Position numbers and translations under genes: made by a program
Notes under the pieces: model-generated
The model's database searches: none
What the model was told of the DNA's origin: nothing
Seen by the model: only the letters and a program-made list of their open reading frames with translations
Part shown: positions 1 through 64,000 of the stretch, in pieces
Layout of the letters: every line of letters starts with the position of its first letter
Numbering within the stretch: the first letter of the stretch is position 1
Assembly: GCA_000002445.1 (NCBI GenBank)
Contig: CP000071.1
Span: forward strand, 2,304,001 to 2,368,000
Source of the DNA: Trypanosoma brucei
Lineage: Eukaryota
Length of the DNA: 64,000 nucleotides
Direction: 5' to 3'

Positions 1-3000
1 GACTGGGTTTTATGTACCTGAAGGGCGTTTCTTTCGGCGATAAGGAGTATAAGCTGACACTTAAGGTAATGTCGATTATGGGCCGTAAATTGTGCGGTGT
101 TTTCGAATTAGACAGCTCTACTGATGGAAGGGCTTCTGATGATGATTTTGAGGCTGCATGGAAAAGGTTTGCTCCCACGATGCCACAAGGTGTAATTGTG
201 TTTGGTTCGCCAATTGAGGATACGAAGAGGTTCCTGTTGAAGTTTTTGGGGAGCAATGAATTGAGAGGTGCTTATATATTAATTCCTTCTATGCTTCAAT
301 ATGTTATTATAAACAGTTGGATGAAGGAGTTGGCCGTAAAGAATTTTGTGCCTGAGAGAGTGATACTGACGGGTCCGAGTCCACTTGCAAATGATAATGA
401 ATACATAGCAGTACGGAAGTTTCAGACTGATATGGAGAAGTACCTGGAAACAAATGGGAAACTTAATGGTCACAATTATGAAAAGGGTCACTTTTATGAT
501 CACAGTACTGACGGAGAATTGATGGTGCACGGATGGATTGTGGGCGAGGTCTTGTGGCGTACACTGGGAAGTCGTGAATCGCTGAAAAACCGTACAACTT
601 ACATGAACTCTCTGTACAACCAGCGTCGGTATGTTATCGATGATCTTGTGATTGGTGATTTTGGTGGTGAATGTGAGGGGAAGGCTGGTCAGCGTGGAGC
701 TGCATGCAAATGTAATCAAGGTGGAAATGTTGTTTACATGAAGAGGATGGGAACTGATCGGAATCTACATCCTGTGAAGGAGGGTGTAGTGACTCTCGCT
801 TCATCACGCTGCTATACGAATCTCTTACAACTGTATGCCCCATTGAATGGTATAATGTTTCGACTAGAAGACAATCCATTGGCGCAGCGGATTACAGAGG
901 AATATCGCGATGGCGCCTCCCTCGTTGTTGGAAAGGGCCAATTGGGTCAAGGTGATCGCTTCTTTTTGCATGAACTGAATTCGACATCGAGTGCGACAAA
1001 GCACAACATGTTAGAGGAGGTTAAAGAGCGTGTTGTGACGGCTGTGTTCGGTGTTGTGGATGATGCGCTACTGTCGATGACAGATATGACATTTATTGAT
1101 CCCATTCCTCTCAGTCCCAGGTTGAAACACCCCGGAAGGAATGCGTTGCATTTGTCTCCAACAATTGAGCAGCAGATTTTTGTAATGGTGGAGCGTGTTG
1201 TGGTTCCGAATTCCTGGGGGAGTGTGCATGCCATTGTTCGCAGTAGTGATGCACGTGGAATAAAATCTGTTCTTCGAAAGACTTTTTGGGCACTTGGTGG
1301 GTCGCTGGGTGCTTTCGACGAAGTTACCGACGGTGAAAGTGTGAAGAGTTTGTTGCCGCATAGCGGCTTCGTTCTCGTTATTGGTCTGACTGAAGCTGAT
1401 ATTACTGCAATTGCTGAGCATCTTGACAATCACAGGGAAGTGCGTGTATTTGCGTTATTCTTCGATGTGGCACTGCTGTACAGTGAGTTTGTGAAGGTAT
1501 TCAAAAAGCATCCGCAAGCTGCCGAGCGGTTACTATTCGCAACAAGCCTACCACACTGGGCAGACAACAATACGACATCCGAGACGGTTCAGGAATTTCA
1601 CAGGGACGTGGGGAATGAGAGTAAATGGACTCCACTGGCGCTACTTGGGTATGCGACTGCACGTGCAATGGAAAGTGTTGTGTTGCAAACGGGGCGTGTG
1701 AACTCAGAAGAGCTTATCAACACTATATTCAGTCAGTCTGTAATTGTAGCGGATGACATGTGGTATGGACCCTTTGAGGACAGTTGTTCCAATAGCCGCT
1801 GGTCATCAGCGAAAGACTGCATTGTGAATTACGGTGCGACACATATTTCCGTGTGGTCCATGGCTCGTGTGTTGAATCCTTCCGTACCTCCTGTTAGTGG
1901 AGTAGCAACACCATCAATACGTTACTACAAAGATGGATTGAATATGACTGAGGAAGAATTTATTGGCACAATTGTGGGTACCATTTTGTGTTTGATAGCA
2001 CTTGTGCTGATAGTAATGCTTATGCGGAAATGTATGCGTGGGGATACTCGCGATAACGAGAACGCACCAAGAGAATTGACAGACCCCGTAACGCTAATAT
2101 TCACTGACATCGAGAGCAGCACTGCGCAGTGGGCAGCACACCCTGAGCTTATGCCTGATGCCGTTGCAACACATCACCGCCTAATTCGCTCATTGATTTC
2201 CAAGTATGGATGCTATGAAGTGAAGACTGTTGGAGATTCTTTTATGATTGCATGCAAGAGCCCTTTCGCTGCTACGCAATTAGCGTGTGACATGCAACGA
2301 TGCTTTTTAGAACATGATTGGAAGACTGATGTGTTTGATACGTCTTATCGTGAGTTTGAGCGGCAGCGTGCGGAAGATGATGGGGATTATGTTCCACCCA
2401 CTGGCCATCTTGACCCTGATGTTTACAGTCGGTTGTGGAATGGACTGCGAGTGCGTGTTGGAATTCACACCGGGTTGTGTGATATTCGGCATGATGAAGT
2501 GACGAAAGGATATGACTTTTACGGTCGTACATCGAATATGGCAGCACGGACTGAGAGCATTGCTAATGGGGGGCAGGTGCTGTTGACACGTCCGACATAC
2601 CTTTCATTGAGTACTTCGGAGCGTGAGCAATTAAATGTGACTGCATTGGGTGATGTGCCATTGCGTGGTGTACCCAAACCTGTGGAGATGTACCAATTGA
2701 ATGCGGTACCCGGAAGGACATTTACTACACTGCGACTTGACCATGAGGTTGCTGATGACGAAGATACGAGTGTTTCTTGCAGTGATGGGAGTTCCATTGG
2801 TGCAGTTCTCAGTGATGCCGCTCAACAGGTTGTTGCTTGCGTTGAAGCACTACTTGGTGCATTCCCTACTGCGCAGCATAAGAAATTACTTATGCCATTT
2901 TGTAACCGATGGGGAGTTTCGTTACCTTATAATGTTTCTGATACGTGGGATGCAACCACGTGCCGTAATGTTACTCGCCTGCTTGCCGCGAGGGTTGGTC

Positions 3001-3206
3001 GTGTTGTGGATTTTGGGACGAAGAATACTCATGACAGTGTACAATTCTCTGAAAGACGCTCGGGAACTTTTCCGTCCAGGTTAGCTGCCGCTGTTGATCT
3101 CGTAAGCATCCCTTCAACTTCTACCTGTATTCAATCCAGCTGCAGTATTATATATATGAATGTGCCAGATGATGATGATACCAGCAAATATTCCCCTAAG
3201 CATTGA
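1..3206 (+). CDS. GRESAG4: Receptor-type adenylate cyclase (ESAG4/GRESAG4 family), copy 1. The 5' end lies outside the window and the stop is at 3204-3206. It has the ectodomain, a TM helix (FIGTIVGTILCLIALVLIVMLM) and a class III cyclase domain (LIFTDIESST...YEVKTVGDSFMIACKS...RVGIHTGL...GRTSNMAARTES).
   Basis: The ORF 12..3206 aligns colinearly with aa ~235-1267 of the full copies downstream. The frame is open from position 1. The cyclase catalytic motifs are intact. The tail variant ...SGTFPSRLAAAVDLVSIPSTSTCIQSSCSIIYMNVPDDDDTSKYSPKH is specific to this copy. Confidence 0.9.
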   Translation, partial: LGFMYLKGVSFGDKEYKLTLKVMSIMGRKLCGVFELDSSTDGRASDDDFEAAWKRFAPTMPQGVIVFGSPIEDTKRFLLKFLGSNELRGAYILIPSMLQYVIINSWMKELAVKNFVPERVILTGPSPLANDNEYIAVRKFQTDMEKYLETNGKLNGHNYEKGHFYDHSTDGELMVHGWIVGEVLWRTLGSRESLKNRTTYMNSLYNQRRYVIDDLVIGDFGGECEGKAGQRGAACKCNQGGNVVYMKRMGTDRNLHPVKEGVVTLASSRCYTNLLQLYAPLNGIMFRLEDNPLAQRITEEYRDGASLVVGKGQLGQGDRFFLHELNSTSSATKHNMLEEVKERVVTAVFGVVDDALLSMTDMTFIDPIPLSPRLKHPGRNALHLSPTIEQQIFVMVERVVVPNSWGSVHAIVRSSDARGIKSVLRKTFWALGGSLGAFDEVTDGESVKSLLPHSGFVLVIGLTEADITAIAEHLDNHREVRVFALFFDVALLYSEFVKVFKKHPQAAERLLFATSLPHWADNNTTSETVQEFHRDVGNESKWTPLALLGYATARAMESVVLQTGRVNSEELINTIFSQSVIVADDMWYGPFEDSCSNSRWSSAKDCIVNYGATHISVWSMARVLNPSVPPVSGVATPSIRYYKDGLNMTEEEFIGTIVGTILCLIALVLIVMLMRKCMRGDTRDNENAPRELTDPVTLIFTDIESSTAQWAAHPELMPDAVATHHRLIRSLISKYGCYEVKTVGDSFMIACKSPFAATQLACDMQRCFLEHDWKTDVFDTSYREFERQRAEDDGDYVPPTGHLDPDVYSRLWNGLRVRVGIHTGLCDIRHDEVTKGYDFYGRTSNMAARTESIANGGQVLLTRPTYLSLSTSEREQLNVTALGDVPLRGVPKPVEMYQLNAVPGRTFTTLRLDHEVADDEDTSVSCSDGSSIGAVLSDAAQQVVACVEALLGAFPTAQHKKLLMPFCNRWGVSLPYNVSDTWDATTCRNVTRLLAARVGRVVDFGTKNTHDSVQFSERRSGTFPSRLAAAVDLVSIPSTSTCIQSSCSIIYMNVPDDDDTSKYSPKH

Positions 3207-3967
3207 AATATGTGTCCATTATTGCCAGAATAATTGGATAAGGTTCAATGAAAGATCTGTGCATGTTTCTTGTTCGATATTGGATGTTTTCGATAATATT
3301 CTTTTTAGGTTATATTTTCCACTTCTATGTATACACGGTATCCTCCTCACATGTTGGGTGCTTTCCATATTCGTGTGTTCCGCTTAGCTAGTGATTAAAG
3401 CACTTATTGAAGCAAACCCACTTTTCGTTTGTTGTTATAAAGTGGGGGATGTACTTATTTTCTCCATACTCTCACTGTGTGAAGCGTTATTTTTCTTGTT
3501 TCCCACTTCCGGTGAGCGGGTGTCAGGCAAAATGCACTGACCTCCTATATTAATGAAAATCGATGCATTCCCGTGCTGGACAGATAAGCCATCGTATTAT
3601 TAACTTCTAATGTTGCTGTTGGTACAACATATCAGTGTTGTTCACTTTGCTTTCCTTTACTATTATGTTGAAATGGTTTATTGTTTTTTTCTTTTTGTGT
3701 GCATATATCTGTATATGTGTTTCGATATACCGTCACCACTCTACCACGTTGATGGATTGGGGAATGGCTACTGATTGATTAATGCATGGTTTTTTGTCAC
3801 TTTAATAACAACATTGTATTCCATGATGGCTTTCAGCAACTGACCCTTGTGTACAATTTCCTGTTTATTTCCCTCTACTGACACAAATCTTTTTTACTAA
3901 TATCTTTTCCTTCTTTTATCACTTTCCAGGACTTGACAAGCCAAATATGTGAGGCTGGCTATTGCAT
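3207..3967. repeat. Intergenic 3'-flank element A, variant A1. It is repeated again at 4465..5225.
   Basis: It is near-identical to 4465..5225 (same strings, e.g. gtgggggatgtacttattttctccatactctcactgtgtgaagcg...ccggtgagcgggtgtcagg). Its 3' ~450 bp is shared with all other inter-cyclase spacers. It ends in a polypyrimidine tract followed by ...ctttccag. Confidence 0.75.
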
Positions 3968-4464
3968 TTGGAAGGACATTTGCTACACTGCGACTTAACC
4001 ATGAGGTTGCTGATGACGAAGATACGAGTGTTTCTTGCAGTGATGGGAGTTCCATTGGTGCAGTTCTCAGTGATGCCGCTCATCAGGCCGTTGCTTTTAT
4101 TGAAGCACTACTTGGTGCATTCCCTACTGCGCAGCATAAGAAATTACTTATGCCATTTTGTAACCGATGGGGAGTTTCGGCGCCTTATAATGTTTCTGAT
4201 ACGTGGGATGCAACCACGTGCCGTAATGTTACTCGCCTGCTTGCCGCGAGGGTTGGTCGTGTTGTGGATTTTGGGACGAAGAATACTCATGACAGTGTAC
4301 AATCCTTTGATAGACGCTCGGGAACTTTTCCGTCCAGGTTAGCTGCCGCTGTTGATCTCGTAAGCATCCCTTCAACTTCTACCTGTATTCAATCCAGCTG
4401 CAGTATTATATATATGAATGTGCCAGATGATGATGATACCAGCAAATATTCCCCTAAGCATTGA
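3968..4464 (+). pseudogene. Orphan cyclase 3'-tail remnant (F/T hybrid). The 5' part is F-type (LNHEVADDED...AAHQAVAFIEALL) and the 3' part is identical in type to the copy-1 tail, ending ...IIYMNVPDDDDTSKYSPKH*.
   Basis: ORF 3949..4464 (GTG-initiated in the track) encodes only the last ~170 aa of the cyclase. It is preceded by spacer rather than by the cyclase body. Its downstream flank duplicates the copy-1 flank. Confidence 0.75.
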
Positions 4465-5225
4465 AATATGTGTCCATTATTGCCAGAATAATTGGATAAG
4501 GTTCAATACATGATCTGTGCATGTTTCTTTTTCGATATTGGATGTTTTCGATAATATTCTTTTTAGGTTATATTTTTCACTTCTATGTATACACGGTATC
4601 CTCCTCACATGTTGGGTGCTTTCCATATTCGTGTGTTCCGCCTAGCTAGTGATTAAAGCACTTATTGAAGCAAACCCACTTTTCGTTTGTTGTTATAAAG
4701 TGGGGGATGTACTTATTTTCTCCATACTCTCACTGTGTGAAGCGTTATTTTTCTTGTTTCCCACTTCCGGTGAGCGGGTGTCAGGAAAAATGCACTGACC
4801 TCCTATATTAATGAAAATCGATGCATTCCCGTGCTGGACAGATAAGCCATCGTATTATTAACTTCTAATGTTGCTGTTGGTACAACATATCAGTGTTGTT
4901 CACTTTGCTTTCCTTTACTATTATGTTGAAATGGTTTATTGTTTTTTTCTTTTTGTGTGCATATATCTGTATATGTGTTTCGATATACCGTCACCACTCT
5001 ACCACGTTGATGGATTGGGGAATGGCTACTGATTGATTAATGCATGGTTTTTTGTCACTTTAATAACAACATTGTATTCCATGATGGCTTTCAGCAACTG
5101 ACCCTTGTGTACAATTTCCTGTTTATTTCCCTCTACTGACACAAATCTTTTTTACTAATATCTTTTCCTTCTTTTATCACTTTCCAGGACTTGACAAGCC
5201 AAATATGTGAGACTGGCTATTGCAT
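4465..5225. repeat. Second copy of the intergenic element A1.
   Basis: The sequence is colinear and near-identical with 3207..3967. Confidence 0.75.
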
Positions 5226-5491
5226 TTGGAAGGACATTTGCTACACTGCGACTTAACCATGAGGTTGCTGATGACGAAGATACGAGTGTTTCTTGCAGTG
5301 ATGGGAGTTCCATTGGTGCAGTTCTCAGTGATGCCGCTTATCAGGCCGTTGCTTTTATTGAAGCACTACTTGGTGCATTCCCTACTGCGCAGCGTAAGAA
5401 ATTACTTATGCCATTTTGTAACCGATGGGGAGTTTCGGCGCCTCGTAATGTTTCTGATACGTGGGATGCAACCACGTGCCGTAATGTTACA
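5226..5491 (+). pseudogene. F fragment. This is an orphan ~266-bp copy of the cyclase 3'-tail coding region (homologous to ~8922..9188 of the next gene). It diverges after ...TTCRNVT into VTCV* and abuts the trans-splice region of copy 2.
   Basis: ORF 5207..5506 translates to RTFATLRLNHEVADDEDTSVSCSDGSS...NVSDTWDATTCRNVTVTCV*. The same fragment recurs before every array copy. Confidence 0.75.
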
Positions 5492-5506
5492 GTCACTTGT
5501 GTGTAA

Positions 5507-5640
5507 TTGAATTTCAACTGCACTCTCTTCTGCTCCCTTTCGTGCCCTTACTTTATTGTTGTCTATTATCATTATTATTATTATTCTCTCATTTCTCTCC
5601 TTTAAGACTTACGAATTCCTCAAGTCAAGTCACCAGTGTT
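5507..5640 (+). promoter_or_regulatory. Polypyrimidine tract (ctctcttctgctccctttcgtgccc...tctctcatttctctcctttaag) with AG dinucleotides. This is a putative spliced-leader trans-splice acceptor region and 5' UTR of cyclase copy 2.
   Basis: A pyrimidine run is followed by AG ~35-40 nt upstream of the first in-frame ATG. This is the kinetoplastid trans-splicing architecture (established knowledge). The exact acceptor is not determinable from sequence. Confidence 0.5.
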
Positions 5641-8600
5641 ATGGCTTCCTTCATGCGTCTTGTTACTCCACTTGGCGCTGCAGTGGCTTGCAGTCATCTC
5701 CTCATGGTTGTGTTACCGCTGCTGTTACTTATTCCTGGTTTATGTGCTGATAAAGACTGTAACAGTAGCAGTGTAACGGTGAGGGTGTATAATTTGTTGT
5801 ACAGCTCTAAGATATCAAGTAAAATCTATGAACCCGTCATTGCTGGTTTCAATGCCTCGCTACATGCGCATAATGATGATTTGCCGGCAAATGTGTGCAT
5901 AGAGGTCGAACATGTTCATGCCAGAAGCGATGAGGATTACGTCTCATATTTAAAGGATAAAATTGATGGAGATGCTGCTGTACATAATAAGAGTGAACTG
6001 CCCATTGTGCTGGGACCTGTTGGTGATGTGACTACTCTCCATCTCACCAGGGAACTTGAGAAGTTTGAAATAGTGGCCTTTTCTCCCTTTACTGGATCTT
6101 CGGATGTGCGTGTGTGGAAAAAGAATCTGTACTTCCTTACGGCATCGCCTGTTGCAGAGGTGCTTGCACTAATTCGTTACGCTGTGAGTCAATTGAGGTT
6201 TCAGCGACTGGGTTTTATGTACCTGAAGGGTGTGTTTTATGGCGATAAGGAGTATAAGCTGACACTTAAGGTAATGTCGATTATGGGCCGTAAATTGTGC
6301 GGTGTTTTCGAATTAGACAGCTCTACTGATGGAAGGGCTTCTGATGATGATTTTGAGGCTGCATGGAAAAGGTTTGCTCCCACGATGCCACAAGGTGTAA
6401 TTGTGTTTGGTTCGCCAATTGAGGATACGAAGAGGTTCCTGATGAAGTTTTTAGGGAGCAATGAATTGAGAGGTGCTTATATATTAATTCCTTCCATGCT
6501 TCAATATGTTATCAAAAACAGTTGGGTGAAGGAGTTGGCCGTAAAGAATTTTGTGCCTGAGAGAGTGATACTGACGGGTCCGAGTCCACTTGCAAATGAT
6601 AATGAATACATAGCGGTACGGAAGTTTCAGCCTGTTATGGAGAAGTACCTGGAAAAAAATGGGAAACTTAATGGTCACAATTATGAAAAGGGTCACTTTT
6701 ACCAGCACAGTACTGACGGAGAATTGATGCTGCACGGATGGATCACAGGCGAGGTCTTGTGGCGTACACTGGGAAGTCGTGAATTACTGAAAAACCGTAC
6801 AACTTACATGAACTCTCTGTACAACCAGCGTCGGTATGTTATCGATGATCTTGTGATTGGTGATTTTGGTGGTGAATGTGAGGGGAAGGCTGGTCAGCGT
6901 GGAGCTGCATGCAAATGTAATCAAGGTGGAAATGTTGTTTACATGAAGAGGATGGGAACTGATCGGAATCTACATCCTGTGAAGGAGGGTGTAGTGACTC
7001 TCGCTTCATCACGCTGCTATACGAATCTCTTACAACTGTATGCCCCATTGAATGGTATAATGTTTCGACTAGAAGACAATCCATTGGCGCAGCGGATTAC
7101 AGAGGAATATCGCGATGGCGCCTCCCCCGTTGTTGGAAAGGGCCAATTGGGTCAAGGTGATCGCTTATTTTTGCATGAACTGAATTCGACATCGAGTGCG
7201 ACAAAGCACAACATGTTAGAGGAGGTTAAAGAGCGTGTTGTGACGGCCGTGTTCGGTGTTGTGGATGACGCGCTACTGTCGATGACAGATATGACATTTA
7301 TTGATCCCATTCCTCTCAGTCCCAGGTTGAAACACCCCGGAAGGAATGTGTTGCATTTGTCTCCAACAATTGAACAGCAGATTTTTGTAATGGTGGAGCG
7401 TGTTGTGGTTCCGAATTCCTGGGGGAGTGTGCATGCCATTGTTCGCAGTAGTGATGCACGTGGAATAAAATCTGTTCTTCGAAAGACTTTTTGGGCACTT
7501 GGTGGGTCGCTGGGTGCTTTCGACGAAGTTACCGACAGTGAAAGTGTGAAGAGTTTGTTACCGAATAGCGGCTTCGTTCTCGTTATTGGTCTAACTGAAG
7601 CTGATATTACTGCAATTGCTGAGCATCTTGACAATCACAGGGAAGTGCGTGTATTTGTGTTATTCTTCGATGTGGCACTGCTGTACAGTGAGTTTGTGAA
7701 GGTATTCAAAAAGCATCCGCAAGCTGCCGAGCGGTTACTATTCGCAACAAGCCTACCACACTGGGCAGACAACAATACGACATCCGAGACGGTTCAGGAG
7801 TTTCACAGGGACGTGGGGAATGAGAGTAAATGGACTCCACTGGCGCTGCTTGGGTATGCGACTGCACGTGCAATGGAAAGTGTTGTGTTGCAAATGGGGC
7901 GTGTGAACTCAGAAGAGCTTATCAACACTATATTCAGTCAGTCTGTAATTGTAGCGGATGACATGTGGTATGGACCCTTTGAGGACAGTTGTTCCAATAG
8001 CCGCTGGTCATCAGCGAAAGACTGCATTGTGAATTACGGTGCGACACATATTTCCGTGTGGTCCATGGCTCGTGTGTTGAATCCTTCCGTACCTCCTGTT
8101 AGTGGAGTAGCAGCACCATCAATACGTTACTACAAAGATGGATTGAATATGACTGAGGAAGAATTTATTGGCACAATTGTGGGTACCATTTTGTGTTTGA
8201 TAGCACTTGTGCTGATAGTAATGCTTATGCGGAAATGTATGCGTGGGGATACTCGCGATAACGAGAACGCACCAAAAGAATTGACAGACCCCGTAACGCT
8301 AATATTCACTGACATCGAGAGCAGCACTGCGCAGTGGGCAGCACACCCTGAGCTTATGCCTGATGCCGTTGCAACACATCACCGCCTAATTCGCACATTG
8401 ATTTCCAAGTATGGATGCTATGAAGTGAAGACTGTTGGAGATTCTTTTATGATTGCATGCAAGAGCCCTTTCGCTGCTACGCAATTAGCGTGTGACCTGC
8501 AGCGGTGCTTTTTAGAACATGATTGGAAGACTGATGTGTTTGATACGTCTTATCGTGAGTTTGAGCGGCAGCGTGCGGAAGATGATGGGGATTATGTTCC

Positions 8601-9444
8601 ACCCACTGGCCATCTTGACCCTGATGTTTACAGTCGGTTGTGGAATGGACTGCGAGTGCGTGTTGGAATTCACACCGGGTTGTGTGATATTCGGCATGAT
8701 GAAGTGACGAAAGGATATGACTTTTACGGTCGTACATCGAATATGGCAGCACGGACTGAGAGCATTGCTAATGGCGGGCAGGTGCTGTTGACACGTTCGA
8801 CATACCTTTCATTGAGTACTTCGGAGCGTGAGCAATTAAATGTGACTGCATTGGGTGATGTGCCATTGCGTGGTGTACCCAAACCTGTGGAGATGTACCA
8901 ATTGAATGCGGTACCCGGAAGGACATTTACTACACTGCGACTTGACCATGAGGTTGCTGATGACGAAGATACGAGTGTTTCTTGCAGTGATGGGAGTTCC
9001 ATTGGTGCAGTTCTCAGTGATGCCGCTCATCAGGCCGTTGCTTTTATTGAAGCACTACTTGGTGCATTCCCTACTGCGCAGCATAAGAAATTACTTATGC
9101 CATTTTGTAACCGATGGGGAGTTTCGTTACCTTATAATGTTTCTGATACGTGGGATGCAACCACGTGCCGTAATGTTACTCGCCTGCTTGCCGCGAGGGT
9201 TGGTCGTGTTGTGGATTTTGGGACGAAGAATACTCATGACAGTGTACAATCCTTTGATAGACGCTCGGGAACTTTCCCACCTGGATTGGTTGCCTCTGTT
9301 CCTGAGGAGGGTAGTTTAGCTTCAACTTCTACCTGTATTCAATCCAGCTGCAGTGTTGTGTACATGATGAATGGGCCAGATGATGATGATACCAGCAAAT
9401 GTTCCCCTAAGCATTGCAATATGCGTCCGTTATTGCCAGAATAA
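5641..9444 (+). CDS. GRESAG4: Receptor-type adenylate cyclase, copy 2 (1267 aa). It has a signal peptide (MASFMRLVTPLGAAVACSHLLMVVLPLLLLIPGLCA), an ectodomain, a TM helix and a class III cyclase domain.
   Basis: The long ORF 5497..9444 (track start is TTG). The first in-frame ATG is at 5641, directly followed by a hydrophobic signal sequence. The catalytic motifs are complete. Confidence 0.9.
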   Translation: MASFMRLVTPLGAAVACSHLLMVVLPLLLLIPGLCADKDCNSSSVTVRVYNLLYSSKISSKIYEPVIAGFNASLHAHNDDLPANVCIEVEHVHARSDEDYVSYLKDKIDGDAAVHNKSELPIVLGPVGDVTTLHLTRELEKFEIVAFSPFTGSSDVRVWKKNLYFLTASPVAEVLALIRYAVSQLRFQRLGFMYLKGVFYGDKEYKLTLKVMSIMGRKLCGVFELDSSTDGRASDDDFEAAWKRFAPTMPQGVIVFGSPIEDTKRFLMKFLGSNELRGAYILIPSMLQYVIKNSWVKELAVKNFVPERVILTGPSPLANDNEYIAVRKFQPVMEKYLEKNGKLNGHNYEKGHFYQHSTDGELMLHGWITGEVLWRTLGSRELLKNRTTYMNSLYNQRRYVIDDLVIGDFGGECEGKAGQRGAACKCNQGGNVVYMKRMGTDRNLHPVKEGVVTLASSRCYTNLLQLYAPLNGIMFRLEDNPLAQRITEEYRDGASPVVGKGQLGQGDRLFLHELNSTSSATKHNMLEEVKERVVTAVFGVVDDALLSMTDMTFIDPIPLSPRLKHPGRNVLHLSPTIEQQIFVMVERVVVPNSWGSVHAIVRSSDARGIKSVLRKTFWALGGSLGAFDEVTDSESVKSLLPNSGFVLVIGLTEADITAIAEHLDNHREVRVFVLFFDVALLYSEFVKVFKKHPQAAERLLFATSLPHWADNNTTSETVQEFHRDVGNESKWTPLALLGYATARAMESVVLQMGRVNSEELINTIFSQSVIVADDMWYGPFEDSCSNSRWSSAKDCIVNYGATHISVWSMARVLNPSVPPVSGVAAPSIRYYKDGLNMTEEEFIGTIVGTILCLIALVLIVMLMRKCMRGDTRDNENAPKELTDPVTLIFTDIESSTAQWAAHPELMPDAVATHHRLIRTLISKYGCYEVKTVGDSFMIACKSPFAATQLACDLQRCFLEHDWKTDVFDTSYREFERQRAEDDGDYVPPTGHLDPDVYSRLWNGLRVRVGIHTGLCDIRHDEVTKGYDFYGRTSNMAARTESIANGGQVLLTRSTYLSLSTSEREQLNVTALGDVPLRGVPKPVEMYQLNAVPGRTFTTLRLDHEVADDEDTSVSCSDGSSIGAVLSDAAHQAVAFIEALLGAFPTAQHKKLLMPFCNRWGVSLPYNVSDTWDATTCRNVTRLLAARVGRVVDFGTKNTHDSVQSFDRRSGTFPPGLVASVPEEGSLASTSTCIQSSCSVVYMMNGPDDDDTSKCSPKHCNMRPLLPE

Positions 9445-10200
9445 TTGGATAAGGTTCAATACATGATCTGTGCATGTTTCTTTTTCGATATTAGATTTTT
9501 TCGATAATATTCTTTTTAGGTTGTCTCTATTACTATGTGTGCTCAGCATCCTCCTCACATGTTGGGTGGTTTTATTATCCCTCTGATGAAAGAAATTTCT
9601 TGAAATGCTGTTGGCAATCTTTTATTTTAATACGTTTAGCGGTAAGCGCTTTTCGTTTTTCCTTTATTATGCGATACCGGAGCATGCATATCACTGCTGA
9701 TGCTCCGGCCCATAGTTTATGATATGTGTTCTTTTCCACCCCCGGTGAGTGGGTGTCAGGCAAAATGCACTGATATCCTCTTTTGGTGGGAATTTATAAG
9801 TTACCATGCTGGACAGTTGAGCCACCGTATTATTAACTTCTAATGTTGCTGTTGGTACAACATATCAGTGTCGTTCACTTTGATTTCCTTTACTATTATG
9901 TTGAAATGGTTTATTGTTTTTTTCTTTTTGTGTGCATATATCTGTATATGTGTTTCGATATACCGTCACCACTCTACCACGTTGATGGATTGGGGAATGG
10001 CTACTGATTGATTAATGCATGGTTTTTTGTCACTTTAATAACAACATTGTATTCCATGATGGCTTTCAGCAACTGACCCTTGTGTACAATTTCCTGTTTA
10101 TTTCCCTCTACTGACACAAATCTTTTTTACTAATATCTTTTCCTTCTTTTATCACTTTCCAGGACTTGACAAGCCAAATATGTGAGACTGGCTATTGCAT
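9445..10200. repeat. Intergenic 3'-flank element A, variant A2.
   Basis: It shares the conserved 3' ~450 bp (ccggtgagtgggtgtcaggcaaaatgcactgatatcc...gttgctgttggtacaacatatcag...ctttccaggacttgacaagccaaatatgtgag) with the other spacers. Its 5' ~300 bp differs from A1 and from the 14414 spacer. Confidence 0.7.
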
Positions 10201-10466
10201 TCGGAAGGACATTTACTACACTGCGACTTAACCATGAGGTTGCTGATGACGAAGATACGAGTGTTTCTTGCAGTGATGGGAGTTCCATTGGTGCAGTTCT
10301 CAGTGATGCCGCTTATCAGGCCGTTGCTTTTATTGAAGCACTACTTGGTGCATTCCCTACTGCGCAGCGTAAGAAATTACTTATGCCATTTTGTAACCGA
10401 TGGGGAGTTTCGGCGCCTCGTAATGTTTCTGATACGTGGGATGCAACCACGTGCCGTAATGTTACA
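10201..10466 (+). pseudogene. F fragment (orphan cyclase-tail remnant) upstream of copy 3.
   Basis: ORF 10182..10481 has the same translation as 5207..5506 with 2 substitutions. Confidence 0.75.
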
Positions 10467-10481
10467 GTCACTTGTGTGTAA

Positions 10482-10615
10482 TTGAATTTCAACTGCACTC
10501 TCTTCTGCTCCCTTTCGTGCCCTTACTTTATTGTTGTCTATTATCATTATTATTATTATTCTCTCATTTCTCTCCTTTAAGACTTACGAATTCCTCAAGT
10601 CAAGTCACCAGTGTT
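10482..10615 (+). promoter_or_regulatory. Polypyrimidine/AG putative trans-splice acceptor region and 5' UTR of copy 3.
   Basis: It is homologous to 5507..5640. Confidence 0.5.
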
Positions 10616-13600
10616 ATGGCTTCCTTCATGCGTCTTGTTACTCCACTTGGCGCTGCAGTGGCTTGCAGTCATCTCCTCATGGTTGTGTTACCGCTGCTGT
10701 TACTTATTCCTGGTTTATGTGCTGATAAAGACTGTAACAGTAGCAGTGTAACGGTGAGGGTGTATAATTTGTTGTACGGTTCCGACGTATCAAAAGCAAT
10801 CTATGAACCCGTCATTGCTGGTTTCAATGCCTCTATCGAAGCGCACAAAGGGGATTTACCGGCAAATGTGTGCATAGAGGTGAAATATGTGCATCACGAT
10901 GGCAATGTTATTGAGGTTGGGAATATAAATAGGATTGTTGAAGAAGACAAAGGAAATATGAATGAACTGCCCATTGTGCTGGGACCTTTTGGTGATTGGG
11001 AAACTCGTAATATTTCCTCGGAACTTGAAGAGTTGAAGGTAGTTGCCTTTTCTCCCTTTACTGGATCTTCGGATGTGCGTGTGTGGAAAAAGAATCTGTA
11101 CTTCCTTACGGCATCGCCTGTTGCACAGGTGCTTGCACTAATTCGTTATGCAGTGAGTCAATTGAGGCTTCAGCGACTGGGTTTTATGTACCTGAAGGGT
11201 GTGTTTTATGGCGATAAGGAGTATAAGCTGACACTTAAGGTAATGTCGATTATGGGCCGTAAATTGTGCGGTGTTTTCGAATTAGACAGCTCTACTGATG
11301 GAAGGGCTTCTGATGATGATTTTGAGGCTGCATGGAAAAGGTTTGCTCCCACGATGCCACAAGGTGTAATTGTGTTTGGTTCGCCAATTGAGGATACGAA
11401 GAGGTTCCTGTTGAAGTTTTTAGGGAGCAATGAATTGAGAGGTGCTTATATATTAATTCCTTCTATGCTTCAATATGTTATCAAAAACAGTTGGATGAAG
11501 AAGTTGGCCGTAAAGAATTTTGTGCCTGAGAGAGTGATACTGACGGGTCTGACTCCACTTGCAAATGATAATGAATACATAGCAGTACGGAAGTTTCAGA
11601 CTGATATGGAGAAGTACCTGGAAAAAAATGGGAAACTTAATGGTCACAATTATGAAAAGGGTCACTTTTATGATCACAGTACTGACGGAGAATTGATGGT
11701 GCACGGATGGATCACAGGCGAGGTCTTGTGGCGTACACTGGGAAGTCGTGAATTACTGTGCAACCGTACAGCTTACATGAACTCTCTGTACAACCAGCGT
11801 CGGTATGTTATCGATGATCTTGTGATTGGTGATTTTGGTGGTGAATGTGAGGGGAAGGCTGGTCAGCGTGGAGCTGCATGCAAATGTAATCAAGGTGGAA
11901 ATGTTGTTTACATGAAGAGGATGGGAACTGATCGGAATCTACATCCTGTGAAGGAGGGTGTAGTGACTCTCGCTTCATCACGCTGCTATACGAATCTCTT
12001 ACAACTGTATGCCCCATTGAATGGTATAATGTTTCGACTGGAAGACAATCCATTGGCGCAGCGGATTACAGAGGAATATCGCGATGGCGCCTCCCCCGTT
12101 GTTGGAAAGGGCCAATTGGGTCAAGGTGATCGCTTCTTTTTGCATGAACTGAATTCGACATCGAGTGCGACAAAGCACAACATGTTAGAGGAGGTTAAAG
12201 AGCGTGTTGTGACGGCCGTGTTCGGTGTTGTGGATGACGCGCTACTGTCGATGACAGATATGACATTTATTGATCCCATTCCTCTCAGTCCCAGGTTGAA
12301 ACACCCCGGAAGGAATGTGTTGCATTTGTCTCCAACAATTGAGCAGCAGATTTTTGTAATGGTGGAGCGTGTTGTGGTTCCGAATTCCTGGGGGAGTGTG
12401 CATGCCATTGTTCGCAGTAGTGATGCACGTGGAATAAAATCTGTTCTTCGAAAGACTTTTTGGGCACTTGGTGGGTCGCTGGGTGCTTTCGACGAAGTTA
12501 CCGACGGTGAAAGTGTGAAGAGTTTGTTACCGCATAGCGGTTTCGTTCTCGTTATTGGTCTAACTGAAGCTTATATTACTGCAATTGCTGAGCATCTTGA
12601 CAATCACAGGGAAGTGCGTGTATTTGTGTTATTCTTCGATGTGGCACTGCTGTACAGTGAGTTTGTGAAGGTATTCAAAAAGCATCCGCAAGCTGCCGAG
12701 CGGTTACTATTCGCAACAAGCCTACCACACTGGGCAGACAACAATACGACATCCGAGACGGTTCAGGAATTTCACAGGGACGTGGGGAATGAGAGTAAAT
12801 GGACTCCACTGGCGCTGCTTGGGTATGCGACTGCACGTGCAATGGAAAGTGTTGTGTTGCAAATGGGGCGTGTGAACTCAGAAGAGCTTATCAACACTAT
12901 ATTCAGTCAGTCTGTAATTGTAGCGGATGACATGTGGTATGGACCTTTTGAGGACAGTTGTTCCAATAGCCGCTGGTCATCAGCGAAAGACTGCATTGTG
13001 AATTACGGTGCGACACATATTTCCGTGTGGTCCATGGCTCGTGTGTTGAATCCTTCCGTACCTCCTGTTAGTGGAGTAGCAACACCATCAATACGTTACT
13101 ACAAAGATGGATTGAATATGACTGAGGAAGAATTTATTGGCACAATTGTGGGTACCATTTTGTGTTTGATAGCACTTGTGCTGATAGTAATGCTTATGCG
13201 GAAATGTATGCGTGGGGATACTCGCGATAACGAGAACGCACCAAGAGAATTGACAGACCCCGTAACGCTAATATTCACTGACATCGAGAGCAGCACTGCG
13301 CAGTGGGCAGCACACCCTGAGATTATGCCTGATGCCGTTGCAACACATCACCGCCTAATTCGCACATTGATTTCCAAGTATGGATGCTATGAAGTGAAGA
13401 CTGTTGGAGATTCTTTTATGATTGCATGCAAGAGCCCTTTCGCTGCTACGCAATTAGCGTGTGACCTGCAACGATGCTTTTTAGAACATGATTGGAAGAC
13501 TGATGTGTTTGATACGTCTTATCGTGAGTTTGAGCGGCAGCGTGCGGAAGATGATGGGGATTATGTTCCACCCACTGGCCATCTTGACCCTGATGTTTAC

Positions 13601-14413
13601 AGTCGGTTGTGGAATGGACTGCGAGTGCGTGTTGGAATTCACACCGGGTTGTGTGATATTCGGCATGATGAAGTGACGAAAGGATATGACTTTTACGGTC
13701 GTACATCGAATATGGCAGCACGGACTGAGAGCATTGCTAATGGCGGGCAGGTGCTGTTGACACGTTCGACATACCTTTCATTGAGTACTTCGGAGCGTGA
13801 GCAATTAAATGTGACTGCATTGGGTGATGTGCCATTGCGTGGTGTACCCAAACCTGTGGAGATGTACCAATTGAATGCGGTACCCGGAAGGACATTTACT
13901 ACACTGCGACTTGACCATGAGGTTGCTGATGACGAAGATACGAGTGTTTCTTGCAGTGATGGGAGTTCCATTGGTGCAGTTCTCAGTGATGCCGCTCATC
14001 AGGTTGTTGCTTTTATTGAAGCACTACTTGGTGCATTCCCTACTGCGCAGCGTAAGAAATTACTTATGCCATTTTGTAACCGATGGGGAGTTTCGTTACC
14101 TTATAATGTTTCTGATACGTGGGATGCAACCACGTGCCATAATGTTACTCGCCTGCTTGCCGCGAAGGTTGGTCGTGTTGTGGATTTTGGGACGAAGAAT
14201 ACTCATGACAGTGTACAATTCTCTGAAAGACGCTCGGGAACTTTCCCACCTGGATTGGTTGCCTCTGTTTCTGAGGAGGGTAGTTTAGCTTCAACTTCTA
14301 CCTGTATTCAATCCAGCTGCAGTGTTGTGTACATGATGAATGGGCCAGATGATGATGATACCAGCAAATATTCCCCTAGGCATTGCAATATGTGTCCATT
14401 ATTGCCAGAATAA
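10616..14413 (+). CDS. GRESAG4: Receptor-type adenylate cyclase, copy 3 (1265 aa). The N-terminal hypervariable patch is of the beta type (GSDVSKAIY...KYVHHDGNVIEVGNINRIVEEDKGNMNE...WETRNISSELEELKVVAF).
   Basis: ORF 10472..14413, with the first ATG at 10616. The cyclase motifs are intact. Confidence 0.9.
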   Translation: MASFMRLVTPLGAAVACSHLLMVVLPLLLLIPGLCADKDCNSSSVTVRVYNLLYGSDVSKAIYEPVIAGFNASIEAHKGDLPANVCIEVKYVHHDGNVIEVGNINRIVEEDKGNMNELPIVLGPFGDWETRNISSELEELKVVAFSPFTGSSDVRVWKKNLYFLTASPVAQVLALIRYAVSQLRLQRLGFMYLKGVFYGDKEYKLTLKVMSIMGRKLCGVFELDSSTDGRASDDDFEAAWKRFAPTMPQGVIVFGSPIEDTKRFLLKFLGSNELRGAYILIPSMLQYVIKNSWMKKLAVKNFVPERVILTGLTPLANDNEYIAVRKFQTDMEKYLEKNGKLNGHNYEKGHFYDHSTDGELMVHGWITGEVLWRTLGSRELLCNRTAYMNSLYNQRRYVIDDLVIGDFGGECEGKAGQRGAACKCNQGGNVVYMKRMGTDRNLHPVKEGVVTLASSRCYTNLLQLYAPLNGIMFRLEDNPLAQRITEEYRDGASPVVGKGQLGQGDRFFLHELNSTSSATKHNMLEEVKERVVTAVFGVVDDALLSMTDMTFIDPIPLSPRLKHPGRNVLHLSPTIEQQIFVMVERVVVPNSWGSVHAIVRSSDARGIKSVLRKTFWALGGSLGAFDEVTDGESVKSLLPHSGFVLVIGLTEAYITAIAEHLDNHREVRVFVLFFDVALLYSEFVKVFKKHPQAAERLLFATSLPHWADNNTTSETVQEFHRDVGNESKWTPLALLGYATARAMESVVLQMGRVNSEELINTIFSQSVIVADDMWYGPFEDSCSNSRWSSAKDCIVNYGATHISVWSMARVLNPSVPPVSGVATPSIRYYKDGLNMTEEEFIGTIVGTILCLIALVLIVMLMRKCMRGDTRDNENAPRELTDPVTLIFTDIESSTAQWAAHPEIMPDAVATHHRLIRTLISKYGCYEVKTVGDSFMIACKSPFAATQLACDLQRCFLEHDWKTDVFDTSYREFERQRAEDDGDYVPPTGHLDPDVYSRLWNGLRVRVGIHTGLCDIRHDEVTKGYDFYGRTSNMAARTESIANGGQVLLTRSTYLSLSTSEREQLNVTALGDVPLRGVPKPVEMYQLNAVPGRTFTTLRLDHEVADDEDTSVSCSDGSSIGAVLSDAAHQVVAFIEALLGAFPTAQRKKLLMPFCNRWGVSLPYNVSDTWDATTCHNVTRLLAAKVGRVVDFGTKNTHDSVQFSERRSGTFPPGLVASVSEEGSLASTSTCIQSSCSVVYMMNGPDDDDTSKYSPRHCNMCPLLPE

Positions 14414-15170
14414 TTGGATAAGGTTCAATACATGATCTGTGCATGTTTCTTTTTAGATATTGGATGTTTTCGATAATATTCTTTTTAGGTTATATTTTCC
14501 ACTTCTATGTATGCTCAGCATCCTCCTCACATGTTGGGTGGTTTTAAAATTTTTCCTTAATTGATTAATTTTTTTTAGGGACGTTATTGACCTCTAATAA
14601 TAATAAACTTAGTGTGTTTACTTGTTTTTAATCCTTTAAGATGTGGCACGGTAGCACTCATGTTACTACTGATGCTCCGGCCCATAGTTTATGATATGTG
14701 TTCTTTTCCACCCCCGGTGAGTGGGTGTCAGGCAAAATGCACTGATATCCTCTTTTGGTGGGAATTTATAAGTTACCATGCTGGACAGTTGAGCCACCGT
14801 ATTATTAACTTCTAACGTTGCTGTTGGTACAACATATCAGTGTTGTTCACTTTGCTTTCCTTTACTATTATATTGAAATGGTTTATTGTTTTTTTCTTTT
14901 TGTGCATATATATGTATATGTGTTTCGATATACCGTCACCACTCTACCACGTTGATGGATTGGGGAATGGCTACTGATTGATTAATGCATGGTTTTTTGT
15001 CACTTTAATAACAACATTGTATTCCATGATGGCTTTCAGCAACTGACCCTTGTGTGTAATTTCCTGTTTATTTCCCTCTACTGACACAAATCTTTTTTAC
15101 TAATATCTTTTCCTTCTTTTATCACTTTCCAGGACTTGACAAGCCAAATATGTGAGGCTGGCTATTGCAT
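14414..15170. repeat. Intergenic 3'-flank element A. The 5' part is a third variant and the 3' part is conserved.
   Basis: It aligns to 23069..23825 over its whole length, and to 9445..10200 only in the 3' two-thirds. Confidence 0.7.
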
Positions 15171-15436
15171 TCGGAAGGACATTTACTACACTGCGACTTA
15201 ACCATGAGGTTGCTGATGACGAAGATACGAGTGTTTCTTGCAGTGATGGGAGTTCCATTGGTGCAGTTCTCAGTGATGCCGCTTATCAGGCCGTTGCTTT
15301 TATTGAAGCACTACTTGGTGCATTCCCCACTGCGCAGCGTAAGAAATTATTTATGCCATTTTGTAACCGATGGGGAGTTTCGGCGCCTCGTAATGTTTCT
15401 GATACGTGGGATGCAACCACGTGCCATAATGTTACA
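15171..15436 (+). pseudogene. F fragment upstream of copy 4.
   Basis: ORF 15152..15451. Confidence 0.75.
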
Positions 15437-15451
15437 GTTACTTGTGTGTAA

Positions 15452-15585
15452 TTGAATTTCAACTGCACTCTCTTCTGCTCCCTTTCGTGCCCTTACAGTA
15501 TTGTTGTCTATTATCATTATTATCATTATTCTCTCATTTCTCTTCTTTAAGACTTACGAATTCCTCAAGTCAAGTCACCAGTGTT
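15452..15585 (+). promoter_or_regulatory. Polypyrimidine/AG putative trans-splice acceptor region of copy 4.
   Basis: It is homologous to 5507..5640. Confidence 0.5.
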
Positions 15586-18500
15586 ATGGCTTCCTTCATG
15601 CGTCTTGTTACTCCACTTGGCGCTGCAGTGGCTTGCAGTCATCTCCTCATGGTTGTGTTACCGCTGCTGTTACTTATTCCTGGTTTATGTGCTGAGGAGT
15701 GTAACAGCAGTGGTAAAGTGTCAGTGAAAGTGCACAGTTTGTTGTACAGCTCTAAGATATCAAGTAAAATCTATGAACCCGTCATTGCTGGTTTCAATGC
15801 CTCGCTACATGCGCATAATGATGATTTACCGGCAAATGTGTGCATAGAGGTCGAACATGTTCATGCCAGAAGTGATGAGGATTACGTCTCATATTTAAAG
15901 AATAAAATTGATGGAGACGCTGCTGTACAAAATAAGAGTGAACTGCCCATTGTGCTGGGACCTTTTGGTGATGAGACTACTCTCCATCTCACCAGGGAAC
16001 TTGAGAAGTTTGAAATAGTGGCCTTTTCTCCCTTTACTGGATCTTCGGATGTGCGTGTGTGGAAAAAGAATCTGTACTTCCTTACGGCATCGCCTGTTGC
16101 AGAGGTGCTTGCACTAATTCGTTATGCTGTGAGTCAATTGAGGCTTCAGCGACTGGGTTTTATGTACCTGAAGGGCGTTTCTTTCGGCGATAAGGAGTAT
16201 AAGCTGACACTTAAGGTAATGTCGATTATGGGCCGTAAATTGTGCGGTGTTTTCGAATTAGACAGCTCTACTGATGGAAGGGCTTCTGATGATGATTTTG
16301 AGGCTGCATGGAAAAGGTTTGCTCCCACGATGCCACAAGGTGTAATTGTGTTTGGTTCGCCAATTGAGGATACGAAGAGGTTCCTGATGAAGTTTTTAGG
16401 GAGCAATGAATTGAGAGGTGCTTATATATTAATTCTTTCTATGCTTCAATATGTTATCAAAAACAGTTGGATGAAGGAGTTGGCCGTAAAGAATTTTGTG
16501 CCTGAGAGAGTGATACTGACGGGTCCGAGTCCACTTGCAAATGATAATGAATACATAGCGGTACAGAAGTTTCAGCCTGATATGGAGAAGTACCTGGAAA
16601 AAAGTGGAAACTTAATGGTCACAATTATGAAAAGGGTCACTTTTACCAGCACAGTACTGACGGAGAATTGATGCTGCACGGATGGATCACAGGCGAGGTC
16701 TTGTGGCGTACACTGGGAAGTCGTGAATTACTGTGCAACCGTACAACTTACATGAACTCTCTGTACAACCAGCGTCGGTATGTTATCGATGGTCTTGTGA
16801 TTGGTGATTTTGGTGGTGAATGTGAGGGGAAGGCTGGTCAGCGTGGAGCTGCATGCAAATGTAATCAAGGTGGAAATGTTGTTTACATGAAGAGGATGGG
16901 AACTGATCGGAATCTACATCCTGTGAAGGAGGGTGTAGTGACTCTCGCTTCATCACGCTGCTATACGAATCTCTTACAACTGTATGCCCCATTGAATGGT
17001 ATAATGTTTCGACTGGAAGACAATCCATTGGCGCAGCGGATTACAGAGGAATATCGCGATGGCGCCTCCCTCGTTGTTGGAAAGGGCCAATTGGGTCAAG
17101 GTGATCGCTTCTTTTTGCATGAACTGAATTCGACATCGAGTGCGACAAAGCACAACATGTTAGAGGAGGTTAAAGAGCGTGTTGTGACGGCTGTGTTCGG
17201 TGTTGTGGATGACGCGCTACTGTCGATGACAGATATGACATTTATTGATCCCATTCCTCTCAGTCCCAGGTTGAAACACCCCGGAAGGAATGTGTTGCAT
17301 TTGTCTCCAACAATTGAACAGCAGATTTTTGTAATGGTGGAGCGTGTTGTGGTTCCGAATTCCTGGGGGAGTGTGCATGCCATTGTTCGCAGTAGTGATG
17401 CACGTGGAATAAAATCTGTTCTTCGAAAGACTTTTTGGTCACTTGGTGGGTCGCTGGGTGCTTTCGACGAAGTTACCGACGGTGAAAGTGTGAAGAGTTT
17501 GTTACCGCATAGCGGTTTCGTTCTCGTTATTGGTCTAACTGAAGCTGATATTACTGCAATTGCTGAGCATCTTGACAATCACAGGGAAGTGCGTGTATTT
17601 GTGTTATTCTTCGATGTGGCACTGCTGTACAGTGAGTTTGTGAAGGTATTCAAAAAGCATCCGCAAGCTGCCGAGCGGTTACTATTCGCAACAAGCCTAC
17701 CACACTGGGCAGACAACAATACGACATCCGAGACGGTTCAGGAATTTCACAGGGACGTGGGGATTCAGAGTAAATGGACTCCACTGGCGCTGCTTGGGTA
17801 TGCGACTGCACGTGCAATGGAAAGTGTTGTGTTGCAAATGGGGCGTGTGAACTCAGAAGAGCTTATCAACACTATATTCAGTCAGTCTGTAATTGTAGCG
17901 GATGACATGTGGTATGGACCCTTTGAGGACAGTTGTTCCAATAGCCGCTGGTCATCAGCGAAAGACTGCATTGTGAATTACGGTGCGACACATATTTCCG
18001 TGTGGTCCATGGCTCGTGTGTTGAATCCTTCCGTACCTCCTGTTAGTGGAGTAGCAACACCATCAATACGTTACTACAAAGATGGATTGAATATGACTGA
18101 GGAAGAATTTATTGGCACAATTGTGGGTACCATTTTTTGTTTGATAGCACTTGTGCTGATAGTAATGCTTATGCGGAAATGTATGCGTGGGGATACTCGC
18201 GATAACGAGAACGCACCAAAAGAATTGACAGACCCCGTAACGCTAATATTCACTGACATCGAGAGCAGCACTGCGCAGTGGGCAGCACACCCTGAGCTTA
18301 TGCCTGATGCCGTTGCAACACATCACCGCCTAATTCGCACATTGATTTCCAAGTATGGATGCTATGAAGTGAAGACTGTTGGAGATTCTTTTATGATTGC
18401 ATGCAAGAGCCCTTTCGCTGCTACGCAATTAGCGTGTGACCTGCAACGATGCTTTTTAGAACATGATTGGAAGACTGATGTGTTTGATACGTCTTATCGT

Positions 18501-19139
18501 GAGTTTGAGCGGCAGCGTGCGGAAGATGATGGGGATTATGTTCCACCCACTGGCCATCTTGACCCTGATGTTTACAGTCGGTTGTGGAATGGACTGCGAG
18601 TGCGTGTTGGAATCCACGCCGGGTTGTGTGATATTCGGCATGATGAAGTGACGAAAGGATATGACTTTTACGGTCGTACATCGAATATGGCAGCACGGAC
18701 TGAGAGCATTGCTAATGGCGGGCAGGTGCTGTTGACACGTTCGACATACCTTTCATTGAGTACTTCGGAGCGTGAGCAATTAAATGTGACTGCATTGGGT
18801 GATGTGCCATTGCGTGGTGTACCCAAACCTGTGGAGATGTACCAATTGAATGCGGTACCCGGAAGGACATTTACTACACTGCGACTTGACCATGAGGTTG
18901 CTGATGACGAAGATACGAGTGTTTCTTGCAGTGATGGGAGTTCCATTGGTGCAGTTCTCAGTGATGCCGCTCATCAGGTTGTTGCTTTTATTGAAGCACT
19001 ACTTGGTGCATTCCCCACTGCGCAGCGTAAGAAATTACTTATGCCATTTTGTAACCGATGGGGAGTTTCGGCACCTTATAATGTTTCTGATACGTGGGAT
19101 GCAACCACGTGCCATAATGTTACAGTCACTTGTGTGTAA
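15586..19139 (+). pseudogene. GRESAG4: Receptor-type adenylate cyclase copy 4, disrupted. A -1 frameshift lies in a homopolymer at ~16610-16616 (ggaaaaaagtggaaac, where the other copies read ggaaaaaaatgggaaac). The C-terminus is replaced by the F-type ending ...TTCHNVTVTCV*. The gene then runs directly into the next copy's splice region with no 3' flank.
   Basis: The ORF track splits the copy into 15442..16671 and 16668..19139 in different frames. The unit length here is 3688 bp, against ~4970 elsewhere. Confidence 0.8.
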
Positions 19140-19273
19140 TTGAATTTCAACTGCACTCTCTTCTGCTCCCTTTCGTGCCCTTACAGTATTGTTGTCTATT
19201 ATCATTATTATCATTATTCTCTCATTTCTCTTCTTTAAGACTTACGAATTCATCAAGTCAAGTCACCAGTGTT
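19140..19273 (+). promoter_or_regulatory. Polypyrimidine/AG putative trans-splice acceptor region of copy 5.
   Basis: It is homologous to 5507..5640 and immediately follows the F-type end of the pseudogene. Confidence 0.5.
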
Positions 19274-22200
19274 ATGGCTTCCTTCATGCGTCTTGTTACT
19301 CCACTTGGCGCTGCAGTGGCTTGCAGTCATCTCCTCATGGTTGTGTTACCGCTGCTGTTACTTATTCCTGGTTTATGTGCTGATAAAGACTGTAACAGTA
19401 GCAGTGTAACGGTGAGGGTGTATAATTTGTTGTACGGCTCCGACGTATCAAAAGCAATCTATGAACCCGTCATTGCTGGTTTCAATGCCTCGCTACATGC
19501 GCATAATGATGATTTACCGGCAAATGTGTGCATAGAGGTCGAACATGTTCATGCCAGAAGTGATGAGGATTACGTCTCATATTTAAAGAATAAAATTGAT
19601 GGAGATGCTGCTGTACAAAATAAGAGTGAACTGCCCATTGTGCTGGGACCTTTTGGTGATTGGGAAACTCGTAATATTTCCTCGGAACTTGAAGAGTTGA
19701 AGGTAGTTGCCTTTTCTCCCTTTACTGGATCTTCGGATGTGCGTGTGTGGAAAAAGAATCTGTACTTCCTTACGGCATCACCTATTGCACAGGTGCTTGC
19801 ACTAATTCGTTATGCTGTGAGTCAATTGAGGCTTCAGCGACTGGGTTTTATGTACCTGAAGGGTGTGTTTTATGGCGATAAGGAGTATAAGCTGACACTT
19901 AAGGTAATGTCGATTATGGGCCGTAAATTGTGCGGTGTTTTCGAATTAGACAGCTCTACTGATGGAAGGGCTTCTGATGATGATTTTGAGGCTGCATGGA
20001 AGAGGTTTGCTCCCACGATGCCACAAGGTGTAATTGTGTTTGGTTCGCCAATTGAGGATACGAAGAGGTTCCTGTTGAAGTTTTTAGGGAGCAATGAATT
20101 GAGAGGTGCTTATATATTAATTCCTTCCATGCTTCAATATGTTATCAAAAACAGTTGGATGAAGAAGTTGGCCGTAAAGAATTTTGTGCCTGAGAGAGTG
20201 ATACTGACGGGTCTGACTCCACTTGCAAATGATAATGAATACATAGCAGTACGGAAGTTTCAGACTGATATGGAGAAGTACCTGGAAACAAATGGGAAAC
20301 TTAATGGTCACAATTATGAAAAGGGTCACTTTTACCAGCACAGTACTGACGGAGAATTGATGGTGCACGGATGGATCACAGGCGAGGTCTTGTGGCGTAC
20401 ACTGGGAAGTCGTGAATTACTGTGCAACCGTACAGCTTACATGAACTCTCTGTACAACCAGCGTCGGTATGTTATCGATGATCTTGTGATTGGTGATTTT
20501 GGTGGTGAATGTGAGGGGAAGGCTGGTCAGCGTGGAGCTGCATGCAAATGTAATCAAGGTGGAAATGTTGTTTACATGAAGAGGATGGGAACTGATCGGA
20601 ATCTACATCCTGTGAAGGAGGGTGTAGTGACTCTCGCTTCATCACGCTGCTATACGAATCTCTTACAACTGTATGCCCCATTGAATGGTATAATGTTTCG
20701 ACTAGAAGACAATCCATTGGCTCAGCGGATTACAGAGGAATATCGCGATGGCGCCTCCCTCGTTGTTGGAAAGGGCCAATTGGGTCAAGGTGATCGCTTC
20801 TTTTTGCATGAACTGAATTCGACATCGAGTGCGACAAAGCACAACATGTTAGAGGAGGTTAAAGAGCGTGTTGTGACGGCTGTGTTCGGTGTTGTGGATG
20901 ACGCGCTACTGTCGATGACAGATATGACATTTATTGATCCCATTCCTCTCAGTCCCAGGTTGAAACACCCCGGAAGGAATGTGTTGCATTTGTCTCCAAC
21001 AATTGAACAGCAGATTTTTGTAATGGTGGAGCGTGTTGTGGTTCCGAATTCCTGGGGGAGTGTGCATGCCATTGTTCGCAGTAGTGATGCACGTGGAATA
21101 AAATCTGTTCTTCGAAAGACTTTTTGGGCACTTGGTGGGTCGCTGGGTGCTTTCGACGAAGTTACCGACGGTGAAAGTGTGAAGAGTTTGTTACCGCATA
21201 GCGGTTTCGTTCTCGTTATTGGTCTAACTGAAGCTGATATTACTGCAATTGCTGAGCATCTTGACAATCACAGGGAAGTGCGTGTATTTGTGTTATTCTT
21301 CGATGTGGCACTGCTGTACAGTGAGTTTGTGAAGGTATTCAAAAAGCATCCGCAAGCTGCCGAGCGGTTACTATTCGCAACAAGCCTACCACACTGGGCA
21401 GACAACAATACGACATCCGAGACGGTTCAGGAATTTCACAGGGACGTGGGGAATGAGAGTAAATGGACTCCACTGGCGCTACTTGGGTACGCGACTGCAC
21501 GTGCAATGGAAAGTGTTGTGTTGCAAATGGGGCGTGTGAACTCAGAAGAGCTTATCAACACTATATTCAGTCAGTCTGTAATTGTAGCGGATGACATGTG
21601 GTATGGACCCTTTGAGGACAGTTGTTCCAATAGCCGCTGGTCATCAGCGAAAGACTGCATTGTGAATTACGGTGCGACACATATTTCCGTGTGGTCCATG
21701 GCTCGTGTGTTGAATCCTTCCGTACCTCCTGTTAGTGGAGTAGCAACACCATCAATACGTTACTACAAAGATGGATTGAATATGACTGAGGAAGAATTTA
21801 TTGGCACAATTGTGGGTACCATTTTGTGTTTGATAGCACTTGTGCTGATAGTAATGCTTATGCGGAAATGTATGCGTGGGGATACTCGCGATAACGAGAA
21901 CGCACCAAAAGAATTGACAGACCCCGTAACGCTAATATTCACTGACATCGAGAGCAGCACTGCGCAGTGGGCAGCACACCCTGAGCTTATGCCTGATGCC
22001 GTTGCAACACATCACCGCCTAATTCGCACATTGATTTCCAAGTATGGATGCTATGAAGTGAAGACTGTTGGAGATTCTTTTATGATTGCATGCAAGAGCC
22101 CTTTCGCTGCTACGCAATTAGCATGTGACCTGCAACGATGCTTTTTAGAACATGATTGGAAGACTGATGTGTTTGATACGTCTTATCGTGAGTTTGAGCG

Positions 22201-23068
22201 GCAGCGTGCGGAAGATGATGGGGATTATGTTCCACCCACTGGCCATCTTGACCCTGATGTTTACAGTCGGTTGTGGAATGGACTGCGAGTGCGTGTTGGA
22301 ATCCACACCGGGTTGTGTGATATTCGGCATGATGAAGTGACGAAAGGATATGACTTTTACGGTCGTACATCGAATATGGCAGCACGGGCTGAGAGCATTG
22401 CTAATGGCGGGCAGGTGCTGTTGACACGTTCGACATACCTTTCATTGAGTACTTCGGAGCGTGAGCAATTAAATGTGACTGCATTGGGTGATGTGCCATT
22501 GCGTGGTGTACCCAAACCTGTGGAGATGTACCAATTGAATGCGGTACCCGGAAGGACATTTACTACACTGCGACTTGACCGTCGAATTATTGATGAAGAT
22601 ACGAGTGTTTCTTGCAGTGATGGGAGTTCCATTGGTGCAGTTCTCAGTGATGCCGCTTATCAGGTTGTTGCTTGTGTTGAAGCACTACTTGGTGCATTCC
22701 CTACTGCGCAGCGTAAGAAATTACTTATGCCATTTTGTAACCGATGGGGAGTTTCGGCGCCTCGTAATGTTTCTGATACGTGGGATGCAACCACGTGCCG
22801 TAATGTCACTCGCCTGCTTGCCGCGAAGGTTGGTCGTGTTGTGGATTTTGGGACGAAGAATACTCATGACAGTGTACAATCCTTTGATAGACGCTCCAGC
22901 ACGTCCCGTCCCCTCTTAAATGCTGTTTCTGAGGAGTGTAGTTTAGCTTCAACTTCCTCCTGTATTCAATCCAGCTGCAGTGTTGTGTACATGATGAATG
23001 GGTCAGATGATGATACCAGCAAATGTTCCCCTAAGCATTGTAATATGTGTCCATTATTGCCAGAATAA
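19274..23068 (+). CDS. GRESAG4: Receptor-type adenylate cyclase, copy 5 (1264 aa). The N-terminal patch is a beta/alpha/beta mosaic. The tail carries F-type patches (LDRRIIDEDTS, AAYQ, SAPRNV).
   Basis: ORF 19130..23068, with the first ATG at 19274. Confidence 0.9.
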   Translation: MASFMRLVTPLGAAVACSHLLMVVLPLLLLIPGLCADKDCNSSSVTVRVYNLLYGSDVSKAIYEPVIAGFNASLHAHNDDLPANVCIEVEHVHARSDEDYVSYLKNKIDGDAAVQNKSELPIVLGPFGDWETRNISSELEELKVVAFSPFTGSSDVRVWKKNLYFLTASPIAQVLALIRYAVSQLRLQRLGFMYLKGVFYGDKEYKLTLKVMSIMGRKLCGVFELDSSTDGRASDDDFEAAWKRFAPTMPQGVIVFGSPIEDTKRFLLKFLGSNELRGAYILIPSMLQYVIKNSWMKKLAVKNFVPERVILTGLTPLANDNEYIAVRKFQTDMEKYLETNGKLNGHNYEKGHFYQHSTDGELMVHGWITGEVLWRTLGSRELLCNRTAYMNSLYNQRRYVIDDLVIGDFGGECEGKAGQRGAACKCNQGGNVVYMKRMGTDRNLHPVKEGVVTLASSRCYTNLLQLYAPLNGIMFRLEDNPLAQRITEEYRDGASLVVGKGQLGQGDRFFLHELNSTSSATKHNMLEEVKERVVTAVFGVVDDALLSMTDMTFIDPIPLSPRLKHPGRNVLHLSPTIEQQIFVMVERVVVPNSWGSVHAIVRSSDARGIKSVLRKTFWALGGSLGAFDEVTDGESVKSLLPHSGFVLVIGLTEADITAIAEHLDNHREVRVFVLFFDVALLYSEFVKVFKKHPQAAERLLFATSLPHWADNNTTSETVQEFHRDVGNESKWTPLALLGYATARAMESVVLQMGRVNSEELINTIFSQSVIVADDMWYGPFEDSCSNSRWSSAKDCIVNYGATHISVWSMARVLNPSVPPVSGVATPSIRYYKDGLNMTEEEFIGTIVGTILCLIALVLIVMLMRKCMRGDTRDNENAPKELTDPVTLIFTDIESSTAQWAAHPELMPDAVATHHRLIRTLISKYGCYEVKTVGDSFMIACKSPFAATQLACDLQRCFLEHDWKTDVFDTSYREFERQRAEDDGDYVPPTGHLDPDVYSRLWNGLRVRVGIHTGLCDIRHDEVTKGYDFYGRTSNMAARAESIANGGQVLLTRSTYLSLSTSEREQLNVTALGDVPLRGVPKPVEMYQLNAVPGRTFTTLRLDRRIIDEDTSVSCSDGSSIGAVLSDAAYQVVACVEALLGAFPTAQRKKLLMPFCNRWGVSAPRNVSDTWDATTCRNVTRLLAAKVGRVVDFGTKNTHDSVQSFDRRSSTSRPLLNAVSEECSLASTSSCIQSSCSVVYMMNGSDDDTSKCSPKHCNMCPLLPE

Positions 23069-23825
23069 TTGGGTAAGGTTCAATACATGATCTGTGCATG
23101 TTTCTTTTTAGATTTATTGTTTTCGATAATATTCTTTTTAGGTTATATTTTCCACTTCTATGTATGCTCAGCATCCTCCTCACATGTTGGGTGGTTTTAA
23201 AAATTTTCCTTAGTTGATTAATTTTTTTTAGGGACGTTATTGACTTCTAATAATAATAAACTTAGTGTGTTTACTTGTTTTTAATCCTTTAAGATGTGGC
23301 ACGGTAGCACTCATGTTACTACTGATGCTCCGGCCCATAGTTTATGATATGTGTTCTTTTCCACCCCCGGTGAGTGGGTGTCAGGCAAAATGCACTGATA
23401 TCCTCTTTTGGTGGGAATTTATAAGTTACCATGCTGGACAGTTGAGCCACCGTATTATTAACTTCTAATGTTGCTGTTGGTACAACATATCAGTGTTGTT
23501 CACTTTGCTTTCCTTTACTATTATGTTGAAATGGTTTATTGTTTTTTTCTTTTTGTGTGCATATATATGTATATGTGTTTCGATATACCGTCACCACTCT
23601 ACCACGTTGATGGATTGGGGAATGGCTACTGATTGATTAATGCATGGTTTTTTGTCACTTTAATAACAGCATTGTATTCCATGATGGCTTTCAGCAACTG
23701 ACCCTTGTGTGTAATTTCCTGTTTATTTCCCTCTACTGACACAAATCTTTTTTACTAATATCTTTTCCTTCTTTTATCACTTTCCAGGACTTGACAAGCC
23801 AAATATGTGAGGCTGGCTATTGCAT
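23069..23825. repeat. Intergenic 3'-flank element A, of the same variant as 14414..15170.
   Basis: Colinear identity, including taataataataaacttagtgtgtttacttgtttttaatcctttaagatgtggcacgg. Confidence 0.7.
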
Positions 23826-24091
23826 TCGGAAGGACATTTACTACACTGCGACTTGACCATGAGGTTGCTGATGACGAAGATACGAGTGTTTCTTGCAGTG
23901 ATGGGAGTTCCATTGGTGCAGTTCTCAGTGATGCCGCTCATCAGGCCGTTGCTTTTATTGAAGCACTACTTGGTGCATTCCCTACTGCGCAGCGTAAGAA
24001 ATTACTTATGCCATTTTGTAACCGATGGGGAGTTTCGGCACCTTATAATGTTTCTGATACGTGGGATGCAACCACGTGCCATAATGTTACA
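23826..24091 (+). pseudogene. F fragment upstream of copy 6.
   Basis: ORF 23807..24106. Confidence 0.75.
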
Positions 24092-24106
24092 GTCACTTGT
24101 GTGTAA

Positions 24107-24240
24107 TTGAATTTCAACTGCACTCTCTTCTGCTCCCTTTCGTGCCCTTACAGTATTGTTGTCTATTATCATTATTATCATTATTCTCTCATTTCTCTTC
24201 TTTAAGACTTACGAATTCCTCAAGTCAAGTCACCAGTGTT
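24107..24240 (+). promoter_or_regulatory. Polypyrimidine/AG putative trans-splice acceptor region of copy 6.
   Basis: It is homologous to 5507..5640. Confidence 0.5.
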
Positions 24241-27200
24241 ATGGCTTCCTTCATGCGTCTTGTTACTCCACTTGGCGCTGCAGTGGCTTGCAGTCATCTC
24301 CTCATGGTTGTGTTACCGCTGCTGTTACTTATTCCTGGTTTATGTGCTGATAAAGACTGTAACAGTAGCAGTGTAACGGTGAGGGTGTATAATTTGTTGT
24401 ACAGCTTTAAGATATCAAGTAAAATCTATGAACCCGTCATTGCTGGTTTCAATGCCTCGCTACATGCGCATAATGATGATTTGCCGGCAAATGTGTGCAT
24501 AGAGGTCGAACATGTTCATGCCAGAAGCGATGAGGATTACGTCTCATATTTAAAGAATAAAATTGATGGAGATGCTGCTGTACAAAATAAGAGTGAACTG
24601 CCCATTGTGCTGGGACCTTTTGGTGATGTGACTACTCTCCATCTCACCAGGGAACTTGAGAAGTTTGAAATAGTGGCCTTTTCTCCCTTTACTGGATCTT
24701 CGGATGTGCGTGTGTGGAAAAAGAACCTGTACTATCTTACGGCATCGCCTGTTGCACAGGTGCTTGCACTAATTCGTTATGCAGTGAGTCAATTGAGGTT
24801 TCAGCGACTGGGTTTTATGTACCTGAAGGGTGTGTTTTATGGCGATAAGGAGTATAAGCTGACACTTAAGGTAATGTCGATTATGGGCCGTAAATTGTGC
24901 GGTGTTTTCGAATTAGACAGCTCTACTGATGGAAGGGCTTCTGATGATGATTTTGAGGCTGCATGGAAAAGGTTTGCTCCCACGATGCCACAAGGTGTAA
25001 TTGTGTTTGGTTCGCCAATTGAGGATACGAAGAGGTTCCTGATGAAGTTTTTAGGGAGCAATGAATTGAGAGGTGCTTATATATTAATTCCTTCCATGCT
25101 TCAATATGTTATCAAAAACAGTTGGGTGAAGGAGTTGGCCGTAAAGAATTTTGTGCCTGAGAGAGTGATACTGACGGGTCCGAGTCCACTTGCAAATGAT
25201 AATGAATACATAGCAGTACGGAAGTTTCAGACTGATATGGAGAAGTACCTGGAAACAAATGGGAAACTTAATGGTCACAATTATGAAAAGGGTCACTTTT
25301 ACCAGCACAGTACTGACGGAGAGTTGATGGTGCACGGATGGATCACAGGCGAGGTCTTGTGGCGTACACTGGGAAGTCGTGAATTACTGTGCAACCGTAC
25401 AGCTTACATGAACTCTCTGTACAACCAGCGTCGGTATGTTATCGATGATCTTGTGATTGGTGATTTTGGTGGTGAATGTGAGGGGAAGGCTGGTCAGCGT
25501 GGAGCTGCATGCAAATGTAATCAAGGTGGAAATGTTGTTTACATGAAGAGGATGGGAACTGATCGGAATCTACATCCTGTGAAGGAGGGTGTAGTGACTC
25601 TCGCTTCATCACGCTGCTATACGAATCTCTTACAACTGTATGCCCCATTGAATGGTATAATGTTTCGACTGGAAGACAATCCATTGGCGCAGCGGATTAC
25701 AGAGGAATATCGCGATGGCGCCTCCCCCGTTGTTGGAAAGGGCCAATTGGGTCAAGGTGATCGCTTCTTTTTGCATGAACTGAATTCGACATCGAGTGCG
25801 ACAAAGCACAACATGTTAGAGGAGGTTAAAGAGCGTGTTGTGACGGCCGTGTTCGGTGTTGTGGATGACGCGCTACTGTCGATGACAGATATGACATTTA
25901 TTGATCCCATTCCTCTCAGTCCCAGGTTGAAACACCCCGGAAGGAATGTGTTGCATTTGTCTCCAACAATTGAGCAGCAGATTTTTGTAATGGTGGAGCG
26001 TGTTGTGGTTCCGAATTCCTGGGGGAGTGTGCATGCCATTGTTCGCAGTAGTGATGCACGTGGAATAAAATCTGTTCTTCGAAAGACTTTTTGGGCACTT
26101 GGTGGGTCGCTGGGTGCTTTCGACGAAGTTACCGACGGTGAAAGTGTGAAGAGTTTGTTACCGCATAGCGGTTTCGTTCTCGTTATTGGTCTAACTGAAG
26201 CTGATATTACTGCAATTGCTGAGCATCTTGACAATCACAGGGAAGTGCGTGTATTTGTGTTATTCTTCGATGTGGCACTGCTGTACAGTGAGTTTGTGAA
26301 GGTATTCAAAAAGCATCCGCAAGCTGCCGAGCGGTTACTATTCGCAACAAGCCTACCACACTGGGCAGACAACAATACGACATCCGAGACGGTTCAGGAA
26401 TTTCACAGGGACGTGGGGAATGAGAGTAAATGGACTCCACTGGCGCTACTTGGGTACGCGACTGCACGTGCAATGGAAAGTGTTGTGTTGCAAATGGGGC
26501 GTGTGAACTCAGAAGAGCTTATCAACACTATATTCAGTCAGTCTGTAATTGTAGCGGATGACATGTGGTATGGACCCTTTGAGGACAGTTGTTCCAATAG
26601 CCGCTGGTCATCAGCGAAAGACTGCATTGTGAATTACGGTGCGACACATATTTCCGTGTGGTCCATGGCTCGTGTGTTGAATCCTTCCGTACCTCCTGTT
26701 AGTGGAGTAGCAACACCATCAATACGTTACTACAAAGATGGATTGAATATGACTGAGGAAGAATTTATTGGCACAATTGTGGGTACCATTTTGTGTTTGA
26801 TAGCACTTGTGCTGATAGTAATGCTTATGCGGAAATGTATGCGTGGGGATACTCGCGATAACGAGAACGCACCAAAAGAATTGACAGACCCCGTAACGCT
26901 AATATTCACTGACATCGAGAGCAGCACTGCGCAGTGGGCAGCACACCCTGAGCTTATGCCTGATGCCGTTGCAACACATCACCGCCTAATTCGCACATTG
27001 ATTTCCAAGTATGGATGCTATGAAGTGAAGACTGTTGGAGATTCTTTTATGATTGCATGCAAGAGCCCTTTCGCTGCTGCGCAATTAGCGTGTGACCTGC
27101 AGCGGTGCTTTTTAGAACATGATTGGAAGACTGATGTGTTTGATACGTCTTATCGTGAGTTTGAGCGGCAGCGTGCGGAAGATGATGGGGATTATGTTCC

Positions 27201-28044
27201 ACCCACTGGCCATCTTGACCCTGATGTTTACAGTCGGTTGTGGAATGGACTGCGAGTGCGTGTTGGAATCCACACCGGGTTGTGTGATATTCGGCATGAT
27301 GAAGTGACGAAAGGATATGACTTTTACGGTCGTACATCGAATATGGCAGCACGGACTGAGAGCATTGCTAATGGCGGGCAGGTGCTGTTGACACGTTCGA
27401 CATACCTTTCATTGAGTACTTCGGAGCGTGAGCAATTAAATGTGACTGCATTGGGTGATGTGCCATTGCGTGGTGTACCCAAACCTGTGGAGATGTACCA
27501 ATTGAATGCGGTACCCGGAAGGACATTTACTACACTGCGACTTGACCATGAGGTTGCTGATGACGAAGATACGAGTGTTTCTTGCAGTGATGGGAGTTCC
27601 ATTGGTGCAGTTCTCAGTGATGCCGCTCATCAGGTTGTTGCTTTTATTGAAGCACTACTTGGTGCATTCCCTACTGCGCAGCGTAAGAAATTACTTATGC
27701 CATTTTGTACCCGATGGGGAGTTTCGTTACCTTATAATGTTTCTGATACGTGGGATGCAACCACGTGCCGTAATGTCACTCGCCTGCTTGCCGCGAGGGT
27801 TGGTCGTGTTGTGGATTTTGGGACGAAGAATACTCATGACAGTGTACAATCCTTTGATAGACGCTCGGGAACTTTCCCACCTGGATTGGTTGCCTCTGTT
27901 CCTGAGGAGTGTAGTTTAGCTTCAACTTCCTCCTGTATTCAATCCAGCTGCAGTGTTGTGTACATGATGAATGGGTCAGATGATGATGATACCAGCAAAT
28001 ATTCCCCTAAGCATTGTAATATGTGTCCGTTATTGCCAGAATAA
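24241..28044 (+). CDS. GRESAG4: Receptor-type adenylate cyclase, copy 6 (1267 aa). The N-terminal patch is of the alpha type.
   Basis: ORF 24097..28044, with the first ATG at 24241. Confidence 0.9.
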   Translation: MASFMRLVTPLGAAVACSHLLMVVLPLLLLIPGLCADKDCNSSSVTVRVYNLLYSFKISSKIYEPVIAGFNASLHAHNDDLPANVCIEVEHVHARSDEDYVSYLKNKIDGDAAVQNKSELPIVLGPFGDVTTLHLTRELEKFEIVAFSPFTGSSDVRVWKKNLYYLTASPVAQVLALIRYAVSQLRFQRLGFMYLKGVFYGDKEYKLTLKVMSIMGRKLCGVFELDSSTDGRASDDDFEAAWKRFAPTMPQGVIVFGSPIEDTKRFLMKFLGSNELRGAYILIPSMLQYVIKNSWVKELAVKNFVPERVILTGPSPLANDNEYIAVRKFQTDMEKYLETNGKLNGHNYEKGHFYQHSTDGELMVHGWITGEVLWRTLGSRELLCNRTAYMNSLYNQRRYVIDDLVIGDFGGECEGKAGQRGAACKCNQGGNVVYMKRMGTDRNLHPVKEGVVTLASSRCYTNLLQLYAPLNGIMFRLEDNPLAQRITEEYRDGASPVVGKGQLGQGDRFFLHELNSTSSATKHNMLEEVKERVVTAVFGVVDDALLSMTDMTFIDPIPLSPRLKHPGRNVLHLSPTIEQQIFVMVERVVVPNSWGSVHAIVRSSDARGIKSVLRKTFWALGGSLGAFDEVTDGESVKSLLPHSGFVLVIGLTEADITAIAEHLDNHREVRVFVLFFDVALLYSEFVKVFKKHPQAAERLLFATSLPHWADNNTTSETVQEFHRDVGNESKWTPLALLGYATARAMESVVLQMGRVNSEELINTIFSQSVIVADDMWYGPFEDSCSNSRWSSAKDCIVNYGATHISVWSMARVLNPSVPPVSGVATPSIRYYKDGLNMTEEEFIGTIVGTILCLIALVLIVMLMRKCMRGDTRDNENAPKELTDPVTLIFTDIESSTAQWAAHPELMPDAVATHHRLIRTLISKYGCYEVKTVGDSFMIACKSPFAAAQLACDLQRCFLEHDWKTDVFDTSYREFERQRAEDDGDYVPPTGHLDPDVYSRLWNGLRVRVGIHTGLCDIRHDEVTKGYDFYGRTSNMAARTESIANGGQVLLTRSTYLSLSTSEREQLNVTALGDVPLRGVPKPVEMYQLNAVPGRTFTTLRLDHEVADDEDTSVSCSDGSSIGAVLSDAAHQVVAFIEALLGAFPTAQRKKLLMPFCTRWGVSLPYNVSDTWDATTCRNVTRLLAARVGRVVDFGTKNTHDSVQSFDRRSGTFPPGLVASVPEECSLASTSSCIQSSCSVVYMMNGSDDDDTSKYSPKHCNMCPLLPE

Positions 28045-28786
28045 TTGGATAAGGTTCAATACATGATCTGTGCATGTTTCTTTTTAGATTCATTGTTTTC
28101 GATAATATTCTTTTTAGGTTGTCTCTATTACTATGTATGCGCAGCATCCTCCTCACATGTTGGGTGCTTTGTGTTTTTTTGGTAATTGATAAATTTGTTT
28201 CAGGACGTTGCCAACCTATGGTAATAATAAGTATATGGGTAATAGTTTTTTTCCTTTATTATGCGATACCGGAGCATGCATATCACTGCTGATGCTCCGG
28301 CCCATAGTTTATGATATGTGTTCTTTTCCACCCCCGGTGAGCGGGTGTCAGGCAAAATGCACTGATATCCTCTTTTGGTGGGAATTTATAAGTTACCATG
28401 CTGGACAGTTGAGCCACCGTATTATTAACTTCTAATGTTGCTGTTGGTACAACATATCAGTGGTGTTCACTTTGCTTTCCTTTACTATTATATTGAAATG
28501 GATTATTGTTTTTTTCTTTTTGTGTGCATATATCTGTGTTTCGATATACCGTCACCACTCTACCACGTTGATGGATTGGGGAATGGCTACTGATTGATTA
28601 ATGCATGGTTTTTTGTCACTTTAATAACAACATTGTATTCCATGATGGCTTTCAGCAACTGACCCTTGTGTGTAATTTCCTGTTTATTTCCCTCTACTGA
28701 CACAAATCTTTTTTACTAATATCTTTTCCTTCTTTTATCACTTTCCAGGACTTGACAAGCCAAATATGTGAGACTGGCTATTGCAT
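28045..28786. repeat. Intergenic 3'-flank element A. The 5' part is a fourth variant and the 3' part is conserved.
   Basis: It shares the 9677-9708-type segment (gcgataccggagcatgcatatcactgctgatgctccggcc) with 9445..10200, and shares the conserved 3' half with all the spacers. Confidence 0.7.
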
Positions 28787-29052
28787 TCGGAAGGACATTT
28801 ACTACATTGCGACTGGACCGTCGAATTATTGATGACGAAGATACGAGTGTTTCTTGCAGTGATGGGAGTTCCATTGGTGCAGTTCTCAGTGATGCCGCTT
28901 ATCAGGCCGTTGCTTTTATTGAAGCACTACTTGGTGCATTCCCTACTGCGCAGCGTAAGAAATTACTTATGCCATTTTGTAACCGATGGGGAGTTTCGGC
29001 GCCTTATAATGTTTCTGATACGTGGGATGCAACCACGTGCCATAATGTTACA
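28787..29052 (+). pseudogene. F fragment upstream of copy 7. It carries the LDRRIIDDED variant.
   Basis: ORF 28768..29067. Confidence 0.75.
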
Positions 29053-29067
29053 GTCACTTGTGTGTAA

Positions 29068-29201
29068 TTGAATTTCAACTGCACTCTCTTCTGCTCCCTT
29101 TCGTGCCCTTACTTTATTGTTGTCTATTATCATTATTATCATTATTCTCTCATTTCTCTCCTTTAAGACTTACGAATTCCTCAAGTCAAGTCACCAGTGT
29201 T
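29068..29201 (+). promoter_or_regulatory. Polypyrimidine/AG putative trans-splice acceptor region of copy 7.
   Basis: It is homologous to 5507..5640. Confidence 0.5.
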
Positions 29202-32200
29202 ATGGCTTCCTTCATGCGTCTTGTTACTCCACTTGGCGCTGCAGTGGCTTGCAGTCATCTCCTCATGGTTGTGTTACCGCTGCTGTTACTTATTCCTGGT
29301 TTATGTGCTGATAAAGACTGTAACAGCAGTGGTAAAGTGTCAGTGAAAGTGCACAGTTTGTTGTACAGCTCTAAGATATCAAGTAAAATCTATGAACCCG
29401 TCATTGCTGGTTTCAATGCCTCGCTACATGCGCATAATGATGATTTACCGGCAAATGTGTGCACAAAGGTTGAGCTCGTGCACGTTGTGAGTGGTGGGAA
29501 TCATATGAATACTATTGAGACGATGATTGGGGAGGGTGAAGAAAATAGTAATGAACTGCCCATTGTGCTGGGACCTTTTGGTGATGAGACTACTCTCCAT
29601 CTCACCTCGAAACTTGAGAAGTTAAAGGTAGTGGCCTTTTCTCCCTTTACTGGATCTTCGGATGTGCGTGTGTGGAAAAAGAATCTGTACTTCCTTACGG
29701 CATCGCCTGTTGCAGAGGTGCTTGCACTAATTCGTTATGCTGTGAGTCAATTGAGGCTTCAGCGACTGGGTTTTATGTACCTGAAGGGTGTGTTTTATGG
29801 CGATAAGGAGTACGAGCTGACACTTAAGGTAATGTCGATTATGGGCCGTAAATTGTGCGGTGTTTTCGAATTAGACAGCTCTACTGATAGAAGGGCTTCT
29901 GATGATGATTTTGAGGCTGCATGGAAAAGGTTTGCTCCCACGATGCCACAAGGTGTAATTGTGTTTGGTTCGCCAATTGAGGATACGAAGAGGTTCCTGA
30001 ATAGGTTATTGGGGAGCAATGAATTGAGAGGTGCTTATATATTAATTCCTTCCATGCTTCAATATGTTATCAAAAACAGTTGGCTGGATGATCTGCAATT
30101 ATTTAATTTGAATTTCTCGAAAGTGATAGTTGCGGGTCTGACTCCACTTGCAAATGATAATGAATACATAGCGGTACAGAAGTTTCAGACTGATATGGGG
30201 AAGTACCTGGGAAATAATGGAAAACTTAATGGTCACAATTATGAAAAGGGTCACTTCTACCAGCACAGTACTGACGGAGAATTGATGCTGCACGGATGGA
30301 TTGTGGGCGAGGTCTTGTGGCGTACACTGGGAAGTCGTGAATTACTGTGCAACCGTACAACTTACATGAACTCTCTGTACAACCAGCGTCGGTATGTTAT
30401 CGATGATCTTGTGATTGGTGATTTTGGTGGTGAATGTGAGGGGAAGGCTGGTCAGCGTGGAGCTGCATGCAAATGTAATCAAGGTGGAAATGTTGTTTAC
30501 ATGAAGAGGATGGGAACTGATCGGAATCTACATCCTGTGAAGGAGGGTGTAGTGACTCTCGCTTCATCACGCTGCTATACGAATCTCTTACAACTGTATG
30601 CCCCATTGAATGGTATAATGTTTCGACTAGAAGACAATCCATTGGCGCAGCGGATTACAGAGGAATATCGCGATGGCGCCTCCCTCGTTGTTGGAAAGGG
30701 CCAATTGGGTCAAGGTGATCGCTTCTTTTTGCATGAACTGAATTCGACATCGAGTGCGACAAAGCACAACATGTTAGAGGAGGTTAAAGAGCGTGTTGTG
30801 ACGGCTGTGTTCGGTGTTGTGGATGATGCGCTACTGTCGATGACAGATATGACATTTATTGATCCCATTCCTCTCAGTCCCAGGTTGAAACACCCCGGAA
30901 GGAATGCGTTGCATTTGTCTCCAACAATTGAGCAGCAGATTTTTGTTATAGTTAAAAACTTTGTTGTTAAAAATTCTTCAAGAAGAGTGCGTGCCATTGT
31001 TCGCGGTGGTGATGCACGTGGAATAAAATCTGTGCTACGAAGGACACTTTGGGTTTTTGGAAAGTTTTTGAGGGCAGTTGACACTATTAATGATGGTGAA
31101 AGTGTGAGGGGGATGTTGCATCGCAGTCGTGATTGTTTCGTTTTCGGTCTAACTGAAGCTGATATTACTGCAATTGCTGAGCATCTTGACAATCACAGGA
31201 AAGTGCGTGTATTTGTGTCGTTCTTCGATGTGGCACTGCTGTACAGTGAGTTTGTGAAGGTATTCAAAAAGCATCCGCAAGCTGCCGAGCGGTTACTATT
31301 CGCAACAAGCCTACCACACTGGGCAGACAACAATACGACATCCGAGACGGTTCAGGAATTTCACAGGGACGTGGGGATTCAGAGTAAATGGACTCCACTG
31401 GCGCTGCTTGGGTATGCGACTGCACGTGCAATGGAAAGTGTTGTGTCGCGAATGGGGCGTGTGAACTCAGAAGAGCTTATCAACGCCATATTCAGTCAGT
31501 CTGTAATTGTAGCGGATGACATGTGGTATGGACCCTTTGAGGACAGTTGCGCTAGCGGGTCCTCAGTGAAGGATTGCGCTGTGAATTACGGTGCGACACA
31601 TATTTCCGTGTGGTCCATGGCTCGTGTGTTGAATCCTTCCGTACCTCCTGTTAGCCAACCCGAAAGTCCATCGATACATTATTATAGTAATGGATTGAAT
31701 ATGACTGAGGAAGAATTTATTGGCACAATTGTGGGTACCATTTTGTGTTTGATAGCACTTGTGCTGATAGTAACAGTTATACGGAGGTTAATGCGTCTTA
31801 ACGCGCGGGATAACGAGAACGCACCAAAAGAATTGACAGACCCCGTAACGCTAATATTCACTGACATCGAGAGCAGCACTGCGCAGTGGGCAGCACACCC
31901 TGAGCTTATGCCTGATGCCGTTGCAACACATCACCGCCTAATTCGCACATTGATTTCCAAGTATGGATGCTATGAAGTGAAGACTGTTGGAGATTCTTTT
32001 ATGATTGCATGCAAGAGCCCTTTCGCTGCTACGCAATTAGCATGTGACCTGCAACGATGCTTTTTAGAACATGATTGGAAGACTGATGTGTTTGATACGT
32101 CTTATCGTGAGTTTGAGCGGCAGCGTGCGGAAGATGATGGGGATTATGTTCCACCCACTGGCCATCTTGACCCTGATGTTTACAGTCGGTTGTGGAATGG

Positions 32201-32954
32201 ACTGCGAGTGCGTGTTGGAATCCACACCGGGTTGTGTGATATTCGGCATGATGAAGTGACGAAAGGATATGACTACTACGGTCGTACATCGAATATGGCA
32301 GCACGGACTGAGAGCATTGCTAATGGGGGGCAGGTGCTGTTCACACGTTCGACATACCTTTCATTGAGTACTTCGGAGCGTGAGCAATTAAATGTGACTG
32401 CATTGGGTGATGTGCCACTGCGTGGTGTGCCGGAACCTGTGGAGATGTACCAATTGAATGCGGTACCCGGAAGGACATTCGCGGCACTGCGACTTGACTG
32501 TCAAATTATTGATGAAGATGATACGAGTGGTGCTTGCAGTGAAGCAAGTTCTGTTGGGATTGGTCTTGGTGATGCCGCTCAACAGGTTGCTGCTTGCATT
32601 GAAGCACTACTTGGTGCATTCCCCACTGCGCAGCGTAAGAAATTACTTATGCCATTTTGTAACCGATGGGGAGTTTCGGCGCCTCGCAATGTTTCTGATA
32701 CGTGGGATGATACCACGTGCCATGCTGTTACTCGCCTGCTTGCCGCGAAGGTTGGTCGTGTTGTGGATTTTGGGACGCGGACTGGTATTGGTAGTTTAGG
32801 CGCTAGCATAAGACGTGGTTCCTTTATATCACCAATGGCGTCTCGTATTGATATTCGTGGTAGTTCTTTTGCTCCTAGTGATATTGATGTTGGTGTGAGA
32901 ACGGTTCATTTTATTGGTCTACCAGATGATGATGCTGGAAGGTGTTCTCATTAG
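29202..32954 (+). CDS. GRESAG4: Receptor-type adenylate cyclase, copy 7 (1250 aa). This is a divergent edge paralog with a distinct N-terminal patch, a replaced ectodomain segment, a replaced juxtamembrane segment and a unique C-terminal tail (...GTRTGIGSLGASIRRGSFISPMASRIDIRGSSFAPSDIDVGVRTVHFIGLPDDDAGRCSH*).
   Basis: ORF 29058..32954, with the first ATG at 29202. The cyclase catalytic core is conserved. The flank after 32954 starts like an A element for ~170 bp and then becomes unique sequence. Confidence 0.88.
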   Translation: MASFMRLVTPLGAAVACSHLLMVVLPLLLLIPGLCADKDCNSSGKVSVKVHSLLYSSKISSKIYEPVIAGFNASLHAHNDDLPANVCTKVELVHVVSGGNHMNTIETMIGEGEENSNELPIVLGPFGDETTLHLTSKLEKLKVVAFSPFTGSSDVRVWKKNLYFLTASPVAEVLALIRYAVSQLRLQRLGFMYLKGVFYGDKEYELTLKVMSIMGRKLCGVFELDSSTDRRASDDDFEAAWKRFAPTMPQGVIVFGSPIEDTKRFLNRLLGSNELRGAYILIPSMLQYVIKNSWLDDLQLFNLNFSKVIVAGLTPLANDNEYIAVQKFQTDMGKYLGNNGKLNGHNYEKGHFYQHSTDGELMLHGWIVGEVLWRTLGSRELLCNRTTYMNSLYNQRRYVIDDLVIGDFGGECEGKAGQRGAACKCNQGGNVVYMKRMGTDRNLHPVKEGVVTLASSRCYTNLLQLYAPLNGIMFRLEDNPLAQRITEEYRDGASLVVGKGQLGQGDRFFLHELNSTSSATKHNMLEEVKERVVTAVFGVVDDALLSMTDMTFIDPIPLSPRLKHPGRNALHLSPTIEQQIFVIVKNFVVKNSSRRVRAIVRGGDARGIKSVLRRTLWVFGKFLRAVDTINDGESVRGMLHRSRDCFVFGLTEADITAIAEHLDNHRKVRVFVSFFDVALLYSEFVKVFKKHPQAAERLLFATSLPHWADNNTTSETVQEFHRDVGIQSKWTPLALLGYATARAMESVVSRMGRVNSEELINAIFSQSVIVADDMWYGPFEDSCASGSSVKDCAVNYGATHISVWSMARVLNPSVPPVSQPESPSIHYYSNGLNMTEEEFIGTIVGTILCLIALVLIVTVIRRLMRLNARDNENAPKELTDPVTLIFTDIESSTAQWAAHPELMPDAVATHHRLIRTLISKYGCYEVKTVGDSFMIACKSPFAATQLACDLQRCFLEHDWKTDVFDTSYREFERQRAEDDGDYVPPTGHLDPDVYSRLWNGLRVRVGIHTGLCDIRHDEVTKGYDYYGRTSNMAARTESIANGGQVLFTRSTYLSLSTSEREQLNVTALGDVPLRGVPEPVEMYQLNAVPGRTFAALRLDCQIIDEDDTSGACSEASSVGIGLGDAAQQVAACIEALLGAFPTAQRKKLLMPFCNRWGVSAPRNVSDTWDDTTCHAVTRLLAAKVGRVVDFGTRTGIGSLGASIRRGSFISPMASRIDIRGSSFAPSDIDVGVRTVHFIGLPDDDAGRCSH

Positions 32955-34137
32955 CATTGAAATATGTGTCCATTATTGCCAGAATAATTGGATAAGGTTC
33001 AATACATGATCTGTGCATGTTTCTTTTTAGATTCATTGTTTTCGATAATATTCGTTTTAGGTTGCCTTTACTACTTCTATGTATACACAGCGTCCTTCTC
33101 ACATGTTGGATGCTCCATATATCTTTGGTTTGGAATAATGTTGCCTTGAGGGCTGTTTGGTGTTTGACGTATGTGGTTGTGTGTTGTCTTATTGTTGTTT
33201 CGTTTTTTGCGTTATTTGAGCTTTTTGAATACGTCTTGTGATCTTTTGTTTTCCCTCTTTTTTGTGTTATATTTTTCTTTATGTTCCTTTTTCATGATAT
33301 AGGCGATGTACCCAATATTTTAACTTGTTGTTTAATGCTTTACTGAAGACATGTAGTGCAGGTTTCTTACCGTTTGCTGCGGGTTTCCGTCACTGCAGGG
33401 TGGAGGTGTTTGCCTTGTTTAATGTGTTTATTTTTACTTAACTTTCTCCTTAAATTCGGTATTTTAAAAAACCTATGTATGAGTTGCCCTGGTACTGATA
33501 ACTTCTTTTCGCGTTGTACTTTCTTGTGTGATTAACGGTTTTTATTATTGTTTTCTGTGACATCTTGCCTGTTCTCTTTCTCTTTTATTTTACCGTTAGG
33601 TTCCTTAAGGCATATGATGGAGAGAGTTGTACGCTGTGCTCTTTCGGTTGGAACTGGTTGATTGAATGTTGATCGTATTTTTTTGAGTGGGCTTCGTTTT
33701 GCCACTGGAATGCGAACGATAGCCTTCTGGGTTTGTTACACCGGCTTCATTCGTATGCGTGCTGATGTCTAATTGTTTTTTTTTAAATTTGTTCTTACAA
33801 GTAGATGAGGTTGGTTCGTGTGGCTATTAATGATGGAATGTGTGTGTGTGTTACGGCGATTTGTCGTAATTGTGGTCGGTGGCGTATATGAACCTGTGGG
33901 GTTGCGTCAGCGGAGCGTCTGCCTCAGCGCGTGGCCCCATTGTGGCAGCAACAGCAAAAATTAATATAGTCACTGTTGTTACATCCATATATGTATTTAT
34001 GTATTGTGCTGTTGTAAGTGTGGAGACTAGCCATTTTTTTAGTTGATGTACCTTCTGGAGTAGTTGTTTAACCTATTTTTTAATTCTCATTTATTGTCTA
34101 GTTCTTGTTTTGTTTTGTTGCGTCATTAGAGTTTCCG

Positions 34138-37100
34138 ATGAACCCAATATATACGCTGGTCGAATTGAGGGGCTGGAGTGATATACACGAAGTGAGACAA
34201 CGATGCTCGGGACGCGATGTTGCGCAGCCACTTCTGGGGTTGCAGCTCTCGGATGCTGAGATGCTAAAATGGGTTGAGAGTAAAGAGCGCCAAATCTACT
34301 CGGCACTCGCACGGCGTTTTCTCCACCTAATTCGTGAAAATCCTTCGAGCACTGAGTTTGTGGAGATCTCAGGTGAGTTTACTCAAGTGGTGATGGACTC
34401 GGTTATTGACCCGTTGGCGAAGATTTGTAAACTACTGCCCGCTCGTGGTGAACCATTGCAAGGGAACGACAGCAAGTTTTGCGTGAGTAGCATGAATAAG
34501 ATGTCTTCACCATCACTATCGGAAGGGGGCAGTCCGCTCGTTGTGAAGCGTGTAGGAATAAAAGGGGGGATAAAGTTTTATAGTGGTGTTACACGGTGGG
34601 AATGGATGGATCTCTTTTCTAACAAGGAGGCTGCTGTGGGGAAAGGGTGTGTATTGAAAACATTGCTGGGGGAGACGCCATCATTTGAACAATGGAATGC
34701 CTCCACGCTTGCGGCGCTGCGGCGTGTTGGTGACGTTGTGAGTGAGGTGCAAAAGGATTTGATGTCGGCACTAAATCGTCTTGCTGCTGGACGCTTTGGA
34801 CGTGTGATCGATGAAGTTAGCGGTAAAGGGTGCAATTCGCTGTGGACAGAATTAGTTTTCATGGTAGAGGATGCCTTCGATGATGTTGTGACGGATGCTG
34901 TAGAGCTCATTTTGTGGAGTATACATCAGTGTTTCTTAGAAGGTGGTGTGTTTGCAGGTCATCCGATGTTTTCACTCAAGGCGTTCTGGCAGTATAGTAG
35001 CTGTAGCGCTGCACTGAGCCCAGCGCCCTCCGAGGTTCACGAACGCCTAATGAACCGTGTGAAGAAGGAGCTCATTTGGAATATTGTGCCGGAGTTTGAC
35101 CTCAACCAAATGATCAAGCGCCAGGTGTCAGGTGGTCCGCGACTGCGAAGGGCTGCGCTGCGCAACAGGCTGTTGGAAGAAGGGAAAATGAAGCGAAGGT
35201 GGGATGCGATTCACTTCGCGGCAAGCCAGAGGTGCGACGAGCTTCAGGAGTCGCTGCAGGCTTTAACTGAATCGTATAGCTTTTACTTTTCCAGTGAGAA
35301 CGAGTTCCCTCAGATGAACTACCAGCGGCTGTGGGAGGTGCGCGAAGGATTGCGAAGTTCTTTAACACACCCCGTGTTGCCTGTTGGCTCAGGTGTATTT
35401 GTGGTACACAGGGATTCTCTCCACCAGGTAGCCGCGGACAAATTGGAGGTCGCCTTCAAGAAGGTTGTAGATGAGAGTAAGTGTGCTGATGCACTTAGTC
35501 GGGAAACGATAACTGCAGCCCGTATGAAGGCGCTAGCAGCGGAATCCGATTTGGAGTTCTATTCAAACTCCTTGCGCGCGCGGATGGATGCGTTCAGCCG
35601 ACGGCGGAAGGTTCAAGGAAAGTATGATAGGGGGCTAGATCCGTTTGCACACGTCACACGATTAATCAACGAGCAGAGAAATGACGAGGATCGTCTACGT
35701 GGCCAGTTTACAATACTGGTAAAGAAGAACCCCATACAGGTTGACTCGGCTGTGGTTGCCCCCACCGATACCGCTACTGATAATGGCTTAGCTTCTTTTT
35801 CAGTGACTGATGCAGCGTCTACGGCATCTTCTGCCAACACTGAGAGGAAGCGATCCTTACCCAAACATGTATCTTATAGGGATGCGCGTACTTTGAAACC
35901 TCCTGTTTCCTTAAACGACGCCAATAATGTAGATTCTGGGGGAAGTGGGGCACTGCCACCTGCGAAACCCTCAGCAGTTTACGCAGCCGGTATACAGCGA
36001 CCGCAATCCAACGAACACGTGGCGAAAGTAGGTGGTAAGAACTGCAGATTCAAACCGGGGCAGGGAATCTTGGAATCGTCCAAGGAGAGCGCGAGTTTTC
36101 AGCGGGCTGACCAACGCACAGTGAAAGCGCCTAATGAAAATGACACTATCGTTACCCCATTGGAGTTGATCAAAGAAGAGCATCACACGGCTATAGGGGA
36201 CGCCGGGCATGACGTAGAATTGCTGGAGCCAACAGACTCTGCAGCTGCTCCCGTGTGCCCATTTCCGTCGCATGAAGAGAAGGAGGCACCACGTCCCATA
36301 TCAGAGTTTTTCCCCCTTTTCCCCAAGCAGTGCCCTCCAGTTTCCCAACAAGATGCCGATGTTGATGCTGCTGAAGCACCACTGCAGTCGCAGCGGAGGG
36401 AGGACCACATGATATCCTCTCCGGAAGTTGCACAACCGATCATTCAGCACACGTGCCCGGATGGCGCCGAAGAATGTTCTGCTGCGTCTGAGAAATCACC
36501 ATTAGCTGTGAAGGGGGCCGTAGCTTCCGCACCACAGGAGGGGTGTGATGCACCGGAGGTTGCAGCTTCTGCCTTAAAGGACGAGGAGCGCAAAGAATAC
36601 CTTCGAAAGCTGGAGCTGCTTCACTTCAACGTGGGTGCCGTTGAGGCATCAGAAGGTCGCGTTCGCGCCATCAAGAAGTTGTTACCGTTTTTGCCTGACA
36701 TGCCTTGTGAGGGCGTTTTCATTGAGGACATAAACTTATCGGACTCCCGAATAGAAACGTCGATGAACCGCTTGCGAGCAGTGCGGGGAAGTGCAACAGT
36801 GCTGCGCAACTACAGGGACATCGCACTTGTTGAGGACTCAGTCAGCGCGATCATAGAGTCGGTTGCTGAAGAGTTGGCTACATTGACCCTTCGCATGCTT
36901 TTGCGCTTTCCCTTTCTAGAGGGTCGCATTTGTGGCGTGCTCCTGGGGAATCTTCAGGTTTTGGAGGTGGATGACGAGTTCCAGTCGCTCATAACTCTTT
37001 ATCGCTCCTCCCAGAAGGGGCAGGGCCCCACTGAAAGTATTGAGCACTGCCTGCGCGTTCGTGCCCGCGCGCTGGCTAATGAGTGTCCATACGTTGTCAC

Positions 37101-39381
37101 CCCCGACCGTTACGAGGGTCACATGATTACACTACAGAAAGATGCTGCTGATGCTGTGACAGGTGAAAGGCCACACAATGATAGCCTTCAGGAGACGACG
37201 CGACAAGGGTCCGCCGAAGGGGCACTTAAACGGCAACAGGGAAGCAGGGCGTCAGTTTCCACTGCGGAAGTGCCAAAGCTCACGCAGCGAACGATATCAC
37301 CAGAGGTTCCTGTACCGTCACCACCTTCTTTACCAGTTGAGAAAACTGCTGAGACTGCGCCGTCGCTTCGCTTTGTTCGTAATATTCATGTGCACGAACA
37401 GCCCCCACTGAGGTGCGAGGATGAGGTTCCCCTGGCTACCGATAGTAACTCCAGGAGCCACAAGGCAGTTCCCAGCTTTACTTCCGTTGTCCAAACGAGA
37501 AGAGTGCTTTCCCCTGGCAATCCACAATCTTCCGTTGGAGAACAAAGTTGCAAAACTGATCAATCAGTTATGAAATCCAATGTTTCAGTGGAGGGGGATG
37601 CCAACACTCGAAAGAACTCCGCGCAGACCCGCGCTGCTGTGTCTTCAACGAGTAGTATGCGGGAAAATAGGGTGCTAACAAATGCGCAGTCACATGGGTG
37701 GTCCGTGCATTCGATGGGCTCGGCGAAGAGCGATAATCTGAATTCAACTGCGCTCAGCAAAGAAAGGCATACTCCGGATGCACAGTTGTTGGCAGTAAGG
37801 AAGGAGTGTACCGTTCCTACTCGCGACTCGCGTGGCAGTGGACCACCACGTGAGAAAGGAGAGTGTAAAGATAGCGGTGAGTCTGAATCCACAAAAACGA
37901 GCTTTTTTGACACGATTGAGAAGGGTCTGATGGATGAGCGAATGCATTTGCAGGAGTTGGAGACCATTCTTCGACAAGTTGTTAAGGGCTGTGAAGCCGT
38001 GCCGAACATCGCTAAACCAAAATCTCCAGGGCTTAGAGCAGCGAAGTCTACGAGCGTACTGCCGTGTGTGTCAGCTGCGCCGGGCGTGGTGGAATGTGGC
38101 CCTGAGTCTTCGAATACATCACCCTTAACAGAGAAGACTTCAGCATCATCACAGTCAAAATGGGCGTCACCGTCACCGGCACTACTTGGAAAGGTAAAAA
38201 CGGTGCCAAGACCGCCGTCGACGGGCCGCTTCGTTAGTAGGGCCCCCGTGTCATCCCCTCGCCCAGGTTTAGAGCCTGATGGAAGCATGACGTCGAACCC
38301 ACCACAGGGAACTACGGCTACACGAGGGGAAAGAGAACAAGATGCACGCATGACGGGACGGCGGGCTGGCAGTGATCCCACGTGGTGCAATGTAAGGGAT
38401 ACAAGCAACGCATGTGGGGATGAGTTTGAAAAGCACAAGCAGCGAGGTGATGCCTTTGAGGCTGCGGGTGACACCAACCATACGCTCTCTGGTGATTCCA
38501 ATCAAACTCAACCGTGGCCTAGGAGGAGGCCGGTACCTGATAGCAATGGGTCATGCTTCAAGAGTATCACTGATGCCGTTGTGAAGTCTTCATGGGGAAC
38601 GCTGGGCAGCGAGATGGAACCGGAGAGTGACAAGGCAAAACTTCCTTCTGTTTCAAACACTGCGCAGCGCGGAAAGCTGAACGGGCTCTTCCACAAATCG
38701 CAAACTTCGCAGATCAACAAAATGCCATGGGGACGCTTCACCATCTCGCATAATCCCCCGTCAAACGTTTCGCTCCCCAATGCATTTTCTTCCTCCTACT
38801 CAGCCGATTCATCCCGTATGGATCACGGCAACTCTCCTCCCTTCCCGCAGCTCAGTCCAACGGCCAAATCCGATTCCCCGCCGTGCCGCACGCATGAAAA
38901 CGAGGTGGATGGCCAACTAATGAACTCTGTGGGTCTTCGGCAGCAGTACGTTATCTTCTGCCGCCGAGCGTGTGTGAAACCTAACAGCATGTTGATGCGC
39001 TTATTTCCTGATAAACCCGGCGCCTTCGTTAGTCGCATTGACACCTCTGTGAATTATGTTGGTCCCAAAGGTTTCCTTCCCATCATGCAGGTGCTGCGAC
39101 TCAATGGTGGATTGGAGTATCTCAACTTAAGTCACAACAATTTGGAGAATGATGAAGTGGTGGAGCTTGTTCAGGTGCTGCTGACGGAGTGCGGGGCCTC
39201 CTTATGTTTCTTGGATTTGTCAAACAATCCCATTTCTCTCGTGGGCGGTGCGGCACTGCTGCGGCTCACTCAAATGAGGCCTCTGTTACTAACTGTACAT
39301 GTGAAGGGCACTTTGATTCCTCAACAGCTGTGTCGTAGCATTCAAGAGGCATGTGAGGCTAATGCGGCGGCTGGAGCGTAA
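34138..39381 (+). CDS. Hypothetical protein, 1747 aa, with extensive low-complexity Ser/Pro/Ala-rich regions and C-terminal leucine-rich repeats (LNGGLEYLNLSHNNLENDEVVELVQVLLTECGASLCFLDLSNNPISLVGGAALLRL).
   Basis: A single uninterrupted 5.2-kb ORF (34105..39381). The first in-frame ATG is at 34138 and is preceded by a pyrimidine-rich tract at 34070-34125. The LRR consensus LxxLxLxxNxL is visible in the last ~120 aa. Confidence 0.75.
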   Translation: MNPIYTLVELRGWSDIHEVRQRCSGRDVAQPLLGLQLSDAEMLKWVESKERQIYSALARRFLHLIRENPSSTEFVEISGEFTQVVMDSVIDPLAKICKLLPARGEPLQGNDSKFCVSSMNKMSSPSLSEGGSPLVVKRVGIKGGIKFYSGVTRWEWMDLFSNKEAAVGKGCVLKTLLGETPSFEQWNASTLAALRRVGDVVSEVQKDLMSALNRLAAGRFGRVIDEVSGKGCNSLWTELVFMVEDAFDDVVTDAVELILWSIHQCFLEGGVFAGHPMFSLKAFWQYSSCSAALSPAPSEVHERLMNRVKKELIWNIVPEFDLNQMIKRQVSGGPRLRRAALRNRLLEEGKMKRRWDAIHFAASQRCDELQESLQALTESYSFYFSSENEFPQMNYQRLWEVREGLRSSLTHPVLPVGSGVFVVHRDSLHQVAADKLEVAFKKVVDESKCADALSRETITAARMKALAAESDLEFYSNSLRARMDAFSRRRKVQGKYDRGLDPFAHVTRLINEQRNDEDRLRGQFTILVKKNPIQVDSAVVAPTDTATDNGLASFSVTDAASTASSANTERKRSLPKHVSYRDARTLKPPVSLNDANNVDSGGSGALPPAKPSAVYAAGIQRPQSNEHVAKVGGKNCRFKPGQGILESSKESASFQRADQRTVKAPNENDTIVTPLELIKEEHHTAIGDAGHDVELLEPTDSAAAPVCPFPSHEEKEAPRPISEFFPLFPKQCPPVSQQDADVDAAEAPLQSQRREDHMISSPEVAQPIIQHTCPDGAEECSAASEKSPLAVKGAVASAPQEGCDAPEVAASALKDEERKEYLRKLELLHFNVGAVEASEGRVRAIKKLLPFLPDMPCEGVFIEDINLSDSRIETSMNRLRAVRGSATVLRNYRDIALVEDSVSAIIESVAEELATLTLRMLLRFPFLEGRICGVLLGNLQVLEVDDEFQSLITLYRSSQKGQGPTESIEHCLRVRARALANECPYVVTPDRYEGHMITLQKDAADAVTGERPHNDSLQETTRQGSAEGALKRQQGSRASVSTAEVPKLTQRTISPEVPVPSPPSLPVEKTAETAPSLRFVRNIHVHEQPPLRCEDEVPLATDSNSRSHKAVPSFTSVVQTRRVLSPGNPQSSVGEQSCKTDQSVMKSNVSVEGDANTRKNSAQTRAAVSSTSSMRENRVLTNAQSHGWSVHSMGSAKSDNLNSTALSKERHTPDAQLLAVRKECTVPTRDSRGSGPPREKGECKDSGESESTKTSFFDTIEKGLMDERMHLQELETILRQVVKGCEAVPNIAKPKSPGLRAAKSTSVLPCVSAAPGVVECGPESSNTSPLTEKTSASSQSKWASPSPALLGKVKTVPRPPSTGRFVSRAPVSSPRPGLEPDGSMTSNPPQGTTATRGEREQDARMTGRRAGSDPTWCNVRDTSNACGDEFEKHKQRGDAFEAAGDTNHTLSGDSNQTQPWPRRRPVPDSNGSCFKSITDAVVKSSWGTLGSEMEPESDKAKLPSVSNTAQRGKLNGLFHKSQTSQINKMPWGRFTISHNPPSNVSLPNAFSSSYSADSSRMDHGNSPPFPQLSPTAKSDSPPCRTHENEVDGQLMNSVGLRQQYVIFCRRACVKPNSMLMRLFPDKPGAFVSRIDTSVNYVGPKGFLPIMQVLRLNGGLEYLNLSHNNLENDEVVELVQVLLTECGASLCFLDLSNNPISLVGGAALLRLTQMRPLLLTVHVKGTLIPQQLCRSIQEACEANAAAGA

Positions 39382-40522
39382 TTGAGCGATGATGATATGA
39401 AAGAGACAACGCAGATGAAGTGGAATACCGAAAGAAAAGGAATGGGGCAGCAAAAAAGAAAAAGAAAGAATGGAAGAACGCCAGCGACAACCCATATCAA
39501 CAACGACAACTAGCGAATGAATGATTTGAAGGAGAAAAAAAAATCACTTCCCCCCCTTAGACTTTGTATATGATGTCACGAAGATGTAGAGGGAACGAAT
39601 ATTATACCGTAACCTACGTGTCAACATACCGACTTACGTTTTGCGGAACTTTATGTTACATTGTGACGTGTCACATATGTTGGTAGAGTTGTGGACATGA
39701 TTAGCATTGGCGGTAGAGACATAATTATATATTTGTGTGAACACTATGCTGTTTTGCGCTTTCTTTCCCCTTTTTGGGTTCGGTTATAAATAAATAAACG
39801 TGTTTTCGTATGAGTGAGCGAAAAAGTACGTATTCTTTCCCGCCTTAGAGGACCCGTCTTGGTGGTATAGTTTTTATCAGTTGCGGACAGGGAAACAGTT
39901 ATGCTGGGCGTGCTTTGCTGTTGTTATTGCTGCTGAAATTAAAAAAAAAAAGGCAATGGTCATAGCGGAAAAAAAAAGATAATACTATTATTATTATTAT
40001 TACCATTGTTAAAAGAAGTGAGAACTCTCTTTTTTAAATTCCCTTTACCCTTTCCCTCTTCTCTTTGTATAGCGACCGTCGGATACACACATTCGATCAC
40101 TCACTTACCAGCAAGCAAACAAAGATACGTTTGTGCCTTTCATATGTTCTATGCAGCAACACATTACGGCCGTTGCAGAAAACAACAACAACAGCATCAG
40201 TGACAACTGCATGATTCCTATGTGATGTTGCATGTTGTTACACTTCCTTCACGGTTTGCGTTCTTGTACGTATGATCATCACAAAAGACCTCACTGTCCT
40301 GTTTAAATTTGCTGCAGTATTAACTTTTCTATCTTCTCTTCTCTTCTCATCTTTATATATATATATATATTCATTTGTAGGCTCCTCTTTTAAAAGTATC
40401 GCTTTATTATAAATGCAGCGGAGGAGACGTCACAGAAGGTATCACCGAATAGTTATTGATGAAGTTGCCGGGGGCTCACGGGTTAGACAATCATTTGCAC
40501 CACATTATATAAACACGGAACG

Positions 40523-40549
<27 letters not shown>
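40523..40549. repeat. (TA)n microsatellite. A second shorter tract lies at 40354..40370.
   Basis: Direct reading: tatatatatatatatatatatatatat. Confidence 0.9.
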
Positions 40550-40553
<4 letters not shown>

Positions 40554-40966
40554 CAGATAAATGGATGAGTATGGAAACTATGTTTTGTTGCTTCTCCTCG
40601 ATTTACGAGTCGCAGAGGATTTTAAAATTTGTGACTACATTTGTTTTCTTTAAAACTGTTGCTGAGGACGAGGATGGAAGCTAAACATGTACTTGTGGAG
40701 GTTGTTTTCCATTTGTTTGTATCGTCGAACACTTTACTACCTTGCTCGTTGCCATTTATTAATTTTTCTTGTGTTCTGCGCTTACTAAACTGTTACTTTA
40801 TCTTCCTCTTCCTCTTTTACTTTATTTTTTCTGTTCTCAATAAATAAATAAATAAATTGACTCGTAGATTAGGCACGGCTTCGGAAGTGGTATAAGTCGT
40901 TTCTTTCTTTCTTTTCTTTTTTCTGTTGTTTTCATCAACTGGACTGAAAGTGGTGGCGCATTCGTG

Positions 40967-42307
40967 ATGACAAATGAACCATCTGAAGCAGCGACAGCGC
41001 CGACACCGGCAGATTTGAGGCACATTTCGCCATCACCCCCGCGCGTTAGGCCTCAATCATCTGCTGACATGACATCTCAACTTTCTTTTCCTTGCGCCTA
41101 CGCTGCGCGTGTTTATCATGTTTGCACAGAAAATTCCTTTTGCCATCCCCAACCGCCTGATGATGTAAAACTTCCCATGAGGCCCCACAGCAGTGGCGCT
41201 ACGTATCTTGGATGGATACGTAACTCTTTATCTGGTCGCTTAACAGCAAATTGTTACGGTCAAACAAATATCTGCTCATCGAAAGGGTGCGGGATAAATT
41301 GTGGGAATCAAACCATTCAGAGGAGTAGCTCGTCCCTTCCGTGCACAACCGCTACACATCCTGCGAACTCACCAGCTGCATTTGAAGAAGGGAATGGGGA
41401 CGATGTGAGGGATGCATCAGCGCCGGTCCGGCGTACAAATTTCTCGTTGGCGCGGAGGTTGCGGTTACGAGGGCCATTGCACTACCAACGTGTCGTTGAT
41501 GTGGTCCGTCGACTGAGAGTGGAAGGCCATTTATCCAATAAGGAATGTGACGAGTCTTTCAATCGGTTACAACACAACGGGACTAATCCTTGTGCTGTTA
41601 CCAACGGTATTCAAGACGGCAGGGGAGTGCATCACAACATACTCAACTGCAGTGAGGCCGCAACTTCCACGATGTTTTCTCCGGGTCAAACTCAAAGGGA
41701 ATCAAACTCACTTAACCATGCAAGGAATTCGAATTCTGAACCCACTGGTGGAGAAAATACGGGGAATAATCAGAAAACCGAATGTACATATAATTTGCCC
41801 AACTGTGTGACCGGTGTAATTGATGGAGACGCCGAAGTTTTGGATGCAACGGCTGATTCCAGTGTTACATCGGGCGCATCTGTTGTTGATATTGTGGTTT
41901 TGTCGAATGCAGATGGTGGTGATACCGCGGTAATGAAAATGACGAGGGATGTTGTTGTTGTTGCCACTGATGTCGGTGTCGGTGTTGGTGCCGGGCTCAG
42001 TAATGATGTGACAACGGCTAATGTTGAAGCGCGCCGTCGCATTTCTCCTTCAACCGCTTCTCTTGAAAAGGAGAGACGCGGTGGTGATGATGTTGTGGAT
42101 GCTGTTGGCACTGCTGTGGACCGTTCGGCGGGTTCCGTAAAGGGTCACAACTTTAATTGCACCGAGTTTCTTCCCTTTAATGTAGTAGAGGGTGAACTTT
42201 TAAGAAACCGACGTGCATTGGAGCAATTGGTGACAATTTTTGAAGGGACGCTTCATGAGATTCGCAGCGCGTGTGTGGCTGAGGATGATGGCGATGATGT
42301 TGGGTAA
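40967..42307 (+). CDS. Hypothetical protein, 446 aa. It is Ser/Asn-rich with a C-terminal Val/Asp/Gly-rich segment.
   Basis: ORF 40964..42307 (GTG in the track). The first ATG is at 40967. It is on the same strand as all neighbouring genes. No recognisable domain could be identified from the sequence alone. Confidence 0.55.
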   Translation: MTNEPSEAATAPTPADLRHISPSPPRVRPQSSADMTSQLSFPCAYAARVYHVCTENSFCHPQPPDDVKLPMRPHSSGATYLGWIRNSLSGRLTANCYGQTNICSSKGCGINCGNQTIQRSSSSLPCTTATHPANSPAAFEEGNGDDVRDASAPVRRTNFSLARRLRLRGPLHYQRVVDVVRRLRVEGHLSNKECDESFNRLQHNGTNPCAVTNGIQDGRGVHHNILNCSEAATSTMFSPGQTQRESNSLNHARNSNSEPTGGENTGNNQKTECTYNLPNCVTGVIDGDAEVLDATADSSVTSGASVVDIVVLSNADGGDTAVMKMTRDVVVVATDVGVGVGAGLSNDVTTANVEARRRISPSTASLEKERRGGDDVVDAVGTAVDRSAGSVKGHNFNCTEFLPFNVVEGELLRNRRALEQLVTIFEGTLHEIRSACVAEDDGDDVG

Positions 42308-43863
42308 AGTCTGCCGGTGGTATTTTCTCTGGCTTGTGTGGAGAGGCAAGTGGCTTTTGTTACGTGTTGCTGTTTTCTGGTGTTTTAAATATTGCGTGTG
42401 AAGGCCTCATGGTTTTCTAAAGGCAGTATGTTTGTTTGTCTCTTCTGGATTGTTGTTATCCGTTGACAGACATCTTTTGGGGGTTTCGTATCGTTGTGTT
42501 TGTTAGCTTCATTTGTGTTGATTCTTTTTTGATTCCTTTTCAGAATAGCTGGAGTTTTGCAGTGATTTCATTGTTTTATTTGTGCGCCCCGTTTCCGTTT
42601 TATTTTTGTTTAATATGATTTAGTTCGGGGTTACACGATATTGAGCTGAATTTTTATGTTGAGTTAGTCTTTGATTATGCCGTTGCTGGAACATCTTTCG
42701 TTGTGGCTTGTGTCCTGACCGCCTTTTCTTTACTTTCCCCCTTTCTTTGCCTCTTTTTAAAAAAAAAAGAAAATTAAAGCGAGTTACTCGTCTTTACCCT
42801 TCTTAAATTGTTTTGTTTTTTCTTTTTTGCTCTTTTTCTCCCCTTTGCCTTACATTCTTGTTGTGTACATGTATATCTCTACATATTTGTGCATTTTTAT
42901 CTATATTTTATGCTTCAGGAGATGTATCTGAACATATTTCTGCTATATGTCATTTGGTGCAAACACAACGAGATGAGAAAAATCAAAAAGTAAGAAAAGG
43001 AGACAAGCGGACAGACATATAAATAAATAAGCAAACAAACTGTTCCCTGCATGTAAGGCAATAATATTTGACACCAAATAACAATAATAATTTTAACATG
43101 AATAAATGCAGCCATATTGGGCGACAGGCACGGGCACATCACATGTTATGCATCCATTTGAATTTATACAAAGCTGGTGGCGGTTGCTATTTTTCAAATT
43201 GTCGAAACCTTCATGAAGATCGGTTGCTCTGCTTGGAGGGGACTTGCGGAGTGCTTTTTTTTTGTTTTATTTCGAAAAAAAATTTTTAATGTCATTTTAG
43301 GTATCGAACTTCACGCTCATATACAAGGAAATAAAATCAATTAAAAAGTTTCTTCATTCTTCCGCACCAAACAAACAATGGAGGTGCGTCTTTTTTTTTT
43401 TTTTCAAAATTATTATTATTATTAAGTAAATGCGTGTACACAGATGTATATTTATTTATTGGTATGCACACTTCTTGTATGTTTTCTCCCCCTTATTTAC
43501 CGATTTGTTTCTATTTTGGAAGTATTTAACTTAATTTATTTGTATGTGTGTGTTTCTTTTTTTTTTTTTGAATGTTAGAGCGTGTGTTTTTAATGTTTAT
43601 TTTTCGATTAATATGTTGTCTTATTTTTACTTTTCTTCTTTGTGTTCCTTTTTTTTTGCCTGTTGTTATTTCCACTACTGGTGATTGATCATATTGATTT
43701 CATCGCCACTTTGGAATATAAAATCGTAATTAGAAAAGGTAAAAGTACGAATTGAAAAAAGACGAAAAAACAACAACAACGAGAGGCAAATATTAAATAG
43801 GTGAAGACGAGTTTTTTTTTTTTAAATATCCCTTAAAGGCAAATAGCAAAGCAGATATCAAGG

Positions 43864-43902
43864 CACACACACGCACACACACACACCCGCAAAAAAAAAA
43901 AA
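43864..43902. repeat. (CA)n dinucleotide tract followed by an A12 homopolymer.
   Basis: cacacacacgcacacacacacaccc...aaaaaaaaaaaa. Confidence 0.85.
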
Positions 43903-43984
43903 GCGGAACTAAAGAAGAAGGCACAAAAAAGACTTGCATCAGCTAATTCTTCTTTGGTTTTAAATCTGACGACATTGTGGTAAA

Positions 43985-45469
43985 ATGGAAGACGCAACGA
44001 AAGAAACATCGGCTCCTGCAACGCCAGAAACACATGACGCTATGGAAGAACATGTGACTGCGCTTGAGGACACAAATACGCCACAAACGGGATCTTTGGC
44101 TAGATTGAAATCTTGCACCCTCGAAACAAACAATCAAACAGTTCCCGCTCCTTTTGAAGCAACATTCAATGATGAACAGCCGCATGGCGCGGCATTGCCG
44201 TTGGAAGGCATTCCTGAAGTAAAGGAAGATGTTCAGTGCGGTGCATACGGGGAGGGGGAGAATAATAATAATAATAATAATAATGACTCTGTTGAGCTTC
44301 GCGGTGAAGCTGAAAAGGAGGAGGTTGATGTGGGCTGCTCCGAGGAGTGTGAGGAGGAGTTTAGCTCAGGTGGGGATGACGCTTCGGCAGCAGAAGAGGA
44401 GGGAGGCGAAACCAAAAGAGCACGCAGGGGGAAGTCGCGCCGGTCGCGCAAATCAGACGGAGGAGATGCGTATAACCCCATCGCTGAGAGTGAATACAAG
44501 GCAATCAGTAAAGATGTTATCAACTGTGTGTGGGGTAACACTTTCCTACAAGCATCAAGTTCCGTGGAGAAGGACTTGCTTCCACCCGAGCTTCTGGAGC
44601 CAATGGAGCGCCGGCGCGTGTTTATAACATCGTCGCAGGCCCGTCGCCTAAAGGCACTCCGTGCGGCCCAAATGATTCAAGAGAAAGACGATACACACGT
44701 TCAGTTTGAAGCGAATGTTGATCTCCCACAGGTCACATTGCCGATACTGCATAATACTTTACGTGTGGAGGGAGATGGATTTGGGAAGGCAAACAAGTCA
44801 GTTGATTCGGCCTCCGACAAAACTGAATACCATGGTTCAAACAGGTGTGATACGGACTCTGATGATGAAGTTGATGGTGCGGGACAACAAGGCGAGAAAT
44901 CTTCTGAGCAGATCGGACATGCCGTGGGGGAGGCGCAGTTGCCACTAATATCAGGATGTGGTAGTCATCCACAGGTTCCCGGTGCAGATGCCAATGGTGC
45001 TCCATCATCCACCCTTCACCCCAAGCCACCATGTTCAAATACATTTCCATGTTCAGTGGCTGAAGACAATGCAGGTGCTGGTGGGAATCCTGTGGATGGT
45101 GGGACACGAGTGTTGCCATTCAGTTTCTTCACTATGGTGCCCATCAAGGATAAACAAAGGGACGTCGTGCCGGGCTCTCGAAATTCGGCTAGTTTGAGTA
45201 AACCACGACTGTCTACTCAGGCGGGCCGTCGCATGTCTAGACGACTGTCAGAGGTGCCGCCACCGAGTGCGCGGTATCCAACACCACCACGACAAGACGG
45301 AGGCGCTCTGCCGCAAAAGTCAGCCACCTCCACCCTTTACGCGTCCGCTGCTGAAAAACTGAGGAGCCAAAATGGAATTTGGGAGGAAATGTATGAAATC
45401 ATTGAGGAGACGCGTGATTCCGTCTTGTATGCCGAAGCAATGGAGGCATCCGGGGAGATGATTGAATGA
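43985..45469 (+). CDS. Hypothetical acidic protein, 494 aa. It is Glu/Asp-rich and has a poly-Asn run (N8) and a basic RRGKSRRSRK patch.
   Basis: An ATG-initiated ORF on the transcription-unit strand. The (AAT)8 at 44261..44284 is in-frame. Confidence 0.55.
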   Translation: MEDATKETSAPATPETHDAMEEHVTALEDTNTPQTGSLARLKSCTLETNNQTVPAPFEATFNDEQPHGAALPLEGIPEVKEDVQCGAYGEGENNNNNNNNDSVELRGEAEKEEVDVGCSEECEEEFSSGGDDASAAEEEGGETKRARRGKSRRSRKSDGGDAYNPIAESEYKAISKDVINCVWGNTFLQASSSVEKDLLPPELLEPMERRRVFITSSQARRLKALRAAQMIQEKDDTHVQFEANVDLPQVTLPILHNTLRVEGDGFGKANKSVDSASDKTEYHGSNRCDTDSDDEVDGAGQQGEKSSEQIGHAVGEAQLPLISGCGSHPQVPGADANGAPSSTLHPKPPCSNTFPCSVAEDNAGAGGNPVDGGTRVLPFSFFTMVPIKDKQRDVVPGSRNSASLSKPRLSTQAGRRMSRRLSEVPPPSARYPTPPRQDGGALPQKSATSTLYASAAEKLRSQNGIWEEMYEIIEETRDSVLYAEAMEASGEMIE

Positions 45470-47408
45470 AGGAATAAATGAATTGGCAACCACACGTGCG
45501 TGTATATGTGTGTGTACGTGTATGTCTGTGCATCTTGTGTCTGTGTTTTCTTTTTTATCCTTTTTTATTTTACACTGATGCACGCTGTTGAGAGGATATA
45601 TGTAAAACAACAACAACAAAAAAAAAAAAAGGAAGATAAGGCTAGCAGCAAACGAACAAACAAACAAGACGGAATCTTTCACTTTCCACACTTACCAGAG
45701 TCTCCGTGTTTATCTCTATTTTGTGTATGTCTTACGTCCGTATGCCACTTTTCGGATTCTTGTTTTACGCTTCACTCACTCACGTCGCTTGCTTCTTTTT
45801 TTTTTTCTTCTTTTCCGTTCCTTTCGCTGCTTTCCCGTTTTTGTTTTTAAAAATCTTACTTGTGTTTCTTTTTCCTGACTTTTTCCCGTTTGCAGATTTT
45901 GCCGTATTGTTTTTATCCCCCAAGAATGAGGAAAAAAAAAATCCTTTCTTTCCCTTCCAATATAAATTTCTCGTTGTGACATTACCGGTCACGCGGGAAA
46001 CAAAAAAAAAATTGTTAGACCAACGCGTACGCACACGTGCAAAGTCGCTTTCTTTTGCACTTTAGTTTTATTTTTCTTTTCTTTTCTTTTTTATTGTTAT
46101 GTTTCATTATGTCTCGTGATATTCCTCTCCTCTCCTTTTTGTGCTTGTTTTTTTTTTTCCTCTTATTGATCTTTGCACTTCTTACATTGAACTGAGGAGG
46201 CAAAAATAATTTTTTTTTTTTTTTGAAAAAAAAAATAGATTTACACTCACCTGTAGTAATATACGTGCAAAAAAGGAAGAAAAAAAAAAGGACGGTTTCG
46301 GATGCGTCCAGAAGGAAATAGGAGGAGGAGGGGAAGGAAGAATCAACATGAAAGAAAAGGAGGAGAAAAAAAAAAAGAAAGGAAGAGATGAAGTGCAAAT
46401 AATAAAAGAAGAAACCAGGCAAAACAGTAGAGGGAAAGTAGAGAAAGAGATGAGGTGATGGAAAAGGTGATGATGACGATCAGACGTGCTCTCTTTTTTT
46501 TTTTTTCCTCCTTTCTTCTTTGTTTACATATTTTCAGATGTATACGTAATGTGTATATATAAAAATTTATATACGCATAATCATGTGTCATTAAAATAAA
46601 CCGCGTGTTACCTCTGTATTTATACAACGACAGGCCTAGCCTCTTTTTTTCTTTGCTTTTTTTTTTTTCCTCTGTCCTCCTTCCTTCCTTTTTTCTTTTT
46701 CTCCCTACTGGGATTAAGAAATCAATCAATCCACATCTCCGCTGAAGCGCAAAGGCATATATATATATATATATGTTTGTTTATGTACCATAGCTCATTC
46801 TTTCCTGTTTTAGTTTCCCTTTCTTTCTTTTTTTGTTTCATTCTTTTTTTTTGTTTGCGTTTTGTGTGCGTGTGTAGTCCTGTTTTGCCATAAAACTAAT
46901 GCTCTGAATTTGTCCCTTCTTAATTTTTTGGGTGACGGAGCTCATGCGAAACTTTTGTGCTTGGGGAAACTTACTTTTGTTTGCCGTATATTTGTATGTA
47001 AATGTGCGCAGGTGTACGCATTTGCGATTCATCATTGCACGAACTGTTCTGTATAGCTGACGTTTCTTCTTTTTATCCCCCGCTTCCGCGAAATTTATGA
47101 TTTTGTTTCTTTTTCTGTTTCTTTGCCTTTTTGTTACTTTTGTATTATTTTCCCCCTTTTTTTCCAAAAAAAAAGGTTTTGTCCGATGTAACTTATTTTT
47201 GTTCTCGATTATTATTAATTTTATTATTGTCGCCATTGCATTTACAAGTGAAAAGTTCACTTATTTATTTAACTATCACGATTCACACCTCGTGTCAGGC
47301 GCTCAAATTCCTGCTTTTCCCTATTCTTTTTTTTTTCATTTCATTTCTTTTCTTGTACCCCCAACATAATGATGCTGCTGAACAGTCTTTGAGCGATTCA
47401 GTGCTGCG

Positions 47409-47412
<4 letters not shown>

Positions 47413-47450
<38 letters not shown>
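47413..47450. repeat. (AT)19 microsatellite in the intergenic region upstream of the V-PPase gene. Another (AT)n lies at 46757..46774.
   Basis: Direct reading. Confidence 0.9.
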
Positions 47451-47453
<3 letters not shown>

Positions 47454-47747
47454 CGAGGTGATTTTTTCCCTTAGTTTTAGCTCATTTATCGACAAGAGGA
47501 GAAGTAAGAGAAAAAGAAACAGAAAAAAACAGAGGGAATTTTAAGCCACTACTGATCAATTTATTCATTCATTTATTATTCATTTATTATTAATATTTAT
47601 TATTATTATTATTTTGATTTCACACTCAGTCTGGTCAGGCTTTCAGATTATCACGTGGGTGGGCGTAGCGGATCTTAAAGGAAAAGAGAAGGGATTAAGA
47701 GGTAATATCAAAGCGACAGAGAAAAGTGAGAAAAGGACGCGTGTGCG

Positions 47748-50228
47748 ATGATTAAATTGTCACCACTGCTTCTAAAAGCAGCCGTAGTGACGGCATGTTT
47801 ATGCAGTCTTGCCGTCGCTTCAAGAGTTGAAAAACAGACAACACTCAAACCAATCGAAAATGCCACAACTTACCAACAGGAGCTGGGGGGAAGAGGCAAG
47901 GTGGATTCACCGATTGCACCCGGTGACGCGGTATCCATCACAAGTGGTATTAAAGTGATGAGTGTCACGACAGCTACTGCTATCATTTTCTTAGCTAGTG
48001 CGTTTGGTTTCAGTTTTGCCATGTACTGGTGGTATGTTGCATCTGACATTAAAATCACCCCTGGCAAGGGTAATATCATGCGTAACGCTCATCTCACTGA
48101 CGAGGTGATGCGGAACGTCTATGTGATTAGTAAGCGAGTATCTGACGGTGCCAACGCATTTCTTTTTGCAGAGTATCGGTACATGGGCATATTTATGCTT
48201 GGGTTCGGTGCTTTGCTCTATTTCCTACTTGGCGTGGCCATGTCCTCACCGCAGGGCGAAGGGAAAGACGGCCGGCCTCCGGTGGCCGTGGAGGCCCCGT
48301 GGGTGAATGCTGCATTTTCCCTTTACGCATTTGTTATTGGAGCCTTCACGTCTGTGCTTGCCGGTTGGATTGGAATGCGCATTGCGGTGTATACCAACTC
48401 CCGCACCGCCGTCATGGCGACTGTAGGAAGCGGTGGGAGCGACGATGACGTGTTGGCAAATGGCAGCCAATCTCGGGGTTACGCTTTGGCGTTCCAAACA
48501 GCGTTCCGAGGTGGCATCACAATGGGTTTCGCACTCACATCCATTGGTCTGTTTGCTCTCTTCTGCACGGTGAAACTGATGCAGACGTACTTTGGTGACT
48601 CGGCCGAGAGGCTGCCGGAATTGTTCGAGTGTGTCGCTGCTTTTGGATTGGGCGGGTCATCCGTGGCGTGCTTCGGCCGTGTGGGAGGTGGTATTTACAC
48701 CAAAGCCGCTGATGTTGGTGCCGACCTTGTAGGGAAAGTGGAAAAGAACATTCCCGAGGATGACGCACGTAACCCCGGTGTGATCGCCGACTGCATCGGT
48801 GACAACGTTGGTGATATTGCCGGCATGGGCTCTGATCTCTTTGGAAGCTTTGGTGAGGCGACATGCGCGGCGCTGGTTATTGCTGCAAGCTCCGCCGAGC
48901 TCAGCGCAGACTTCACCTGCATGATGTACCCGCTTTTGATCACTGCCGGTGGTATTTTCGTTTGTATTGGTACCGCACTTCTTGCGGCAACTAACAGTGG
49001 TGTGAAATGGGCTGAGGACATCGAGCCCACACTCAAGCATCAGCTGCTGGTGTCAACCATTGGCGCAACGGTTGTGCTTGTGTTCATAACGGCTTACTCA
49101 CTTCCAGATGCCTTTACCGTTGGAGCAGTAGAAACTACCAAGTGGAGGGCAATGGTGTGCGTTCTATGCGGTTTGTGGTCTGGTCTTCTTATTGGTTACT
49201 CCACTGAGTACTTCACTTCCAACAGCTATCGTCCTGTGCAGGAGATCGCAGAGTCGTGTGAAACGGGTGCCGCTACGAACATCATCTACGGCCTTTCACT
49301 CGGTTACATTTCGGTGCTCCCTCCTATTCTGGCTATGGCTTTCACGATTTACCTTTCGCACCACTGTGCGGGTTTGTACGGATATGCGCTTGCTGCGCTG
49401 GGCATTCTGTCCACCATGTCTATTGCGCTGACAATTGATGCCTACGGCCCCATTTCTGACAATGCCGGTGGCATTGCTGAAATGGCTCACATGGGACATG
49501 AAATCCGTGAGATCACTGACGCGCTTGACGCTGCAGGTAATACCACCGCTGCAATAGGAAAGGGTTTTGCCATTGGTTCCGCTGCTTTTGTGGCGTTGGC
49601 TCTGTATGGAGCGTACGTGTCACGTGTTGGCATCTCCACTGTTAATTTGTTGGATGCTCGAGTGATGGCTGGCCTGCTCCTTGGTGCCATGCTTCCTTAC
49701 TGGTTTTCCGCCCTTACGATGAAGTCAGTGGGTGTAGCAGCGATGGATATGGTGAATGAGATCCGCCGCCAGTTCCAGGATCCAGCTGTGGCTGCTGGAA
49801 CGAAGGAGCCCGATTATGAGAGTTGCGTGAACATTGCAACGGGTGCGGCACTGCAGCAGATGGTGGCCCCCGCTTGCCTGGTGATGCTCGCTCCAATTGT
49901 GACTGGCATTTTGTTTGGCCGTTACACACTTGCAGGGCTGCTTCCTGGTGCACTTGTCTCTGGTGTGCAAGTGGCCATCAGCGCCTCCAACACTGGTGGG
50001 GCGTGGGATAACGCAAAGAAATATATTGAGAAGGGTGGCCTACGTGACAAGAGTAAAGGAAAAGGTTCGCCTCAGCACGCGGCTGCGGTGATTGGCGATA
50101 CGGTTGGAGACCCACTGAAGGACACGTCGGGTCCAGCGCTGAATATTCTTGTGAAGTTAATGGCCATCATTTCAGTAGTGTTCGCCCCGGTTGTGCAGTC
50201 CAAGTTGGGAGGGCTTCTGGTGAAGTAA
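47748..50228 (+). CDS. VP1: Vacuolar-type H+-translocating inorganic pyrophosphatase (V-H+-PPase), 826 aa, multi-pass membrane protein.
   Basis: The diagnostic H+-PPase motifs are present: GGIYTKAADVGADLVGKVE, DNVGDIAGMGSDLFGS and GDTVGDPLKDTSGPALNILVKLM. GNTTAAIGKGFAIGSAA carries Ala at the K/A position, which makes it the K+-dependent type I class (established family knowledge). Multiple hydrophobic helices are present. Confidence 0.95.
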   Translation: MIKLSPLLLKAAVVTACLCSLAVASRVEKQTTLKPIENATTYQQELGGRGKVDSPIAPGDAVSITSGIKVMSVTTATAIIFLASAFGFSFAMYWWYVASDIKITPGKGNIMRNAHLTDEVMRNVYVISKRVSDGANAFLFAEYRYMGIFMLGFGALLYFLLGVAMSSPQGEGKDGRPPVAVEAPWVNAAFSLYAFVIGAFTSVLAGWIGMRIAVYTNSRTAVMATVGSGGSDDDVLANGSQSRGYALAFQTAFRGGITMGFALTSIGLFALFCTVKLMQTYFGDSAERLPELFECVAAFGLGGSSVACFGRVGGGIYTKAADVGADLVGKVEKNIPEDDARNPGVIADCIGDNVGDIAGMGSDLFGSFGEATCAALVIAASSAELSADFTCMMYPLLITAGGIFVCIGTALLAATNSGVKWAEDIEPTLKHQLLVSTIGATVVLVFITAYSLPDAFTVGAVETTKWRAMVCVLCGLWSGLLIGYSTEYFTSNSYRPVQEIAESCETGAATNIIYGLSLGYISVLPPILAMAFTIYLSHHCAGLYGYALAALGILSTMSIALTIDAYGPISDNAGGIAEMAHMGHEIREITDALDAAGNTTAAIGKGFAIGSAAFVALALYGAYVSRVGISTVNLLDARVMAGLLLGAMLPYWFSALTMKSVGVAAMDMVNEIRRQFQDPAVAAGTKEPDYESCVNIATGAALQQMVAPACLVMLAPIVTGILFGRYTLAGLLPGALVSGVQVAISASNTGGAWDNAKKYIEKGGLRDKSKGKGSPQHAAAVIGDTVGDPLKDTSGPALNILVKLMAIISVVFAPVVQSKLGGLLVK

Positions 50229-51892
50229 AGCTACTGCTAAGTTTGATGCGACCTTCGCTTCGACGGTTGACGAAGCGATGTGAATAGAGGGGATAAAGCA
50301 GTTATGTATCGTCGAATAGGAGGGTGTAAAAAATGAAACAAAGGTTCAGAGAGAAGGTTATCATAACTAGAGCGGCAGAGGAGTGTCCGTGTTGAAGCGA
50401 GGCAAGTTTGTTTTTCTTTTTTTTTCTTTTTGACTTCCTGAGTGAAGAACAGTTTTGACCGTTTCGCACTTGTTAGACGGCCACGCCCGTGACAAAACGC
50501 TTATCGTAGGGGAAGAAAATAAAAAAATGACAAGACGAAAACGCAGGTAGCAACAAGAGATAGCAAGATGAGATCTGGCGGGAGGGACTTAAAGTTGGAG
50601 AGGTGAAAGGGAATAGAAATGAAGGACATATGCAGAGGCAGAGGTGTTTACGGTCACGTGCCGTTAGAGGAATGGGCTGTGTCGACACATATTTTGCTGT
50701 GAAATTGCTTTTTGCCATCTTGAATGTTTCTTTTTTTTTTCAATTTCGCACCTTTGAGGAAGATGGGATTTGACATACAGACAGGGATGAGTGAGGTGAA
50801 GGGGTTGGGGAAAGGGTCAAGAGGAACCGGTGGTACTGTGTGTTGACCATACTGTTTTTCGTTAAAACGCTTTCATTTCCATTTCCTTTATTTGTGATCG
50901 GCTTCCTCTATCTTGGGAGGATATCATGTCTCTCCATCTTTTTTTTTCTATCTTTTCCTTTCCCTCTTCGACTTTTCATTGTTGACATTTCGTGTGTTTC
51001 TACCCTCTCGCCACAGAACTGAAAATGAGAGGGGTGTATAAATAATAATGGCCTCATATTAAGAGTTTCGCTGAGTGTGTCTGGTGACTGTAGCATATGT
51101 TTGAGTGACATTTGGATATACGTCCTCTGCATACATGATGATTTGACGTGAGAAACTCATCCATGTGTCTCCAGCGTCATTGTAACTTAACTTTCCATCT
51201 GTTGAGTGTTGATGTTGTTGCCATCTTGGTATGTACTTTGTTTATGCGCTTCTTTTTTCCTCTTTCCTCTTTCCCTTTCTCCAATTTTTGTTTTGTATCT
51301 GTGACAGTAGTTTTGCACGTATTTTAGTCACTCAACCAGGTGGTTGTATTTCATATTTCTTCGTTGCGCTTTACTTTGTTGCTTCTTTACGCAAGACCAC
51401 ACGGTTGCACATAACACTTTATTTTTTGTTGTTATTTTGCTTTCCCCCTAACAGAATAAACATACGGGAGAATTAGCGTACGGCAGTTTGTGTGTTTTGG
51501 AGTACGGAGAGGCAAACAAAGGTTGTCCCTCAATTATTTATTGTCATTATTTTTTTATTCTCCTTTTTGCGGGTGGCATCCACCGACTGCGGCTTCGGAA
51601 AAGAGAGGAGGCAGGAGGAGAAAGAAAGTGAGTGTGAGGAGAGGAGCAAAGCAAATAACCGACAGATAGGGGTTGAGGTCGAGCTCTAGGTGTGTTTCGT
51701 AACGAAATCGCCGCGGCCGCTTTCAAGCCGTTGCTGGAAACAAGTTGTCGAAAGGAACGGGGAAGAAAATAGTGTGCGCTTGTTTCTGTACGCAGTAGAG
51801 TGTAGGCATTTATTTATTAATTTGTGGCTGTGAACACTGAAGGGCGACAAAAGAGCCAAAAAGGGATATTTCGCACTCGCGATTTTGCCAAG

Positions 51893-54800
51893 ATGCGTAT
51901 CGAGGTGAAGTTCGCCAGACGGACGATAGTTATATGTCTTGATGACGGTCCTCCGCCACCGCTGCTGCGGGATCTCAAACAGGAACTTTACACCCAAACA
52001 GGTGTACAACCAGCAATGCAGAAACTCTTAGGGAAACCTAAGCTGAATAACCCAGCCAACGACAGCGCATCGCTTGATAGCCTTGGTGTGGGAGACATAA
52101 CAAAACTCATGCTTGTTGGTTCTACAGCTAAAGACATTGTCGCTGCTAACTCTGCTTCAACCGCCGAGGATAGGCGTCAAGAGGAGGTGCATGGGCAAAT
52201 GCTGCACAATGTTGTGCGTAACACATGGTTGACTTGCTCCTTTTCGGGTTTCATGGCGGATCCGTATGTGGGTGGTAAGGGACCGGACTTTGAACACGGC
52301 ACGGTAGAGGCCGCGCTGTTACTGCTTGATGTGGCGGTAACTCGCATTAATACACTTGGTGTTAACAGCATGGCGAGTAATGGGGCTGGTGACGGTAGCA
52401 CTGGAGGTCCTGTGGGTCTTCAGCTGCTGCAGACGATAGGCACTGAGGGACAATCTGCGATATCACATCCACTCCTGCGTCACCTAAACGCTCTGGAACG
52501 ACAAGCCATACAGAGAGCTCATGGTGTGTTGCGCCGCTGCTTTCATTTGACTGTGATGGCGAAAAGCGCGGTGAACCCACCAGAGGTGGTTAAGGTAGTG
52601 GCAAAGGTAGTGTCTATAGTTAACGGCCTAAGTGTCGGGGAATGGGTGATGTTGCCAGGTGGGTGGACGGGGATGAAATCCCATACTGTCATTTACCTCT
52701 TAATCCAGCGTGAGTCAGCGGAGGAATTTAATGTCGTTGTAGTGAACCGCGCCGCGGATGGAAGCGAATATCATCCATCGTGGCAGACACGAGAAAAAAT
52801 TGTGGCTTGTCCTTTCTTGCGTTTTGATCATGTGGCGGGGGCACGGCTGCTTGACCGTGCCTTCTGGTTGTTGTTACTTTCTCTTTGGATGAGAAGCAAC
52901 GCACCCGGTCCACGTTCGGAGTTTGTGCGGGCGGAGGTGTTTTATGATGTTCTACTTCCGTGGCTGGTGGAGCGCCCACCGACTAGAAGCAACCGCCAGA
53001 GCAGTACGGTCAGTAGTGGTTCACTGCGTTCCGCTACAGAGATGATTTTAAGATCCTCTTCAAATGAGGGCGTAGACGCAGCAGAGGCTGAGGGAAGCGG
53101 CAGCCAGACAACCCTTCCCAGCGCTGTTCAAAGCTACGGGGCCACTGTGGCACGCAATTGCTCTGGAAGTATTAAGGGAGCAGTCACGTCACTTTTATAT
53201 CTTCTCGAGCAGTATGGCATGAAGGAGAGGGCTGTGCAAAAATCTGTGAAGTATGCACTAAAGTATGAATTTATGATGAGGGCGGCAGAGGATTTGGCTG
53301 CCCTCGCCGACCGCTTTCTTAAGAGTGCTGGAAACTGGGAGGGTAGCGATACCGGCGAAAGGCAAGGTCTAACGACCGATAAGAATTTCGAATGTTCACG
53401 CGTTGAGCGGGCTTTGAATGAGTTGCGTTCGGCTGGCGTAGGTCATACGGTGTCACCTATCAGCACCAAGGAATTATTCCGCACTGCACACGAGAAAAAT
53501 ATAATATTTACGAACGACAAGAACATTATTCTGAGCCAGGAACATTTCTCAAACAAACCACTTCTTGTCTACTGCGGAGGGCTGCAGGACCCCGCCTCGG
53601 CCAGGTTTTCCACACTCCTCGCTGAAGCGGTCGATCAGTTCCGCCTCTCCTCACCTCAGGTCGAGCTGTTGTTTCTCAGCTGTGATGACACAAAAGAGAG
53701 GTACGAGCGGCACATCGCCATGTTTTCGTTCGCTCGTGCCGCTTACCCCTGCGATGTGCTCGTGAGGAAATTGTACGTAACAGAAGTTCCCAAATTGTTG
53801 CTTTTTGGGCCGGATGGTCGGCTGCTGCACCGGCGCGGTGTCGACGCACTCCGTGCCGATCCGTCAGCAACGTTGTTTCCGCATGGTGGCTTGTGGAACG
53901 GCGCGATGCCGTTGACTGCAACAGACGTCGCTATTCTGAAAAGCGGTGCTGCTGTGCTCGCTCACCACACACGGAAGCGGCTTGCCATAACCAACAGCGC
54001 GATTTCTGAGAGGGATGGCTTCATTCCAGTTGGTGAAGCCAGACGCGTGTTACGGATTCTTTCTGCGGTGTGCACCATGGTGGAGCTGATTCCGAAGGAA
54101 CCAAACATAGCGGAGGGCTTTTTAATACAGAACACGACAAAAAATGATGTACATAATAACATGATTGAGGGTGTTGCTACTCCCCAGACTCAGAAGGACG
54201 CTGCTCTGGTTGGCCAACTGTTCACTCTGTCAGATATTGTTGAAGGGAATAATAGTGGCGGTGGAGACAGCAGCGGCTGTGGTGGAAGTTGCGGTCGCCA
54301 TGAGTGCGGGGTGCCGATGGAGGCGGTTGCATTTCTTAACGGGAGCCTCTTGCCTGCAACATCAACAGAGGCGTACAAAGGTCAGCCGCTCCGAACAGCC
54401 GTTCCCGAGGTGCAAAGCCTTACCGACCTGAGGCCCGTTACAAGTTGGGCGCAGCTCCATTTCACGTTGAAGCGTGCGGAGGCCATCATTGACGCTTTAT
54501 GGTTGCGGGCACGCCACAGCGGTACCACCTCGCGCGTAGCGATTCAAATGCACATTATTGAGGTTATTTCTTGGCTCTTTTTGTTTATTATACCACTTCC
54601 GCTACCTCGCGGTATGGACGTGCGCAGCGTGCCCGAAGAAGAGAGGAGTACAGTTGCTGAGTTTTATACAGTGGACGCCTTCCCATCGGCACCAACAGGG
54701 GATGGCTCCGGCGCGAACGGTGGTCGTGCAACAGATGTGCAGGGTGGATTGCAGGAGTCCATCTATTCGCTCATGCTTTCGTTCACTAACGCCTGGCAGG

Positions 54801-57800
54801 CGGTTGAGGTGCCGACACGTGCTTTTGATGCTGAGCGAGGCATAACGGCAATGGAAATGCTTGTCGTATATGATGCGGTTGCTCGGCACACCGCAAATAG
54901 TGCCAGTAGTGTTAATAGTAGATTACTTGCTTCAATGTTAAACTGCGACGGCGGTTACTATCTTTCGACTTCCATGGGGGGGCGGAGTCTTAGTTTTGCT
55001 CAGGTAAGCGCTTCCATGGAGCTGGTTCGGCCGCAGATGTTGATTCGGCGGTCTGCCCTCCTGCGGTACATAACGGAACAACAGCGAAGGTGCGCACATG
55101 AATTGTTTGACCTCCCTATGACAGATAAGTTAGAGGTGCGGAAAAACAGCGTCACAGTGGGGTTCCTTCGTAAGTTGCTTGACAACTGCGGATATCGTCT
55201 GGCGGAAACGAGTGGTCCGTCGATGTTCACAGCTGCTGGTGGTAGCGGGGGAAGTGAGATGGAACAGTTAATGCAGTGGTTTTGTAGTGCACGGAGTCCG
55301 CTCGCGAGAGATCATCCAGAGTTTGGTCAGCTTCGGGACATGGTGCTGCTTACCAAGTTCCTTGTCACTATGGAGATGCGCGACGCACAGTTGCTTAGAC
55401 GCCGCCGTCAGCCCGACGGGGATGGTGGTGGAAGGGGCGCGACGACGTGGCGGCTTACATTTGATGCGGACACGCCAGGATCGCAAATGAGTGCTGGTTG
55501 GCGTACGAAGCCAATGCCACCGCACTGGGAGTGTATGCTCGTGCGTGGTCGTGACAGTGACATAGCAGATATTGTTGTGACTGGGTTCGGAGGTCGTGAA
55601 CTTTTATATGGTGAGGGTTTGGTGCTCCATTCCCCGATTGACGTTGGCGTCATGCTGGGGATTGAAAGCGCAACGGAGGACGATGTGTTACACGCGGTTG
55701 CTTCAAAGTTGCCCACATTTGGAGGTGCGATGAGCGCTGAAGAGTCCGAGGTTCTACTTTCATGCCTCACCGCACCGTATCTCAGACTACCACTCGTACT
55801 GAATTTCTTTGCTTCACAAAGCCACCACACATATCTCTTTAATGCGGCGGTGCAGAGCCTCTTTCGAGCGGCTCTTTTTGAACCTGGGGCATTTACCACT
55901 CAGCAGCAGCAGAGCCAGTTAGAGCCAGAGCTTGTGCCGATGCGACTGAACAGGAGGCAACGTGAGGAAATTGAGCAAAGGCGACTCATCGGAGACCTTT
56001 CGGCTGTGAACTATGAAGCGTGCCTCGGCACGCCATATGGACTTCTATTGAATGAGTTGCAGCACAGCCCAGATGCCGTGTTGGTTCCTTTGCACCGTAT
56101 TCTTGTGGGTATAGAAGATATTGGACCATCCTCTGTTTACAGCGCCAACGCTTCCTACGTGCTCTTCATTGTTGGTGTTGTGTGCGATGTGCTCGCGTTT
56201 TGCAACCTTGCGCGGGAATTGCGGGATCGAGAGCTTTCCGGCGACGGAGCGGCACCAGGGGCGGTGAGAGATGTGCTCACATCCTTCGTTACAACTGTGC
56301 TTCAGTTTCTTGTCGAAATTGTTAGACCTATGTTGTTACTGTGGTGCACGGAGGGTGAAGAGAATGACGACACACCAACACAATGCGTTGTTCACAGCTA
56401 TATGGCCTCCATACATCGTGCTGCATGGAAATATATAGTGCCAACGACCTCATCAAACTCACCGTTATCACCGACGGCCCTTTCGTCATCGAATCACTTA
56501 ACTTCCCTGCTACAGTCGTGTTGTTTCGTTCGAGCGCGGCACAGCTTTGGCCTGGGGATGCAACGCACGCAGGTTGCGATGCAGGAGGGTGACAAGCTGC
56601 TGACACCAAGGGAACAGTTGTTGCGTTTCCTGCAGGCACAGGGACTTGATACGGCGGATATTTCACATGATGCACTTGAAGAGAGCCAGCGGCTTATGTT
56701 GAGTGGGGGGCGTAGGCGAGCTGTTTTTGTGCAAATCCGTAGCGCATACCACAGGGACACCATTCGAGTACCGAATTTATACCGCAGTGACGCACGCAAT
56801 ACGACCGAGTCCAAGCAGCTAAAACTACCACCAGCAGATGTGCCCGAGAATGTTATATTCGGCTACTTGTTGGAGGACCACAAGGACGTGTTGCATTTCT
56901 TTTCTTCTATTGGTGCCGAACAGATGTCAGTTGTGTTTAAACTCATTGTTCACACTGTCCTTCGTGATCATACCCAGGGACGTGGTAGCCGGCGCATGGA
57001 AGAGAAGAAAGTACGCAGTAACAATTGCGAAAATGCGGTTGGCACTGAAGGCAACGCGGAAGTAAGTGGGGGCATTGCGCCAACACCAACGTTCCCTCGC
57101 CATGGTACCAAAAATGAAGTTGTGCCACAGCCGGTAAATGAGGATCATGCGGAACTTTCCGCGGTTTCTGTGGTCCGTGGAGGCGATGGCCACTTGGGTG
57201 AATCATGGAAACAGACTTCACCGGGTGTGTACCGCGGGCCAGTGTCAACAGGTCTTGTTTTTCATGCCCATACGTGCGAACTCTTTTGGCGGAATGACGA
57301 GCTGAAGCCCGTGCCCGACAGTATGTCACATTTCAGTGACTTCAAGACCATAATTGGTAACGATGTGCTGCAGTGCGGTCTCGTGAGCCGTAGTCGTAAC
57401 TACCATTGGGTGCACATCGTAGGCACTCCTTTTGACGTGGTGGAATGGACCCCACACGACCCACTCGATCAGGGTGTAGGCGCGCCTCTGGTGCTTTCAG
57501 GCGAACTGCCTAAAGAACCCGTCACTTCTGCCAGTTTTGACGGTCTGATGTTCAACCGCCCTGTTGATGTTTATGATGAGGTGCCATGGCTGAACCAGTC
57601 TGAGCGCTGGGCGGTGGATCTTCTGCGTGCGGTCCTTCGGTATAAGTATTCTGCGAACGACATGAAATACTTTCCCGTTGCTCAAGCTGAGAGCCCATCC
57701 GCGCCGCTCCATCAAAATAATGACGGAAAGGAGGTCCGTAAGGGCAAGGGTGATGGGGTCAGGGTCATGCGCTTTATTATGAACGATGGTCCCCAGTATA

Positions 57801-60800
57801 CAGATGAAGATAACCGCGCAACATGGAAGGAAATAGTCGCTTACCGCCTGCCGAGCCCACACCTGCATGTATTCAACCTTGTGCCCCATGCGCGACGTGT
57901 ATACCGCTCACTGGTGTTTACATCAAACCAGCGTTGGTGCCTTCACAGTTTGCCCCCAATCACTGGGCCGCGGCCACACGATCAATTACATTTGCTAGCG
58001 TTTCAAGCGGGCGAGTTGGACCGACGTGTGCAATGCGAAGGTTCCATTGAAATTCATCGCTATAACAGCGAACTTGGCATGCGCGAAATGTACGTTCCGG
58101 CCCAGTTGCTACAAGGCGTCTTGCCCAGTGTTTTGCTCGAGGTGTTTCTTTTCTGGCAGGATGAGGAGGATAATATTCGCGGTTACTCCACAGCTGACGC
58201 CCAAGACTACTGGTTCAACTACACGTTGTTTGTACGGCTACGCAGCGGCAAGGGTGTGGGCGCAAAGGGTGGTATCCTGCATAACTTCCGCGGGGGTGAA
58301 TGGGAGTGCGTCGTTACCCGACGCAATAACACCCAGAAGTACTGTGCGAATGCCAGAAAGCGGCCGCGGAGCCGAAGCACAGCCGCAAGTGAAGTCGACG
58401 GAAAGCACCAGAAACAACTGTCGCCACAATGGGAAAATGAGGAAGAGGCAGGGACGGCTGCCGCGGAACAGCATATTACGGACGCACAGGTGTCACTAAT
58501 GCACAGCAGCCTGACGTTTCTCACAGCCACCGCCTGTCGAACTCTCCTCCAGCGGACAAAGGGCGACATCCATAGTGCTATTTCATATGCTCTTGACCCT
58601 GCCAATCAGGATGACGTTATGCTGCTTGTGAGCACGGAGCAACGTAAAGAAAGTGAAAGTGAGGGCGATGAGGAAGAGACGGAACAGCCGTGTATATCAA
58701 AAGAACGCCGACATCGGGGACATAGCGGGAACAATGCGGGGGAAGAGCTTACGCTCCTCAACCTCACGCAGAGTGCGAGGCTCTTCCCTCTTCTGCACCT
58801 GCTTACAAGACTAGAAGATTGCTCCCACATTTTGTTATGGGGCCGCGTTAACTCGAAGGACGGCTCCTCTCGGCGTTGCCAACGGGGACGAGAGGACCGG
58901 CGGAGATGCGAGGAGAATGAGGAGGAGGGCATTGACAAGTGTTCTGTGGCTGATGTCGTGTTGATTGAGCTCCCACGGCTGTGTATAACATTCTACCCTC
59001 ACGTTGACACCGCCACTGGGAGCCTCCGTTTGCACCTTGCCGACCACCCTGGCTGGTACATTGCAGAGGCGACAGATTATATTAGTGGCGTGCAAAACTT
59101 CCTTCCACAGCTTCAGGAGCCATTTCAGCAATACGTGACTCTTTGTAACAGCACAGCTGGCTTTGCTCTAATGGTACCAAACCACGACTTCACTCCAATG
59201 GTAGTGAGTGACGACCCTTTCAACAAGCTACTTCTATTCGATCGCTCATCGTTGCGGTGGAAGGAGCGTGTTGCGTCAACTTTCTACCTTTACACGGTTC
59301 ACCCCTGCAGGAGTTTCCTTGTACCACCCAGTCTCGCCGCGTCGCTTTATTATGTCGTACTGCAGTGCGCTACAGGCCATTACGCGGCTGCCATGCGCAC
59401 TTTGGAGTCGTGCTATACTGACAGTACATTCACAACTGAAGAGTGTTTTATGTTTACACTTATGGGCAGAACGCTGGACGATCAGCATCCCGATGCCCAT
59501 GCGGTACGACTCAAGCTGGCTCATGCTGTATTGTACGGTCCACAGAAACCCCAATGGCCGTTACACACCGAAGTTGCTGCATATCTTCAGAAGAAGCGGC
59601 ATGTCTCTCGTGCGTGTCAGCTCACACGGGAAGAGTTAATCGATTTGATGCGCCGCTGCAACAGATCCTTGCCAATTGTGCACGCGCAGTTGCAACTGTG
59701 GGCAGCCCTAGAGAAAGAGGAAGAGAAACTGCGGTTATCGAATGACACCGACGCTGACACTAACGTTGTTCCCTCCCCAGAGACGGTTGTGCGCTTGGAC
59801 ACGCCTCTTATGCATCGCTGCGGGCAGCCATGGGAGCGTTTGTTATTATATCAGTGGACACACATTTCTTCTCAGAGGCCTCGGCGTATAACTTATAAGG
59901 TCCTGGACGAGAAGGCACTAGAAGATGAAGAGCTGGTAAAGTTCATATGGAAGGATACCCTTCTTTCAGACGAGGAGAGTGGGGGCAACAGCAGACTGGG
60001 GTTTTATTTCTTGTACTCCCTTAAACAAGGCGGAACCGCGCAGCCTAAACTTGCTGGTGAGGATGTGCGTGTAACTTTATGCCAACTACTGACTCGTTGG
60101 TTTCACCTACGGCACTCCCGTTGGGGACGGGAGGAGCAACAAGATGGCGAAGCAGAGTCGCGTCCGTCGTGGTGTGGGGCTGTGCTACAGTTGATGGACA
60201 TTCACCCTGAGGCGGGATGGCCGGCGCCACCAAACTCCAGGCATTTACTTCACCGCATGAATAATGGTGTGAGCGTGGTCGAAACCAGAGAAGTGGATGA
60301 ATCAGAGTCGGTTGTGGCGCTGATGGACAGACCGTCACCGGAGCTCGTGGAGTTTTACCGCAAGGTAGAACAGGTAGCGTGTAATTTGCATGGGAACAGC
60401 CAGGTCGTACAGCAGCGGCGTGGGGACCTACTACTTAGCATAGCAGTAACCTCGGCGAGAAGAGTTGCTCACGTTCACATGAGAGACCACCTGCAACCTC
60501 GTATCGTCCCCTCTAACACTGCTATGGAATGCCTTCAGGTTTCATTTGGCTCTTTACTATCAGCAGTGCCGAATGTATCACGTGACGATGGGGTGGGTAA
60601 GGATGCGGAGGAGGAGCATGATAAGTTGATGAGTGCCGGCAACCCGTGGTATCGACGGCTGACGGCTCTCTTTGGCGCCCCACTTAGTGATATGCCCTGC
60701 AGTGCCCATTTAATTTGTACCGAACAGCTGACGCACGAAGATGACCCCGGCGACGGACGTTGTGGCGATTGCTTACCCCAGCTTCCTTTCGATCTTCGTA

Positions 60801-63800
60801 AGCTCCCACGGTGCAACACCCCTTTGGCAAAGAACATGCTCGATCGTCTTGAGGCCGATGTTGGTAATTTTGCAATGAAGCAGCGCCAGTGCTTGTCAAG
60901 AACCCTAACTGCGTTCTCGCAGGAGAGACTATACGCCATTTTGCGCAGTCGCTCCACAATCTTTGCTACCCGTCAAGTTTACGCGGAGGTGACTTGTGAG
61001 CTTCAACGGTGCATTGATGAGCTGTCCGCGTTGGCTGCTAGTGACGAAGCGCTCGTGCATGAACTCACTGCTTCTATACTACACTCCGCCAACGACGTGT
61101 GTAGATCTGACTGTGCAGACGAGGATGCACCTGGTGACGAAGAGGATTTGCTCCGTGCGTGCGATTACCAGCTACAGCGTATAAAGGGTGACCAGTGCCC
61201 AGTCCCCTTAGAGTGGTTGCTCTGTTCGCTATTAAGTACTGAAATGGATGCTGATCTGCAAGCGGTCAACCCATTTCATGGCGGCACGAAACTGTTGCAG
61301 GCGCAGTTACTTCTCCTCACGGTGCTGACCAATCGTTGTCATATTGCGCAACAAGCGAAGCAAGCGGTCAGACAAGTGGTGCTGTTCCTCGAACTCTGCG
61401 CGCTGCTCAGAGGCATGGACGACGGGTGCAAGTATGAGGCTTCAGCAACAAGGTCTTTCCCAGTATCGCATTGCGGTGATGACATGGGAGTGATGGAGTG
61501 TCACGACGCTTCAATATCGTGGTTGCAGGAGTTGCTGCAACTTTTTTCTATCGGGGTGGATGTTGACATGTTGTTTAAGGGTGAAGGTCAGTCCACAGAT
61601 GGCAACCTCCAGCTCAACAAAGGCAGCAACACCAGCAGTCACAATGGTTTGTGTTGCCGCTGCCTGCCTGAAGATTTGCTGCAGGTGCTAGAGAGCCGTC
61701 TGCAGCATCTATCGAATGAAGTTATCGAAGCGCTGACAGTGAGGCGCTACTGCACTGATCTTTCGTGCGATGGTTGTGGTGACTCCTCCACTGTTGTGAC
61801 ACTCGACCCGCGATACCTAATGTTTGAGTTCATTCACAACATTTTGCTTCGAGCACGACAGGTGGAGATGGTGCGTTGGTTTGTACAGAACATTAATGCT
61901 GGGGTGTCACGGGTTCAGCAGATGATTATGGGCCAAGGGAAAACCACAGTCGTTGGTCCCCTGCTTGCTCTGATTCTTGCTGATGGACAGCAGCTTGTCA
62001 CGCAGGTTATGCCAACGGCGCTGCTAGAGCAAACCAGCGTTATTCTTCGACGGTGTTTTAGCGTAGTAATACCTAAACAGATTTACACTCTGAAGTTTGA
62101 CCGCTCCTTCGATGACAGTGATAGCAGCCAAGTGAACTTGCTGAAGCAGAAGCTCACGGCAGCTACCCGAAAGCGAGGCATTCTCATTTCTGCTCCAGAG
62201 TGTGTCAAATCGGTATTTTTAAAGATGATTGAGCAACTCCACTTGGTTGAATCTGTAATGACAGAGTATATCGATGCAGAAGATGGGAAAGTGGCCGCGT
62301 GCGATACGGCCGATGAGCGTGTCGCCGTCCGAAAACAGGAGCTTATGCACCGTACAAGACAACGTTCCTCCATGGCTGATGCTATCGTTCCCATCCTGCA
62401 GCTGTGGCAACGTGGGGTTCTTATAATGGATGAGGTGGACGTTCTTCTTCACCCACTCCGGTCGGAACTTAACTTTCCCATTGGTTTAAAGCACCCCATT
62501 GAACTTAGTGGCCCACGCTGGGTTCTTCCCATGCATTTACTTGACGCCATATTTTTTTACCAGAGAAGACGTACAACGACTGCGGACGGAGACGCGCATG
62601 GGGCCTTCGGGGACGGACACGTCAAGGCAACCGCCATCAGGTTAGAGGGTCATCCTGCAGGTGTAGGGGAGGACGTGCAAAATGAAATTCTTGGCCGCAT
62701 TTGTGATGTTATTGCTATGGGTTATGAGACTCGAGCACTGCAGAGGGAACCGCATCTTGTGCTTCTTGATAGTCTATATTACAATGATCAACTCCTTCCC
62801 GCGTTGCTCCCTTGGGCGCAACTGTGGTTATACAGACATTTTCAACTCGAGAAGCATGCTTGTTTGCTGGGTCACGCTACGGGGCTCGCTGCGTCGTTAG
62901 GATGGCGCCAGTTCTTGGAGATTACAACATTGTTTTTAAAGTTGAGGGAGCGACCTTCAAGGGACAGTTCAATTGCATGCGTCATTAACTCCACATTCAG
63001 CCCATTGGGCATACAACTACTTTGCCTCTCACACGACTGGCTTCATCGTATCATGCCGCATGTGCTCTCGAAGATCGACCGTGTGGGCTTCGGTCTGCTC
63101 CAGGAGCGGGAATTGGCGTTACTGTCATCAGAAGCACGTGACCGAATGCCGCTTAGCCGACGGACGATGGCCGTGCCATTCGTCGCCAAAGATGTCCCAA
63201 GCCTTAGCTCCGAGTTTGCCCACCCCGACGTAGTGATTGGATTGACAGTATTGGCATATCGTTACGAGGGCATGCGCTTTGCTGACATGAGGGATTTGCT
63301 GTTGCAACTAAAACAGGACTTCGTCCGGCAGTCCGGGCCCGAGGATCACCGGCCGGCGGCAAAACTGTATACGCAATGGTTGCGGCTCAGTCTGAGTTGC
63401 TCTGCTGAAACCGAGCCGACCTCACACGGGGGAGGAATACTGCCTCGAGTAGTGCCGTCTGAAATCACAACCATGGGAACTACATGTGTTGAAGCCACGA
63501 ATGATCGATCTGGTATTCCCCTATCTCAGCTTCAGGTAACAGATGAGGTAGCACTTCATGCATTGTACCTGCGTTTACGACGTCTGCCGGATGTGATTCA
63601 CTACTACCTTTCTTCACACATATTCCCGAGAACTATGAGCTTTCAAGCGTTGAAGATAAGTGCCTGTGGGCATGAGCTTGGTTCCTCCATGCTATTCACC
63701 CGCCGCATTGGTTTCAGCGGAACACCTAGCAACTTACTGCCGCTTGATCTCGGTGATTGTTTCTATGAACCTGGGAGCGATGGACGCGTGTTGTCTGTTT

Positions 63801-64000
63801 TAACAAATCCCCAAGTGGTAACGGTATTACCGTTGCAATCAGATTGGACACCACTTCGACTGCTCGACCAAATTGCGTCTTCGCGGAGTCAGCCTTTCCA
63901 TGCACTTATCGATGCTGGAGCACTAATAACGAACATGGACAATGAGACTGTTGCCCGTTACTTGCTTAGCCGACTGTCAGCTGATCTTTTTGACGGTGTT
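51893..64000 (+). CDS. Giant hypothetical protein, N-terminal >4035 aa, with the 3' end outside the window. A P-loop NTPase signature is present: Walker A GQGKTTV at 61931..61951 and a Walker B-like LIMDEVD at 62420..62440.
   Basis: Frame 2 is open from the stop at 51818-51820 to the window end (~12.1 kb) with the first ATG at 51893. It is absent from the ORF track only because no stop is reached. The opposite-strand and off-frame ORFs in this span are all short. Confidence 0.8.
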   Translation, partial: MRIEVKFARRTIVICLDDGPPPPLLRDLKQELYTQTGVQPAMQKLLGKPKLNNPANDSASLDSLGVGDITKLMLVGSTAKDIVAANSASTAEDRRQEEVHGQMLHNVVRNTWLTCSFSGFMADPYVGGKGPDFEHGTVEAALLLLDVAVTRINTLGVNSMASNGAGDGSTGGPVGLQLLQTIGTEGQSAISHPLLRHLNALERQAIQRAHGVLRRCFHLTVMAKSAVNPPEVVKVVAKVVSIVNGLSVGEWVMLPGGWTGMKSHTVIYLLIQRESAEEFNVVVVNRAADGSEYHPSWQTREKIVACPFLRFDHVAGARLLDRAFWLLLLSLWMRSNAPGPRSEFVRAEVFYDVLLPWLVERPPTRSNRQSSTVSSGSLRSATEMILRSSSNEGVDAAEAEGSGSQTTLPSAVQSYGATVARNCSGSIKGAVTSLLYLLEQYGMKERAVQKSVKYALKYEFMMRAAEDLAALADRFLKSAGNWEGSDTGERQGLTTDKNFECSRVERALNELRSAGVGHTVSPISTKELFRTAHEKNIIFTNDKNIILSQEHFSNKPLLVYCGGLQDPASARFSTLLAEAVDQFRLSSPQVELLFLSCDDTKERYERHIAMFSFARAAYPCDVLVRKLYVTEVPKLLLFGPDGRLLHRRGVDALRADPSATLFPHGGLWNGAMPLTATDVAILKSGAAVLAHHTRKRLAITNSAISERDGFIPVGEARRVLRILSAVCTMVELIPKEPNIAEGFLIQNTTKNDVHNNMIEGVATPQTQKDAALVGQLFTLSDIVEGNNSGGGDSSGCGGSCGRHECGVPMEAVAFLNGSLLPATSTEAYKGQPLRTAVPEVQSLTDLRPVTSWAQLHFTLKRAEAIIDALWLRARHSGTTSRVAIQMHIIEVISWLFLFIIPLPLPRGMDVRSVPEEERSTVAEFYTVDAFPSAPTGDGSGANGGRATDVQGGLQESIYSLMLSFTNAWQAVEVPTRAFDAERGITAMEMLVVYDAVARHTANSASSVNSRLLASMLNCDGGYYLSTSMGGRSLSFAQVSASMELVRPQMLIRRSALLRYITEQQRRCAHELFDLPMTDKLEVRKNSVTVGFLRKLLDNCGYRLAETSGPSMFTAAGGSGGSEMEQLMQWFCSARSPLARDHPEFGQLRDMVLLTKFLVTMEMRDAQLLRRRRQPDGDGGGRGATTWRLTFDADTPGSQMSAGWRTKPMPPHWECMLVRGRDSDIADIVVTGFGGRELLYGEGLVLHSPIDVGVMLGIESATEDDVLHAVASKLPTFGGAMSAEESEVLLSCLTAPYLRLPLVLNFFASQSHHTYLFNAAVQSLFRAALFEPGAFTTQQQQSQLEPELVPMRLNRRQREEIEQRRLIGDLSAVNYEACLGTPYGLLLNELQHSPDAVLVPLHRILVGIEDIGPSSVYSANASYVLFIVGVVCDVLAFCNLARELRDRELSGDGAAPGAVRDVLTSFVTTVLQFLVEIVRPMLLLWCTEGEENDDTPTQCVVHSYMASIHRAAWKYIVPTTSSNSPLSPTALSSSNHLTSLLQSCCFVRARHSFGLGMQRTQVAMQEGDKLLTPREQLLRFLQAQGLDTADISHDALEESQRLMLSGGRRRAVFVQIRSAYHRDTIRVPNLYRSDARNTTESKQLKLPPADVPENVIFGYLLEDHKDVLHFFSSIGAEQMSVVFKLIVHTVLRDHTQGRGSRRMEEKKVRSNNCENAVGTEGNAEVSGGIAPTPTFPRHGTKNEVVPQPVNEDHAELSAVSVVRGGDGHLGESWKQTSPGVYRGPVSTGLVFHAHTCELFWRNDELKPVPDSMSHFSDFKTIIGNDVLQCGLVSRSRNYHWVHIVGTPFDVVEWTPHDPLDQGVGAPLVLSGELPKEPVTSASFDGLMFNRPVDVYDEVPWLNQSERWAVDLLRAVLRYKYSANDMKYFPVAQAESPSAPLHQNNDGKEVRKGKGDGVRVMRFIMNDGPQYTDEDNRATWKEIVAYRLPSPHLHVFNLVPHARRVYRSLVFTSNQRWCLHSLPPITGPRPHDQLHLLAFQAGELDRRVQCEGSIEIHRYNSELGMREMYVPAQLLQGVLPSVLLEVFLFWQDEEDNIRGYSTADAQDYWFNYTLFVRLRSGKGVGAKGGILHNFRGGEWECVVTRRNNTQKYCANARKRPRSRSTAASEVDGKHQKQLSPQWENEEEAGTAAAEQHITDAQVSLMHSSLTFLTATACRTLLQRTKGDIHSAISYALDPANQDDVMLLVSTEQRKESESEGDEEETEQPCISKERRHRGHSGNNAGEELTLLNLTQSARLFPLLHLLTRLEDCSHILLWGRVNSKDGSSRRCQRGREDRRRCEENEEEGIDKCSVADVVLIELPRLCITFYPHVDTATGSLRLHLADHPGWYIAEATDYISGVQNFLPQLQEPFQQYVTLCNSTAGFALMVPNHDFTPMVVSDDPFNKLLLFDRSSLRWKERVASTFYLYTVHPCRSFLVPPSLAASLYYVVLQCATGHYAAAMRTLESCYTDSTFTTEECFMFTLMGRTLDDQHPDAHAVRLKLAHAVLYGPQKPQWPLHTEVAAYLQKKRHVSRACQLTREELIDLMRRCNRSLPIVHAQLQLWAALEKEEEKLRLSNDTDADTNVVPSPETVVRLDTPLMHRCGQPWERLLLYQWTHISSQRPRRITYKVLDEKALEDEELVKFIWKDTLLSDEESGGNSRLGFYFLYSLKQGGTAQPKLAGEDVRVTLCQLLTRWFHLRHSRWGREEQQDGEAESRPSWCGAVLQLMDIHPEAGWPAPPNSRHLLHRMNNGVSVVETREVDESESVVALMDRPSPELVEFYRKVEQVACNLHGNSQVVQQRRGDLLLSIAVTSARRVAHVHMRDHLQPRIVPSNTAMECLQVSFGSLLSAVPNVSRDDGVGKDAEEEHDKLMSAGNPWYRRLTALFGAPLSDMPCSAHLICTEQLTHEDDPGDGRCGDCLPQLPFDLRKLPRCNTPLAKNMLDRLEADVGNFAMKQRQCLSRTLTAFSQERLYAILRSRSTIFATRQVYAEVTCELQRCIDELSALAASDEALVHELTASILHSANDVCRSDCADEDAPGDEEDLLRACDYQLQRIKGDQCPVPLEWLLCSLLSTEMDADLQAVNPFHGGTKLLQAQLLLLTVLTNRCHIAQQAKQAVRQVVLFLELCALLRGMDDGCKYEASATRSFPVSHCGDDMGVMECHDASISWLQELLQLFSIGVDVDMLFKGEGQSTDGNLQLNKGSNTSSHNGLCCRCLPEDLLQVLESRLQHLSNEVIEALTVRRYCTDLSCDGCGDSSTVVTLDPRYLMFEFIHNILLRARQVEMVRWFVQNINAGVSRVQQMIMGQGKTTVVGPLLALILADGQQLVTQVMPTALLEQTSVILRRCFSVVIPKQIYTLKFDRSFDDSDSSQVNLLKQKLTAATRKRGILISAPECVKSVFLKMIEQLHLVESVMTEYIDAEDGKVAACDTADERVAVRKQELMHRTRQRSSMADAIVPILQLWQRGVLIMDEVDVLLHPLRSELNFPIGLKHPIELSGPRWVLPMHLLDAIFFYQRRRTTTADGDAHGAFGDGHVKATAIRLEGHPAGVGEDVQNEILGRICDVIAMGYETRALQREPHLVLLDSLYYNDQLLPALLPWAQLWLYRHFQLEKHACLLGHATGLAASLGWRQFLEITTLFLKLRERPSRDSSIACVINSTFSPLGIQLLCLSHDWLHRIMPHVLSKIDRVGFGLLQERELALLSSEARDRMPLSRRTMAVPFVAKDVPSLSSEFAHPDVVIGLTVLAYRYEGMRFADMRDLLLQLKQDFVRQSGPEDHRPAAKLYTQWLRLSLSCSAETEPTSHGGGILPRVVPSEITTMGTTCVEATNDRSGIPLSQLQVTDEVALHALYLRLRRLPDVIHYYLSSHIFPRTMSFQALKISACGHELGSSMLFTRRIGFSGTPSNLLPLDLGDCFYEPGSDGRVLSVLTNPQVVTVLPLQSDWTPLRLLDQIASSRSQPFHALIDAGALITNMDNETVARYLLSRLSADLFDGV

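Follow-up and report, generated by a model that had tools for sequence, protein, structure and literature searches.

Background

The receptor-type adenylate cyclases encoded by GRESAG4 genes are a large, parasite-specific family of surface sensors. Published work links them to a damping of the host's innate immune response and to how the parasite behaves in the tsetse fly (review PMC6027212; PMC7719234), and because of these roles differences from copy to copy matter. One tandem array of such genes on chromosome 8 of Trypanosoma brucei is already annotated, with 8 annotated copies, and published as array 80a (Tb927.8.7860 onwards), so it is not new. In the retrieved passages of the earlier papers, T. 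b. brucei is credited with 8 copies in array 80a and T. b. gambiense with 4 (2010, PMC2854126), and the array belongs to a duplicon shared between chromosomes 4 and 8, of which it is one half (PMC2212663). The same passages report PHI p < 0.001 and 10-11 recombination breakpoints, together with LRT and GARD results (PMC2854126), and a test of concerted evolution with Ds 0.062 and Dn 0.036 (PMC1855330).

Identity of the locus

We analysed a stretch of 64,000 nucleotides (the window). The array copies matched the proteins XP_847614, XP_847615, XP_847617, XP_847618 and XP_847619 exactly, and so did VP1 (XP_847623) at 47748-50228, which effectively excludes a mapping of the window elsewhere than T. 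brucei chromosome 8, Tb927.8.7870-8000. We put at about 93% the probability that the region is the chromosome-internal GRESAG4 tandem array Tb927.8.7860-7940 of T. brucei brucei TREU927 chromosome 8, and that it evolves by unequal crossing-over and gene conversion. Organism, chromosome, exact proteins, a number of 8 copies (one of them upstream of the window) and a mosaic pattern with concerted evolution all agree with the retrieved accounts of array 80a, which is the same locus.

Because the reference annotation and two comparative papers already include the locus, nothing new about its biology is gained here; the practical value lies in a precise map of intact and dead copies, of the differences between isoforms and of an internal repeat, here called F. 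The retrieved passages of the array 80a papers make no mention of the 263-nt F joint, the tail-less c4/c5 fusion or the orphan tail that are described below.

Layout of the array and state of the copies

The copies follow each other head to tail on a single strand, and the spacers between them are repeated too. The cyclase copies in the window and one relic are the following:

1..3206, forward strand: c1, 3' 3.2 kb of a GRESAG4 cyclase coding sequence cut by the window edge; exact match to XP_847614 residues 190-1256, Pfam
3970..4464, forward strand: orphan relic, an intergenic F with a c1-type C-terminal tail and TGA, lacking the N-terminal body; self-BLAST, translation
5641..9444, forward strand: c2, intact cyclase gene, 1267 aa, XP_847615
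10616..14413, forward strand: c3, intact cyclase gene, 1265 aa
15586..19139, forward strand: c4, pseudogene, 3554 nt (not a multiple of three)
19274..23068, forward strand: c5, intact cyclase gene, 1264 aa, XP_847617
24241..28044, forward strand: c6, intact cyclase gene, 1267 aa, XP_847618
29202..32954, forward strand: c7, intact and divergent last copy, 1250 aa, XP_847619

All six ATG codons of the original prediction (5641, 10616, 15586, 19274, 24241 and 29202) were present, all in the same upstream context, and all seven stops, ending at 3206, 9444, 14413, 19139, 23068, 28044 and 32954, were in place. It had proposed a dot-plot as a check, and self-BLAST indeed gave long diagonals at offsets 4975, 4967, 9947, 13633 and 18600 with 92-98% identity; diagonals of such length and identity are not expected by chance in a 64-kb window. 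Tandem Repeats Finder reported nothing for the array, because its longest period is 500, and neither Rfam nor a tRNA scan gave a hit anywhere in the window, with no known structured RNA in the spacers.

Some of the earlier description stood only in part. The period of ~4.97 kb holds for four of the six spacings: the ATG-to-ATG distances from c2 to c7 are 4975, 4970, 3688, 4967 and 4961 bp, so that c4-c5 departs from it, and a duplication of 1258 bp (2712-4232 = 3970-5490, 98.3% identity) lengthens the c1-c2 offset to 6205 bp. The count of seven genes is too high: one of them, c4, is a broken pseudogene with a frameshift and with ~250 nt of its coding end gone. The near-identity that had been claimed applies to c1-c6 (96.0-98.8% at the nucleotide level) and not to c7 (89-92%). 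Both edges were correctly placed: the 5' edge lies beyond the window, c1 corresponding to residues 190-1256 of XP_847614 and XP_847613 being one further upstream copy, and at the 3' edge (~33.1 kb) the homology of the last copy's 3' flank stops at 33109-33120 in self-BLAST.

The map of the window thus comprises intact c2, c3, c5, c6 and c7, and a dead c4 and orphan tail. Copy c1, which probably corresponds to Tb927.8.7870, has a tail of the short type ending ...SPKH (TGA); although cut by the window edge, it is complete in the annotation. In c4 a 1-bp deletion (GGG to GG at ~16607) shifts the frame, which then terminates at 16671. The last ~250 nt of the c4 coding sequence, i.e. the C-terminal tail, are absent, since the coding sequence passes via a hybrid F (18861-19123) into the segment preceding the c5 ATG, and the tail, flank A and preF (defined below) are missing. 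Copy c5 is probably Tb927.8.7920; in its tagged form this protein was found at the flagellar tip of procyclic cells (PMC7719234). The orphan relic is part of the 1258-bp local duplication (98.3% over 1521 nt, self-BLAST), and accession and ID spacing suggest that it is the annotated Tb927.8.7880, named as a GRESAG4 pseudogene (PMC3957582).

The last copy, c7, is a patchwork in which blocks <1% divergent alternate with blocks 10-50% divergent. The dispersed paralogue P0019 was considered as a source of the divergent blocks and rejected: in the block where it diverges most from c2 (nt 1801-1950), c7 is equally far from P0019 and from c2, at ~69% in either case.

Protein architecture

The family assignment of the original prediction, receptor-type adenylate cyclases, was borne out by the domain searches. 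Peripla_BP_A-cyclase_1, Peripla_BP_A-cyclase and Guanylate_cyc were found in every copy tested (Pfam, E 1e-39 to 1e-141). The ectodomain matched PF25495 (E 5e-56) and PF25493 (E 5.6e-141), the catalytic domain matched PF00211 (E ~1e-39 to 1e-40 in c1, c2 and c7), and residues 874-1106 matched 1FX2, the structure of GRESAG 4.1, at E 8.5e-120. Nearly all copies share FTDIESST, GDSFM and NMAART as unchanged motifs; in c5 the T after NMAAR is replaced by A. Hydropathy was examined by a Kyte-Doolittle scan in 19-residue windows, which is not a dedicated signal or transmembrane predictor, and windows above 1.8 started only at aa 7-20 and 840-851, plus a marginal one at 671. As judged from its sequence, the product of an intact unit is a type I membrane protein with a predicted signal peptide, two periplasmic-binding-protein-like ectodomains and one transmembrane helix, on the C-terminal side of which a class III cyclase catalytic domain, placed on the cytosolic side, is followed by a variable tail.

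Anatomy of the unit and the F segment

The order of elements given in the original prediction (F fragment, polypyrimidine tract with AG, coding sequence, flank A) was confirmed. The segments are listed for c2 and the spacer after it, with the end of the array:

8917..9179, forward strand: F in coding context, 263 nt, codons 1093-1180, right after the catalytic domain; motif search, alignment
9445..9572, forward strand: flank A, the conserved first ~128 nt past the stop, found after every copy including c7
9573..9728, forward strand: variable intergenic segment of ~155 nt, with two or three haplotypes among units (alignment)
9729..10202, forward strand: preF, a conserved intergenic block of 474 nt
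10203..10465, forward strand: F in intergenic context
10466..10615, forward strand: u150, 150 nt from the intergenic F to the ATG
32955..33120, forward strand: last flank A and 3' edge of the array, with no preF or F after it

The window holds 13 copies of F with sharp boundaries. Besides those listed, coding copies start at 2712, 13886, 22550, 27517 and 32469, and intergenic ones at 3970, 5228, 15173, 23828 and 28789; all six intergenic copies are open in the coding frame. As F occurs in the coding sequence and also in every spacer between copies, each unit consists of two modules with F as the joint: module A, of 3.69 kb, comprises u150 and the body of the coding sequence, and module B, of 1.26-1.29 kb, comprises the tail, flank A and preF. 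Coding and intergenic copies of F have polymorphic blocks in common, and the mean number of differences is much the same between contexts (12) as within them (10 and 7.7). The F of c4 is a hybrid, its 5' part being of the coding type and its 3' part of the intergenic type.

About 950 nt are unique to the spacers (the variable segment, preF, F and the first 56 nt of u150), and they match neither flank of the array. When the source of the variable segment, preF and the first 56 nt of u150 was sought in the flanks, the rest of the window, the coding sequences and the upstream region of T. b. gambiense, nothing but T-rich low-complexity matches turned up.

In trypanosomes each mRNA is released by trans-splicing at a polypyrimidine/AG signal that precedes the ATG, a step linked to polyadenylation of the preceding gene, and head-to-tail copies on one strand sit in a polycistronic transcription unit. 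The splice acceptor of the array units is likely to lie ~35 nt upstream of the ATG. In u150 a long polypyrimidine tract (10498-10578) is followed by its first AG at 10580, the likely spliced-leader acceptor, which would leave a 5' UTR of ~34 nt. Another polypyrimidine tract with ...TTCCAG is found at the end of preF, ~40 nt upstream of the intergenic F.

Concerted evolution and mosaicism

The original prediction had read the likeness of the copies as concerted evolution, and the incompatible sites found here support this, as do the published tests of array 80a. In the four-gamete test 2056 of 4095 informative-site pairs were incompatible (Rmin = 21), a PHI-like permutation gave p < 0.001, and the nearest-neighbour copy switched between successive 200-nt windows. 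Isoform differences are located at aa 37-160 and in the tail; dN/dS is ~0.9 at aa 37-160 versus 0.24-0.31 in the catalytic domain. Nucleotide identity inside the array is 89-99%, versus at most 58% at the amino acid level to the chromosome 4 paralogues. The best matches in T. congolense and T. vivax, which may or may not be orthologues, reach 54% and 47% at the amino acid level.

The orthologous locus of T. b. gambiense was used for comparison of the array and its upstream region. The end copies correspond one to one between the subspecies, with 97.6% between c7 and the last T. b. gambiense copy, its positional orthologue, and 98.5% between the 3' half of c1 and the T. b. gambiense copy g1, while no such pairing exists for the internal copies. 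Most of the body is kept nearly identical by unequal crossing-over and gene conversion, alternative blocks are shuffled into mosaics, chiefly in the membrane-distal ectodomain (aa 37-160) and the tail, and homogenisation does not reach the end copies.

Alternative explanations and the irregular junctions

Might the copies be alike solely through very recent amplification, with no continuing conversion or exchange? Internal copies are just 1-4% apart, which is about the difference between the subspecies, but about half of the informative site pairs are incompatible with Rmin at 21, coding and intergenic F copies have polymorphisms in common, and in c7 blocks less than 1% divergent alternate with blocks up to ~50% divergent. 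Independent divergence was also rejected by the topology test of array 80a in the retrieved part of that paper (PMC1855330), and we regard amplification without exchange as very improbable. Even less credible, to the point of being practically negligible, is that the copies are ESAG4 genes of a telomeric VSG expression site. The protein family is the same, with ESAG4 proteins 47-48% identical to c2; however, core genes, including that for the vacuolar H+-pyrophosphatase VP1 (47748-50228), follow the array, the same neighbour genes lie downstream of it on chromosome 8 of T. b. gambiense, and the window showed no further ESAG or VSG open reading frames. This position outside the telomeric VSG expression sites is that of GRESAG4 genes.

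Both irregular spacings would be explained by unequal exchange between coding and intergenic F. Such an exchange would delete one B module and leave a tail-less c4 fused to c5, and the same kind of exchange would duplicate one B module, which would account for the orphan tail that lies between c1 and c2. Both irregular junctions, like the c4 frameshift, sit in a 5-kb repeat family and are known from one assembly; that of T. b. gambiense has two 100-N gaps in the array and cannot confirm the junctions. One may suppose a regular array of eight intact 4.97-kb units, with the c4 truncation and frameshift and the extra 1258-bp module as assembly or base-calling artefacts, one B module having been misplaced at the 263-nt F repeats. 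Deletion and duplication do affect the same module with close lengths (~1.28 versus ~1.26 kb), as misplacement would give; the retrieved text of PMC2854126 cautions that assemblies do not give dependable copy numbers for such arrays; and in T. b. gambiense the assembled array is collapsed and contains N gaps. Nevertheless, the tail in the extra module is of the c0/c1 type, premature TGA included, and the module agrees with the 3' end of c1 itself at 98.3% identity, a pattern more in keeping with local duplication than with displacement of a module from c4. The 263 nt of F are, moreover, shorter than a Sanger read, and from the accession and ID numbers two pseudogenes are to be expected in the array, Tb927.8.7880 being named as one (PMC3957582). 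On balance we consider an artefact unlikely and prefer exchange at F.

With a 263-nt internal repeat the array is prone to gains and losses of 1.3 kb, a point to be considered when reads are mapped, RNAi or CRISPR reagents designed or copy numbers called. F may even be no mere relic but a maintained recombination joint that swaps cyclase bodies and C-terminal tails as separate cassettes, with tail-less enzymes of the c4 type and orphan tails as by-products. The open frames of the intergenic copies, their exchange of polymorphisms with coding copies, the sharing with T. b. gambiense and the absence from chromosome 4 point in this direction; still, we consider the proposal unlikely. The tails of these cyclases reportedly direct flagellar sub-localisation, and if the proposal were true, cassette exchange could re-target sensor domains.

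Comparison with known systems

The F layout is common to chromosome 8 of T. b. gambiense. The GRESAG4 array of chromosome 4 (Tb927.4.4410-4470) likewise consists of head-to-tail cyclases with the same protein architecture, and according to the retrieved passages it lies at the syntenic duplicon position (PMC2212663). Its proteins, however, are just 50-58% identical to c2, and in T. b. gambiense the spacers of that array (558-1117 nt) are free of copied coding sequence and show no similarity to F, preF, u150 or flank A. An origin of the F layout before the chromosome 4/8 duplication was tested as a candidate, and the layout was not found in the chromosome 4 array.

No solved structure that we found covers the ectodomain and tail of the array proteins. 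The catalytic domains of GRESAG 4.1 and 4.3 (PDB 1FX2 and 1FX4) belong to the same class III cyclase fold family and align without gaps over 233 residues (E ~1e-120), but they are different family members from the array copies. ESAG4 of the telomeric VSG expression sites has the receptor-cyclase architecture in common with the array copies; it differs from them in sequence (47-48% identity) and in location, ESAG4 being telomeric whereas the array lies in the chromosome core.

Identity of the array copies

The assignment of this array to the receptor-type adenylate cyclases, made in the original prediction, was confirmed by the domains of the first, second and seventh copies (c1, c2 and c7, numbered 5ʹ to 3ʹ), each of which contained Peripla_BP_A-cyclase_1, Peripla_BP_A-cyclase and Guanylate_cyc, and by the match of the c2 catalytic domain to the solved GRESAG 4.1 domain (1FX2, E 8.5e-120). 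A hydropathy scan of c2 revealed a hydrophobic N-terminal segment and one strong segment starting at aa 840-851. The predicted ATG codons at 5641, 10616, 15586, 19274, 24241 and 29202 were all correct, each preceded by an identical 30 nt, as were the stops ending at 3206, 9444, 14413, 19139, 23068, 28044 and 32954. By exact-sequence look-up, c2, c5, c6 and c7 correspond to XP_847615, XP_847617, XP_847618 and XP_847619 of Trypanosoma brucei brucei TREU927, and residues 190-1256 of XP_847614 are the exact c1 translation. XP_847613 is identical to XP_847614 at 1243/1256 residues, and its gene must lie upstream of the window (copy c0).

The vacuolar pyrophosphatase VP1 (XP_847623) is encoded by the ORF at 47748-50228. 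PMC2212663 gives VP1 as Tb927.8.7980 and Tb927.8.7860 as the cyclase of a chromosome 4/8 duplicon pair; the window therefore covers chromosome 8 from Tb927.8.7870 to past Tb927.8.7980. The gene IDs of the copies were deduced from how protein accessions and gene IDs are spaced, and the map agrees with the GRESAG4 pseudogene entry Tb927.8.7880 (PMC3957582).

Table. Inferred gene IDs
c0 (outside the window): Tb927.8.7860
c1: Tb927.8.7870
orphan relic between c1 and c2: Tb927.8.7880
c2: Tb927.8.7890
c3: Tb927.8.7900
c4: Tb927.8.7910
c5: Tb927.8.7920
c6: Tb927.8.7930
c7: Tb927.8.7940

XP_847613 and P0007, the T. b. gambiense protein of the first array copy, are annotated with a 42-residue N-terminal extension (MLQFLLISPCCLQYCC...SSQVTSV), which is the translated polypyrimidine tract and 5ʹ UTR (equivalent to 5515-5640 in the window) and probably reflects a mis-called start. 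P0007 also has an internal 60-residue duplication adjoining a 100-N assembly gap.

Repeat unit and the F segment

Self-BLAST of the window gave long diagonals at offsets of 4975, 4967, 9947, 13633 and 18600, among others, with 92-98% identity, so the repeat is real, and homology to the last unit stops at 33109-33120, in line with the predicted 3ʹ edge at ~33.1 kb. The ~4.97-kb period holds for ATG-to-ATG distances of 4975, 4970, 4967 and 4961 bp, but not for c4-c5 (3688 bp) or for the c1-c2 offset (6205 bp).

Table. Unit anatomy, modelled on c2-to-c3 (all + strand)
5641-9444: CDS, with coding F inside at 8917-9179
9445-9572: flank A, kept 3ʹ of every copy
9573-9728: variable segment, 2 or 3 haplotypes
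9729-10202: preF, with a polypyrimidine tract and TTCCAG at its end, ~40 nt upstream of F
10203-10465: intergenic F, coding frame still open
10466-10615: u150, with a polypyrimidine tract; first AG at 10580, 35 nt upstream of the ATG

The variable segment, preF and the first 56 nt of u150 make up ~690 nt confined to spacers between units. For this spacer-only sequence (9573-10202, 10466-10521 and equivalents), no similarity was detectable in either array flank, the coding sequence or the chromosome 4 array.

F is a 263-nt segment encoding residues 1093-1180, immediately after the catalytic domain, and is present in the window in 13 copies.

Table. Starts of F copies (all + strand)
Coding context: 2712, 8917, 13886, 22550, 27517, 32469
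Intergenic context: 3970, 5228, 10203, 15173, 23828, 28789
Hybrid of c4: 18861

The coding frame is open in all intergenic copies. Pairs of coding copies showed 10 differences on average, pairs of intergenic copies 7.7 and mixed pairs 12, and several multi-base variants were common to both contexts. Exchange between coding and intergenic F thus appears to be visible also at the base level.

Irregular junctions

The c4 copy, originally counted as a gene, is not intact: it measures 3554 nt, lacks the final ~250 nt of coding sequence, and carries a 1-bp deletion near 16607 (GGG to GG) with a resulting stop at 16671. Its coding sequence runs into F and then directly into the u150 of c5, and this F is a hybrid, carrying coding-type variants towards its 5ʹ end and intergenic-type ones towards its 3ʹ end. 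The c1-c2 gap holds additional sequence, namely an intergenic-type F followed by a c1-type tail, flank A and preF, which forms a 1258-bp duplication (98.3% identity) with a coding-like part at 3970-4464. Both structures are what unequal exchange of a coding with an intergenic F would be expected to yield, one product losing a 1.26-1.29-kb module and the other gaining it. Alternatively, misassembly could account for the irregular junctions.

In c1 (window 3204-3206), c0 and the orphan tail (4462-4464) alike, a TGC codon has changed to TGA, which shortens the protein by 9 residues (…SPKH*); the former frame, NMCPLLPE*, is still readable 3ʹ of the early stop.

Variation among copies

The predicted near-identity of the coding bodies stood except for c7, which is only 89-92% identical to the other copies and in which blocks of <1% divergence are interleaved with blocks of 10-50%. 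Among 91 informative biallelic sites in c2-c7, 2056/4095 site pairs failed the four-gamete test (Rmin 21), a PHI-like permutation gave p < 0.001, and the closest copy switched between successive 200-nt windows. Amino-acid differences cluster at aa 37-160 and in the tail past F, with dN/dS of ~0.9 at aa 37-160 vs 0.24-0.31 in the catalytic domain.

Related loci and downstream neighbours

Between its copies, the orthologous T. b. gambiense array on chromosome 8 (FN554971.1, 2046039-2079666) repeats the preF, F and u150 arrangement of the window. Upstream of its first copy, homology begins only ~94 nt before the ATG, and preF and F are absent there. Since the array contains two 100-N gaps, its assembly is collapsed. 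The end copies correspond one-to-one (3ʹ half of the first, g1, vs c1, 98.5%; last copy vs c7, 97.6%), and the internal g2 is equidistant from c2, c5 and c6 (97.4-97.5%). In the paralogous chromosome 4 array, the spacers (558-1117 nt) lack any piece of coding sequence and resemble none of F, preF, u150 and flank A, and therefore the F layout is specific to the chromosome 8 array.

A dispersed cyclase, P0019 (L001:10001-13804), lies ~100 kb upstream of the array on T. b. gambiense chromosome 8, adjoining an amino acid transporter array. It is 68% identical to c2 overall, with two stretches (alignment nt 1501-2250 and 2701-3150) at 97-99% nucleotide identity to the array, set among blocks of 45-60%. 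Such a pattern would fit ectopic gene conversion between this distant paralogue and the array.

Downstream of the array, a 1758-aa ORF at 34105-39381 (+), negative in the Pfam search, is probably Tb927.8.7950 from its position, a leucine-rich repeat gene according to the literature. It is 99.6% identical in nucleotides to T. b. gambiense, far more conserved than the adjoining array; a 313-aa opposite-strand ORF within it (37560-38501) is probably spurious. The ORFs at 40964-42307 (447 aa) and 43985-45469 (494 aa), both +, have no Pfam domain. The spacers that set them apart, at ~42-44 kb and ~46-48 kb, are unusually AT-rich (GC 0.35-0.36 vs 0.43-0.53 elsewhere). Downstream of VP1, one reading frame stays open throughout 51821-64000 (+), for at least 4060 codons, and continues past the window end; it encodes a giant protein with Thioredoxin_8 at aa 578-667 and DUF3638/DUF3645 at aa 3329-3809.

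Expression and comparison with the published record

Trypanosome array copies are co-transcribed and separated via trans-splicing and coupled polyadenylation, so gene dosage follows copy number; these cyclases act as catalytic-domain dimers. The domain architecture and array structure were observed directly. The AG near position -35 would serve as splice acceptor, and isoforms with different ligand or location properties may result from the variability of the N-terminal ectodomain and the tail. Tagged Tb927.8.7920 localizes to the flagellar tip in procyclic cells (PMC7719234).

The locus is well known, annotated and previously analysed, and was read correctly in the original prediction; the sole additions here are an exact map, the recognition of c4 as a pseudogene, the orphan tail and the proposed F-mediated gain/loss of a module. 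In Jackson 2007 (PMC1855330) the array is 80a (Ds 0.0624, Dn 0.0361), and a topology test of concerted evolution was significant for it. Table 2 in the T. b. gambiense genome paper (PMC2854126) counts 8 annotated copies for T. b. brucei and 4 for T. b. gambiense, with PHI p < 0.001 and 10 (LRT) or 11 (GARD) breakpoints for 80a. Over the five intact full-length copies, c7 included, overall mean dN and dS were 0.054 and 0.090, similar in magnitude to the published 0.036/0.062.

Follow-up and report, generated by a model that had tools for sequence, protein, structure and literature searches.

A GRESAG4 receptor adenylate cyclase array on chromosome 8 of Trypanosoma brucei brucei TREU927 contains an extra 1258-bp unit, without a gene, in the spacer between its copies 1 and 2. 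We propose that this unit is a scar of non-allelic homologous recombination within the array. We are very confident that there was an exchange between a segment of the cyclase coding region (T) and the copy of that segment that lies in the spacer (F). It is probable, though less secure, that the exchange took the form of a gain of 1258 bp. The sequences themselves show the anatomy of the region, the hybrid nature of a cyclase-tail remnant in it, the interval where that remnant switches from F to T, a joint of the reciprocal type, and whether the unit is present in other assemblies. We infer that 1258 bp were gained and not 3717 bp lost, as well as the timing of the event and its neutrality.

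Organization of the array

We analyzed 64,000 nucleotides of the forward strand of contig CP000071.1 (assembly GCA_000002445.1, positions 2,304,001 to 2,368,000). We will call this stretch the window, and unless stated otherwise, coordinates are positions within it. Copies 1 to 7 of the array lie inside the window. According to the literature, the array starts at Tb927.8.7860 and is followed by Tb927.8.7950 and by the pyrophosphatase gene Tb927.8.7980. The genes downstream of the array are syntenic with chromosome 8 of T. b. gambiense DAL972 (98.4% identity).

When the elements of the copy-2 unit are mapped back onto the window, the regular unit is 4975 bp long and its elements are in the order G-T-Trest-A-F-B:

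G: the gene body of the regular unit
T: a stretch of 265 bp in the part of the gene that encodes the C-terminal region (263-265 bp across units)
Trest: about 237 bp, from T to the stop codon, in the regular unit
A: about 783 bp of spacer in the regular unit
F: a 265-bp copy of T in the spacer, followed by 16 bp that end in TAA
B: the 150 bp directly before the next ATG

T and F are direct repeats, and every regular unit has both of them (94-98% identical to each other within units, over 263-265 bp). F is in the spacer, 1258 bp downstream of T; the spacing the other way is 3717 bp. Tandem Repeats Finder gave no output (its limit is 500 bp, and the periods here are 1258 and 4975 bp). A scan of positions 2600-10700 against Rfam, at E ≤ 0.1, matched no RNA family.

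From copy 1 to copy 2, the window contains these features:

1..3206, + strand: copy 1, a receptor-type adenylate cyclase (GRESAG4) that is 5'-truncated at the window edge
2712..2974, + strand: T1, the segment within copy 1 that has homology to F, from the element map and alignment; one of the proposed recombination partners
2975..3206, + strand: Trest of copy 1, the variant that ends in FPSRLAAAVDLVSIPSTSTCIQSSCSIIYMNVPDDDDTSKYSPKH before the stop codon; it opens the first 1258-bp unit
3207..3967, + strand: A1a, the stretch of spacer that follows copy 1; near its end, at about 3860-3928, is a polypyrimidine tract and then AG
3968..4464, + strand: R, a cyclase-tail remnant of 497 bp, with homology to F and T at 3968-4232 and gene-only tail at 4233-4464
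4465..5225, + strand: A1b, the second copy of the spacer segment; its patch at 4508-4530 (the counterpart of 3250-3272) matches other array spacers
5226..5506, + strand: F2, the tail segment's regular copy in the spacer (5226-5490), with 16 more bp that end in TAA
5491..5640, + strand: B of copy 2, with a polypyrimidine tract and AG before the copy-2 ATG; presumably a trans-splice acceptor region
5641..9444, + strand: copy 2, a full-length cyclase of 1267 amino acids

The open reading frame of copy 1 (12-3206) comprises the last 1064 codons of the gene, and its translation matches the C-terminal part of AAZ13548 (P0132 in our set; 1256 amino acids, TREU927). Copy 2 is 100% identical to XP_847615 (P0045) of T. 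b. brucei TREU927. It has matches to the Pfam families PF25495, PF25493, and PF00211, and its product has two adenylate-cyclase periplasmic-binding-protein-like domains and a class III cyclase catalytic domain.

Directly upstream of the window is another copy, which we call copy 0 (AAZ13547, or P0125; 1298 amino acids). In our reading, P0125 is Tb927.8.7860. If the annotated N-terminal extension of copy 0 is left aside, copies 0 and 1 differ at about 13 residues, and their last 70 residues are identical. An earlier note on this sequence had described copy 1 as the only copy with its type of tail. This is correct inside the window, but the gene just upstream shares that tail.

An extra unit between copies 1 and 2

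The stop codon of copy 1 is at 3206 and the ATG of copy 2 is at 5641, so this spacer is 2434 bp long, as compared to 1171 bp for the spacer between copies 2 and 3 (9445-10615). All the coordinates in the earlier note are accurate, including those on which it had based its contrast of 2434 bp with about 1170 bp. The elements of the longer spacer are in the order A1a, R, A1b, F2. The flanking segment A1 does occur twice, as the note had also reported: A1a and A1b are 761 bp each and align without gaps, with just 8 mismatches (98.9% identity). When we aligned them to every other spacer in the window, we found at least 113 differing sites, so the two are each other's closest relatives among these spacers.

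The period of the repeat is 1258 bp. The two units (2975-4232 and 4233-5490) differ at 15 positions and have no indels relative to each other, which agrees with the note's estimate of a duplicated segment of about 1258 bp. The size of the extra unit is the same as the offset from T to F (1258 bp in both cases).

R combines an F-type start with a gene-type end

To judge from the alignments, R is a hybrid whose 5' part comes from F and whose 3' part comes from T and the tail that follows it (F5'/T3'). At the left end of R, the junction is of the A/F type (TTGGAAGG after the end of A), and not of the type that is found inside genes (CCGGAAGG). The first 265 bp of R are 98.5% identical to F2. Also, there are two bases, at 3969 and 3982, that only R and F2 have in common among the thirteen T and F segments of the window. 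The junction and these two bases uphold the claim that the 5' end of R is colinear with F. The motif AHQAVAFIEALL, which the earlier note had taken as the mark of an F-type start, turned out to be uninformative on its own: copy 2's own T is identical to R there.

R then passes column 265 of the alignment, where every F ends, and goes on into tail sequence. From 4329 to the stop codon, it is identical to copy 1, and this is a region where copies 2-7 are strongly divergent. The 3' end of R is thus colinear with a tail of the copy-1 type, as had been claimed. Across its full length, R is 97.2% identical to positions 2712-3206 of copy 1, and 87-93% identical to the tail regions of copies 2, 3, 5, and 6.

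Both ends of R are of junction types that already existed in the array (A/F on the left and the junction of tail and A on the right), and R contains neither indels nor foreign bases. R has no poly(A) and no target-site duplication, and there is no novel sequence at 3967/3968 or 4464/4465. These observations bear on whether R was inserted by a non-homologous process, such as the retroposition of a piece from the 3' part of an mRNA or a templated insertion when a break was repaired, with the duplication of A1 as a separate event. In favor of such a process, F itself must once have had a non-homologous origin. But R and A1b are in exact 1258-bp register with Trest, A1a, and F, with 0 indels. The exact register and the pre-existing junction types led us to reject retroposition or templated insertion as the source of R, and we consider this explanation as a whole to be extremely improbable. 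We also rejected an exchange between the A segments of two spacers, which is unable to make an F/T hybrid between two copies of A.

An open frame of 171 codons (3949-4464) runs over R. This frame has no match in Pfam and no cyclase domain. R has no ATG at the place that corresponds to the cyclase start, and the sole ATG in frame leads to a tail peptide of 104 residues. Because R lacks a start codon, a ligand-binding domain, and a catalytic domain, we classify it as a pseudogene fragment with no expected protein function, and it is presumably neutral. The pyrimidine tract and AG at the end of A1a are a candidate splice acceptor.

R is probably annotated already, as Tb927.8.7880, "GRESAG 4 (pseudogene)"; this assignment comes from counting identifiers and protein accessions. 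There are eight identifiers (7870 to 7940) between Tb927.8.7860, the first gene of the array, and Tb927.8.7950, the next gene that is not a cyclase. These would be allotted to copy 1, R, and copies 2-7. The protein accessions of copy 1 (AAZ13548) and copy 2 (AAZ13549) are consecutive, with none between them. The annotation of Tb927.8.7880 is silent about how the fragment originated.

The switch from F to T, and probable later gene conversion

The change from F-type to T-type sequence can be placed near the end of the homology:

4183..4232, + strand: F-to-T switch interval; 4182 is the last site where R differs from the T of copy 1 and agrees with F2, and 4232 is the end of the F/T homology

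Four sites (4081, 4136, 4186, and 4187) distinguish R from F2, and sixteen distinguish it from the T and tail of copy 1. The last of these sixteen within the F/T homology is 4182, and there are differences beyond the homology at 4304, 4307, and 4311. In a scan for a single breakpoint in R, the best switch was after 4182-4185, with 5 residual mismatches. A switch at the end of the F homology leaves 7 mismatches, and deriving all of R from copy 1 leaves 16.

At all four sites where R and F2 differ, F2 carries the bases of F3, and F2 is identical to F3 from column 16 on. One conversion of F2 by F3, after the event, would explain all four differences. If this conversion occurred, then the crossover could lie anywhere in 4183-4232.

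The earlier note had described R as having an F-type start and a copy-1-type end. Both parts hold up, but R is no clean two-part chimera: it is a mosaic with patches that suggest gene conversion. F-like and T-like bases alternate in R at columns 114, 116-132, 169, 213-215, and 219-220; at columns 114 and 169, R agrees with the T of copy 1. Furthermore, at 4304-4311, R has the QSFDRR variant that is found in copies 2, 5, and 6, where copy 1 has QFSERR (3046, 3049, and 3053). Given the alternating pattern and the patch of the copy-2/5/6 type, a single clean crossover would not be sufficient without later conversions.

The 15 differences between the two units are clustered. One cluster is made up of the three sites 3046, 3049, and 3053. 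In another, at 3250-3272, A1a is like the A1 of other strains, and the corresponding part of A1b is like spacers A2 and A3, so the patch at 4508-4530 looks like a conversion tract. Another two of the differences are the adjacent pair 4186-4187, and six further sites are isolated. These clusters look like short gene-conversion tracts from other members of the array, and the switch point itself seems to have been blurred by later conversion. Such tracts fit with the mosaics and breakpoints that have been published for this array (PMC2854126) and for T. brucei arrays in general (PMC1855330). Elsewhere in the window, the T of copy 2 has F-type bases at 9035-9036, and F6 has T-type bases.

Comparison to other genomes

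We compared the region to an independent long-read assembly of T. b. equiperdum (GCA_003543875.1, sequence CM010679.1). There, the first gene of the array has the copy-1 type of tail, and A1, R, A1, F, and B lie, in this order, between it and the next gene. A single 1-bp indel is the only difference between the two units in T. b. equiperdum. Across the 265 columns, its R is identical to its F2, and three columns (1, 114, and 238) distinguish it from its T1. The T. b. equiperdum switch falls between columns 238 and 265, within the interval that we found for TREU927.

This assembly also bears on whether the extra unit is an artefact, that is, whether a 1258-bp segment was laid down twice in the reference. 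The copy number of tandem arrays is the least reliable part of trypanosome assemblies. Nevertheless, the two units in TREU927 differ at 15 positions, including patches that match other members of the array; the sequence of the hybrid joint is unique; and the A1-R-A1-F structure recurs in the independent assembly of another subspecies. An artefact is very unlikely.

The array of T. b. gambiense DAL972 has just one A1-F-B after its first gene, in a contiguous spacer of 1170 bp; there are N gaps elsewhere in that array, and the authors of the T. b. gambiense genome stated that the assembled number of repeat units can be arbitrary (PMC2854126). The comparison of strains that the earlier note had suggested thus yields a presence/absence polymorphism: TREU927 and T. 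b. equiperdum have the extra unit, and the DAL972 assembly is without it. A direct repeat of 1258 bp is unstable, which fits with its variable presence among strains. We also searched for homologues with a query of 300 residues from the tail; the search returned short proteins only, and no further T. brucei strains.

Both A1 copies in TREU927 share about 13 sites that differ from both of the T. b. equiperdum copies and from DAL972. Either there was an independent event in TREU927 and in T. b. equiperdum, or the units were homogenized within each lineage.

These genomes also give some indication of where F came from. There is no F upstream of the first array gene in T. b. equiperdum or in DAL972, where about 95 bp before the ATG are the sole shared part. 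Similarly, in DAL972, the spacers of the paralogous array on chromosome 4 contain no tail fragment. The latter result led us to reject an older origin of F, before the chromosome 4/8 duplication. The lack of F in both places indicates that F arose in the chromosome 8 array. It may have arisen at or near the joint of the first tandem duplication and then spread with the unit.

Gain of 1258 bp or loss of 3717 bp

We favor a gain of 1258 bp, which would have occurred as follows. The F of the spacer between copies 1 and 2 would pair, at an offset of +1258 bp, with the T of an a-type gene that lies on a sister chromatid or homologue out of alignment. The parent of the T part would be copy 1 or its near-twin, copy 0, and F2 is proposed as the other partner, or as that partner's sister. 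An exchange within the last ~50 bp of homology (4183-4232) would add one 1258-bp unit, made up of the remainder of the tail, A, and the 5' part of F. The product would be in the order T1, A1a, R (F5'/T3'), A1b, F2. Later on, short gene-conversion tracts from other members of the array would have changed both units. A gain would explain why two bases are shared by R and F2 only.

The earlier note had identified R as the duplication-side product of an exchange between F and T. The hybrid joint supports the exchange, but it does not establish the side, as a deletion of 3717 bp would leave the same joint. In this alternative, F and T recombined with an offset of -3717 bp, and R is the tail of a third a-type copy that has been lost. 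The F upstream of the lost gene would have recombined with the T inside it, which would remove everything from the 3' part of F, through B and the gene body, to the 5' part of T. The spacer that follows copy 1 would then be A1a, and the one that followed the lost copy would be A1b.

A loss would yield exactly the order that we observed (A, F5'/T3', tail, A, F). Copies 0 and 1 are near-identical a-type genes with identical tails, so runs of a-type units do exist, and a third such unit could once have been present. In T. b. equiperdum, a single a-type gene is followed by R, which is what would result if the body of a second a-type gene had been deleted in one step. The divergence of the two units (1.2%) is about the same as that of copies 0 and 1, which is compatible with a loss. 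On the other hand, in TREU927, a loss would require one more event than the 1258-bp gain does, namely an additional unit that was later gutted. Also, the 5' part of R and F2 are alone in the window in sharing the bases at 3969 and 3982. This is expected if they are sisters, although adjacent recent duplicates could share these bases too. Overall, the loss is possible but rather doubtful. The gain is more parsimonious, as it requires just one event starting from a normal array.

A reciprocal type of joint between copies 4 and 5

Another hybrid joint, with the halves exchanged, is present elsewhere in the array:

18861..19139, + strand: reciprocal-type T5'/F3' joint, where copy 4 is fused directly to B of copy 5

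The 5' end of this segment resembles T (columns 1-2, 30, and 121-122), its other end resembles F, and it is without Trest and without A. (The reading frame of copy 4 is also broken, by a 1-bp deletion near 16605.) This joint indicates that F and T have recombined with each other repeatedly in the array. R and the joint between copies 4 and 5 need not have come from one event.

Relation to known systems

Recombination between misaligned direct repeats gives two reciprocal products: a duplication-side hybrid joint with an extra segment, and a deletion-side hybrid joint. The Lepore and anti-Lepore haemoglobin genes and the red/green opsin arrays are textbook products of non-allelic homologous recombination. 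As with Lepore and anti-Lepore, our window has both types of joint: R, at 3968-4464, is one, and the joint between copies 4 and 5, at 18861-19139, is the other. Unlike in the haemoglobin and opsin genes, one of the two repeats here is coding, and the other is a non-coding relic of it. R is thus a fragment without a promoter or a start, and the other hybrid shortens a gene at its C-terminal tail and gives no full chimeric protein.

Recombination in this array has already been published, and the event that we describe is an ordinary outcome in an array that was already known to be recombinogenic. Published tests detected recombination breakpoints in array 80a, which is the Tb927.8.7860 GRESAG4 array (Jackson et al. 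2010, PMC2854126). The annotation of array 80a lists 8 copies for T. b. brucei and 4 for T. b. gambiense (PMC2854126). More broadly, it is accepted that tandem arrays in T. brucei change by unequal crossing-over and gene conversion (Jackson 2007, PMC1855330). These papers concern the same organism and array, and they describe mosaics and breakpoints in coding and 3' UTR sequence, with misalignment of repeats followed by exchange or conversion. The two papers appear to deal with whole gene units. In our case, both partners belong to a single unit: a segment inside the gene and the copy of it in the spacer. The proposed result is a gene-less gain of 1258 bp, smaller than a unit, together with a hybrid pseudogene fragment, and the number of genes is unchanged.

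Implications

F might be more than a relic: it might be a built-in, non-coding donor and acceptor for the C-terminal tails of these surface cyclases. We think that this is unlikely. On that reading, F and T would trade short tracts both ways, as in the T of copy 2 and in F6, and full crossovers between them would make tail-less genes (of the copy 4 type) and free-standing tail units (such as R). R might then also be expressed, from the splice-acceptor-like signal at the end of A1a. If it were true, the array would diversify or switch the tails of its cyclases, loosely like the formation of VSG mosaics from pseudogene templates.

The finding has some practical consequences. The 1258-bp unit and the copy 4/5 joint could be simple markers, distinguished by the size of a PCR product, for typing strains. 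Caution is also needed at Tb927.8.7860-7940 when reads are mapped, when copy numbers are called, and when probes for RNAi or microarrays are used.

What is known about the function of these cyclases and about the mechanisms of recombination is unaltered. Rather, this is a base-level example of how a trypanosome array changes, in which recombination between a coding segment and the array's own spacer copy of that segment would give rise to gene-less units and tail-less genes. The gain and loss of whole genes is a further mode of change, beside this one.

Genes in and beside the array

We found an additional cyclase gene just beyond window position 1 (copy 0; protein P0125, AAZ13547). Copies 0 and 1 share ~99% identity as well as their tail type. 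The annotation of copy 0 includes a 42-residue N-terminal extension, which reads through upstream sequence that resembles B, the 150 bp before the start codon in the regular 4975-bp unit. The final gene of the array, copy 7 (window 29202-32954), has a different tail, and its identity is 89-94% in the gene body and 82% in T, the 265-bp coding segment that also has a copy (F) in the spacers. Copy 7 is clearly more divergent, and it appears to lie outside the homogenisation that affects copies 1-6.

Copy 4 is disrupted. Its 3' end is a hybrid (5' part from T, 3' part from F; window 18861-19139) that runs straight into the sequence upstream of copy 5, with no A spacer in between and with ~78 codons missing from the end of the gene. 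In addition, a 1-bp deletion near window 16605 shifts the frame, so copy 4 is a pseudogene. It is probably Tb927.8.7910.

To the right of the array, an open reading frame exceeding 4060 codons begins near window 51821 and continues past the window end (51821-64000). Across this frame, G+C climbs from ~44% to ~52-54%.

Spacer content

We also examined how much of the spacer is present at the two ends of the array. For the array's first gene in T. b. equiperdum (L006 9330-9426) and in T. b. gambiense DAL972 (L004, the chromosome 8 array, 10030-10127), the similarity to internal units is limited to the ~95 bp immediately upstream of the ATG (compared with window 5545-5640). On the 3' side of copy 7, only the first ~150-165 bp past the tail region match spacer A (window 32961-33120). 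Overall, ~960 bp of every internal spacer, including F, is absent from both array ends.

The two gaps of 100 Ns in the DAL972 array both lie within cyclase genes (L004 12472-12571 and 23629-23728), and one of them falls inside the annotated first gene of 1358 residues. The gene models and the copy number of this array should not be trusted.

In the A1-type spacers, the central ~131 bp (window 3365-3495 and 4623-4753) has no match in the ~157-bp centre of the other spacers (in A2, 9573-9728), while the flanks on both sides align to other spacers at 86-95%. The spacer core of the a-type units (those of the copy 0/1 type) is therefore distinct. The GRESAG4 array of DAL972 chromosome 4 (FN554967.1 1138608-1162291), a paralogue of the chromosome 8 array, has short spacers that contain no copy of the tail-coding segment, so the F fragment is specific to the chromosome 8 array.

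Apparent exchange of short tracts between T and F

In copy 2, the coding segment T contains a "CC" (window 9035-9036) that is otherwise confined to the F fragments and to R, the hybrid tail remnant at 3968-4464. Conversely, F6 has bases of the T type at two columns of the T/F alignment, 30 and 114 (window 23855 and 23939). Short tracts seem to have been transferred in both directions, from T to F and from F to T.

Follow-up and report, generated by a model that had tools for sequence, protein, structure and literature searches.

The intergenic spacers of the GRESAG4 receptor adenylate-cyclase array on chromosome 8 of Trypanosoma brucei carry a recurrent 263-bp fragment, here called F, that is probably a non-coding relic of the post-catalytic segment of the cyclase gene (amino acids 1093-1180), swapping sequence with the gene tails, seeding misaligned crossovers and being passively transcribed. 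Read in this way, F accounts for an orphan-tail pseudogene and a tail-truncated pseudogene in the array, for patchy variants in the cyclase tails, and for the two pyrimidine-tract/AG modules found in each spacer.

The window (the whole 64,000-nucleotide stretch that was analysed) corresponds to T. brucei TREU927 chromosome 8, positions 2,304,001-2,368,000. Adding 2,304,000 to a window position gives the Tb927_08_v4 coordinate, an offset obtained from published gene coordinates: Tb927.8.7900 (2314616-2318413) falls on the cyclase at 10616-14413, Tb927.8.7950 (2338138-2343381) falls on 34138-39381, and the H+-pyrophosphatase at 47748-50228 is Tb927.8.7980. The window carries the array Tb927.8.7860-7940, which was named Tb80a and given 8 copies by Jackson 2007 (PMC1855330). 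Seven cyclase copies, G0 to G6, lie inside the window, and the array features described below are on the + strand. G0 starts outside the window, ends at 3206 and is Tb927.8.7870 by gene order; G1 (5641-9444, with its ATG at 5641) encodes a protein of 1267 amino acids that matches a GRESAG4 protein of TREU927 with 100% identity; G2 (10616-14413) is Tb927.8.7900; G3 (15586-19139) is frameshifted and truncated in its tail; G4 (19274-23068), the fifth cyclase in the window, is probably Tb927.8.7920; and G5 (24241-28044) is followed by G6 (29202-32954), the last gene of the array, which has a divergent tail. The parent genes match the Pfam families PF25495, PF25493 and PF00211, and the encoded protein combines two periplasmic-binding-protein-like domains with a class III cyclase domain at amino acids 879-1089.

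The units of the array are 95-98% identical to each other. Divergence between them is very uneven, reaching 10-17% in a segment of the N-terminal ectodomain (5845-6145 and equivalents) and 19-24% over the ~250 nt of 3'UTR that follow the stop codon (9445-9700 and equivalents), but only 0.3% in the distal 3'UTR (9951-10070 and equivalents); the units thus resemble mosaics of homogenised and hypervariable segments. Copy number also varies widely, with three cyclase genes in T. b. equiperdum (CM010679.1, ~1,359,000-1,373,900), and the array is interrupted by N gaps in the T. b. gambiense assembly.

A standard spacer is ~1.17 kb long and consists, in order, of ~626 nt of 3'UTR, a pyrimidine-rich block of 92 nt that ends in an AG (AG-A), a 40-nt linker, the 263-bp F, a stretch of 56 nt that is confined to internal spacers, and the AG-B module, in which an 86-nt pyrimidine tract leads to the AG that belongs to the next gene, 35 nt 5' of its ATG. 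Upstream of G1 this genuine tract with AG-B occupies 5520-5606 (AG at 5605-5606, next ATG at 5641), and the arrangement is repeated in every unit. A BLASTN search of the window with 5096-5500 returned five F copies, one per internal spacer, at 5228-5490 (F0), 10203-10465 (F1), 15173-15435 (F2), 23828-24090 (F4) and 28789-29051 (F5); the positions given in the first-pass annotation were accurate to within 1-2 nt. In the same search, with E-values of F matches from 1e-80 to 1e-128, F was 94-98% identical to the homologous tail blocks (T) of six genes, namely T0 (2712-2974, in G0), T1 (8917-9179), T2 (13886-14148), the hybrid T/F block of G3 (18861-19123), T4 (22550-22809) and T5 (27517-27779). 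Identity to the divergent block of the last gene, T6 (32469-32731), was 84%, and no F follows this gene in the window. Within 29202-33112, G6 has a strongly divergent tail, with a pN/pS of ~1 in the tail end, and it has only the first ~124 nt of the 3'UTR in common with the other units.

In all copies F is a stop-free copy of cyclase codons 1093-1180, counted from the ATG at 5641. The T block, at amino acids 1093-1180 in G1, lies directly 3' of the Pfam cyclase domain, starting three codons past the end of the catalytic-domain match. The proposal that F is in frame with the cyclase therefore held, while the residue range first assigned to it, ~1165-1255, was about 70 residues too high.

Every F is preceded by a 132-nt block that occurs in spacers only, starting at 3838, 5096, 10071, 15041, 23696 and 28657. 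This block holds a 27-nt pyrimidine tract ending ...ttatcactttccAG, and the F-side tract with AG-A spans 5096-5187 in the spacer after G0, with equivalents at 10071-10162, 15041-15132, 23696-23787 and 28657-28748. F had been described as starting right after the tract and its AG and as ending immediately before the tract of the next gene. Neither boundary is so close: the tail homology begins 41 nt 3' of AG-A, and between the 3' end of F and the 86-nt AG-B tract there are a further 30-115 nt. Both junctions (...GCATTT|GGAAGG... and ...GTTAC|AGTCAC...) are sharp and fall at the identical nucleotide in every copy, including those of T. b. gambiense and T. b. equiperdum, and no microhomology was found at either of them. 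The interval 3840-3967, which had also been listed as leading into a short F, does contain the pyrimidine tract and linker, but what it precedes is the longer orphan tail at 3970-4464.

Gene conversion between F and T is ongoing, and the two evolve in concert. Within TREU927 there are 0 fixed differences between F and T, and 12 sites are polymorphic in both, compared with 6 polymorphic in F alone and 11 in T alone. Given a single origin of F, states that are polymorphic among both F and T need either transfer or parallel mutation. Parallel mutation is excluded as the explanation by a cluster of 7 differences in 10 nt (alignment positions 32-41) that is common to F5 and T4 only, with a related form in T6; elsewhere F5 is F-like and T4 is T-like. 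At the protein level F5 and T4 share an RRII patch, seen as LDRRIIDDED in the F at 28789 and as LDRRIIDEDTS in the tail at 22550, where it carries a 3-nt deletion, and the same G4 tail shares the AAYQ and SAPRNV states with F copies, all as the first-pass annotation had read them.

The strain comparison points in the same direction. F copies from T. b. gambiense and T. b. equiperdum differ at a mean of 6.6 sites from the T of their own strain vs. 11.8 sites from the F of TREU927, and carry own-strain T states at positions 119-120, 156 and 211-213; being closer to own-strain T than to the F of another strain is a signature of concerted evolution. An alignment of F and T copies followed by a conversion test had been proposed as a check on patch exchange between them. 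In a Sawyer-type run test with 2000 site permutations, the F5 mosaic was significant at a global P<=0.001, and a fragment common to T4 and F0 at 156-254 was significant at a global P=0.04 (pairwise 0.003). Additionally, 119 of the 253 informative site pairs failed the four-gamete test (Rmin 5), and a PHI-like permutation gave P=0.002 with T6 included and a borderline P=0.05-0.08 with T6 left out. Segregating sites are denser in F (18 in 263 nt) than in the flanking spacer (10 in 402 nt; Fisher P=0.009), as would follow from an import of variants into F from the tails, which are more diverse. Combined, the absence of fixed differences, the shared sites, the co-variation by strain and the permutation results bear out the proposed exchange of patches. 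Lying ~1.26-1.29 kb out of register with T, F keeps swapping short tracts with the tails.

The same homology block has also served as the substrate of unequal exchange, as was originally suggested, since a duplication product (3970-5227) and a deletion product (15586-19139) are both present in the window. F and T are separated by 1258-1287 bp, and out-of-register crossover between them gave both an orphan tail with a second 3'UTR and a tail-truncated gene lacking a 3'UTR. The duplication is local and in tandem, with 3970-5227 copying 2712-3969 over 1258 bp. It supplies a duplicate F-side pyrimidine tract at 3838-3929 (AG-A at 3928-3929), which is 98.7% identical to 5096-5187, and a 40-nt linker from AG-A to the tail homology (3930-3969), which holds a minimal ATG-TGA. 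The orphan cyclase tail then spans 3970-4464: its F/T hybrid block (3970-4232) begins F-like and runs on through the tail end to the stop codon at 4462-4464, and a second copy of the 3'UTR follows at 4465-5095 within the duplication. The stretch 4233-5227 is identical to 2975-3969 of G0 at 984 of 995 positions (98.9%) vs. ~88% for other units, which identifies the event as a local tandem duplication by exchange between T0 and F0. T. b. equiperdum has the same orphan-tail arrangement after its first gene. Judging from gene order only, the orphan tail appears to be the annotated GRESAG4 pseudogene Tb927.8.7880, since G0 is Tb927.8.7870 and G2 is Tb927.8.7900, leaving G1 and the fragment for 7880 and 7890.

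The reciprocal kind of structure is seen in G3, whose T block is T-type at first and F-type afterwards and is joined without interruption to the 5' region of G4; AG-A has been deleted together with the 3'UTR and the end of the tail. Both the duplication and the deletion thus have their junctions inside the F/T homology block. Relative to G1, G3 also has a 1-nt deletion near 16605 that splits its open reading frame into 15442-16671 and 16668-19139.

F itself probably has neither a coding nor a structural function. Comparisons among F copies give a pN/pS of 0.95, the T block of intact genes gives 1.02 and the catalytic domain 0.24, indicating no coding constraint on F and only weak constraint on the homologous tail block. 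The frame of F is open from the TGA at 5192-5194 onwards, and its first in-frame ATG comes only within the last 33 codons; upstream of F there is no in-frame ATG either, and mechanically called GTG/TTG ORFs alone are present. Translation of the F region (5195-5499) matched no Pfam family, the window contained no Rfam matches, and the predicted RNA fold of 10041-10530 was not unusual (z=-0.39). The possibility that F is itself a receptor-type adenylate cyclase gene was rejected, as it comprises amino acids 1093-1180 alone, with no ectodomain or catalytic domain and no ATG-initiated ORF.

T. b. gambiense DAL972 and T. b. equiperdum also have F, bounded by the same junctions, and the identical sharp junctions of all copies in three assemblies indicate a single origin. 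In T. b. gambiense and T. b. equiperdum no F occurs upstream of the first array gene, where homology to the unit sets in only at unit position 452 (window 5547), which is 94 nt 5' of the ATG and within the AG-B tract. Searches by tblastn with gene tails found no tail fragments in the spacers of two T. b. gambiense arrays, on chromosomes 4 and 7, or in that of the T. congolense cyclase pair, and the same procedure recovered every F from the window itself as a positive control. F thus probably arose once, after the chromosome 4/8 duplication described in Jackson 2007b and before the split of the T. brucei subspecies. It would have been fixed once in the intergenic spacer of the chromosome 8 repeat unit and then have spread with the unit through unequal crossing-over.

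A retroposed origin of F was ruled out, there being no A-run and no target-site duplication or flanking direct repeat at the junctions. The sequence upstream of F was also compared with the genuine 5' region, of which it might have been a degenerate copy; the local alignment score of 16 did not stand out from shuffled sequences (13.9 +/- 2.4, P=0.22), and upstream regions of other genes scored as high or higher. Apart from F matching gene tails, the chromosome 8 spacer has nothing in common with the spacers of the chromosome 4 array or with T. congolense, and no outgroup spacer aligning across the F insertion point was found, the region 3' of the last gene having 124 nt of common 3'UTR alone. 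Likewise, no intermediate form of F is kept in the outgroup arrays compared (T. b. gambiense chromosomes 4 and 7 and the T. congolense pair). Two illegitimate junctions lacking microhomology were needed to create F, and possible founding events are the decay of a truncated gene into a fossil, as the first-pass annotation had suggested, the insertion of a copied tail segment, or a pair of deletions.

The position of F between two pyrimidine-tract/AG modules raises the matter of RNA processing. A trans-splice acceptor in T. brucei is defined by a pyrimidine tract followed by an AG, with no G at -3 (Kolev 2010, PMC2936537), and AG-A fits this definition, with a tract that abuts the AG and a C at -3; the tract measures 27 nt at AG-A vs. 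86 nt at AG-B. Table S1 of Kolev 2010 (PMC2936537), based on procyclic-form data, lists for each gene one 5'-most spliced-leader (SL) site and one 3'-most poly(A) site. For Tb927.8.7900 the poly(A) site falls at window position 15454, 19 nt past F2 and ~97 nt before AG-B, which places F inside the longest 3'UTR of this gene, of 1041 nt. For Tb927.8.7860 the poly(A) site lies 597 nt past the stop codon (Kolev 2010, PMC2936537), which, when placed by homology (its own spacer being outside the window), is ~15-34 nt before the F-side block and ~120 nt before AG-A. This evidence on transcript ends consists of two table entries from one data set, in which read assignment on near-identical repeats is uncertain. 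Both modules seem able to position poly(A) sites. No SL-addition site at AG-A is listed for Tb927.8.7900 in the same table, the 5'-most site being at window position 10630, and Kolev 2010 called no novel transcript within the array, hence none for F. As a separate observation, there is no AG at 10630, which is inside the gene (10616 onwards); the listed site may be a mapping artefact on repeats or reflect a start at a downstream methionine.

The suggestion that the F-side AG tract acts as a competing processing site is accordingly upheld in part: the acceptor definition and the poly(A) sites near the tract agree with it, but Table S1 lists no SL site at AG-A for Tb927.8.7900, and no F transcript was called. 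From published mapping and the layout of the spacer, F would be transcribed passively in the polycistron between the two modules. The mRNA of the upstream cyclase seems also to have a shorter form, which stops right ahead of the F-side tract, and the F-side module may owe its separate existence solely to the insertion of F between the two modules.

A functional version of this arrangement would hold that the F-side tract, its AG and F together form a selected RNA-processing or regulatory module, offering the upstream gene a choice between a short and a long 3'UTR and the downstream gene perhaps a long, F-containing 5'UTR. The agreement of AG-A with known signals and the poly(A) sites reported on both sides of F speak for such a module, as does the near identity of the distal 3'UTR and F-side tract between units (0.3-1.3% pairwise divergence), for which selection to keep a processing signal, and not just homogenisation, could be responsible. 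Homogenisation explains this conservation equally well, however, and the failure to find an SL site at AG-A, the lack of any novel transcript called inside the array, the status of F as the most variable part of the central spacer with no fold signal, and the working of the chromosome 4 and 7 cyclase arrays without such a module all make the idea unlikely. Much the same evidence of exchange could instead suggest that the array retains its F copies as silent donor cassettes for diversifying the C-terminal tails of the cyclases, a small-scale analogue of mosaic VSG formation. The C-terminal tail is thought to govern flagellar sub-localisation and partner binding. In agreement with a donor role, Tb927.8.7920, which is probably the gene containing T4, has been placed at the flagellar tip by Durante 2020, its tail carries F-type patches, and the pN/pS of the T block is ~1.0 vs. 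0.24 in the catalytic domain. Yet relaxed constraint would give a value near 1 just as diversifying selection would, there are merely five or six F copies with 6 sites polymorphic in F alone, the exchange is two-way with F looking more like the recipient (its diversity exceeds that of its flanks), and the same homology block has also yielded two pseudogenes, which leaves this reading most improbable. Joining the two ideas, so that the F copies would be in-array silent donors for C-terminal tails and the two-module spacer would give regulated alternative polyadenylation or trans-splicing, is very unlikely as well; if it were true, the diversification of tails in a receptor family and the control of its expression would be linked through a single insertion.

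Collapsed or mis-joined repeats in the assembly could also have given rise, as artefacts, to the mosaic patterns and the hybrid structures, a concern that the 95-98% identity of the units and the N gaps in the T. b. gambiense assembly of the locus make natural. The same F junctions are found in three independent assemblies, though, the orphan-tail duplication occurs in both T. b. equiperdum and TREU927, and the orphan-tail locus appears, from gene order, to be separately annotated as a pseudogene in the reference genome, so the chance that artefacts explain the data is practically negligible. The non-coding relic that exchanges sequence with the gene tails is the reading carried forward here.

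This reading extends what has been described for the same locus. Allelic gene conversion and unequal crossing-over make the tandem arrays of T. brucei evolve in concert (Jackson 2007, PMC1855330; Jackson et al. 2010, PMC2854126). For Tb80a, Jackson reported concerted evolution strong enough to make the copies from T. brucei and those from T. b. gambiense reciprocally monophyletic, and listed two conversion events, of which one is in the CDS and the other, of 58 bp, is labelled 3'UTR (Jackson 2007, PMC1855330). The locus and the processes are those of the F/T exchange. Whereas those analyses compare units in register, the exchange described here links a coding block with its non-coding copy ~1.26-1.29 kb away in the same unit. 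The searchable portions of the Jackson text and supplements make no mention of an out-of-register spacer tail fragment, and no description of a per-spacer tail fragment or of its role as a recombination substrate was found in the searchable literature text. Cyclase gene fragments as such are common in the T. brucei genome (Durante et al. 2020).

F can also be set beside other known systems. With regard to processing, trans-splicing and polyadenylation are coupled in T. brucei and use alternative sites (Kolev 2010, PMC2936537; Nilsson 2010, PMC2916883; Siegel 2010, PMC2926603); the spacer resembles such coupled signals in having two modules, each with a published poly(A) site that may lie at about the distance expected for such signals, roughly 100-150 nt upstream of the AG, and differs from them in that the F-side AG is only a putative SL acceptor. 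With regard to recombination, the comparison is with pseudogene relics. CYP21A1P with CYP21A2 and the globin pseudogenes are known cases of relics that convert with a functional paralogue. Like these, F is non-functional, is kept similar by conversion, can donate variants and mediates unequal crossovers; unlike them, it measures only 263 bp, occurs once per unit, lies inside a polycistron and is probably part of a 3'UTR. No new mechanism is involved, as conversion and unequal crossing-over have already been reported for the Tb927.8.7860-7940 array, and the general interest is modest, being that of a new instance of a known repeat-array process. In practical terms, F calls for caution in annotation, read mapping and tagging or knock-out experiments at Tb927.8.7860-7940, where primers or guides directed at codons 1093-1180 will hit every spacer.

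Two features lie outside the array. The novel transcript Tb8.NT.133, of 415 nt, falls between the last cyclase and Tb927.8.7950, at window positions 33600-34015 (Kolev 2010, PMC2936537). Additionally, an open reading frame of >4060 codons on the + strand (51821-64000) runs off the end of the window.

Follow-up and report, generated by a model that had tools for sequence, protein, structure and literature searches.

Shuffled N-terminal modules in a concertedly evolving receptor adenylate cyclase array of Trypanosoma brucei

The receptor adenylate cyclase array

The window, by which we mean the whole stretch of 64,000 nucleotides analysed (GCA_000002445.1 CP000071.1:2304001-2368000), belongs to chromosome 8 of T. 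b. brucei TREU927 and holds the GRESAG4 receptor adenylate cyclase array "80a" (Tb927.8.7860 onward). The copies follow one another head to tail on a single strand, and their upstream regions are identical; the repeat unit is approx. 5 kb and the copies are about 97-98% identical. The start codons of copies 2 to 7 (c2 to c7) were located at 5641, 10616, 15586, 19274, 24241 and 29202, respectively. Copy 4 is a pseudogene, and copies 0 and 1 of the array were compared at the protein level only. All the features described below are on the plus strand of the window.

Copy 2 (5641..9444), which codes for a GRESAG4 receptor adenylate cyclase of 1267 amino acids with the alpha haplotype, served as coordinate reference for the modules and the residue numbers. 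Translation of copies 2, 5 and 6 gives the TREU927 proteins AAZ13549, AAZ13551 and AAZ13552 without any difference, and the product of copy 2 is also identical to P0003. The peptide strings quoted from the array in the earlier note were all found in frame at the coordinates given there. A putative signal peptide (MASFMRLV...LLLLIPGLCA) at the N-terminus of copy 2 and a putative single transmembrane helix, IGTIVGTILCLIALVLIVMLM, between the ectodomain and the cyclase domain were recognised by eye in the translation. Pfam domains PF25495 (residues 172-313, E=5e-56), PF25493 (residues 466-830, E=5.6e-141) and PF00211 (E=9e-40) were detected in the same protein. The ectodomain is thus composed of two cyclase-type periplasmic-binding-protein-like (PBP-like) modules (PF25495, PF25493), as in GRESAG4 proteins. 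The catalytic domain is of class III and homologous to those solved for GRESAG4.1 and 4.3, and against the PDB it matched 1FX2 (E=8.5e-120) and 1FX4 (E=1.1e-117). The locus belongs to the GRESAG4 family and nothing in it is unusual at the family level; the finding is the variation within one array. Since the downstream flank of copy 7 was misaligned past the stop codon, the whole-unit alignment was replaced by CDS, codon and four-copy alignments.

Modular structure of the N-terminal patch

Among the four intact internal copies, 89 of the 336 alignment columns in the N-terminal patch (5746..6081 in copy 2, residues 36-147) are variable (26.5%), against 62 of the 2889 columns (2.1%) elsewhere in the CDS body (odds ratio 16, p=3.6e-52). 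The numbers bear out what had been noticed earlier, namely that the bodies are nearly identical and that an N-terminal stretch of ~100 amino acids exists in sharply different haplotypes. The variable stretch proper of copy 2 extends over 5751-6075 (residues 37-145) and comprises about 110 residues in five modules, A to E. These are separated by invariant islands of 16-36 bp, which encode GFNAS in helix alpha1, the start of strand beta2, and beta3 with Gly-Pro.

Module A (5751..5792) covers the start of the mature protein and strand beta1. Its common type is ADKDCNSSSVTVRVYN and its gamma type AEECNSSGKVSVKVHS. The site patterns run aabaaa and then aabaab: copy 4 differs at all sites, while copy 7 is a hybrid which has only the second half in common with copy 4. 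T. b. gambiense and T. b. equiperdum both have the gamma type, 2 nt off, in their last cyclase copies. Module B (5803..5822), the beta1-to-alpha1 loop at the cleft edge, sets c3 and c5 against the other copies and has three alleles: SSKISSKI, GSDVSKAI (c3, c5) and SSDISKTT (copies 0 and 1). The beta allele, 0 nt from that of c5, is also present in the middle T. b. gambiense copy, which is alpha elsewhere.

Modules B and C are separated by an island of 36 bp (5823..5858) encoding YEPVIAGFNAS, the core of helix alpha1, and having no variable site in six copies. Its silent sites are homogenised, and GFNAS is nearly invariant family-wide, with an entropy near 0 at G69, A72 and S73. Judged from these patterns, the island would act as an exchange joint between the two modules. 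Module C (5859..5883) forms the C-terminus of alpha1 and the next tip loop; it reads LHAHNDDL, or IEAHKGDL in c3 alone, and a third allele occurs in T. b. gambiense. In the T. b. equiperdum copy eqB the beta allele of module C is flanked by alpha on either side, thus the tract is about 77 bp or less.

Module D (5900..5993) spans the end of beta2, helix alpha2 and the alpha2-to-beta3 loop. It has three haplotypes with 2-codon indels in the window, alpha in c2, c4, c5 and c6, beta in c3 and delta in c7, and a fourth half-module (D2) was found in T. b. gambiense. The alpha allele bears an NKS sequon at residue 116, and in the predicted model described below this module has the lowest pLDDT of the patch (67). 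The invariant island at 5994..6018 (ELPIVLGP, strand beta3 with the invariant Gly-Pro) is the likely exchange joint between modules D and E. Module E (6019..6075), the beta3-to-alpha3 loop with helix alpha3, distinguishes c3 and c5 from c2, c6 and c4, and is hybrid in c7. The alpha allele is V/FGDV/ETTLHLTRELEKFEIV; the beta allele, FGDWETRNISSELEELKVV (c3, c5), adds an NIS sequon and was found, 2 nt off, in P0063 of T. b. gambiense.

In terms of these modules, the patch is all alpha in copy 6 (24346..24681) as it is in copy 2, beta at B, C, D and E in copy 3 (10721..11050), and composed of a gamma start and alpha modules in the pseudogene copy 4 (15691..16026), which agrees with the haplotypes assigned earlier. 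The patch of copy 5 (19379..19714) is a mosaic of beta (B), alpha (C, D) and beta (E), in which the alpha tract is no longer than about 205 bp. Copy 7 (29307..29639) had been described as a gamma start running into a unique delta block. The delta core, module D, is indeed private to this copy, but a straight gamma-to-delta transition was not found: the start is a hybrid, ADKDC of the common type followed by GKVSVKVHS of the gamma type, alpha modules B and C stand before delta, and module E is a hybrid too. Copy 7 has no sequon at residue 116 or 134.

Recombination among the copies

In the PHI test of the CDS the observed value was 0.205 and the permuted mean 0.464, and none of the 2000 permutations was as low (p<0.0005); for the patch alone the values were 0.188 and 0.335, again with 0 of 2000 permutations as low. 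The runs of site patterns in the six-copy alignment switch at the islands. The mosaic nature of copy 5 was confirmed in a triplet test against c3 and c6 (120 informative sites, maximum chi-square 53.5, p<=0.001). The combinations of modules are incompatible among the copies, as seen in the beta/alpha/beta order of copy 5 and in copy 7, a hybrid with a private core. The differences are not uniformly distributed point mutations, a pattern which would contradict the conversion proposed in the earlier note, but block-wise haplotypes held in different combinations.

The array displays the marks of a gene-conversion mosaic, that is, clustered incompatible sites, block-wise haplotypes, short tracts with double breakpoints and a homogenised background. 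The earlier proposal of short conversion tracts on a homogenised background is further upheld by the incompatible sharing of blocks, the silent divergence, the homogenised islands and the recurrence in other subspecies. Segmental gene conversion between the array copies, a mechanism which we infer from these patterns, is well supported.

An artefact might be suspected: near-identical repeats could have been wrongly assembled, or point hypermutation could have acted in situ with no recombination involved. It is certainly difficult to assemble 5-kb repeats that are about 97-98% identical, and in T. b. gambiense the array has been collapsed to 3-4 copies. However, the same modules appear in three independent assemblies made with different technologies, the blocks contain many silent differences and are common intact to several copies, and the PHI test rejects the absence of recombination. 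Such an origin of the mosaic is extremely improbable.

Unequal crossing-over could give single-breakpoint chimeras, and not short double-breakpoint tracts. Eight copies are too few to tell the direction of conversion and the donors.

Age and distribution of the modules

Among the internal copies, dS was 0.35-0.59 in the patch and 0.005-0.057 (about 0.02) in the body, i.e. the patch exceeds the background 10-30 times. When only codons for the same residue were considered, 9 silent differences were counted at 16 silent sites in the modules, versus 1 at 19.4 in the islands. Since the silent divergence is 0.35-0.59 here and about 0.02 elsewhere, the modules are old alleles and not fresh mutations. 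T. b. gambiense DAL972 and T. b. equiperdum have the same modules, with 0-3 nt differences, but combined in other ways; a single-copy flanking gene is 99.64% identical between the window and T. b. equiperdum.

Recent import of the blocks by ectopic conversion from other GRESAG4 loci, e.g. the array on chromosome 4, would be another source of diverged modules. Ectopic conversion does occur in the family: over residues 500-750 and 900-1100, copy 2 and P0068, a dispersed paralogue on chromosome 8, are 86-100% identical, while at the N-terminus the identity is 22-52% only. Nevertheless, among about 58 other family sequences retrieved, in a search that covered cluster representatives at 90% identity, no donor of the beta, delta or gamma modules was found, and the best patch match did not exceed 42.5% identity, which is below that of alpha versus beta. 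Ectopic import was rejected on this ground and is very unlikely. The chromosome 4 array, for its part, also switches at its alpha2-to-beta3 module.

Other variable zones

Two smaller switch patches, also pointed out earlier, are real and recombinant. They are located at 6529..6665 (about 6529-6591 and 6610-6665), and their alleles, MKELAV...TGPSP versus MKKLAV...TGLTP and RKFQPVMEKYLEKNGK versus RKFQTDMEKYLETNGK, are recombined among the copies; copy 3 joins TD with EKNGK.

A second variable zone, absent from the earlier note, comprises the C-terminal tail and the proximal 3' UTR (first ~300 nt) at 8941..9740. In the tail 10% of the columns are variable, and in the proximal 3' UTR (9538-9737) 44 and 28 variable columns were counted per 100 bp.

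Place of the patch in the predicted fold

The domain formed by residues 36-470 was modelled with AlphaFold2 (pLDDT 85.9, pTM 0.89). The predicted model consists of two hinged, Rossmann-like lobes resembling LivJ, which is the type I PBP or Venus-flytrap fold, and the patch constitutes the first beta-alpha-beta-alpha-beta-alpha-beta of lobe I of this N-terminal domain. Foldseek placed LIV-binding proteins on top, followed by taste receptors, mGluR and the ANP receptor; 812 PDB chains were matched at E<=0.001, with 4kv7 at E=5e-15 (TM 0.65/0.75) and TM-scores up to 0.79 when normalised to the target. A profile search of the flytrap domain against PDB sequences gave a marginal match only (4kv7, E=0.2), and in this weak alignment GPVGD falls on the 4kv7-equivalent loop. 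Since the profile match is marginal, the mapping of ligand-contact loops rests on topology. In type I PBP topology the loops after beta1, beta2 and beta3 face the cleft, and in LivJ-type proteins these loops supply ligand contacts, in LivJ itself Tyr18 and Leu77-Ser79.

The earlier note had taken the patch for a diversified ligand-binding surface, and one may imagine that the modules retune the specificity of the flytrap cleft, so that the array would be a set of sensors for different ligands. The location in a Venus-flytrap domain was confirmed in the model: the fold is complete, and module B and the starts of modules D and E are situated on the loops after beta1, beta2 and beta3 at the cleft edge, where the alleles alter size and charge (V/F at 127, V/W/E at 130). 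The larger part of the variation does not fit this reading. Most of the variable residues are predicted to lie on two helices, alpha2 and alpha3, or on tip loops remote from the cleft; the beta4 loop AFSPFTGSS, the best conserved loop of pocket type, is invariant in all array copies (N-terminal ~200 residues); lobe II is about tenfold less variable than the patch; and no trypanosome cyclase has a known ligand (PMC7719234). In pairwise Nei-Gojobori comparisons among the array copies, moreover, the dN/dS of the patch was 0.42-0.82 and did not rise above 1, i.e. positive selection was not detected by this measure. Retuning of the pocket is, on balance, doubtful.

Pairwise dN/dS values of 0.4-0.8 neither prove nor rule out diversifying selection at single sites.

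The variable residues are probably exposed on the surface, as suggested by their secondary structure, the periodicity of conservation, pLDDT and the sequons. If antibodies reach the patch more readily than any other part of this flagellar protein, which is otherwise invariant, shuffled epitopes and glycans could dilute or evade the antibody response. The helices and loops that vary are indeed presumably exposed and are rich in D, E, K, N and G; they contain indels and have low pLDDT, and N-glycosylation sequons come and go with the modules (NKS at 116, NIS at 134; NAS at 71 is lost in one T. b. gambiense copy). Diversification of the ectodomain against humoral responses has already been proposed (Salmon 2012, as cited in PMC7719234). 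On the other hand, the copies are presumably co-transcribed in one polycistronic unit, which leaves no switching mechanism, each module has 3-4 alleles only, dN/dS is below 1, and access to the patch under the VSG coat may be limited. We regard antigenic and glycan heterogeneity as a tentative possibility.

Trypanosome cyclases must dimerise in order to be active. Helices alpha2 and alpha3, which are exactly what modules D and E cover, could form a lobe I dimer interface comparable with helices B and C of the mGluR, taste and ANP receptors, and the modules would then set the pairing of isoforms. The Foldseek matches to flytrap domains of class C GPCRs and of the ANP receptor are in line with this, but the closest structural matches are monomeric bacterial binding proteins, and interface residues are usually conserved, whereas the residues in question are the least conserved. 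A role in pairing is quite unlikely.

The variable residues of the array are the least conserved ones of the family as well (entropy 2.69 versus 1.77 bits, p=1e-6), while core residues are invariant. This is what would be expected if the patch had no adaptive role and were simply the least constrained part of the protein, refractory to homogenisation once diverged and shuffled neutrally. The dN/dS range fits relaxed constraint, the non-coding proximal 3' UTR is equally variable, and the pseudogene copy 4 has a normal module set. Two hints, and hints only, point the other way: the modules differ by only 0-3 nt across subspecies while the array body is homogenised per genome, and the chromosome 4 array switches the same module independently. 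A neutral origin is a serious possibility, though still short of being probable.

Taken together, antigenic or glycan variation, a dimer interface or low constraint fit the patch at least as well as diversification of ligand binding, and rather than a retuned pocket we would guess at heterogeneity of the surface (antigenic or glycan) or at variation that is simply tolerated.

A model for the array

Very probably, the array is a concertedly evolving one in which old N-terminal modules are shuffled by short-tract gene conversion. According to this model, gene conversion between the tandem copies, a form of concerted evolution, would keep most of each ~5-kb unit nearly identical. The first ~110 residues of the mature protein consist of old, diverged allelic modules, with 3-4 alleles at each of five segments. 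The islands between them probably encode the buried core of the fold. Short-tract conversion, with some tracts of at most about 80-205 bp, would use the islands and the homogenised flanks as homology, and single modules would move between copies to give a different combination in each copy and each subspecies. We infer that the modules escape homogenisation since a divergence of 25-40% would block heteroduplex formation, and since they occupy surface positions of low constraint; a barrier of this kind is an idea from the general knowledge of T. brucei recombination. The outcome would be a panel of cyclase isoforms on one strand, with the same body and catalytic domain, differing in exposed loops, two surface helices and the positions of N-glycan sequons in lobe I of the N-terminal Venus-flytrap domain.

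The N-terminal lobe may even be a built-in cassette system, in which the islands serve as joints and conversion goes on recombining a few alleles maintained by balancing selection, with effects on the surface, the glycans or the cleft edge, in several arrays. This is speculative and rather improbable, but if true it would represent, next to the VSG system, a second diversity mechanism based on segmental conversion, and one acting on an 'invariant' receptor of the flagellum.

Among the candidate environmental sensors of African trypanosomes, receptor adenylate cyclases form the largest family, and they have been implicated in immune modulation and social motility. The ~110 differing residues make the copies compact natural chimeras with swappable lobe I modules in the distal flytrap domain, which could be used to test ectodomain binding, antibody recognition or pairing.

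Comparison with known systems

Mosaicism in array 80a has already been published. Concerted evolution, recombinant mosaics and subspecies-specific recombinant copies were described for the same genes (Jackson 2007, PMC1855330; Jackson et al. 2010, PMC2854126). For this array, the latter paper reported PHI p<0.001, 10 LRT breakpoints and at least 11 GARD breakpoints, and the tables of the former give two events, one at 1665-1980 in the CDS and one in the 3' UTR. In the array-level statistics of PMC1855330 and PMC2854126, no description of the five-module structure, silent-site age, islands, structural mapping or sequon switching was found. The present analysis adds module-level detail to a published phenomenon, namely how old the modules are, that their joints are homogenised, how long the tracts are and that the sequons switch.

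The array shares with the trypanosomatid GRESAG4/ESAG4 family the signal peptide, two PBP-like modules, one transmembrane helix and a class III cyclase, and the array too shows the contrast, known from the family, between a variable ectodomain and a conserved catalytic domain. As for type I PBP and Venus-flytrap proteins (LivJ/LivK, ANP receptor, mGluR, T1R), the predicted fold of residues 36-470 is the same, and in the weak alignment GPxGD and SPFTGS loops are found at ligand-binding loop positions. The cyclases differ from them in sequence, with an identity of 8-16%, and in having two such domains in tandem before the cyclase.

Mosaic VSG genes are formed in T. brucei by segmental gene conversion (mentioned in PMC7015903). 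There too, short tracts bring diverged blocks into new combinations, and the region concerned is the exposed N-terminal one of a surface protein. However, the array has neither a silent archive nor an expression site, and no sequential or mono-allelic switching is indicated by its sequence: the copies stand head to tail, probably in one transcription unit, and no outside donors were found among the family sequences retrieved. Furthermore, there are 3-4 alleles per module, and the events are seen only on timescales between subspecies.

In the ESAG6/7 transferrin receptor, short hypervariable stretches of the exposed ectodomain differ between the copies, and ligand range versus antibody evasion is debated as their meaning. 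The resemblance lies in a trypanosome surface receptor with exposed hypervariable stretches differing among copies. ESAG6/7 differs in having a VSG-like fold and copies in separate telomeric expression sites, one of which is expressed at a time.

The cyclase array

Every large ORF of the window in the ORF listing lies on the + strand. Seven of them, arranged head-to-tail with a repeat unit of approx. 4.97 kb, are copies of a protein of about 1265 residues (copies 1-7); copy 1 is truncated by the window start. Each copy contains two adenylate-cyclase-type periplasmic-binding-protein-like domains (Pfam PF25495 and PF25493) and the cyclase catalytic domain (PF00211), and the latter matches the solved structures of T. 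brucei GRESAG4.1 and GRESAG4.3 (E~1e-120). The downstream neighbours of the array are a gene of 1758 residues and an H+-pyrophosphatase gene. Since the TREU927 proteins AAZ13549, AAZ13551 and AAZ13552 are identical to the translations of copies 2, 5 and 6, and the pyrophosphatase is Tb927.8.7980, which adjoins a cyclase array (PMC2212663), the window is the chromosome 8 GRESAG4 array 80a, given by Jackson as Tb927.8.7860 with 8 copies at 2,302,044-2,340,635.

In the ORF listing all cyclase ORFs open 48 codons upstream, at a TTG (MCVIEFQLH...; 5497-5640 and equivalents). This extension was rejected as coding sequence, being a read-through of the conserved pyrimidine-rich 5' UTR and splice-acceptor region. 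An upstream ATG in the same stretch is the annotated start of TREU927 copy 0, which lies upstream of the window (P0059, 1298 aa), and of the T. b. gambiense protein P0062 (CBH13880); both annotations are probably over-extended. Within P0062, about 60 residues are also directly duplicated (HRDVGNESKWTPLALLGYATARAMESVVLQMGRVNSEELINTIFSQSVIVADDMWYGPFE occurs twice), either through a real in-frame event or as an artefact of the collapsed gambiense array assembly.

Outside the array, a giant ORF of at least 4060 codons (51821-64000, + strand, cut by the window end) encodes a thioredoxin-like domain (PF13905) and, near its C-terminal part, DUF3638/DUF3645. The antisense ORF at 37560-38501 (- strand, 313 codons), in a GC-rich stretch inside the 1758-residue gene, is most likely spurious. 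Among the retrieved proteins, P0018 and P0031 are full-length trypanosome-type receptor adenylate cyclases filed as Schistosoma mansoni on contigs of 17-20 kb; P0031 is closely similar to T. brucei P0023, P0029 and P0032, and the two entries are probably trypanosome contamination of the Schistosoma assembly.

The N-terminal patch is a mosaic of modules

A codon alignment of the copies and a table of variable sites, numbered after copy 2, revealed block-wise variation across the first 150 codons. In the four intact internal copies 89 of the 336 columns of the patch (residues 36-147) were variable, versus 62 of 2889 in the remaining body (odds ratio 16, p=3.6e-52) and none in the signal peptide. 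The patch is divided into five modules with alternative haplotypes (alpha, beta, gamma and delta). Module A (5751-5792) is of gamma type in copy 4, while copy 7 has only the second half of gamma. Module B (5803-5822) separates copies 3 and 5 from the rest, and at the protein level copies 0 and 1 have a third allele, SSDISKTT. In module C (5859-5883) copy 3 alone differs. Module D (5900-5993) has three haplotypes with 2-codon indels: copy 3 has beta, copy 7 delta, and copies 2, 4, 5 and 6 share alpha. Module E (6019-6075) distinguishes copies 3 and 5 from copies 2, 6 and 4, and is a hybrid in copy 7. The islands between the modules (5823-5858, 5884-5899 and 5994-6018) show zero differences in any copy.

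The earlier note had described such a patchwork from the sequence alone. Its peptide strings were all found in frame at their coordinates, the differences are indeed block-wise haplotypes shared in varying combinations, and the two smaller switch patches that it mentioned are real. Its account of the haplotypes was accurate except for copy 7, where the delta core stood but the start and the E module are hybrids, and alpha B and C precede delta.

Copy 4 (15586-19139) is a pseudogene. A 1-nt deletion near 16606 changes AAAAATGGG to AAAAGT-GG, and the last approx. 250 nt of the CDS and the entire intergenic spacer are missing. What is left of the CDS runs straight into the 5' UTR of copy 5. The junction (19114-19123) is a 10-nt microhomology, ATAATGTTAC, which occurs in the CDS and also upstream of every copy.

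Copy 7 (29202-32954), the last of the array, carries further private divergent blocks: 22 private sites in the equivalent of 6534-6574, a dN/dS of 1.0-1.7 over residues 281-345, and a dS of about 0.25 over residues 561-860 and about 0.44 in the C-terminal tail. This fits an edge copy which is homogenised less often. Its positional counterpart in T. b. equiperdum lacks the delta module. Each repeat unit has a second variable zone (8941-9740 and equivalents). Here 10% of the columns vary in the C-terminal tail, and up to 44 columns per 100 bp do so in the 3' UTR, over its first approx. 300 nt; the remaining spacer and the 5' UTR are nearly invariant. This zone could result in differing mRNA regulation between the copies.

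Recombination and the age of the modules

Four lines of evidence demonstrate that the pattern of the patch is due to recombination. The pairwise homoplasy index was 0.205 for the CDS (permuted 0.464) and 0.188 for the patch alone (permuted 0.335), and in both cases 0 of 2000 permutations gave a value as low. When copy 5 was compared with copies 3 and 6, a beta segment gave way to a run of 49 informative sites of alpha type, broken by a single exception, after which beta resumed as far as about 6584 (maximum chi-square 53.5, p<=0.001). Synonymous divergence in the patch was 0.35 between alpha and beta, 0.37 between alpha and delta and 0.59 between beta and delta, versus 0.005-0.057 in every segment outside the patch in the internal copies. 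At codons encoding the same residue, 9 silent differences per 16 silent sites were counted in the modules and 1 per 19.4 in the islands, so the invariance of the islands goes beyond protein-level constraint. With their silent sites homogenised as well, the islands are part of the homogenised background, from which the modules stand apart as diverged blocks.

The matching loci of T. b. equiperdum (L001) and T. b. gambiense DAL972 (L002) were compared at the nucleotide level; the single-copy flanking gene of T. b. equiperdum is 99.64% identical to that of the window. The modules are nearly identical between the subspecies, yet reassorted. The middle gambiense copy is beta only at module B (0 differences from copy 5) and alpha elsewhere, while the last one opens with gamma, 2 nt different from copy 4, continues with alpha, a novel C and alpha D1, and closes with a novel D2 and a beta E that differs from copy 3 by 2 nt. 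In the last copy of T. b. equiperdum, gamma and alpha precede a beta C that is 2 nt away from that of copy 3, and the remainder is alpha. With alpha on either side of this beta C, its tract cannot exceed about 77 bp. Tracts this short, with a breakpoint at each end, speak for gene conversion and against unequal crossing-over, and the segmental conversion proposed previously holds. The modules are real, since they are present in three assemblies of differing technologies.

None of the other retrieved family members carries any of the modules (best patch identity 42.5%), therefore the alleles belong to the array's own lineage. The alpha2-to-beta3 module also switches among the copies of the paralogous chromosome 4 array. 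Alternative haplotypes are shuffled between copies, in all likelihood by short conversion tracts, on a homogenised background; they are old alleles evading homogenisation, not new diversity.

Another cyclase gene, dispersed on chromosome 8 away from the array (P0068 and P0004, AAZ13522 and its orthologue in T. b. gambiense), is 86-100% identical to copy 2 (5641-9444) over residues ~500-750 and 88-98% over ~900-1100. Between residues 750 and 900 the identity falls to 34-62%, and within the first 150 residues to just 22-52%. These values suggest ectopic conversion between array and paralogue, with the N-terminal flytrap domain spared.

Position of the modules in the predicted fold

An AlphaFold2 model of residues 36-470, built with 51 family sequences (pLDDT 85.9, pTM 0.89), predicts a Venus-flytrap fold (type I periplasmic-binding protein) in its complete form. 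Foldseek ranked LIV-binding proteins first (4kv7, E=5e-15, TM 0.65/0.75), ahead of the flytrap domains of taste receptors, mGluR and the ANP receptor. In the model the patch forms the opening beta-alpha-beta-alpha-beta-alpha-beta of lobe I. Module A corresponds to the mature N-terminus and strand beta1, B to the beta1-to-alpha1 loop, C to the end of alpha1 and the next loop, D to the end of beta2, helix alpha2 and the alpha2-to-beta3 loop (pLDDT 67, the minimum of the patch), and E to the beta3-to-alpha3 loop and helix alpha3. Of the islands, one encodes GFNAS in alpha1, another the beginning of beta2, and the third beta3 together with an invariant Gly-Pro; these stretches, homogenised at silent sites and coding for the fold core, are the likely exchange joints.

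In the type I topology, strands beta1, beta2 and beta3 are each followed by a loop that faces the inter-lobe cleft, and the far tip is built from the loops preceding beta2, beta3 and beta4. Accordingly, the patch reaches the cleft edge, yet it is mainly tip and helix surface. Conservation in helices alpha2 and alpha3 is confined to residues spaced like a buried face (L104, I108; T132, L135, L139). The contact with the cleft edge of the predicted flytrap speaks for the functional part of the earlier claim, diversification of the ligand-binding surface, but the AFSPFTGSS loop after beta4 shows no variation in the array and good conservation across the family. This loop aligns to the ligand-binding loop of LIV-binding proteins, with an only marginal profile match. 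The ligand-binding reading is not established.

Surface and glycan (antigenic) heterogeneity fits at least as well. N-glycosylation sequons track the modules, NKS at 116 with alpha D and NIS at 134 with beta E; both are present in copy 5 and neither in copy 7. Antigenic heterogeneity of cyclase ectodomains has already been proposed (Salmon 2012, as cited in PMC7719234). Low constraint as such, with mismatches acting as a barrier to conversion, fits at least as well, too: the array-variable residues are also the most variable ones of the family (mean entropy 2.69 vs 1.77 bits, p=1e-6), and the dN/dS of the patch is 0.42-0.82. By analogy with the flytraps of class C receptors, helices alpha2 and alpha3 might form a dimer interface, which is possible but less likely.

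Comparison with published work on array 80a

Jackson (2007) described how tandem arrays of T. brucei, cyclase arrays included, undergo gene conversion and evolve in concert, and singled out array 80a for concerted evolution between subspecies; the supplement gives only two events for it, both outside the N-terminal patch (PMC1855330). Table 2 of Jackson et al. (2010) gives PHI p<0.001, 10 LRT breakpoints and at least 11 GARD breakpoints for array 80a, and according to the same source subspecies-specific copies are mostly recombinants of other duplicates (PMC2854126). The phenomenon at array 80a has therefore been published already. The present analysis refines its anatomy by describing the modules and their age, the joints between them, the sizes of the tracts, the position in the fold and the switching of sequons.

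Follow-up and report, generated by a model that had tools for sequence, protein, structure and literature searches.

Organisation of the GRESAG4 array

The window, i.e., the whole 64,000-bp stretch of Trypanosoma brucei DNA that was analysed, begins with a tandem array: seven copies of a gene of about 1265 codons lie head to tail in its first 33 kb, as read from the ORF listing. Pfam searches assign to these genes the receptor adenylate cyclase domain set PF25495, PF25493, and PF00211, all three of which are found in copy 5, and the top database matches for the array copies are GRESAG4 proteins of Trypanosoma brucei brucei TREU927. Copies 1, 2, 5, and 6 are 100% identical to TREU927 proteins AAZ13548, AAZ13549, AAZ13551, and AAZ13552, respectively, and the ORF of copy 3 (10616-14413) is Tb927.8.7900 (2314616-2318413) by the coordinates given in Kolev et al. 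2010, Table S1. Because the copy 3 coordinates match and these proteins are identical, the window can be placed at Tb927_08_v4:2304001-2368000, and the array is that of the GRESAG4 receptor adenylate cyclases Tb927.8.7860-7940 on chromosome 8 of T. brucei TREU927. The gene order downstream fits the published one, with a 1758-codon ORF corresponding to Tb927.8.7950 and an H+-pyrophosphatase (PF03030) corresponding to Tb927.8.7980. When Tb927.8.7860, which lies upstream of the window, is counted, the TREU927 array has eight copies. Going by the gene numbering, copy 4 (15586..19139) is probably Tb927.8.7910, and copy 5, directly downstream of the joint described below, is probably Tb927.8.7920. 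The genes, repeat blocks, and processing signals discussed here are on the forward strand.

Start codons of the array were read at 5641, 10616, 15586, 19274, 24241, and 29202, which gives successive units of 4975, 4970, 3688, 4967, and 4961 bp. Unit 4, which the original prediction had singled out as short at 3688 bp, is indeed missing about 1282 bp by this start-codon spacing.

Several other features of the array can be noted. The coding starts (for instance 10616-11200 and 15586-16000) are far more variable between copies over their first 200-400 bp than over the remainder, so that variation between copies is concentrated in the N-terminal extracellular part; copy 4 and copy 3, for example, are 73-84% identical over the first 200-400 bp and 99-100% further on. 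Copy 7 (29202-33110) is the most divergent, with about 84% identity at the protein level, and its C-terminal tail is unrelated at 32778-32952; homology returns around the stop codon and ends about 155 nt past it. Every array unit also carries a 160-codon ORF in antisense (minus strand; 947-1429, 7152-7634, 17096-17578, 20785-21267, 25752-26234, and 30710-31192), which most likely reflects the repeated sequence and not a gene.

Direct repeats in the cyclase tails and spacers

A 264-bp block was found twice in each normal unit (units 2, 3, 5, and 6) by BLAST, MAFFT, and repeat search, at a spacing of 1272-1287 bp. We refer to the block in the tail of the CDS as T and to the block in the spacer, directly upstream of the next gene's splice region, as F. 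T blocks start at 2711, 8916, 13885, 22549, 27516, and 32468, and encode protein residues ~1090-1177; F blocks start at 5227, 10202, 15172, 23827, and 28788. Copy 7 is not followed by an F block. The block matches have E-values of 1e-126 or lower, which rules out a chance match. In unit 3, taken here as the reference, the upstream repeat is the T block of copy 3 (Tb927.8.7900; 13885..14148), inside the CDS, and the downstream repeat is the F block (15172..15435), a spacer copy of the CDS tail; by MAFFT and repeat search the two are 96% identical at a spacing of 1287 bp. The reading frame of this F block is open, with no in-frame ATG near its start.

Identities are 96.2% between T blocks, 96.8% between F blocks, and 95.3% between T and F, and mosaic variants are common to both classes: T5, for instance, carries the F-type GGCGCCTCGT, and F6 carries the T5-type motif CCGTCGAATTATTGAT. 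Since the similarity between T and F is close to that within either class and the variants are mosaic, we conclude that T and F trade sequence by gene conversion. The T/F repeats are found in T. b. gambiense and T. b. equiperdum as well. In the paralogous cyclase array on chromosome 4 of T. b. gambiense, the spacers hold no copy of the CDS tail, and the irregular spacers there are assembly gaps; the T/F architecture may thus be particular to the chromosome 8 array.

The deletion joint at the end of copy 4

The junction between copies 4 and 5 holds one 264-bp block only (X4, 18860..19123). Its left flank is of the coding type (Tl, 18820) and its right flank of the spacer type (Fr, 19124), and it is the only Tl-Fr joint in the window by BLAST, MAFFT, flank typing, and repeat search. 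There is no filler DNA at the joint in the MAFFT alignment. The copy 4 reading frame runs through the block and ends ...AAHQVVAFIEALLGAFPTAQRKKLLMPFCNRWGVSAPYNVSDTWDATTCHNVTVTCV*, its last codons (..TVTCV) and the TAA at 19137-19139 being contributed by the F-type AGTCACTTGTGTGTAA (19124..19139). The polypyrimidine/AG region of copy 5 and then its ATG at 19274 follow directly after this stop, and the end of the ORF is 46 nt before the first AG of the copy 5 splice region. The claim that copy 4 finishes in an F-type VTVTCV* abutting the splice region of copy 5 is thus borne out by a plain reading of the sequence.

What is missing agrees in length with the repeat. The shortfall of 1273-1287 bp (3688 bp vs 4961-4975 bp) matches the T-to-F spacing of 1272-1287 bp. 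Alignment to unit 3 identifies the normal counterpart of the missing segment as 14149..15171, which comprises the last 88 codons of the gene (the stop ends at 14413) and a 758-bp spacer with the 3' UTR, and in the CDS alignment the final 88 codons of copy 4 have been swapped for five F-type codons. With a single Tl-Fr hybrid block and a missing length equal to the repeat spacing, the data agree with the original prediction that copy 4 lost its tail and flank through an exchange between T and F.

Homologous recombination between T and F would account for this arrangement by the loss of one repeat and all DNA between the two, i.e., the final 88 codons and their stop codon together with the 3' UTR and spacer, with one hybrid block as the remnant. 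Unequal exchange between sister chromatids or homologues, single-strand annealing, loop-out after a break, and replication slippage are candidate routes, all of which would yield the same product. The exchange may have taken place within one unit, or between the T of one unit and the F of a later unit, which would have removed whole units too. We hold it to be highly probable that the copy 4 deletion is the scar of recombination between the T and F direct repeats in a pseudogene; the route is something we infer, as it cannot be read from the product.

The original prediction had also read the exchange point from the visible switch in the translation, ...HNV|TVTCV, and had proposed an alignment of the junction against T and F to locate the crossover. 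In that alignment, run here, the visible switch (19124) is simply the end of homology, and the crossover itself probably lies 55-140 bp upstream. X4 follows T3/T6 up to column 121 of the block (T-type TT at columns 120-121, 'HQVV') and F5 from column 211 (GC at columns 211-212, 'SAPY'), and MAFFT independently opens its gap at 18980. The exchange point is therefore most likely inside the block, at about 18981..19070, an approximate interval resting on few SNPs because T and F share polymorphisms. 'SAPY', which had been taken as gene-type, is here spacer-type, as T1, T2, T3, and T6 read SLPY and F5 and F6 read SAPY; T5, however, also has GC at columns 211-212, and no T/F site is strictly diagnostic. 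Over its full length, X4 has the same identity, 98.9%, to T3 as to F5.

Loss of the copy 4 reading frame

Assigned to the GRESAG4 receptor adenylate cyclases by Pfam, its ORFs, and protein identity, copy 4 is a frameshifted pseudogene. The CDS alignment of copies 2-7 locates a 1-bp deletion (GGG -> GG, 16606..16608), in agreement with the frameshift already ascribed to copy 4, and this deletion near 16607 is the only copy 4 indel that is not a multiple of three, the tail deletion aside. A premature stop follows at 16669-16671, after 361 codons, and the ORF is split at 16671/16668. The 3' ORF has PF25493 and PF00211, and in a comparison with the neighbouring copies' TREU927 proteins, copy 4 shows 93-98% identity. 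The family domains are thus present, but the uninterrupted ORF of ~1250-1270 codons expected of a functional ESAG4/GRESAG4 member is not. Because copy 4 is already inactivated by the 1-bp frameshift, the joint has no function.

Could the truncation nevertheless be a selected functional variant, in which a shorter C-terminal tail and a minimal 3' UTR alter localisation or expression, the frameshift having arisen later or being an error of sequencing? Past the frameshift, the catalytic and ligand-binding domains remain intact, at 97-98% identity to active copies; use of a poly(A) site at ~19142, homologous to a mapped one (see below), would leave the stop codon in place; and truncation is frequent among the receptor cyclases of T. 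b. brucei, affecting 21% of them (PMC7719234). The 1-bp deletion, however, leads to a stop after 361 codons, and in the protein cluster to which the neighbouring copies belong, no copy 4 protein was found among the entries from TREU927. Nor does the sequence identity (96-100% to the neighbours from ~16200 on) help to decide, since ongoing gene conversion homogenises the copies whether they are functional or not, and high identity is expected either way. We regard a functional variant as very improbable and continue to treat copy 4 as a pseudogene.

The duplication in unit 1

The opposite product class is present in the same array. Unit 1 (2711-5490) holds three 264-bp blocks, at 2711, 3969, and 5227, with a spacing of 1258 bp. 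The middle one, M1 (3969..4232), is a hybrid with a spacer-type left and a coding-type right flank (Fl-Tr), a duplication-class product by MAFFT, flank typing, and repeat search. On either side of it, within 2975..5226, alignment shows two duplicated arms of tail plus spacer (2975-3968 and 4233-5226), which differ from each other by 11 mismatches and no gaps over 994 bp (98.9% identity) but share only 87-90% identity with the corresponding segment in other units. An ORF of 171 codons (3949-4464), with no gene body upstream, is formed by the duplicated tail.

As the arms are 98.9% alike and only 87-90% identical to other units, the unit-1 duplication was made from unit-1 sequence, and since the duplicated arms are of unit-1 type it cannot be the partner of the copy 4 deletion. 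The two rearrangements are independent, and at least two T x F events are recorded in the array as it stands in the sequence. Since neither single-strand annealing nor loop-out can produce a duplication, T and F must be subject to unequal exchange or to an equivalent template switch. A deletion between direct repeats, on the other hand, need not be reciprocal, as single-strand annealing, loop-out, or slippage suffices.

The original prediction had described copy 4 and unit 1 as both outcomes of one mechanism. This stands in so far as unit 1 does hold the opposite product class (Fl-Tr at 3969), but the arm identities show that the two are not partners of one exchange. A literal reciprocal pair, in which one unequal exchange produced both, would fit the mirror-image flanks (Tl-Fr vs Fl-Tr) and the similar sizes (~1282 bp lost vs 1258 bp gained). 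It is at odds, however, with the 98.9% identity of the unit-1 arms to each other against 87-90% to all other units, with the first copies in T. b. equiperdum and T. b. gambiense, whose orthologous sequence is also of unit-1 type, and with the SNP mosaics of the two hybrids, which do not mirror one another; moreover, the products of one exchange segregate to different chromatids. Literal reciprocity, which we consider extremely unlikely, was dropped because the duplicated segment is not of the deleted unit's type (87-90%), and the two rearrangements are treated below as separate events.

RNA processing signals and the spacer block

Directly after the copy 4 stop, the splice region and 5' UTR of copy 5 (19140..19273, ahead of the ATG at 19274) contain two polypyrimidine tracts by sequence, at 19156-19184 with an AG at 19185-19186 and at 19217-19237 with an AG at 19238-19239. 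The first candidate acceptor (19183-19186; cf. 5550-5553, 10525-10528, and 29111-29114) reads ACAG before copies 4-6 and ACTT before copies 2, 3, and 7. Because the first AG is polymorphic between copies, the second (19238-19239) is likelier to be the conserved acceptor.

Copy 4 mRNA was said in the original prediction to depend on downstream signals for its processing. This is correct in that copy 4 has no 3' UTR of its own, but it does not set copy 4 apart: polyadenylation in trypanosomes is coupled to the downstream trans-splice site, at a median distance of 142 nt, and the same dependence holds for every trypanosome gene (PMC2936537). A poly(A) site inside the copy 4 ORF, placed from this median distance, was considered and then replaced by a projection of the site mapped for Tb927.8.7900. 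The 3'-most poly(A) site of that gene was mapped at 2319454 (Kolev et al. Table S1), i.e., window position 15454, 19 nt past F3, and the F block is accordingly part of the 3' UTR in at least some normal transcripts. The homologue of this site in unit 4 is at about 19142-19144, and 19142 is 3 nt past the TAA. A copy 4 transcript using the ~19142 site would, as projected from the sequence, retain its stop codon and be essentially without a 3' UTR. [quoted passage not shown] Ambiguous mapping within repeated sequence may be the cause.

Every F or M1 block is preceded, at a distance of 40 nt, by a further long polypyrimidine tract ending in an AG (15092-15132 in unit 3), with homologues at 3889, 5147, 10122, 23747, and 28708; the tract is invariant in all units and in the two other subspecies. 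More generally, the distal spacer (from ~14806 to the ATG, including the last ~370 bp before F) is 92-100% conserved, vs 47-90% for the proximal 3' UTR. For Tb927.8.7860, a poly(A) site has been mapped 597 nt after the stop (Kolev et al. Table S1), which is ~120 nt upstream of the AG equivalent to 15132, with the position taken by homology with unit 3. These features suggest that the pre-F tract is a second RNA-processing signal, and F may lie in an alternative 5' UTR or in a separate small transcript. In copy 4, the pre-F tract and its AG are deleted together with the whole 3' UTR.

The F frame is open and free of indels in 10 of the 10 spacer F copies from three subspecies; the pre-F tract with its AG is 99% conserved, the mapped poly(A) site follows F at 19 nt, and F trades variants with T. 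One could imagine from these features that F is a maintained element of the array, as a separately processed RNA or alternative UTR segment, or as a gene-conversion reservoir diversifying the C-terminal region of the cyclases, and a recombination hotspot as a by-product. If this were true, F would be a built-in hotspot that sheds or duplicates gene tails. We consider such a role improbable.

As to how F came to be in the spacer, neither blastn nor tblastx detected homology to the CDS in the part upstream of F. A degenerate copy of the splice region before F was also considered but not supported, as it comes down to a 13-nt match with an alignment score of 26, where shuffled sequence gave up to 30. 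In units 3, 5, and 6, the stretch '110 nt + F block + 5 nt' lies between the two copies of an exact 13-nt direct repeat, CTTGTGTGTAATT (15049-15061/15441-15453, 23704/24096, and 28665/29057); in units 1 and 2, the upstream one differs by two substitutions. Nine matches to CTTGTGTGTAATT were found in the window, where ~0.3 would be expected by chance. By its sequence, the pair resembles a duplication of a target site or microhomology on either side of an insertion that would have created F.

Comparison with other subspecies

The corresponding arrays were compared in T. b. equiperdum OVI (CM010679.1), which has three array copies, and T. b. gambiense DAL972 (FN554971.1), which has at least three, with 100-N gaps. 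Array size therefore varies by strain, from ~8 copies in TREU927 to three in T. b. equiperdum. There is no Tl-Fr joint in the three copies of the T. b. equiperdum array, and the T. b. gambiense array, as assembled with its gaps, has T and F blocks only. A search with the 153-aa junction peptide retrieved distant cyclase fragments only, none of them ending in ...VTVTCV, and look-ups of ORFs from the window by exact protein sequence gave no record. A duplication with the architecture of unit 1 is also seen in T. b. equiperdum OVI, where it lies in the first array copy and its arms are 100% identical (12699-15471 of the stretch examined from that genome). The DAL972 assembly of T. b. gambiense lacks it, although the first copy there has a spacer of the unit-1 type. 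Present in T. b. equiperdum and absent from the T. b. gambiense assembly, the duplication indicates that exchange between T and F either recurs or is polymorphic within the species. Annotation divides the T. b. equiperdum array genes into fragments of 184, 493, 245, 253, and 393 aa, suggesting that the assembly contains indel errors.

Given the repetitive nature of the locus, we also weighed whether the joint could be an artefact of assembly or cloning, with a normal unit 4 from which the 1.28 kb between T4 and F4 was lost through the merging of reads or a deletion in an E. coli clone. The array units are 95-100% identical over long stretches and hard to assemble, the T. b. gambiense assembly of the array is gapped and looks collapsed, and the joint is found in no second assembly, T. 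b. equiperdum having three copies and T. b. gambiense gaps. A single Sanger read, however, can span a 264-bp repeat and its flanks, and a collapse would presumably clash with such reads. Unit 4 also has private changes, namely the frameshift and, at block column 157, a C found in neither T3 nor F5, and a T x F rearrangement of a like class is present in an independent assembly of another subspecies. Taken together, an artefact appears quite improbable, and we retain the reading of X4 as a genuine recombination joint.

Discussion

The locus and the processes at work in it have been described before. The array is Tb80a of Jackson 2007 (BMC Evol Biol 7:54, PMC1855330), where concerted evolution is reported even between T. 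b. brucei and T. b. gambiense and where unequal crossing-over and gene conversion are discussed as mechanisms for T. brucei arrays. Our observations are alike in locus and in the processes involved, i.e., change in copy number and homogenisation between repeats. The part of that paper available to us deals with whole gene copies and UTRs, and within that part the 264-bp copy of the CDS tail in the spacer, the copy 4 deletion, and the unit-1 duplication do not appear. Similarly, Durante et al. 2020 (PMC7719234), in the portion accessible to us, found 21% of T. b. brucei receptor cyclases to be truncated and inferred rapid rearrangement. Copy 4 is one more truncated, pseudogenised member of that family; its breakpoints can be read from the sequence, and neither the T/F repeat nor the two rearrangements are described in the portion of Durante et al. 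in question. That this array undergoes unequal exchange and gene conversion has been published before (PMC1855330), and the mechanism is a textbook one.

What the present analysis contributes is a base-pair account of how one GRESAG4 copy in the reference genome became truncated, and its practical value is small. The 264-bp relic of the CDS tail in the spacers acts as a recurrent recombination substrate, having given rise to the copy 4 deletion and to the unit-1 duplication, the latter also in T. b. equiperdum. For annotation, copy 4 should be recorded as a pseudogene without a 3' UTR of its own. The repeats also matter for the design of tagging, knockout, and read-mapping experiments in the array; Tb927.8.7920, which by its numbering is probably the gene directly after the joint, has served for endogenous tagging. 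The copy 4 joint opens no new biological question, and the sole mildly unusual point is the F block, with its open frame and its position between two processing signals.

Direct repeats of a few hundred bp are efficient substrates for repair, in which one repeat and the intervening DNA are lost and no filler is added. In T. brucei, the Horn and McCulloch laboratories have reportedly studied RAD51-dependent recombination, single-strand annealing, and microhomology-mediated deletion after double-strand breaks. The copy 4 outcome resembles such break-repair deletions in that one repeat and the intervening DNA are gone and there is no filler. Those studies, in contrast, concern induced events, whereas copy 4 is a natural fossil, for which a break would be one possible initiating event.

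A closer parallel in form is offered by the human alpha-globin alleles -alpha3.7 and alpha-alpha-alpha(anti-3.7) and by Hb Lepore and anti-Lepore, in which misaligned short homologous boxes give rise to deletion alleles and complementary duplication alleles, each with a hybrid box. The GRESAG4 array likewise has a deletion class and a duplication class, both with hybrid blocks. Unlike in the globin cases, however, one of the two boxes in a GRESAG4 unit is coding and the other a non-coding relic, and the copy 4 deletion truncates the gene and removes its 3' UTR without creating a hybrid gene. A further difference is that both product classes are found here in one and the same array, as the outcomes of independent events.
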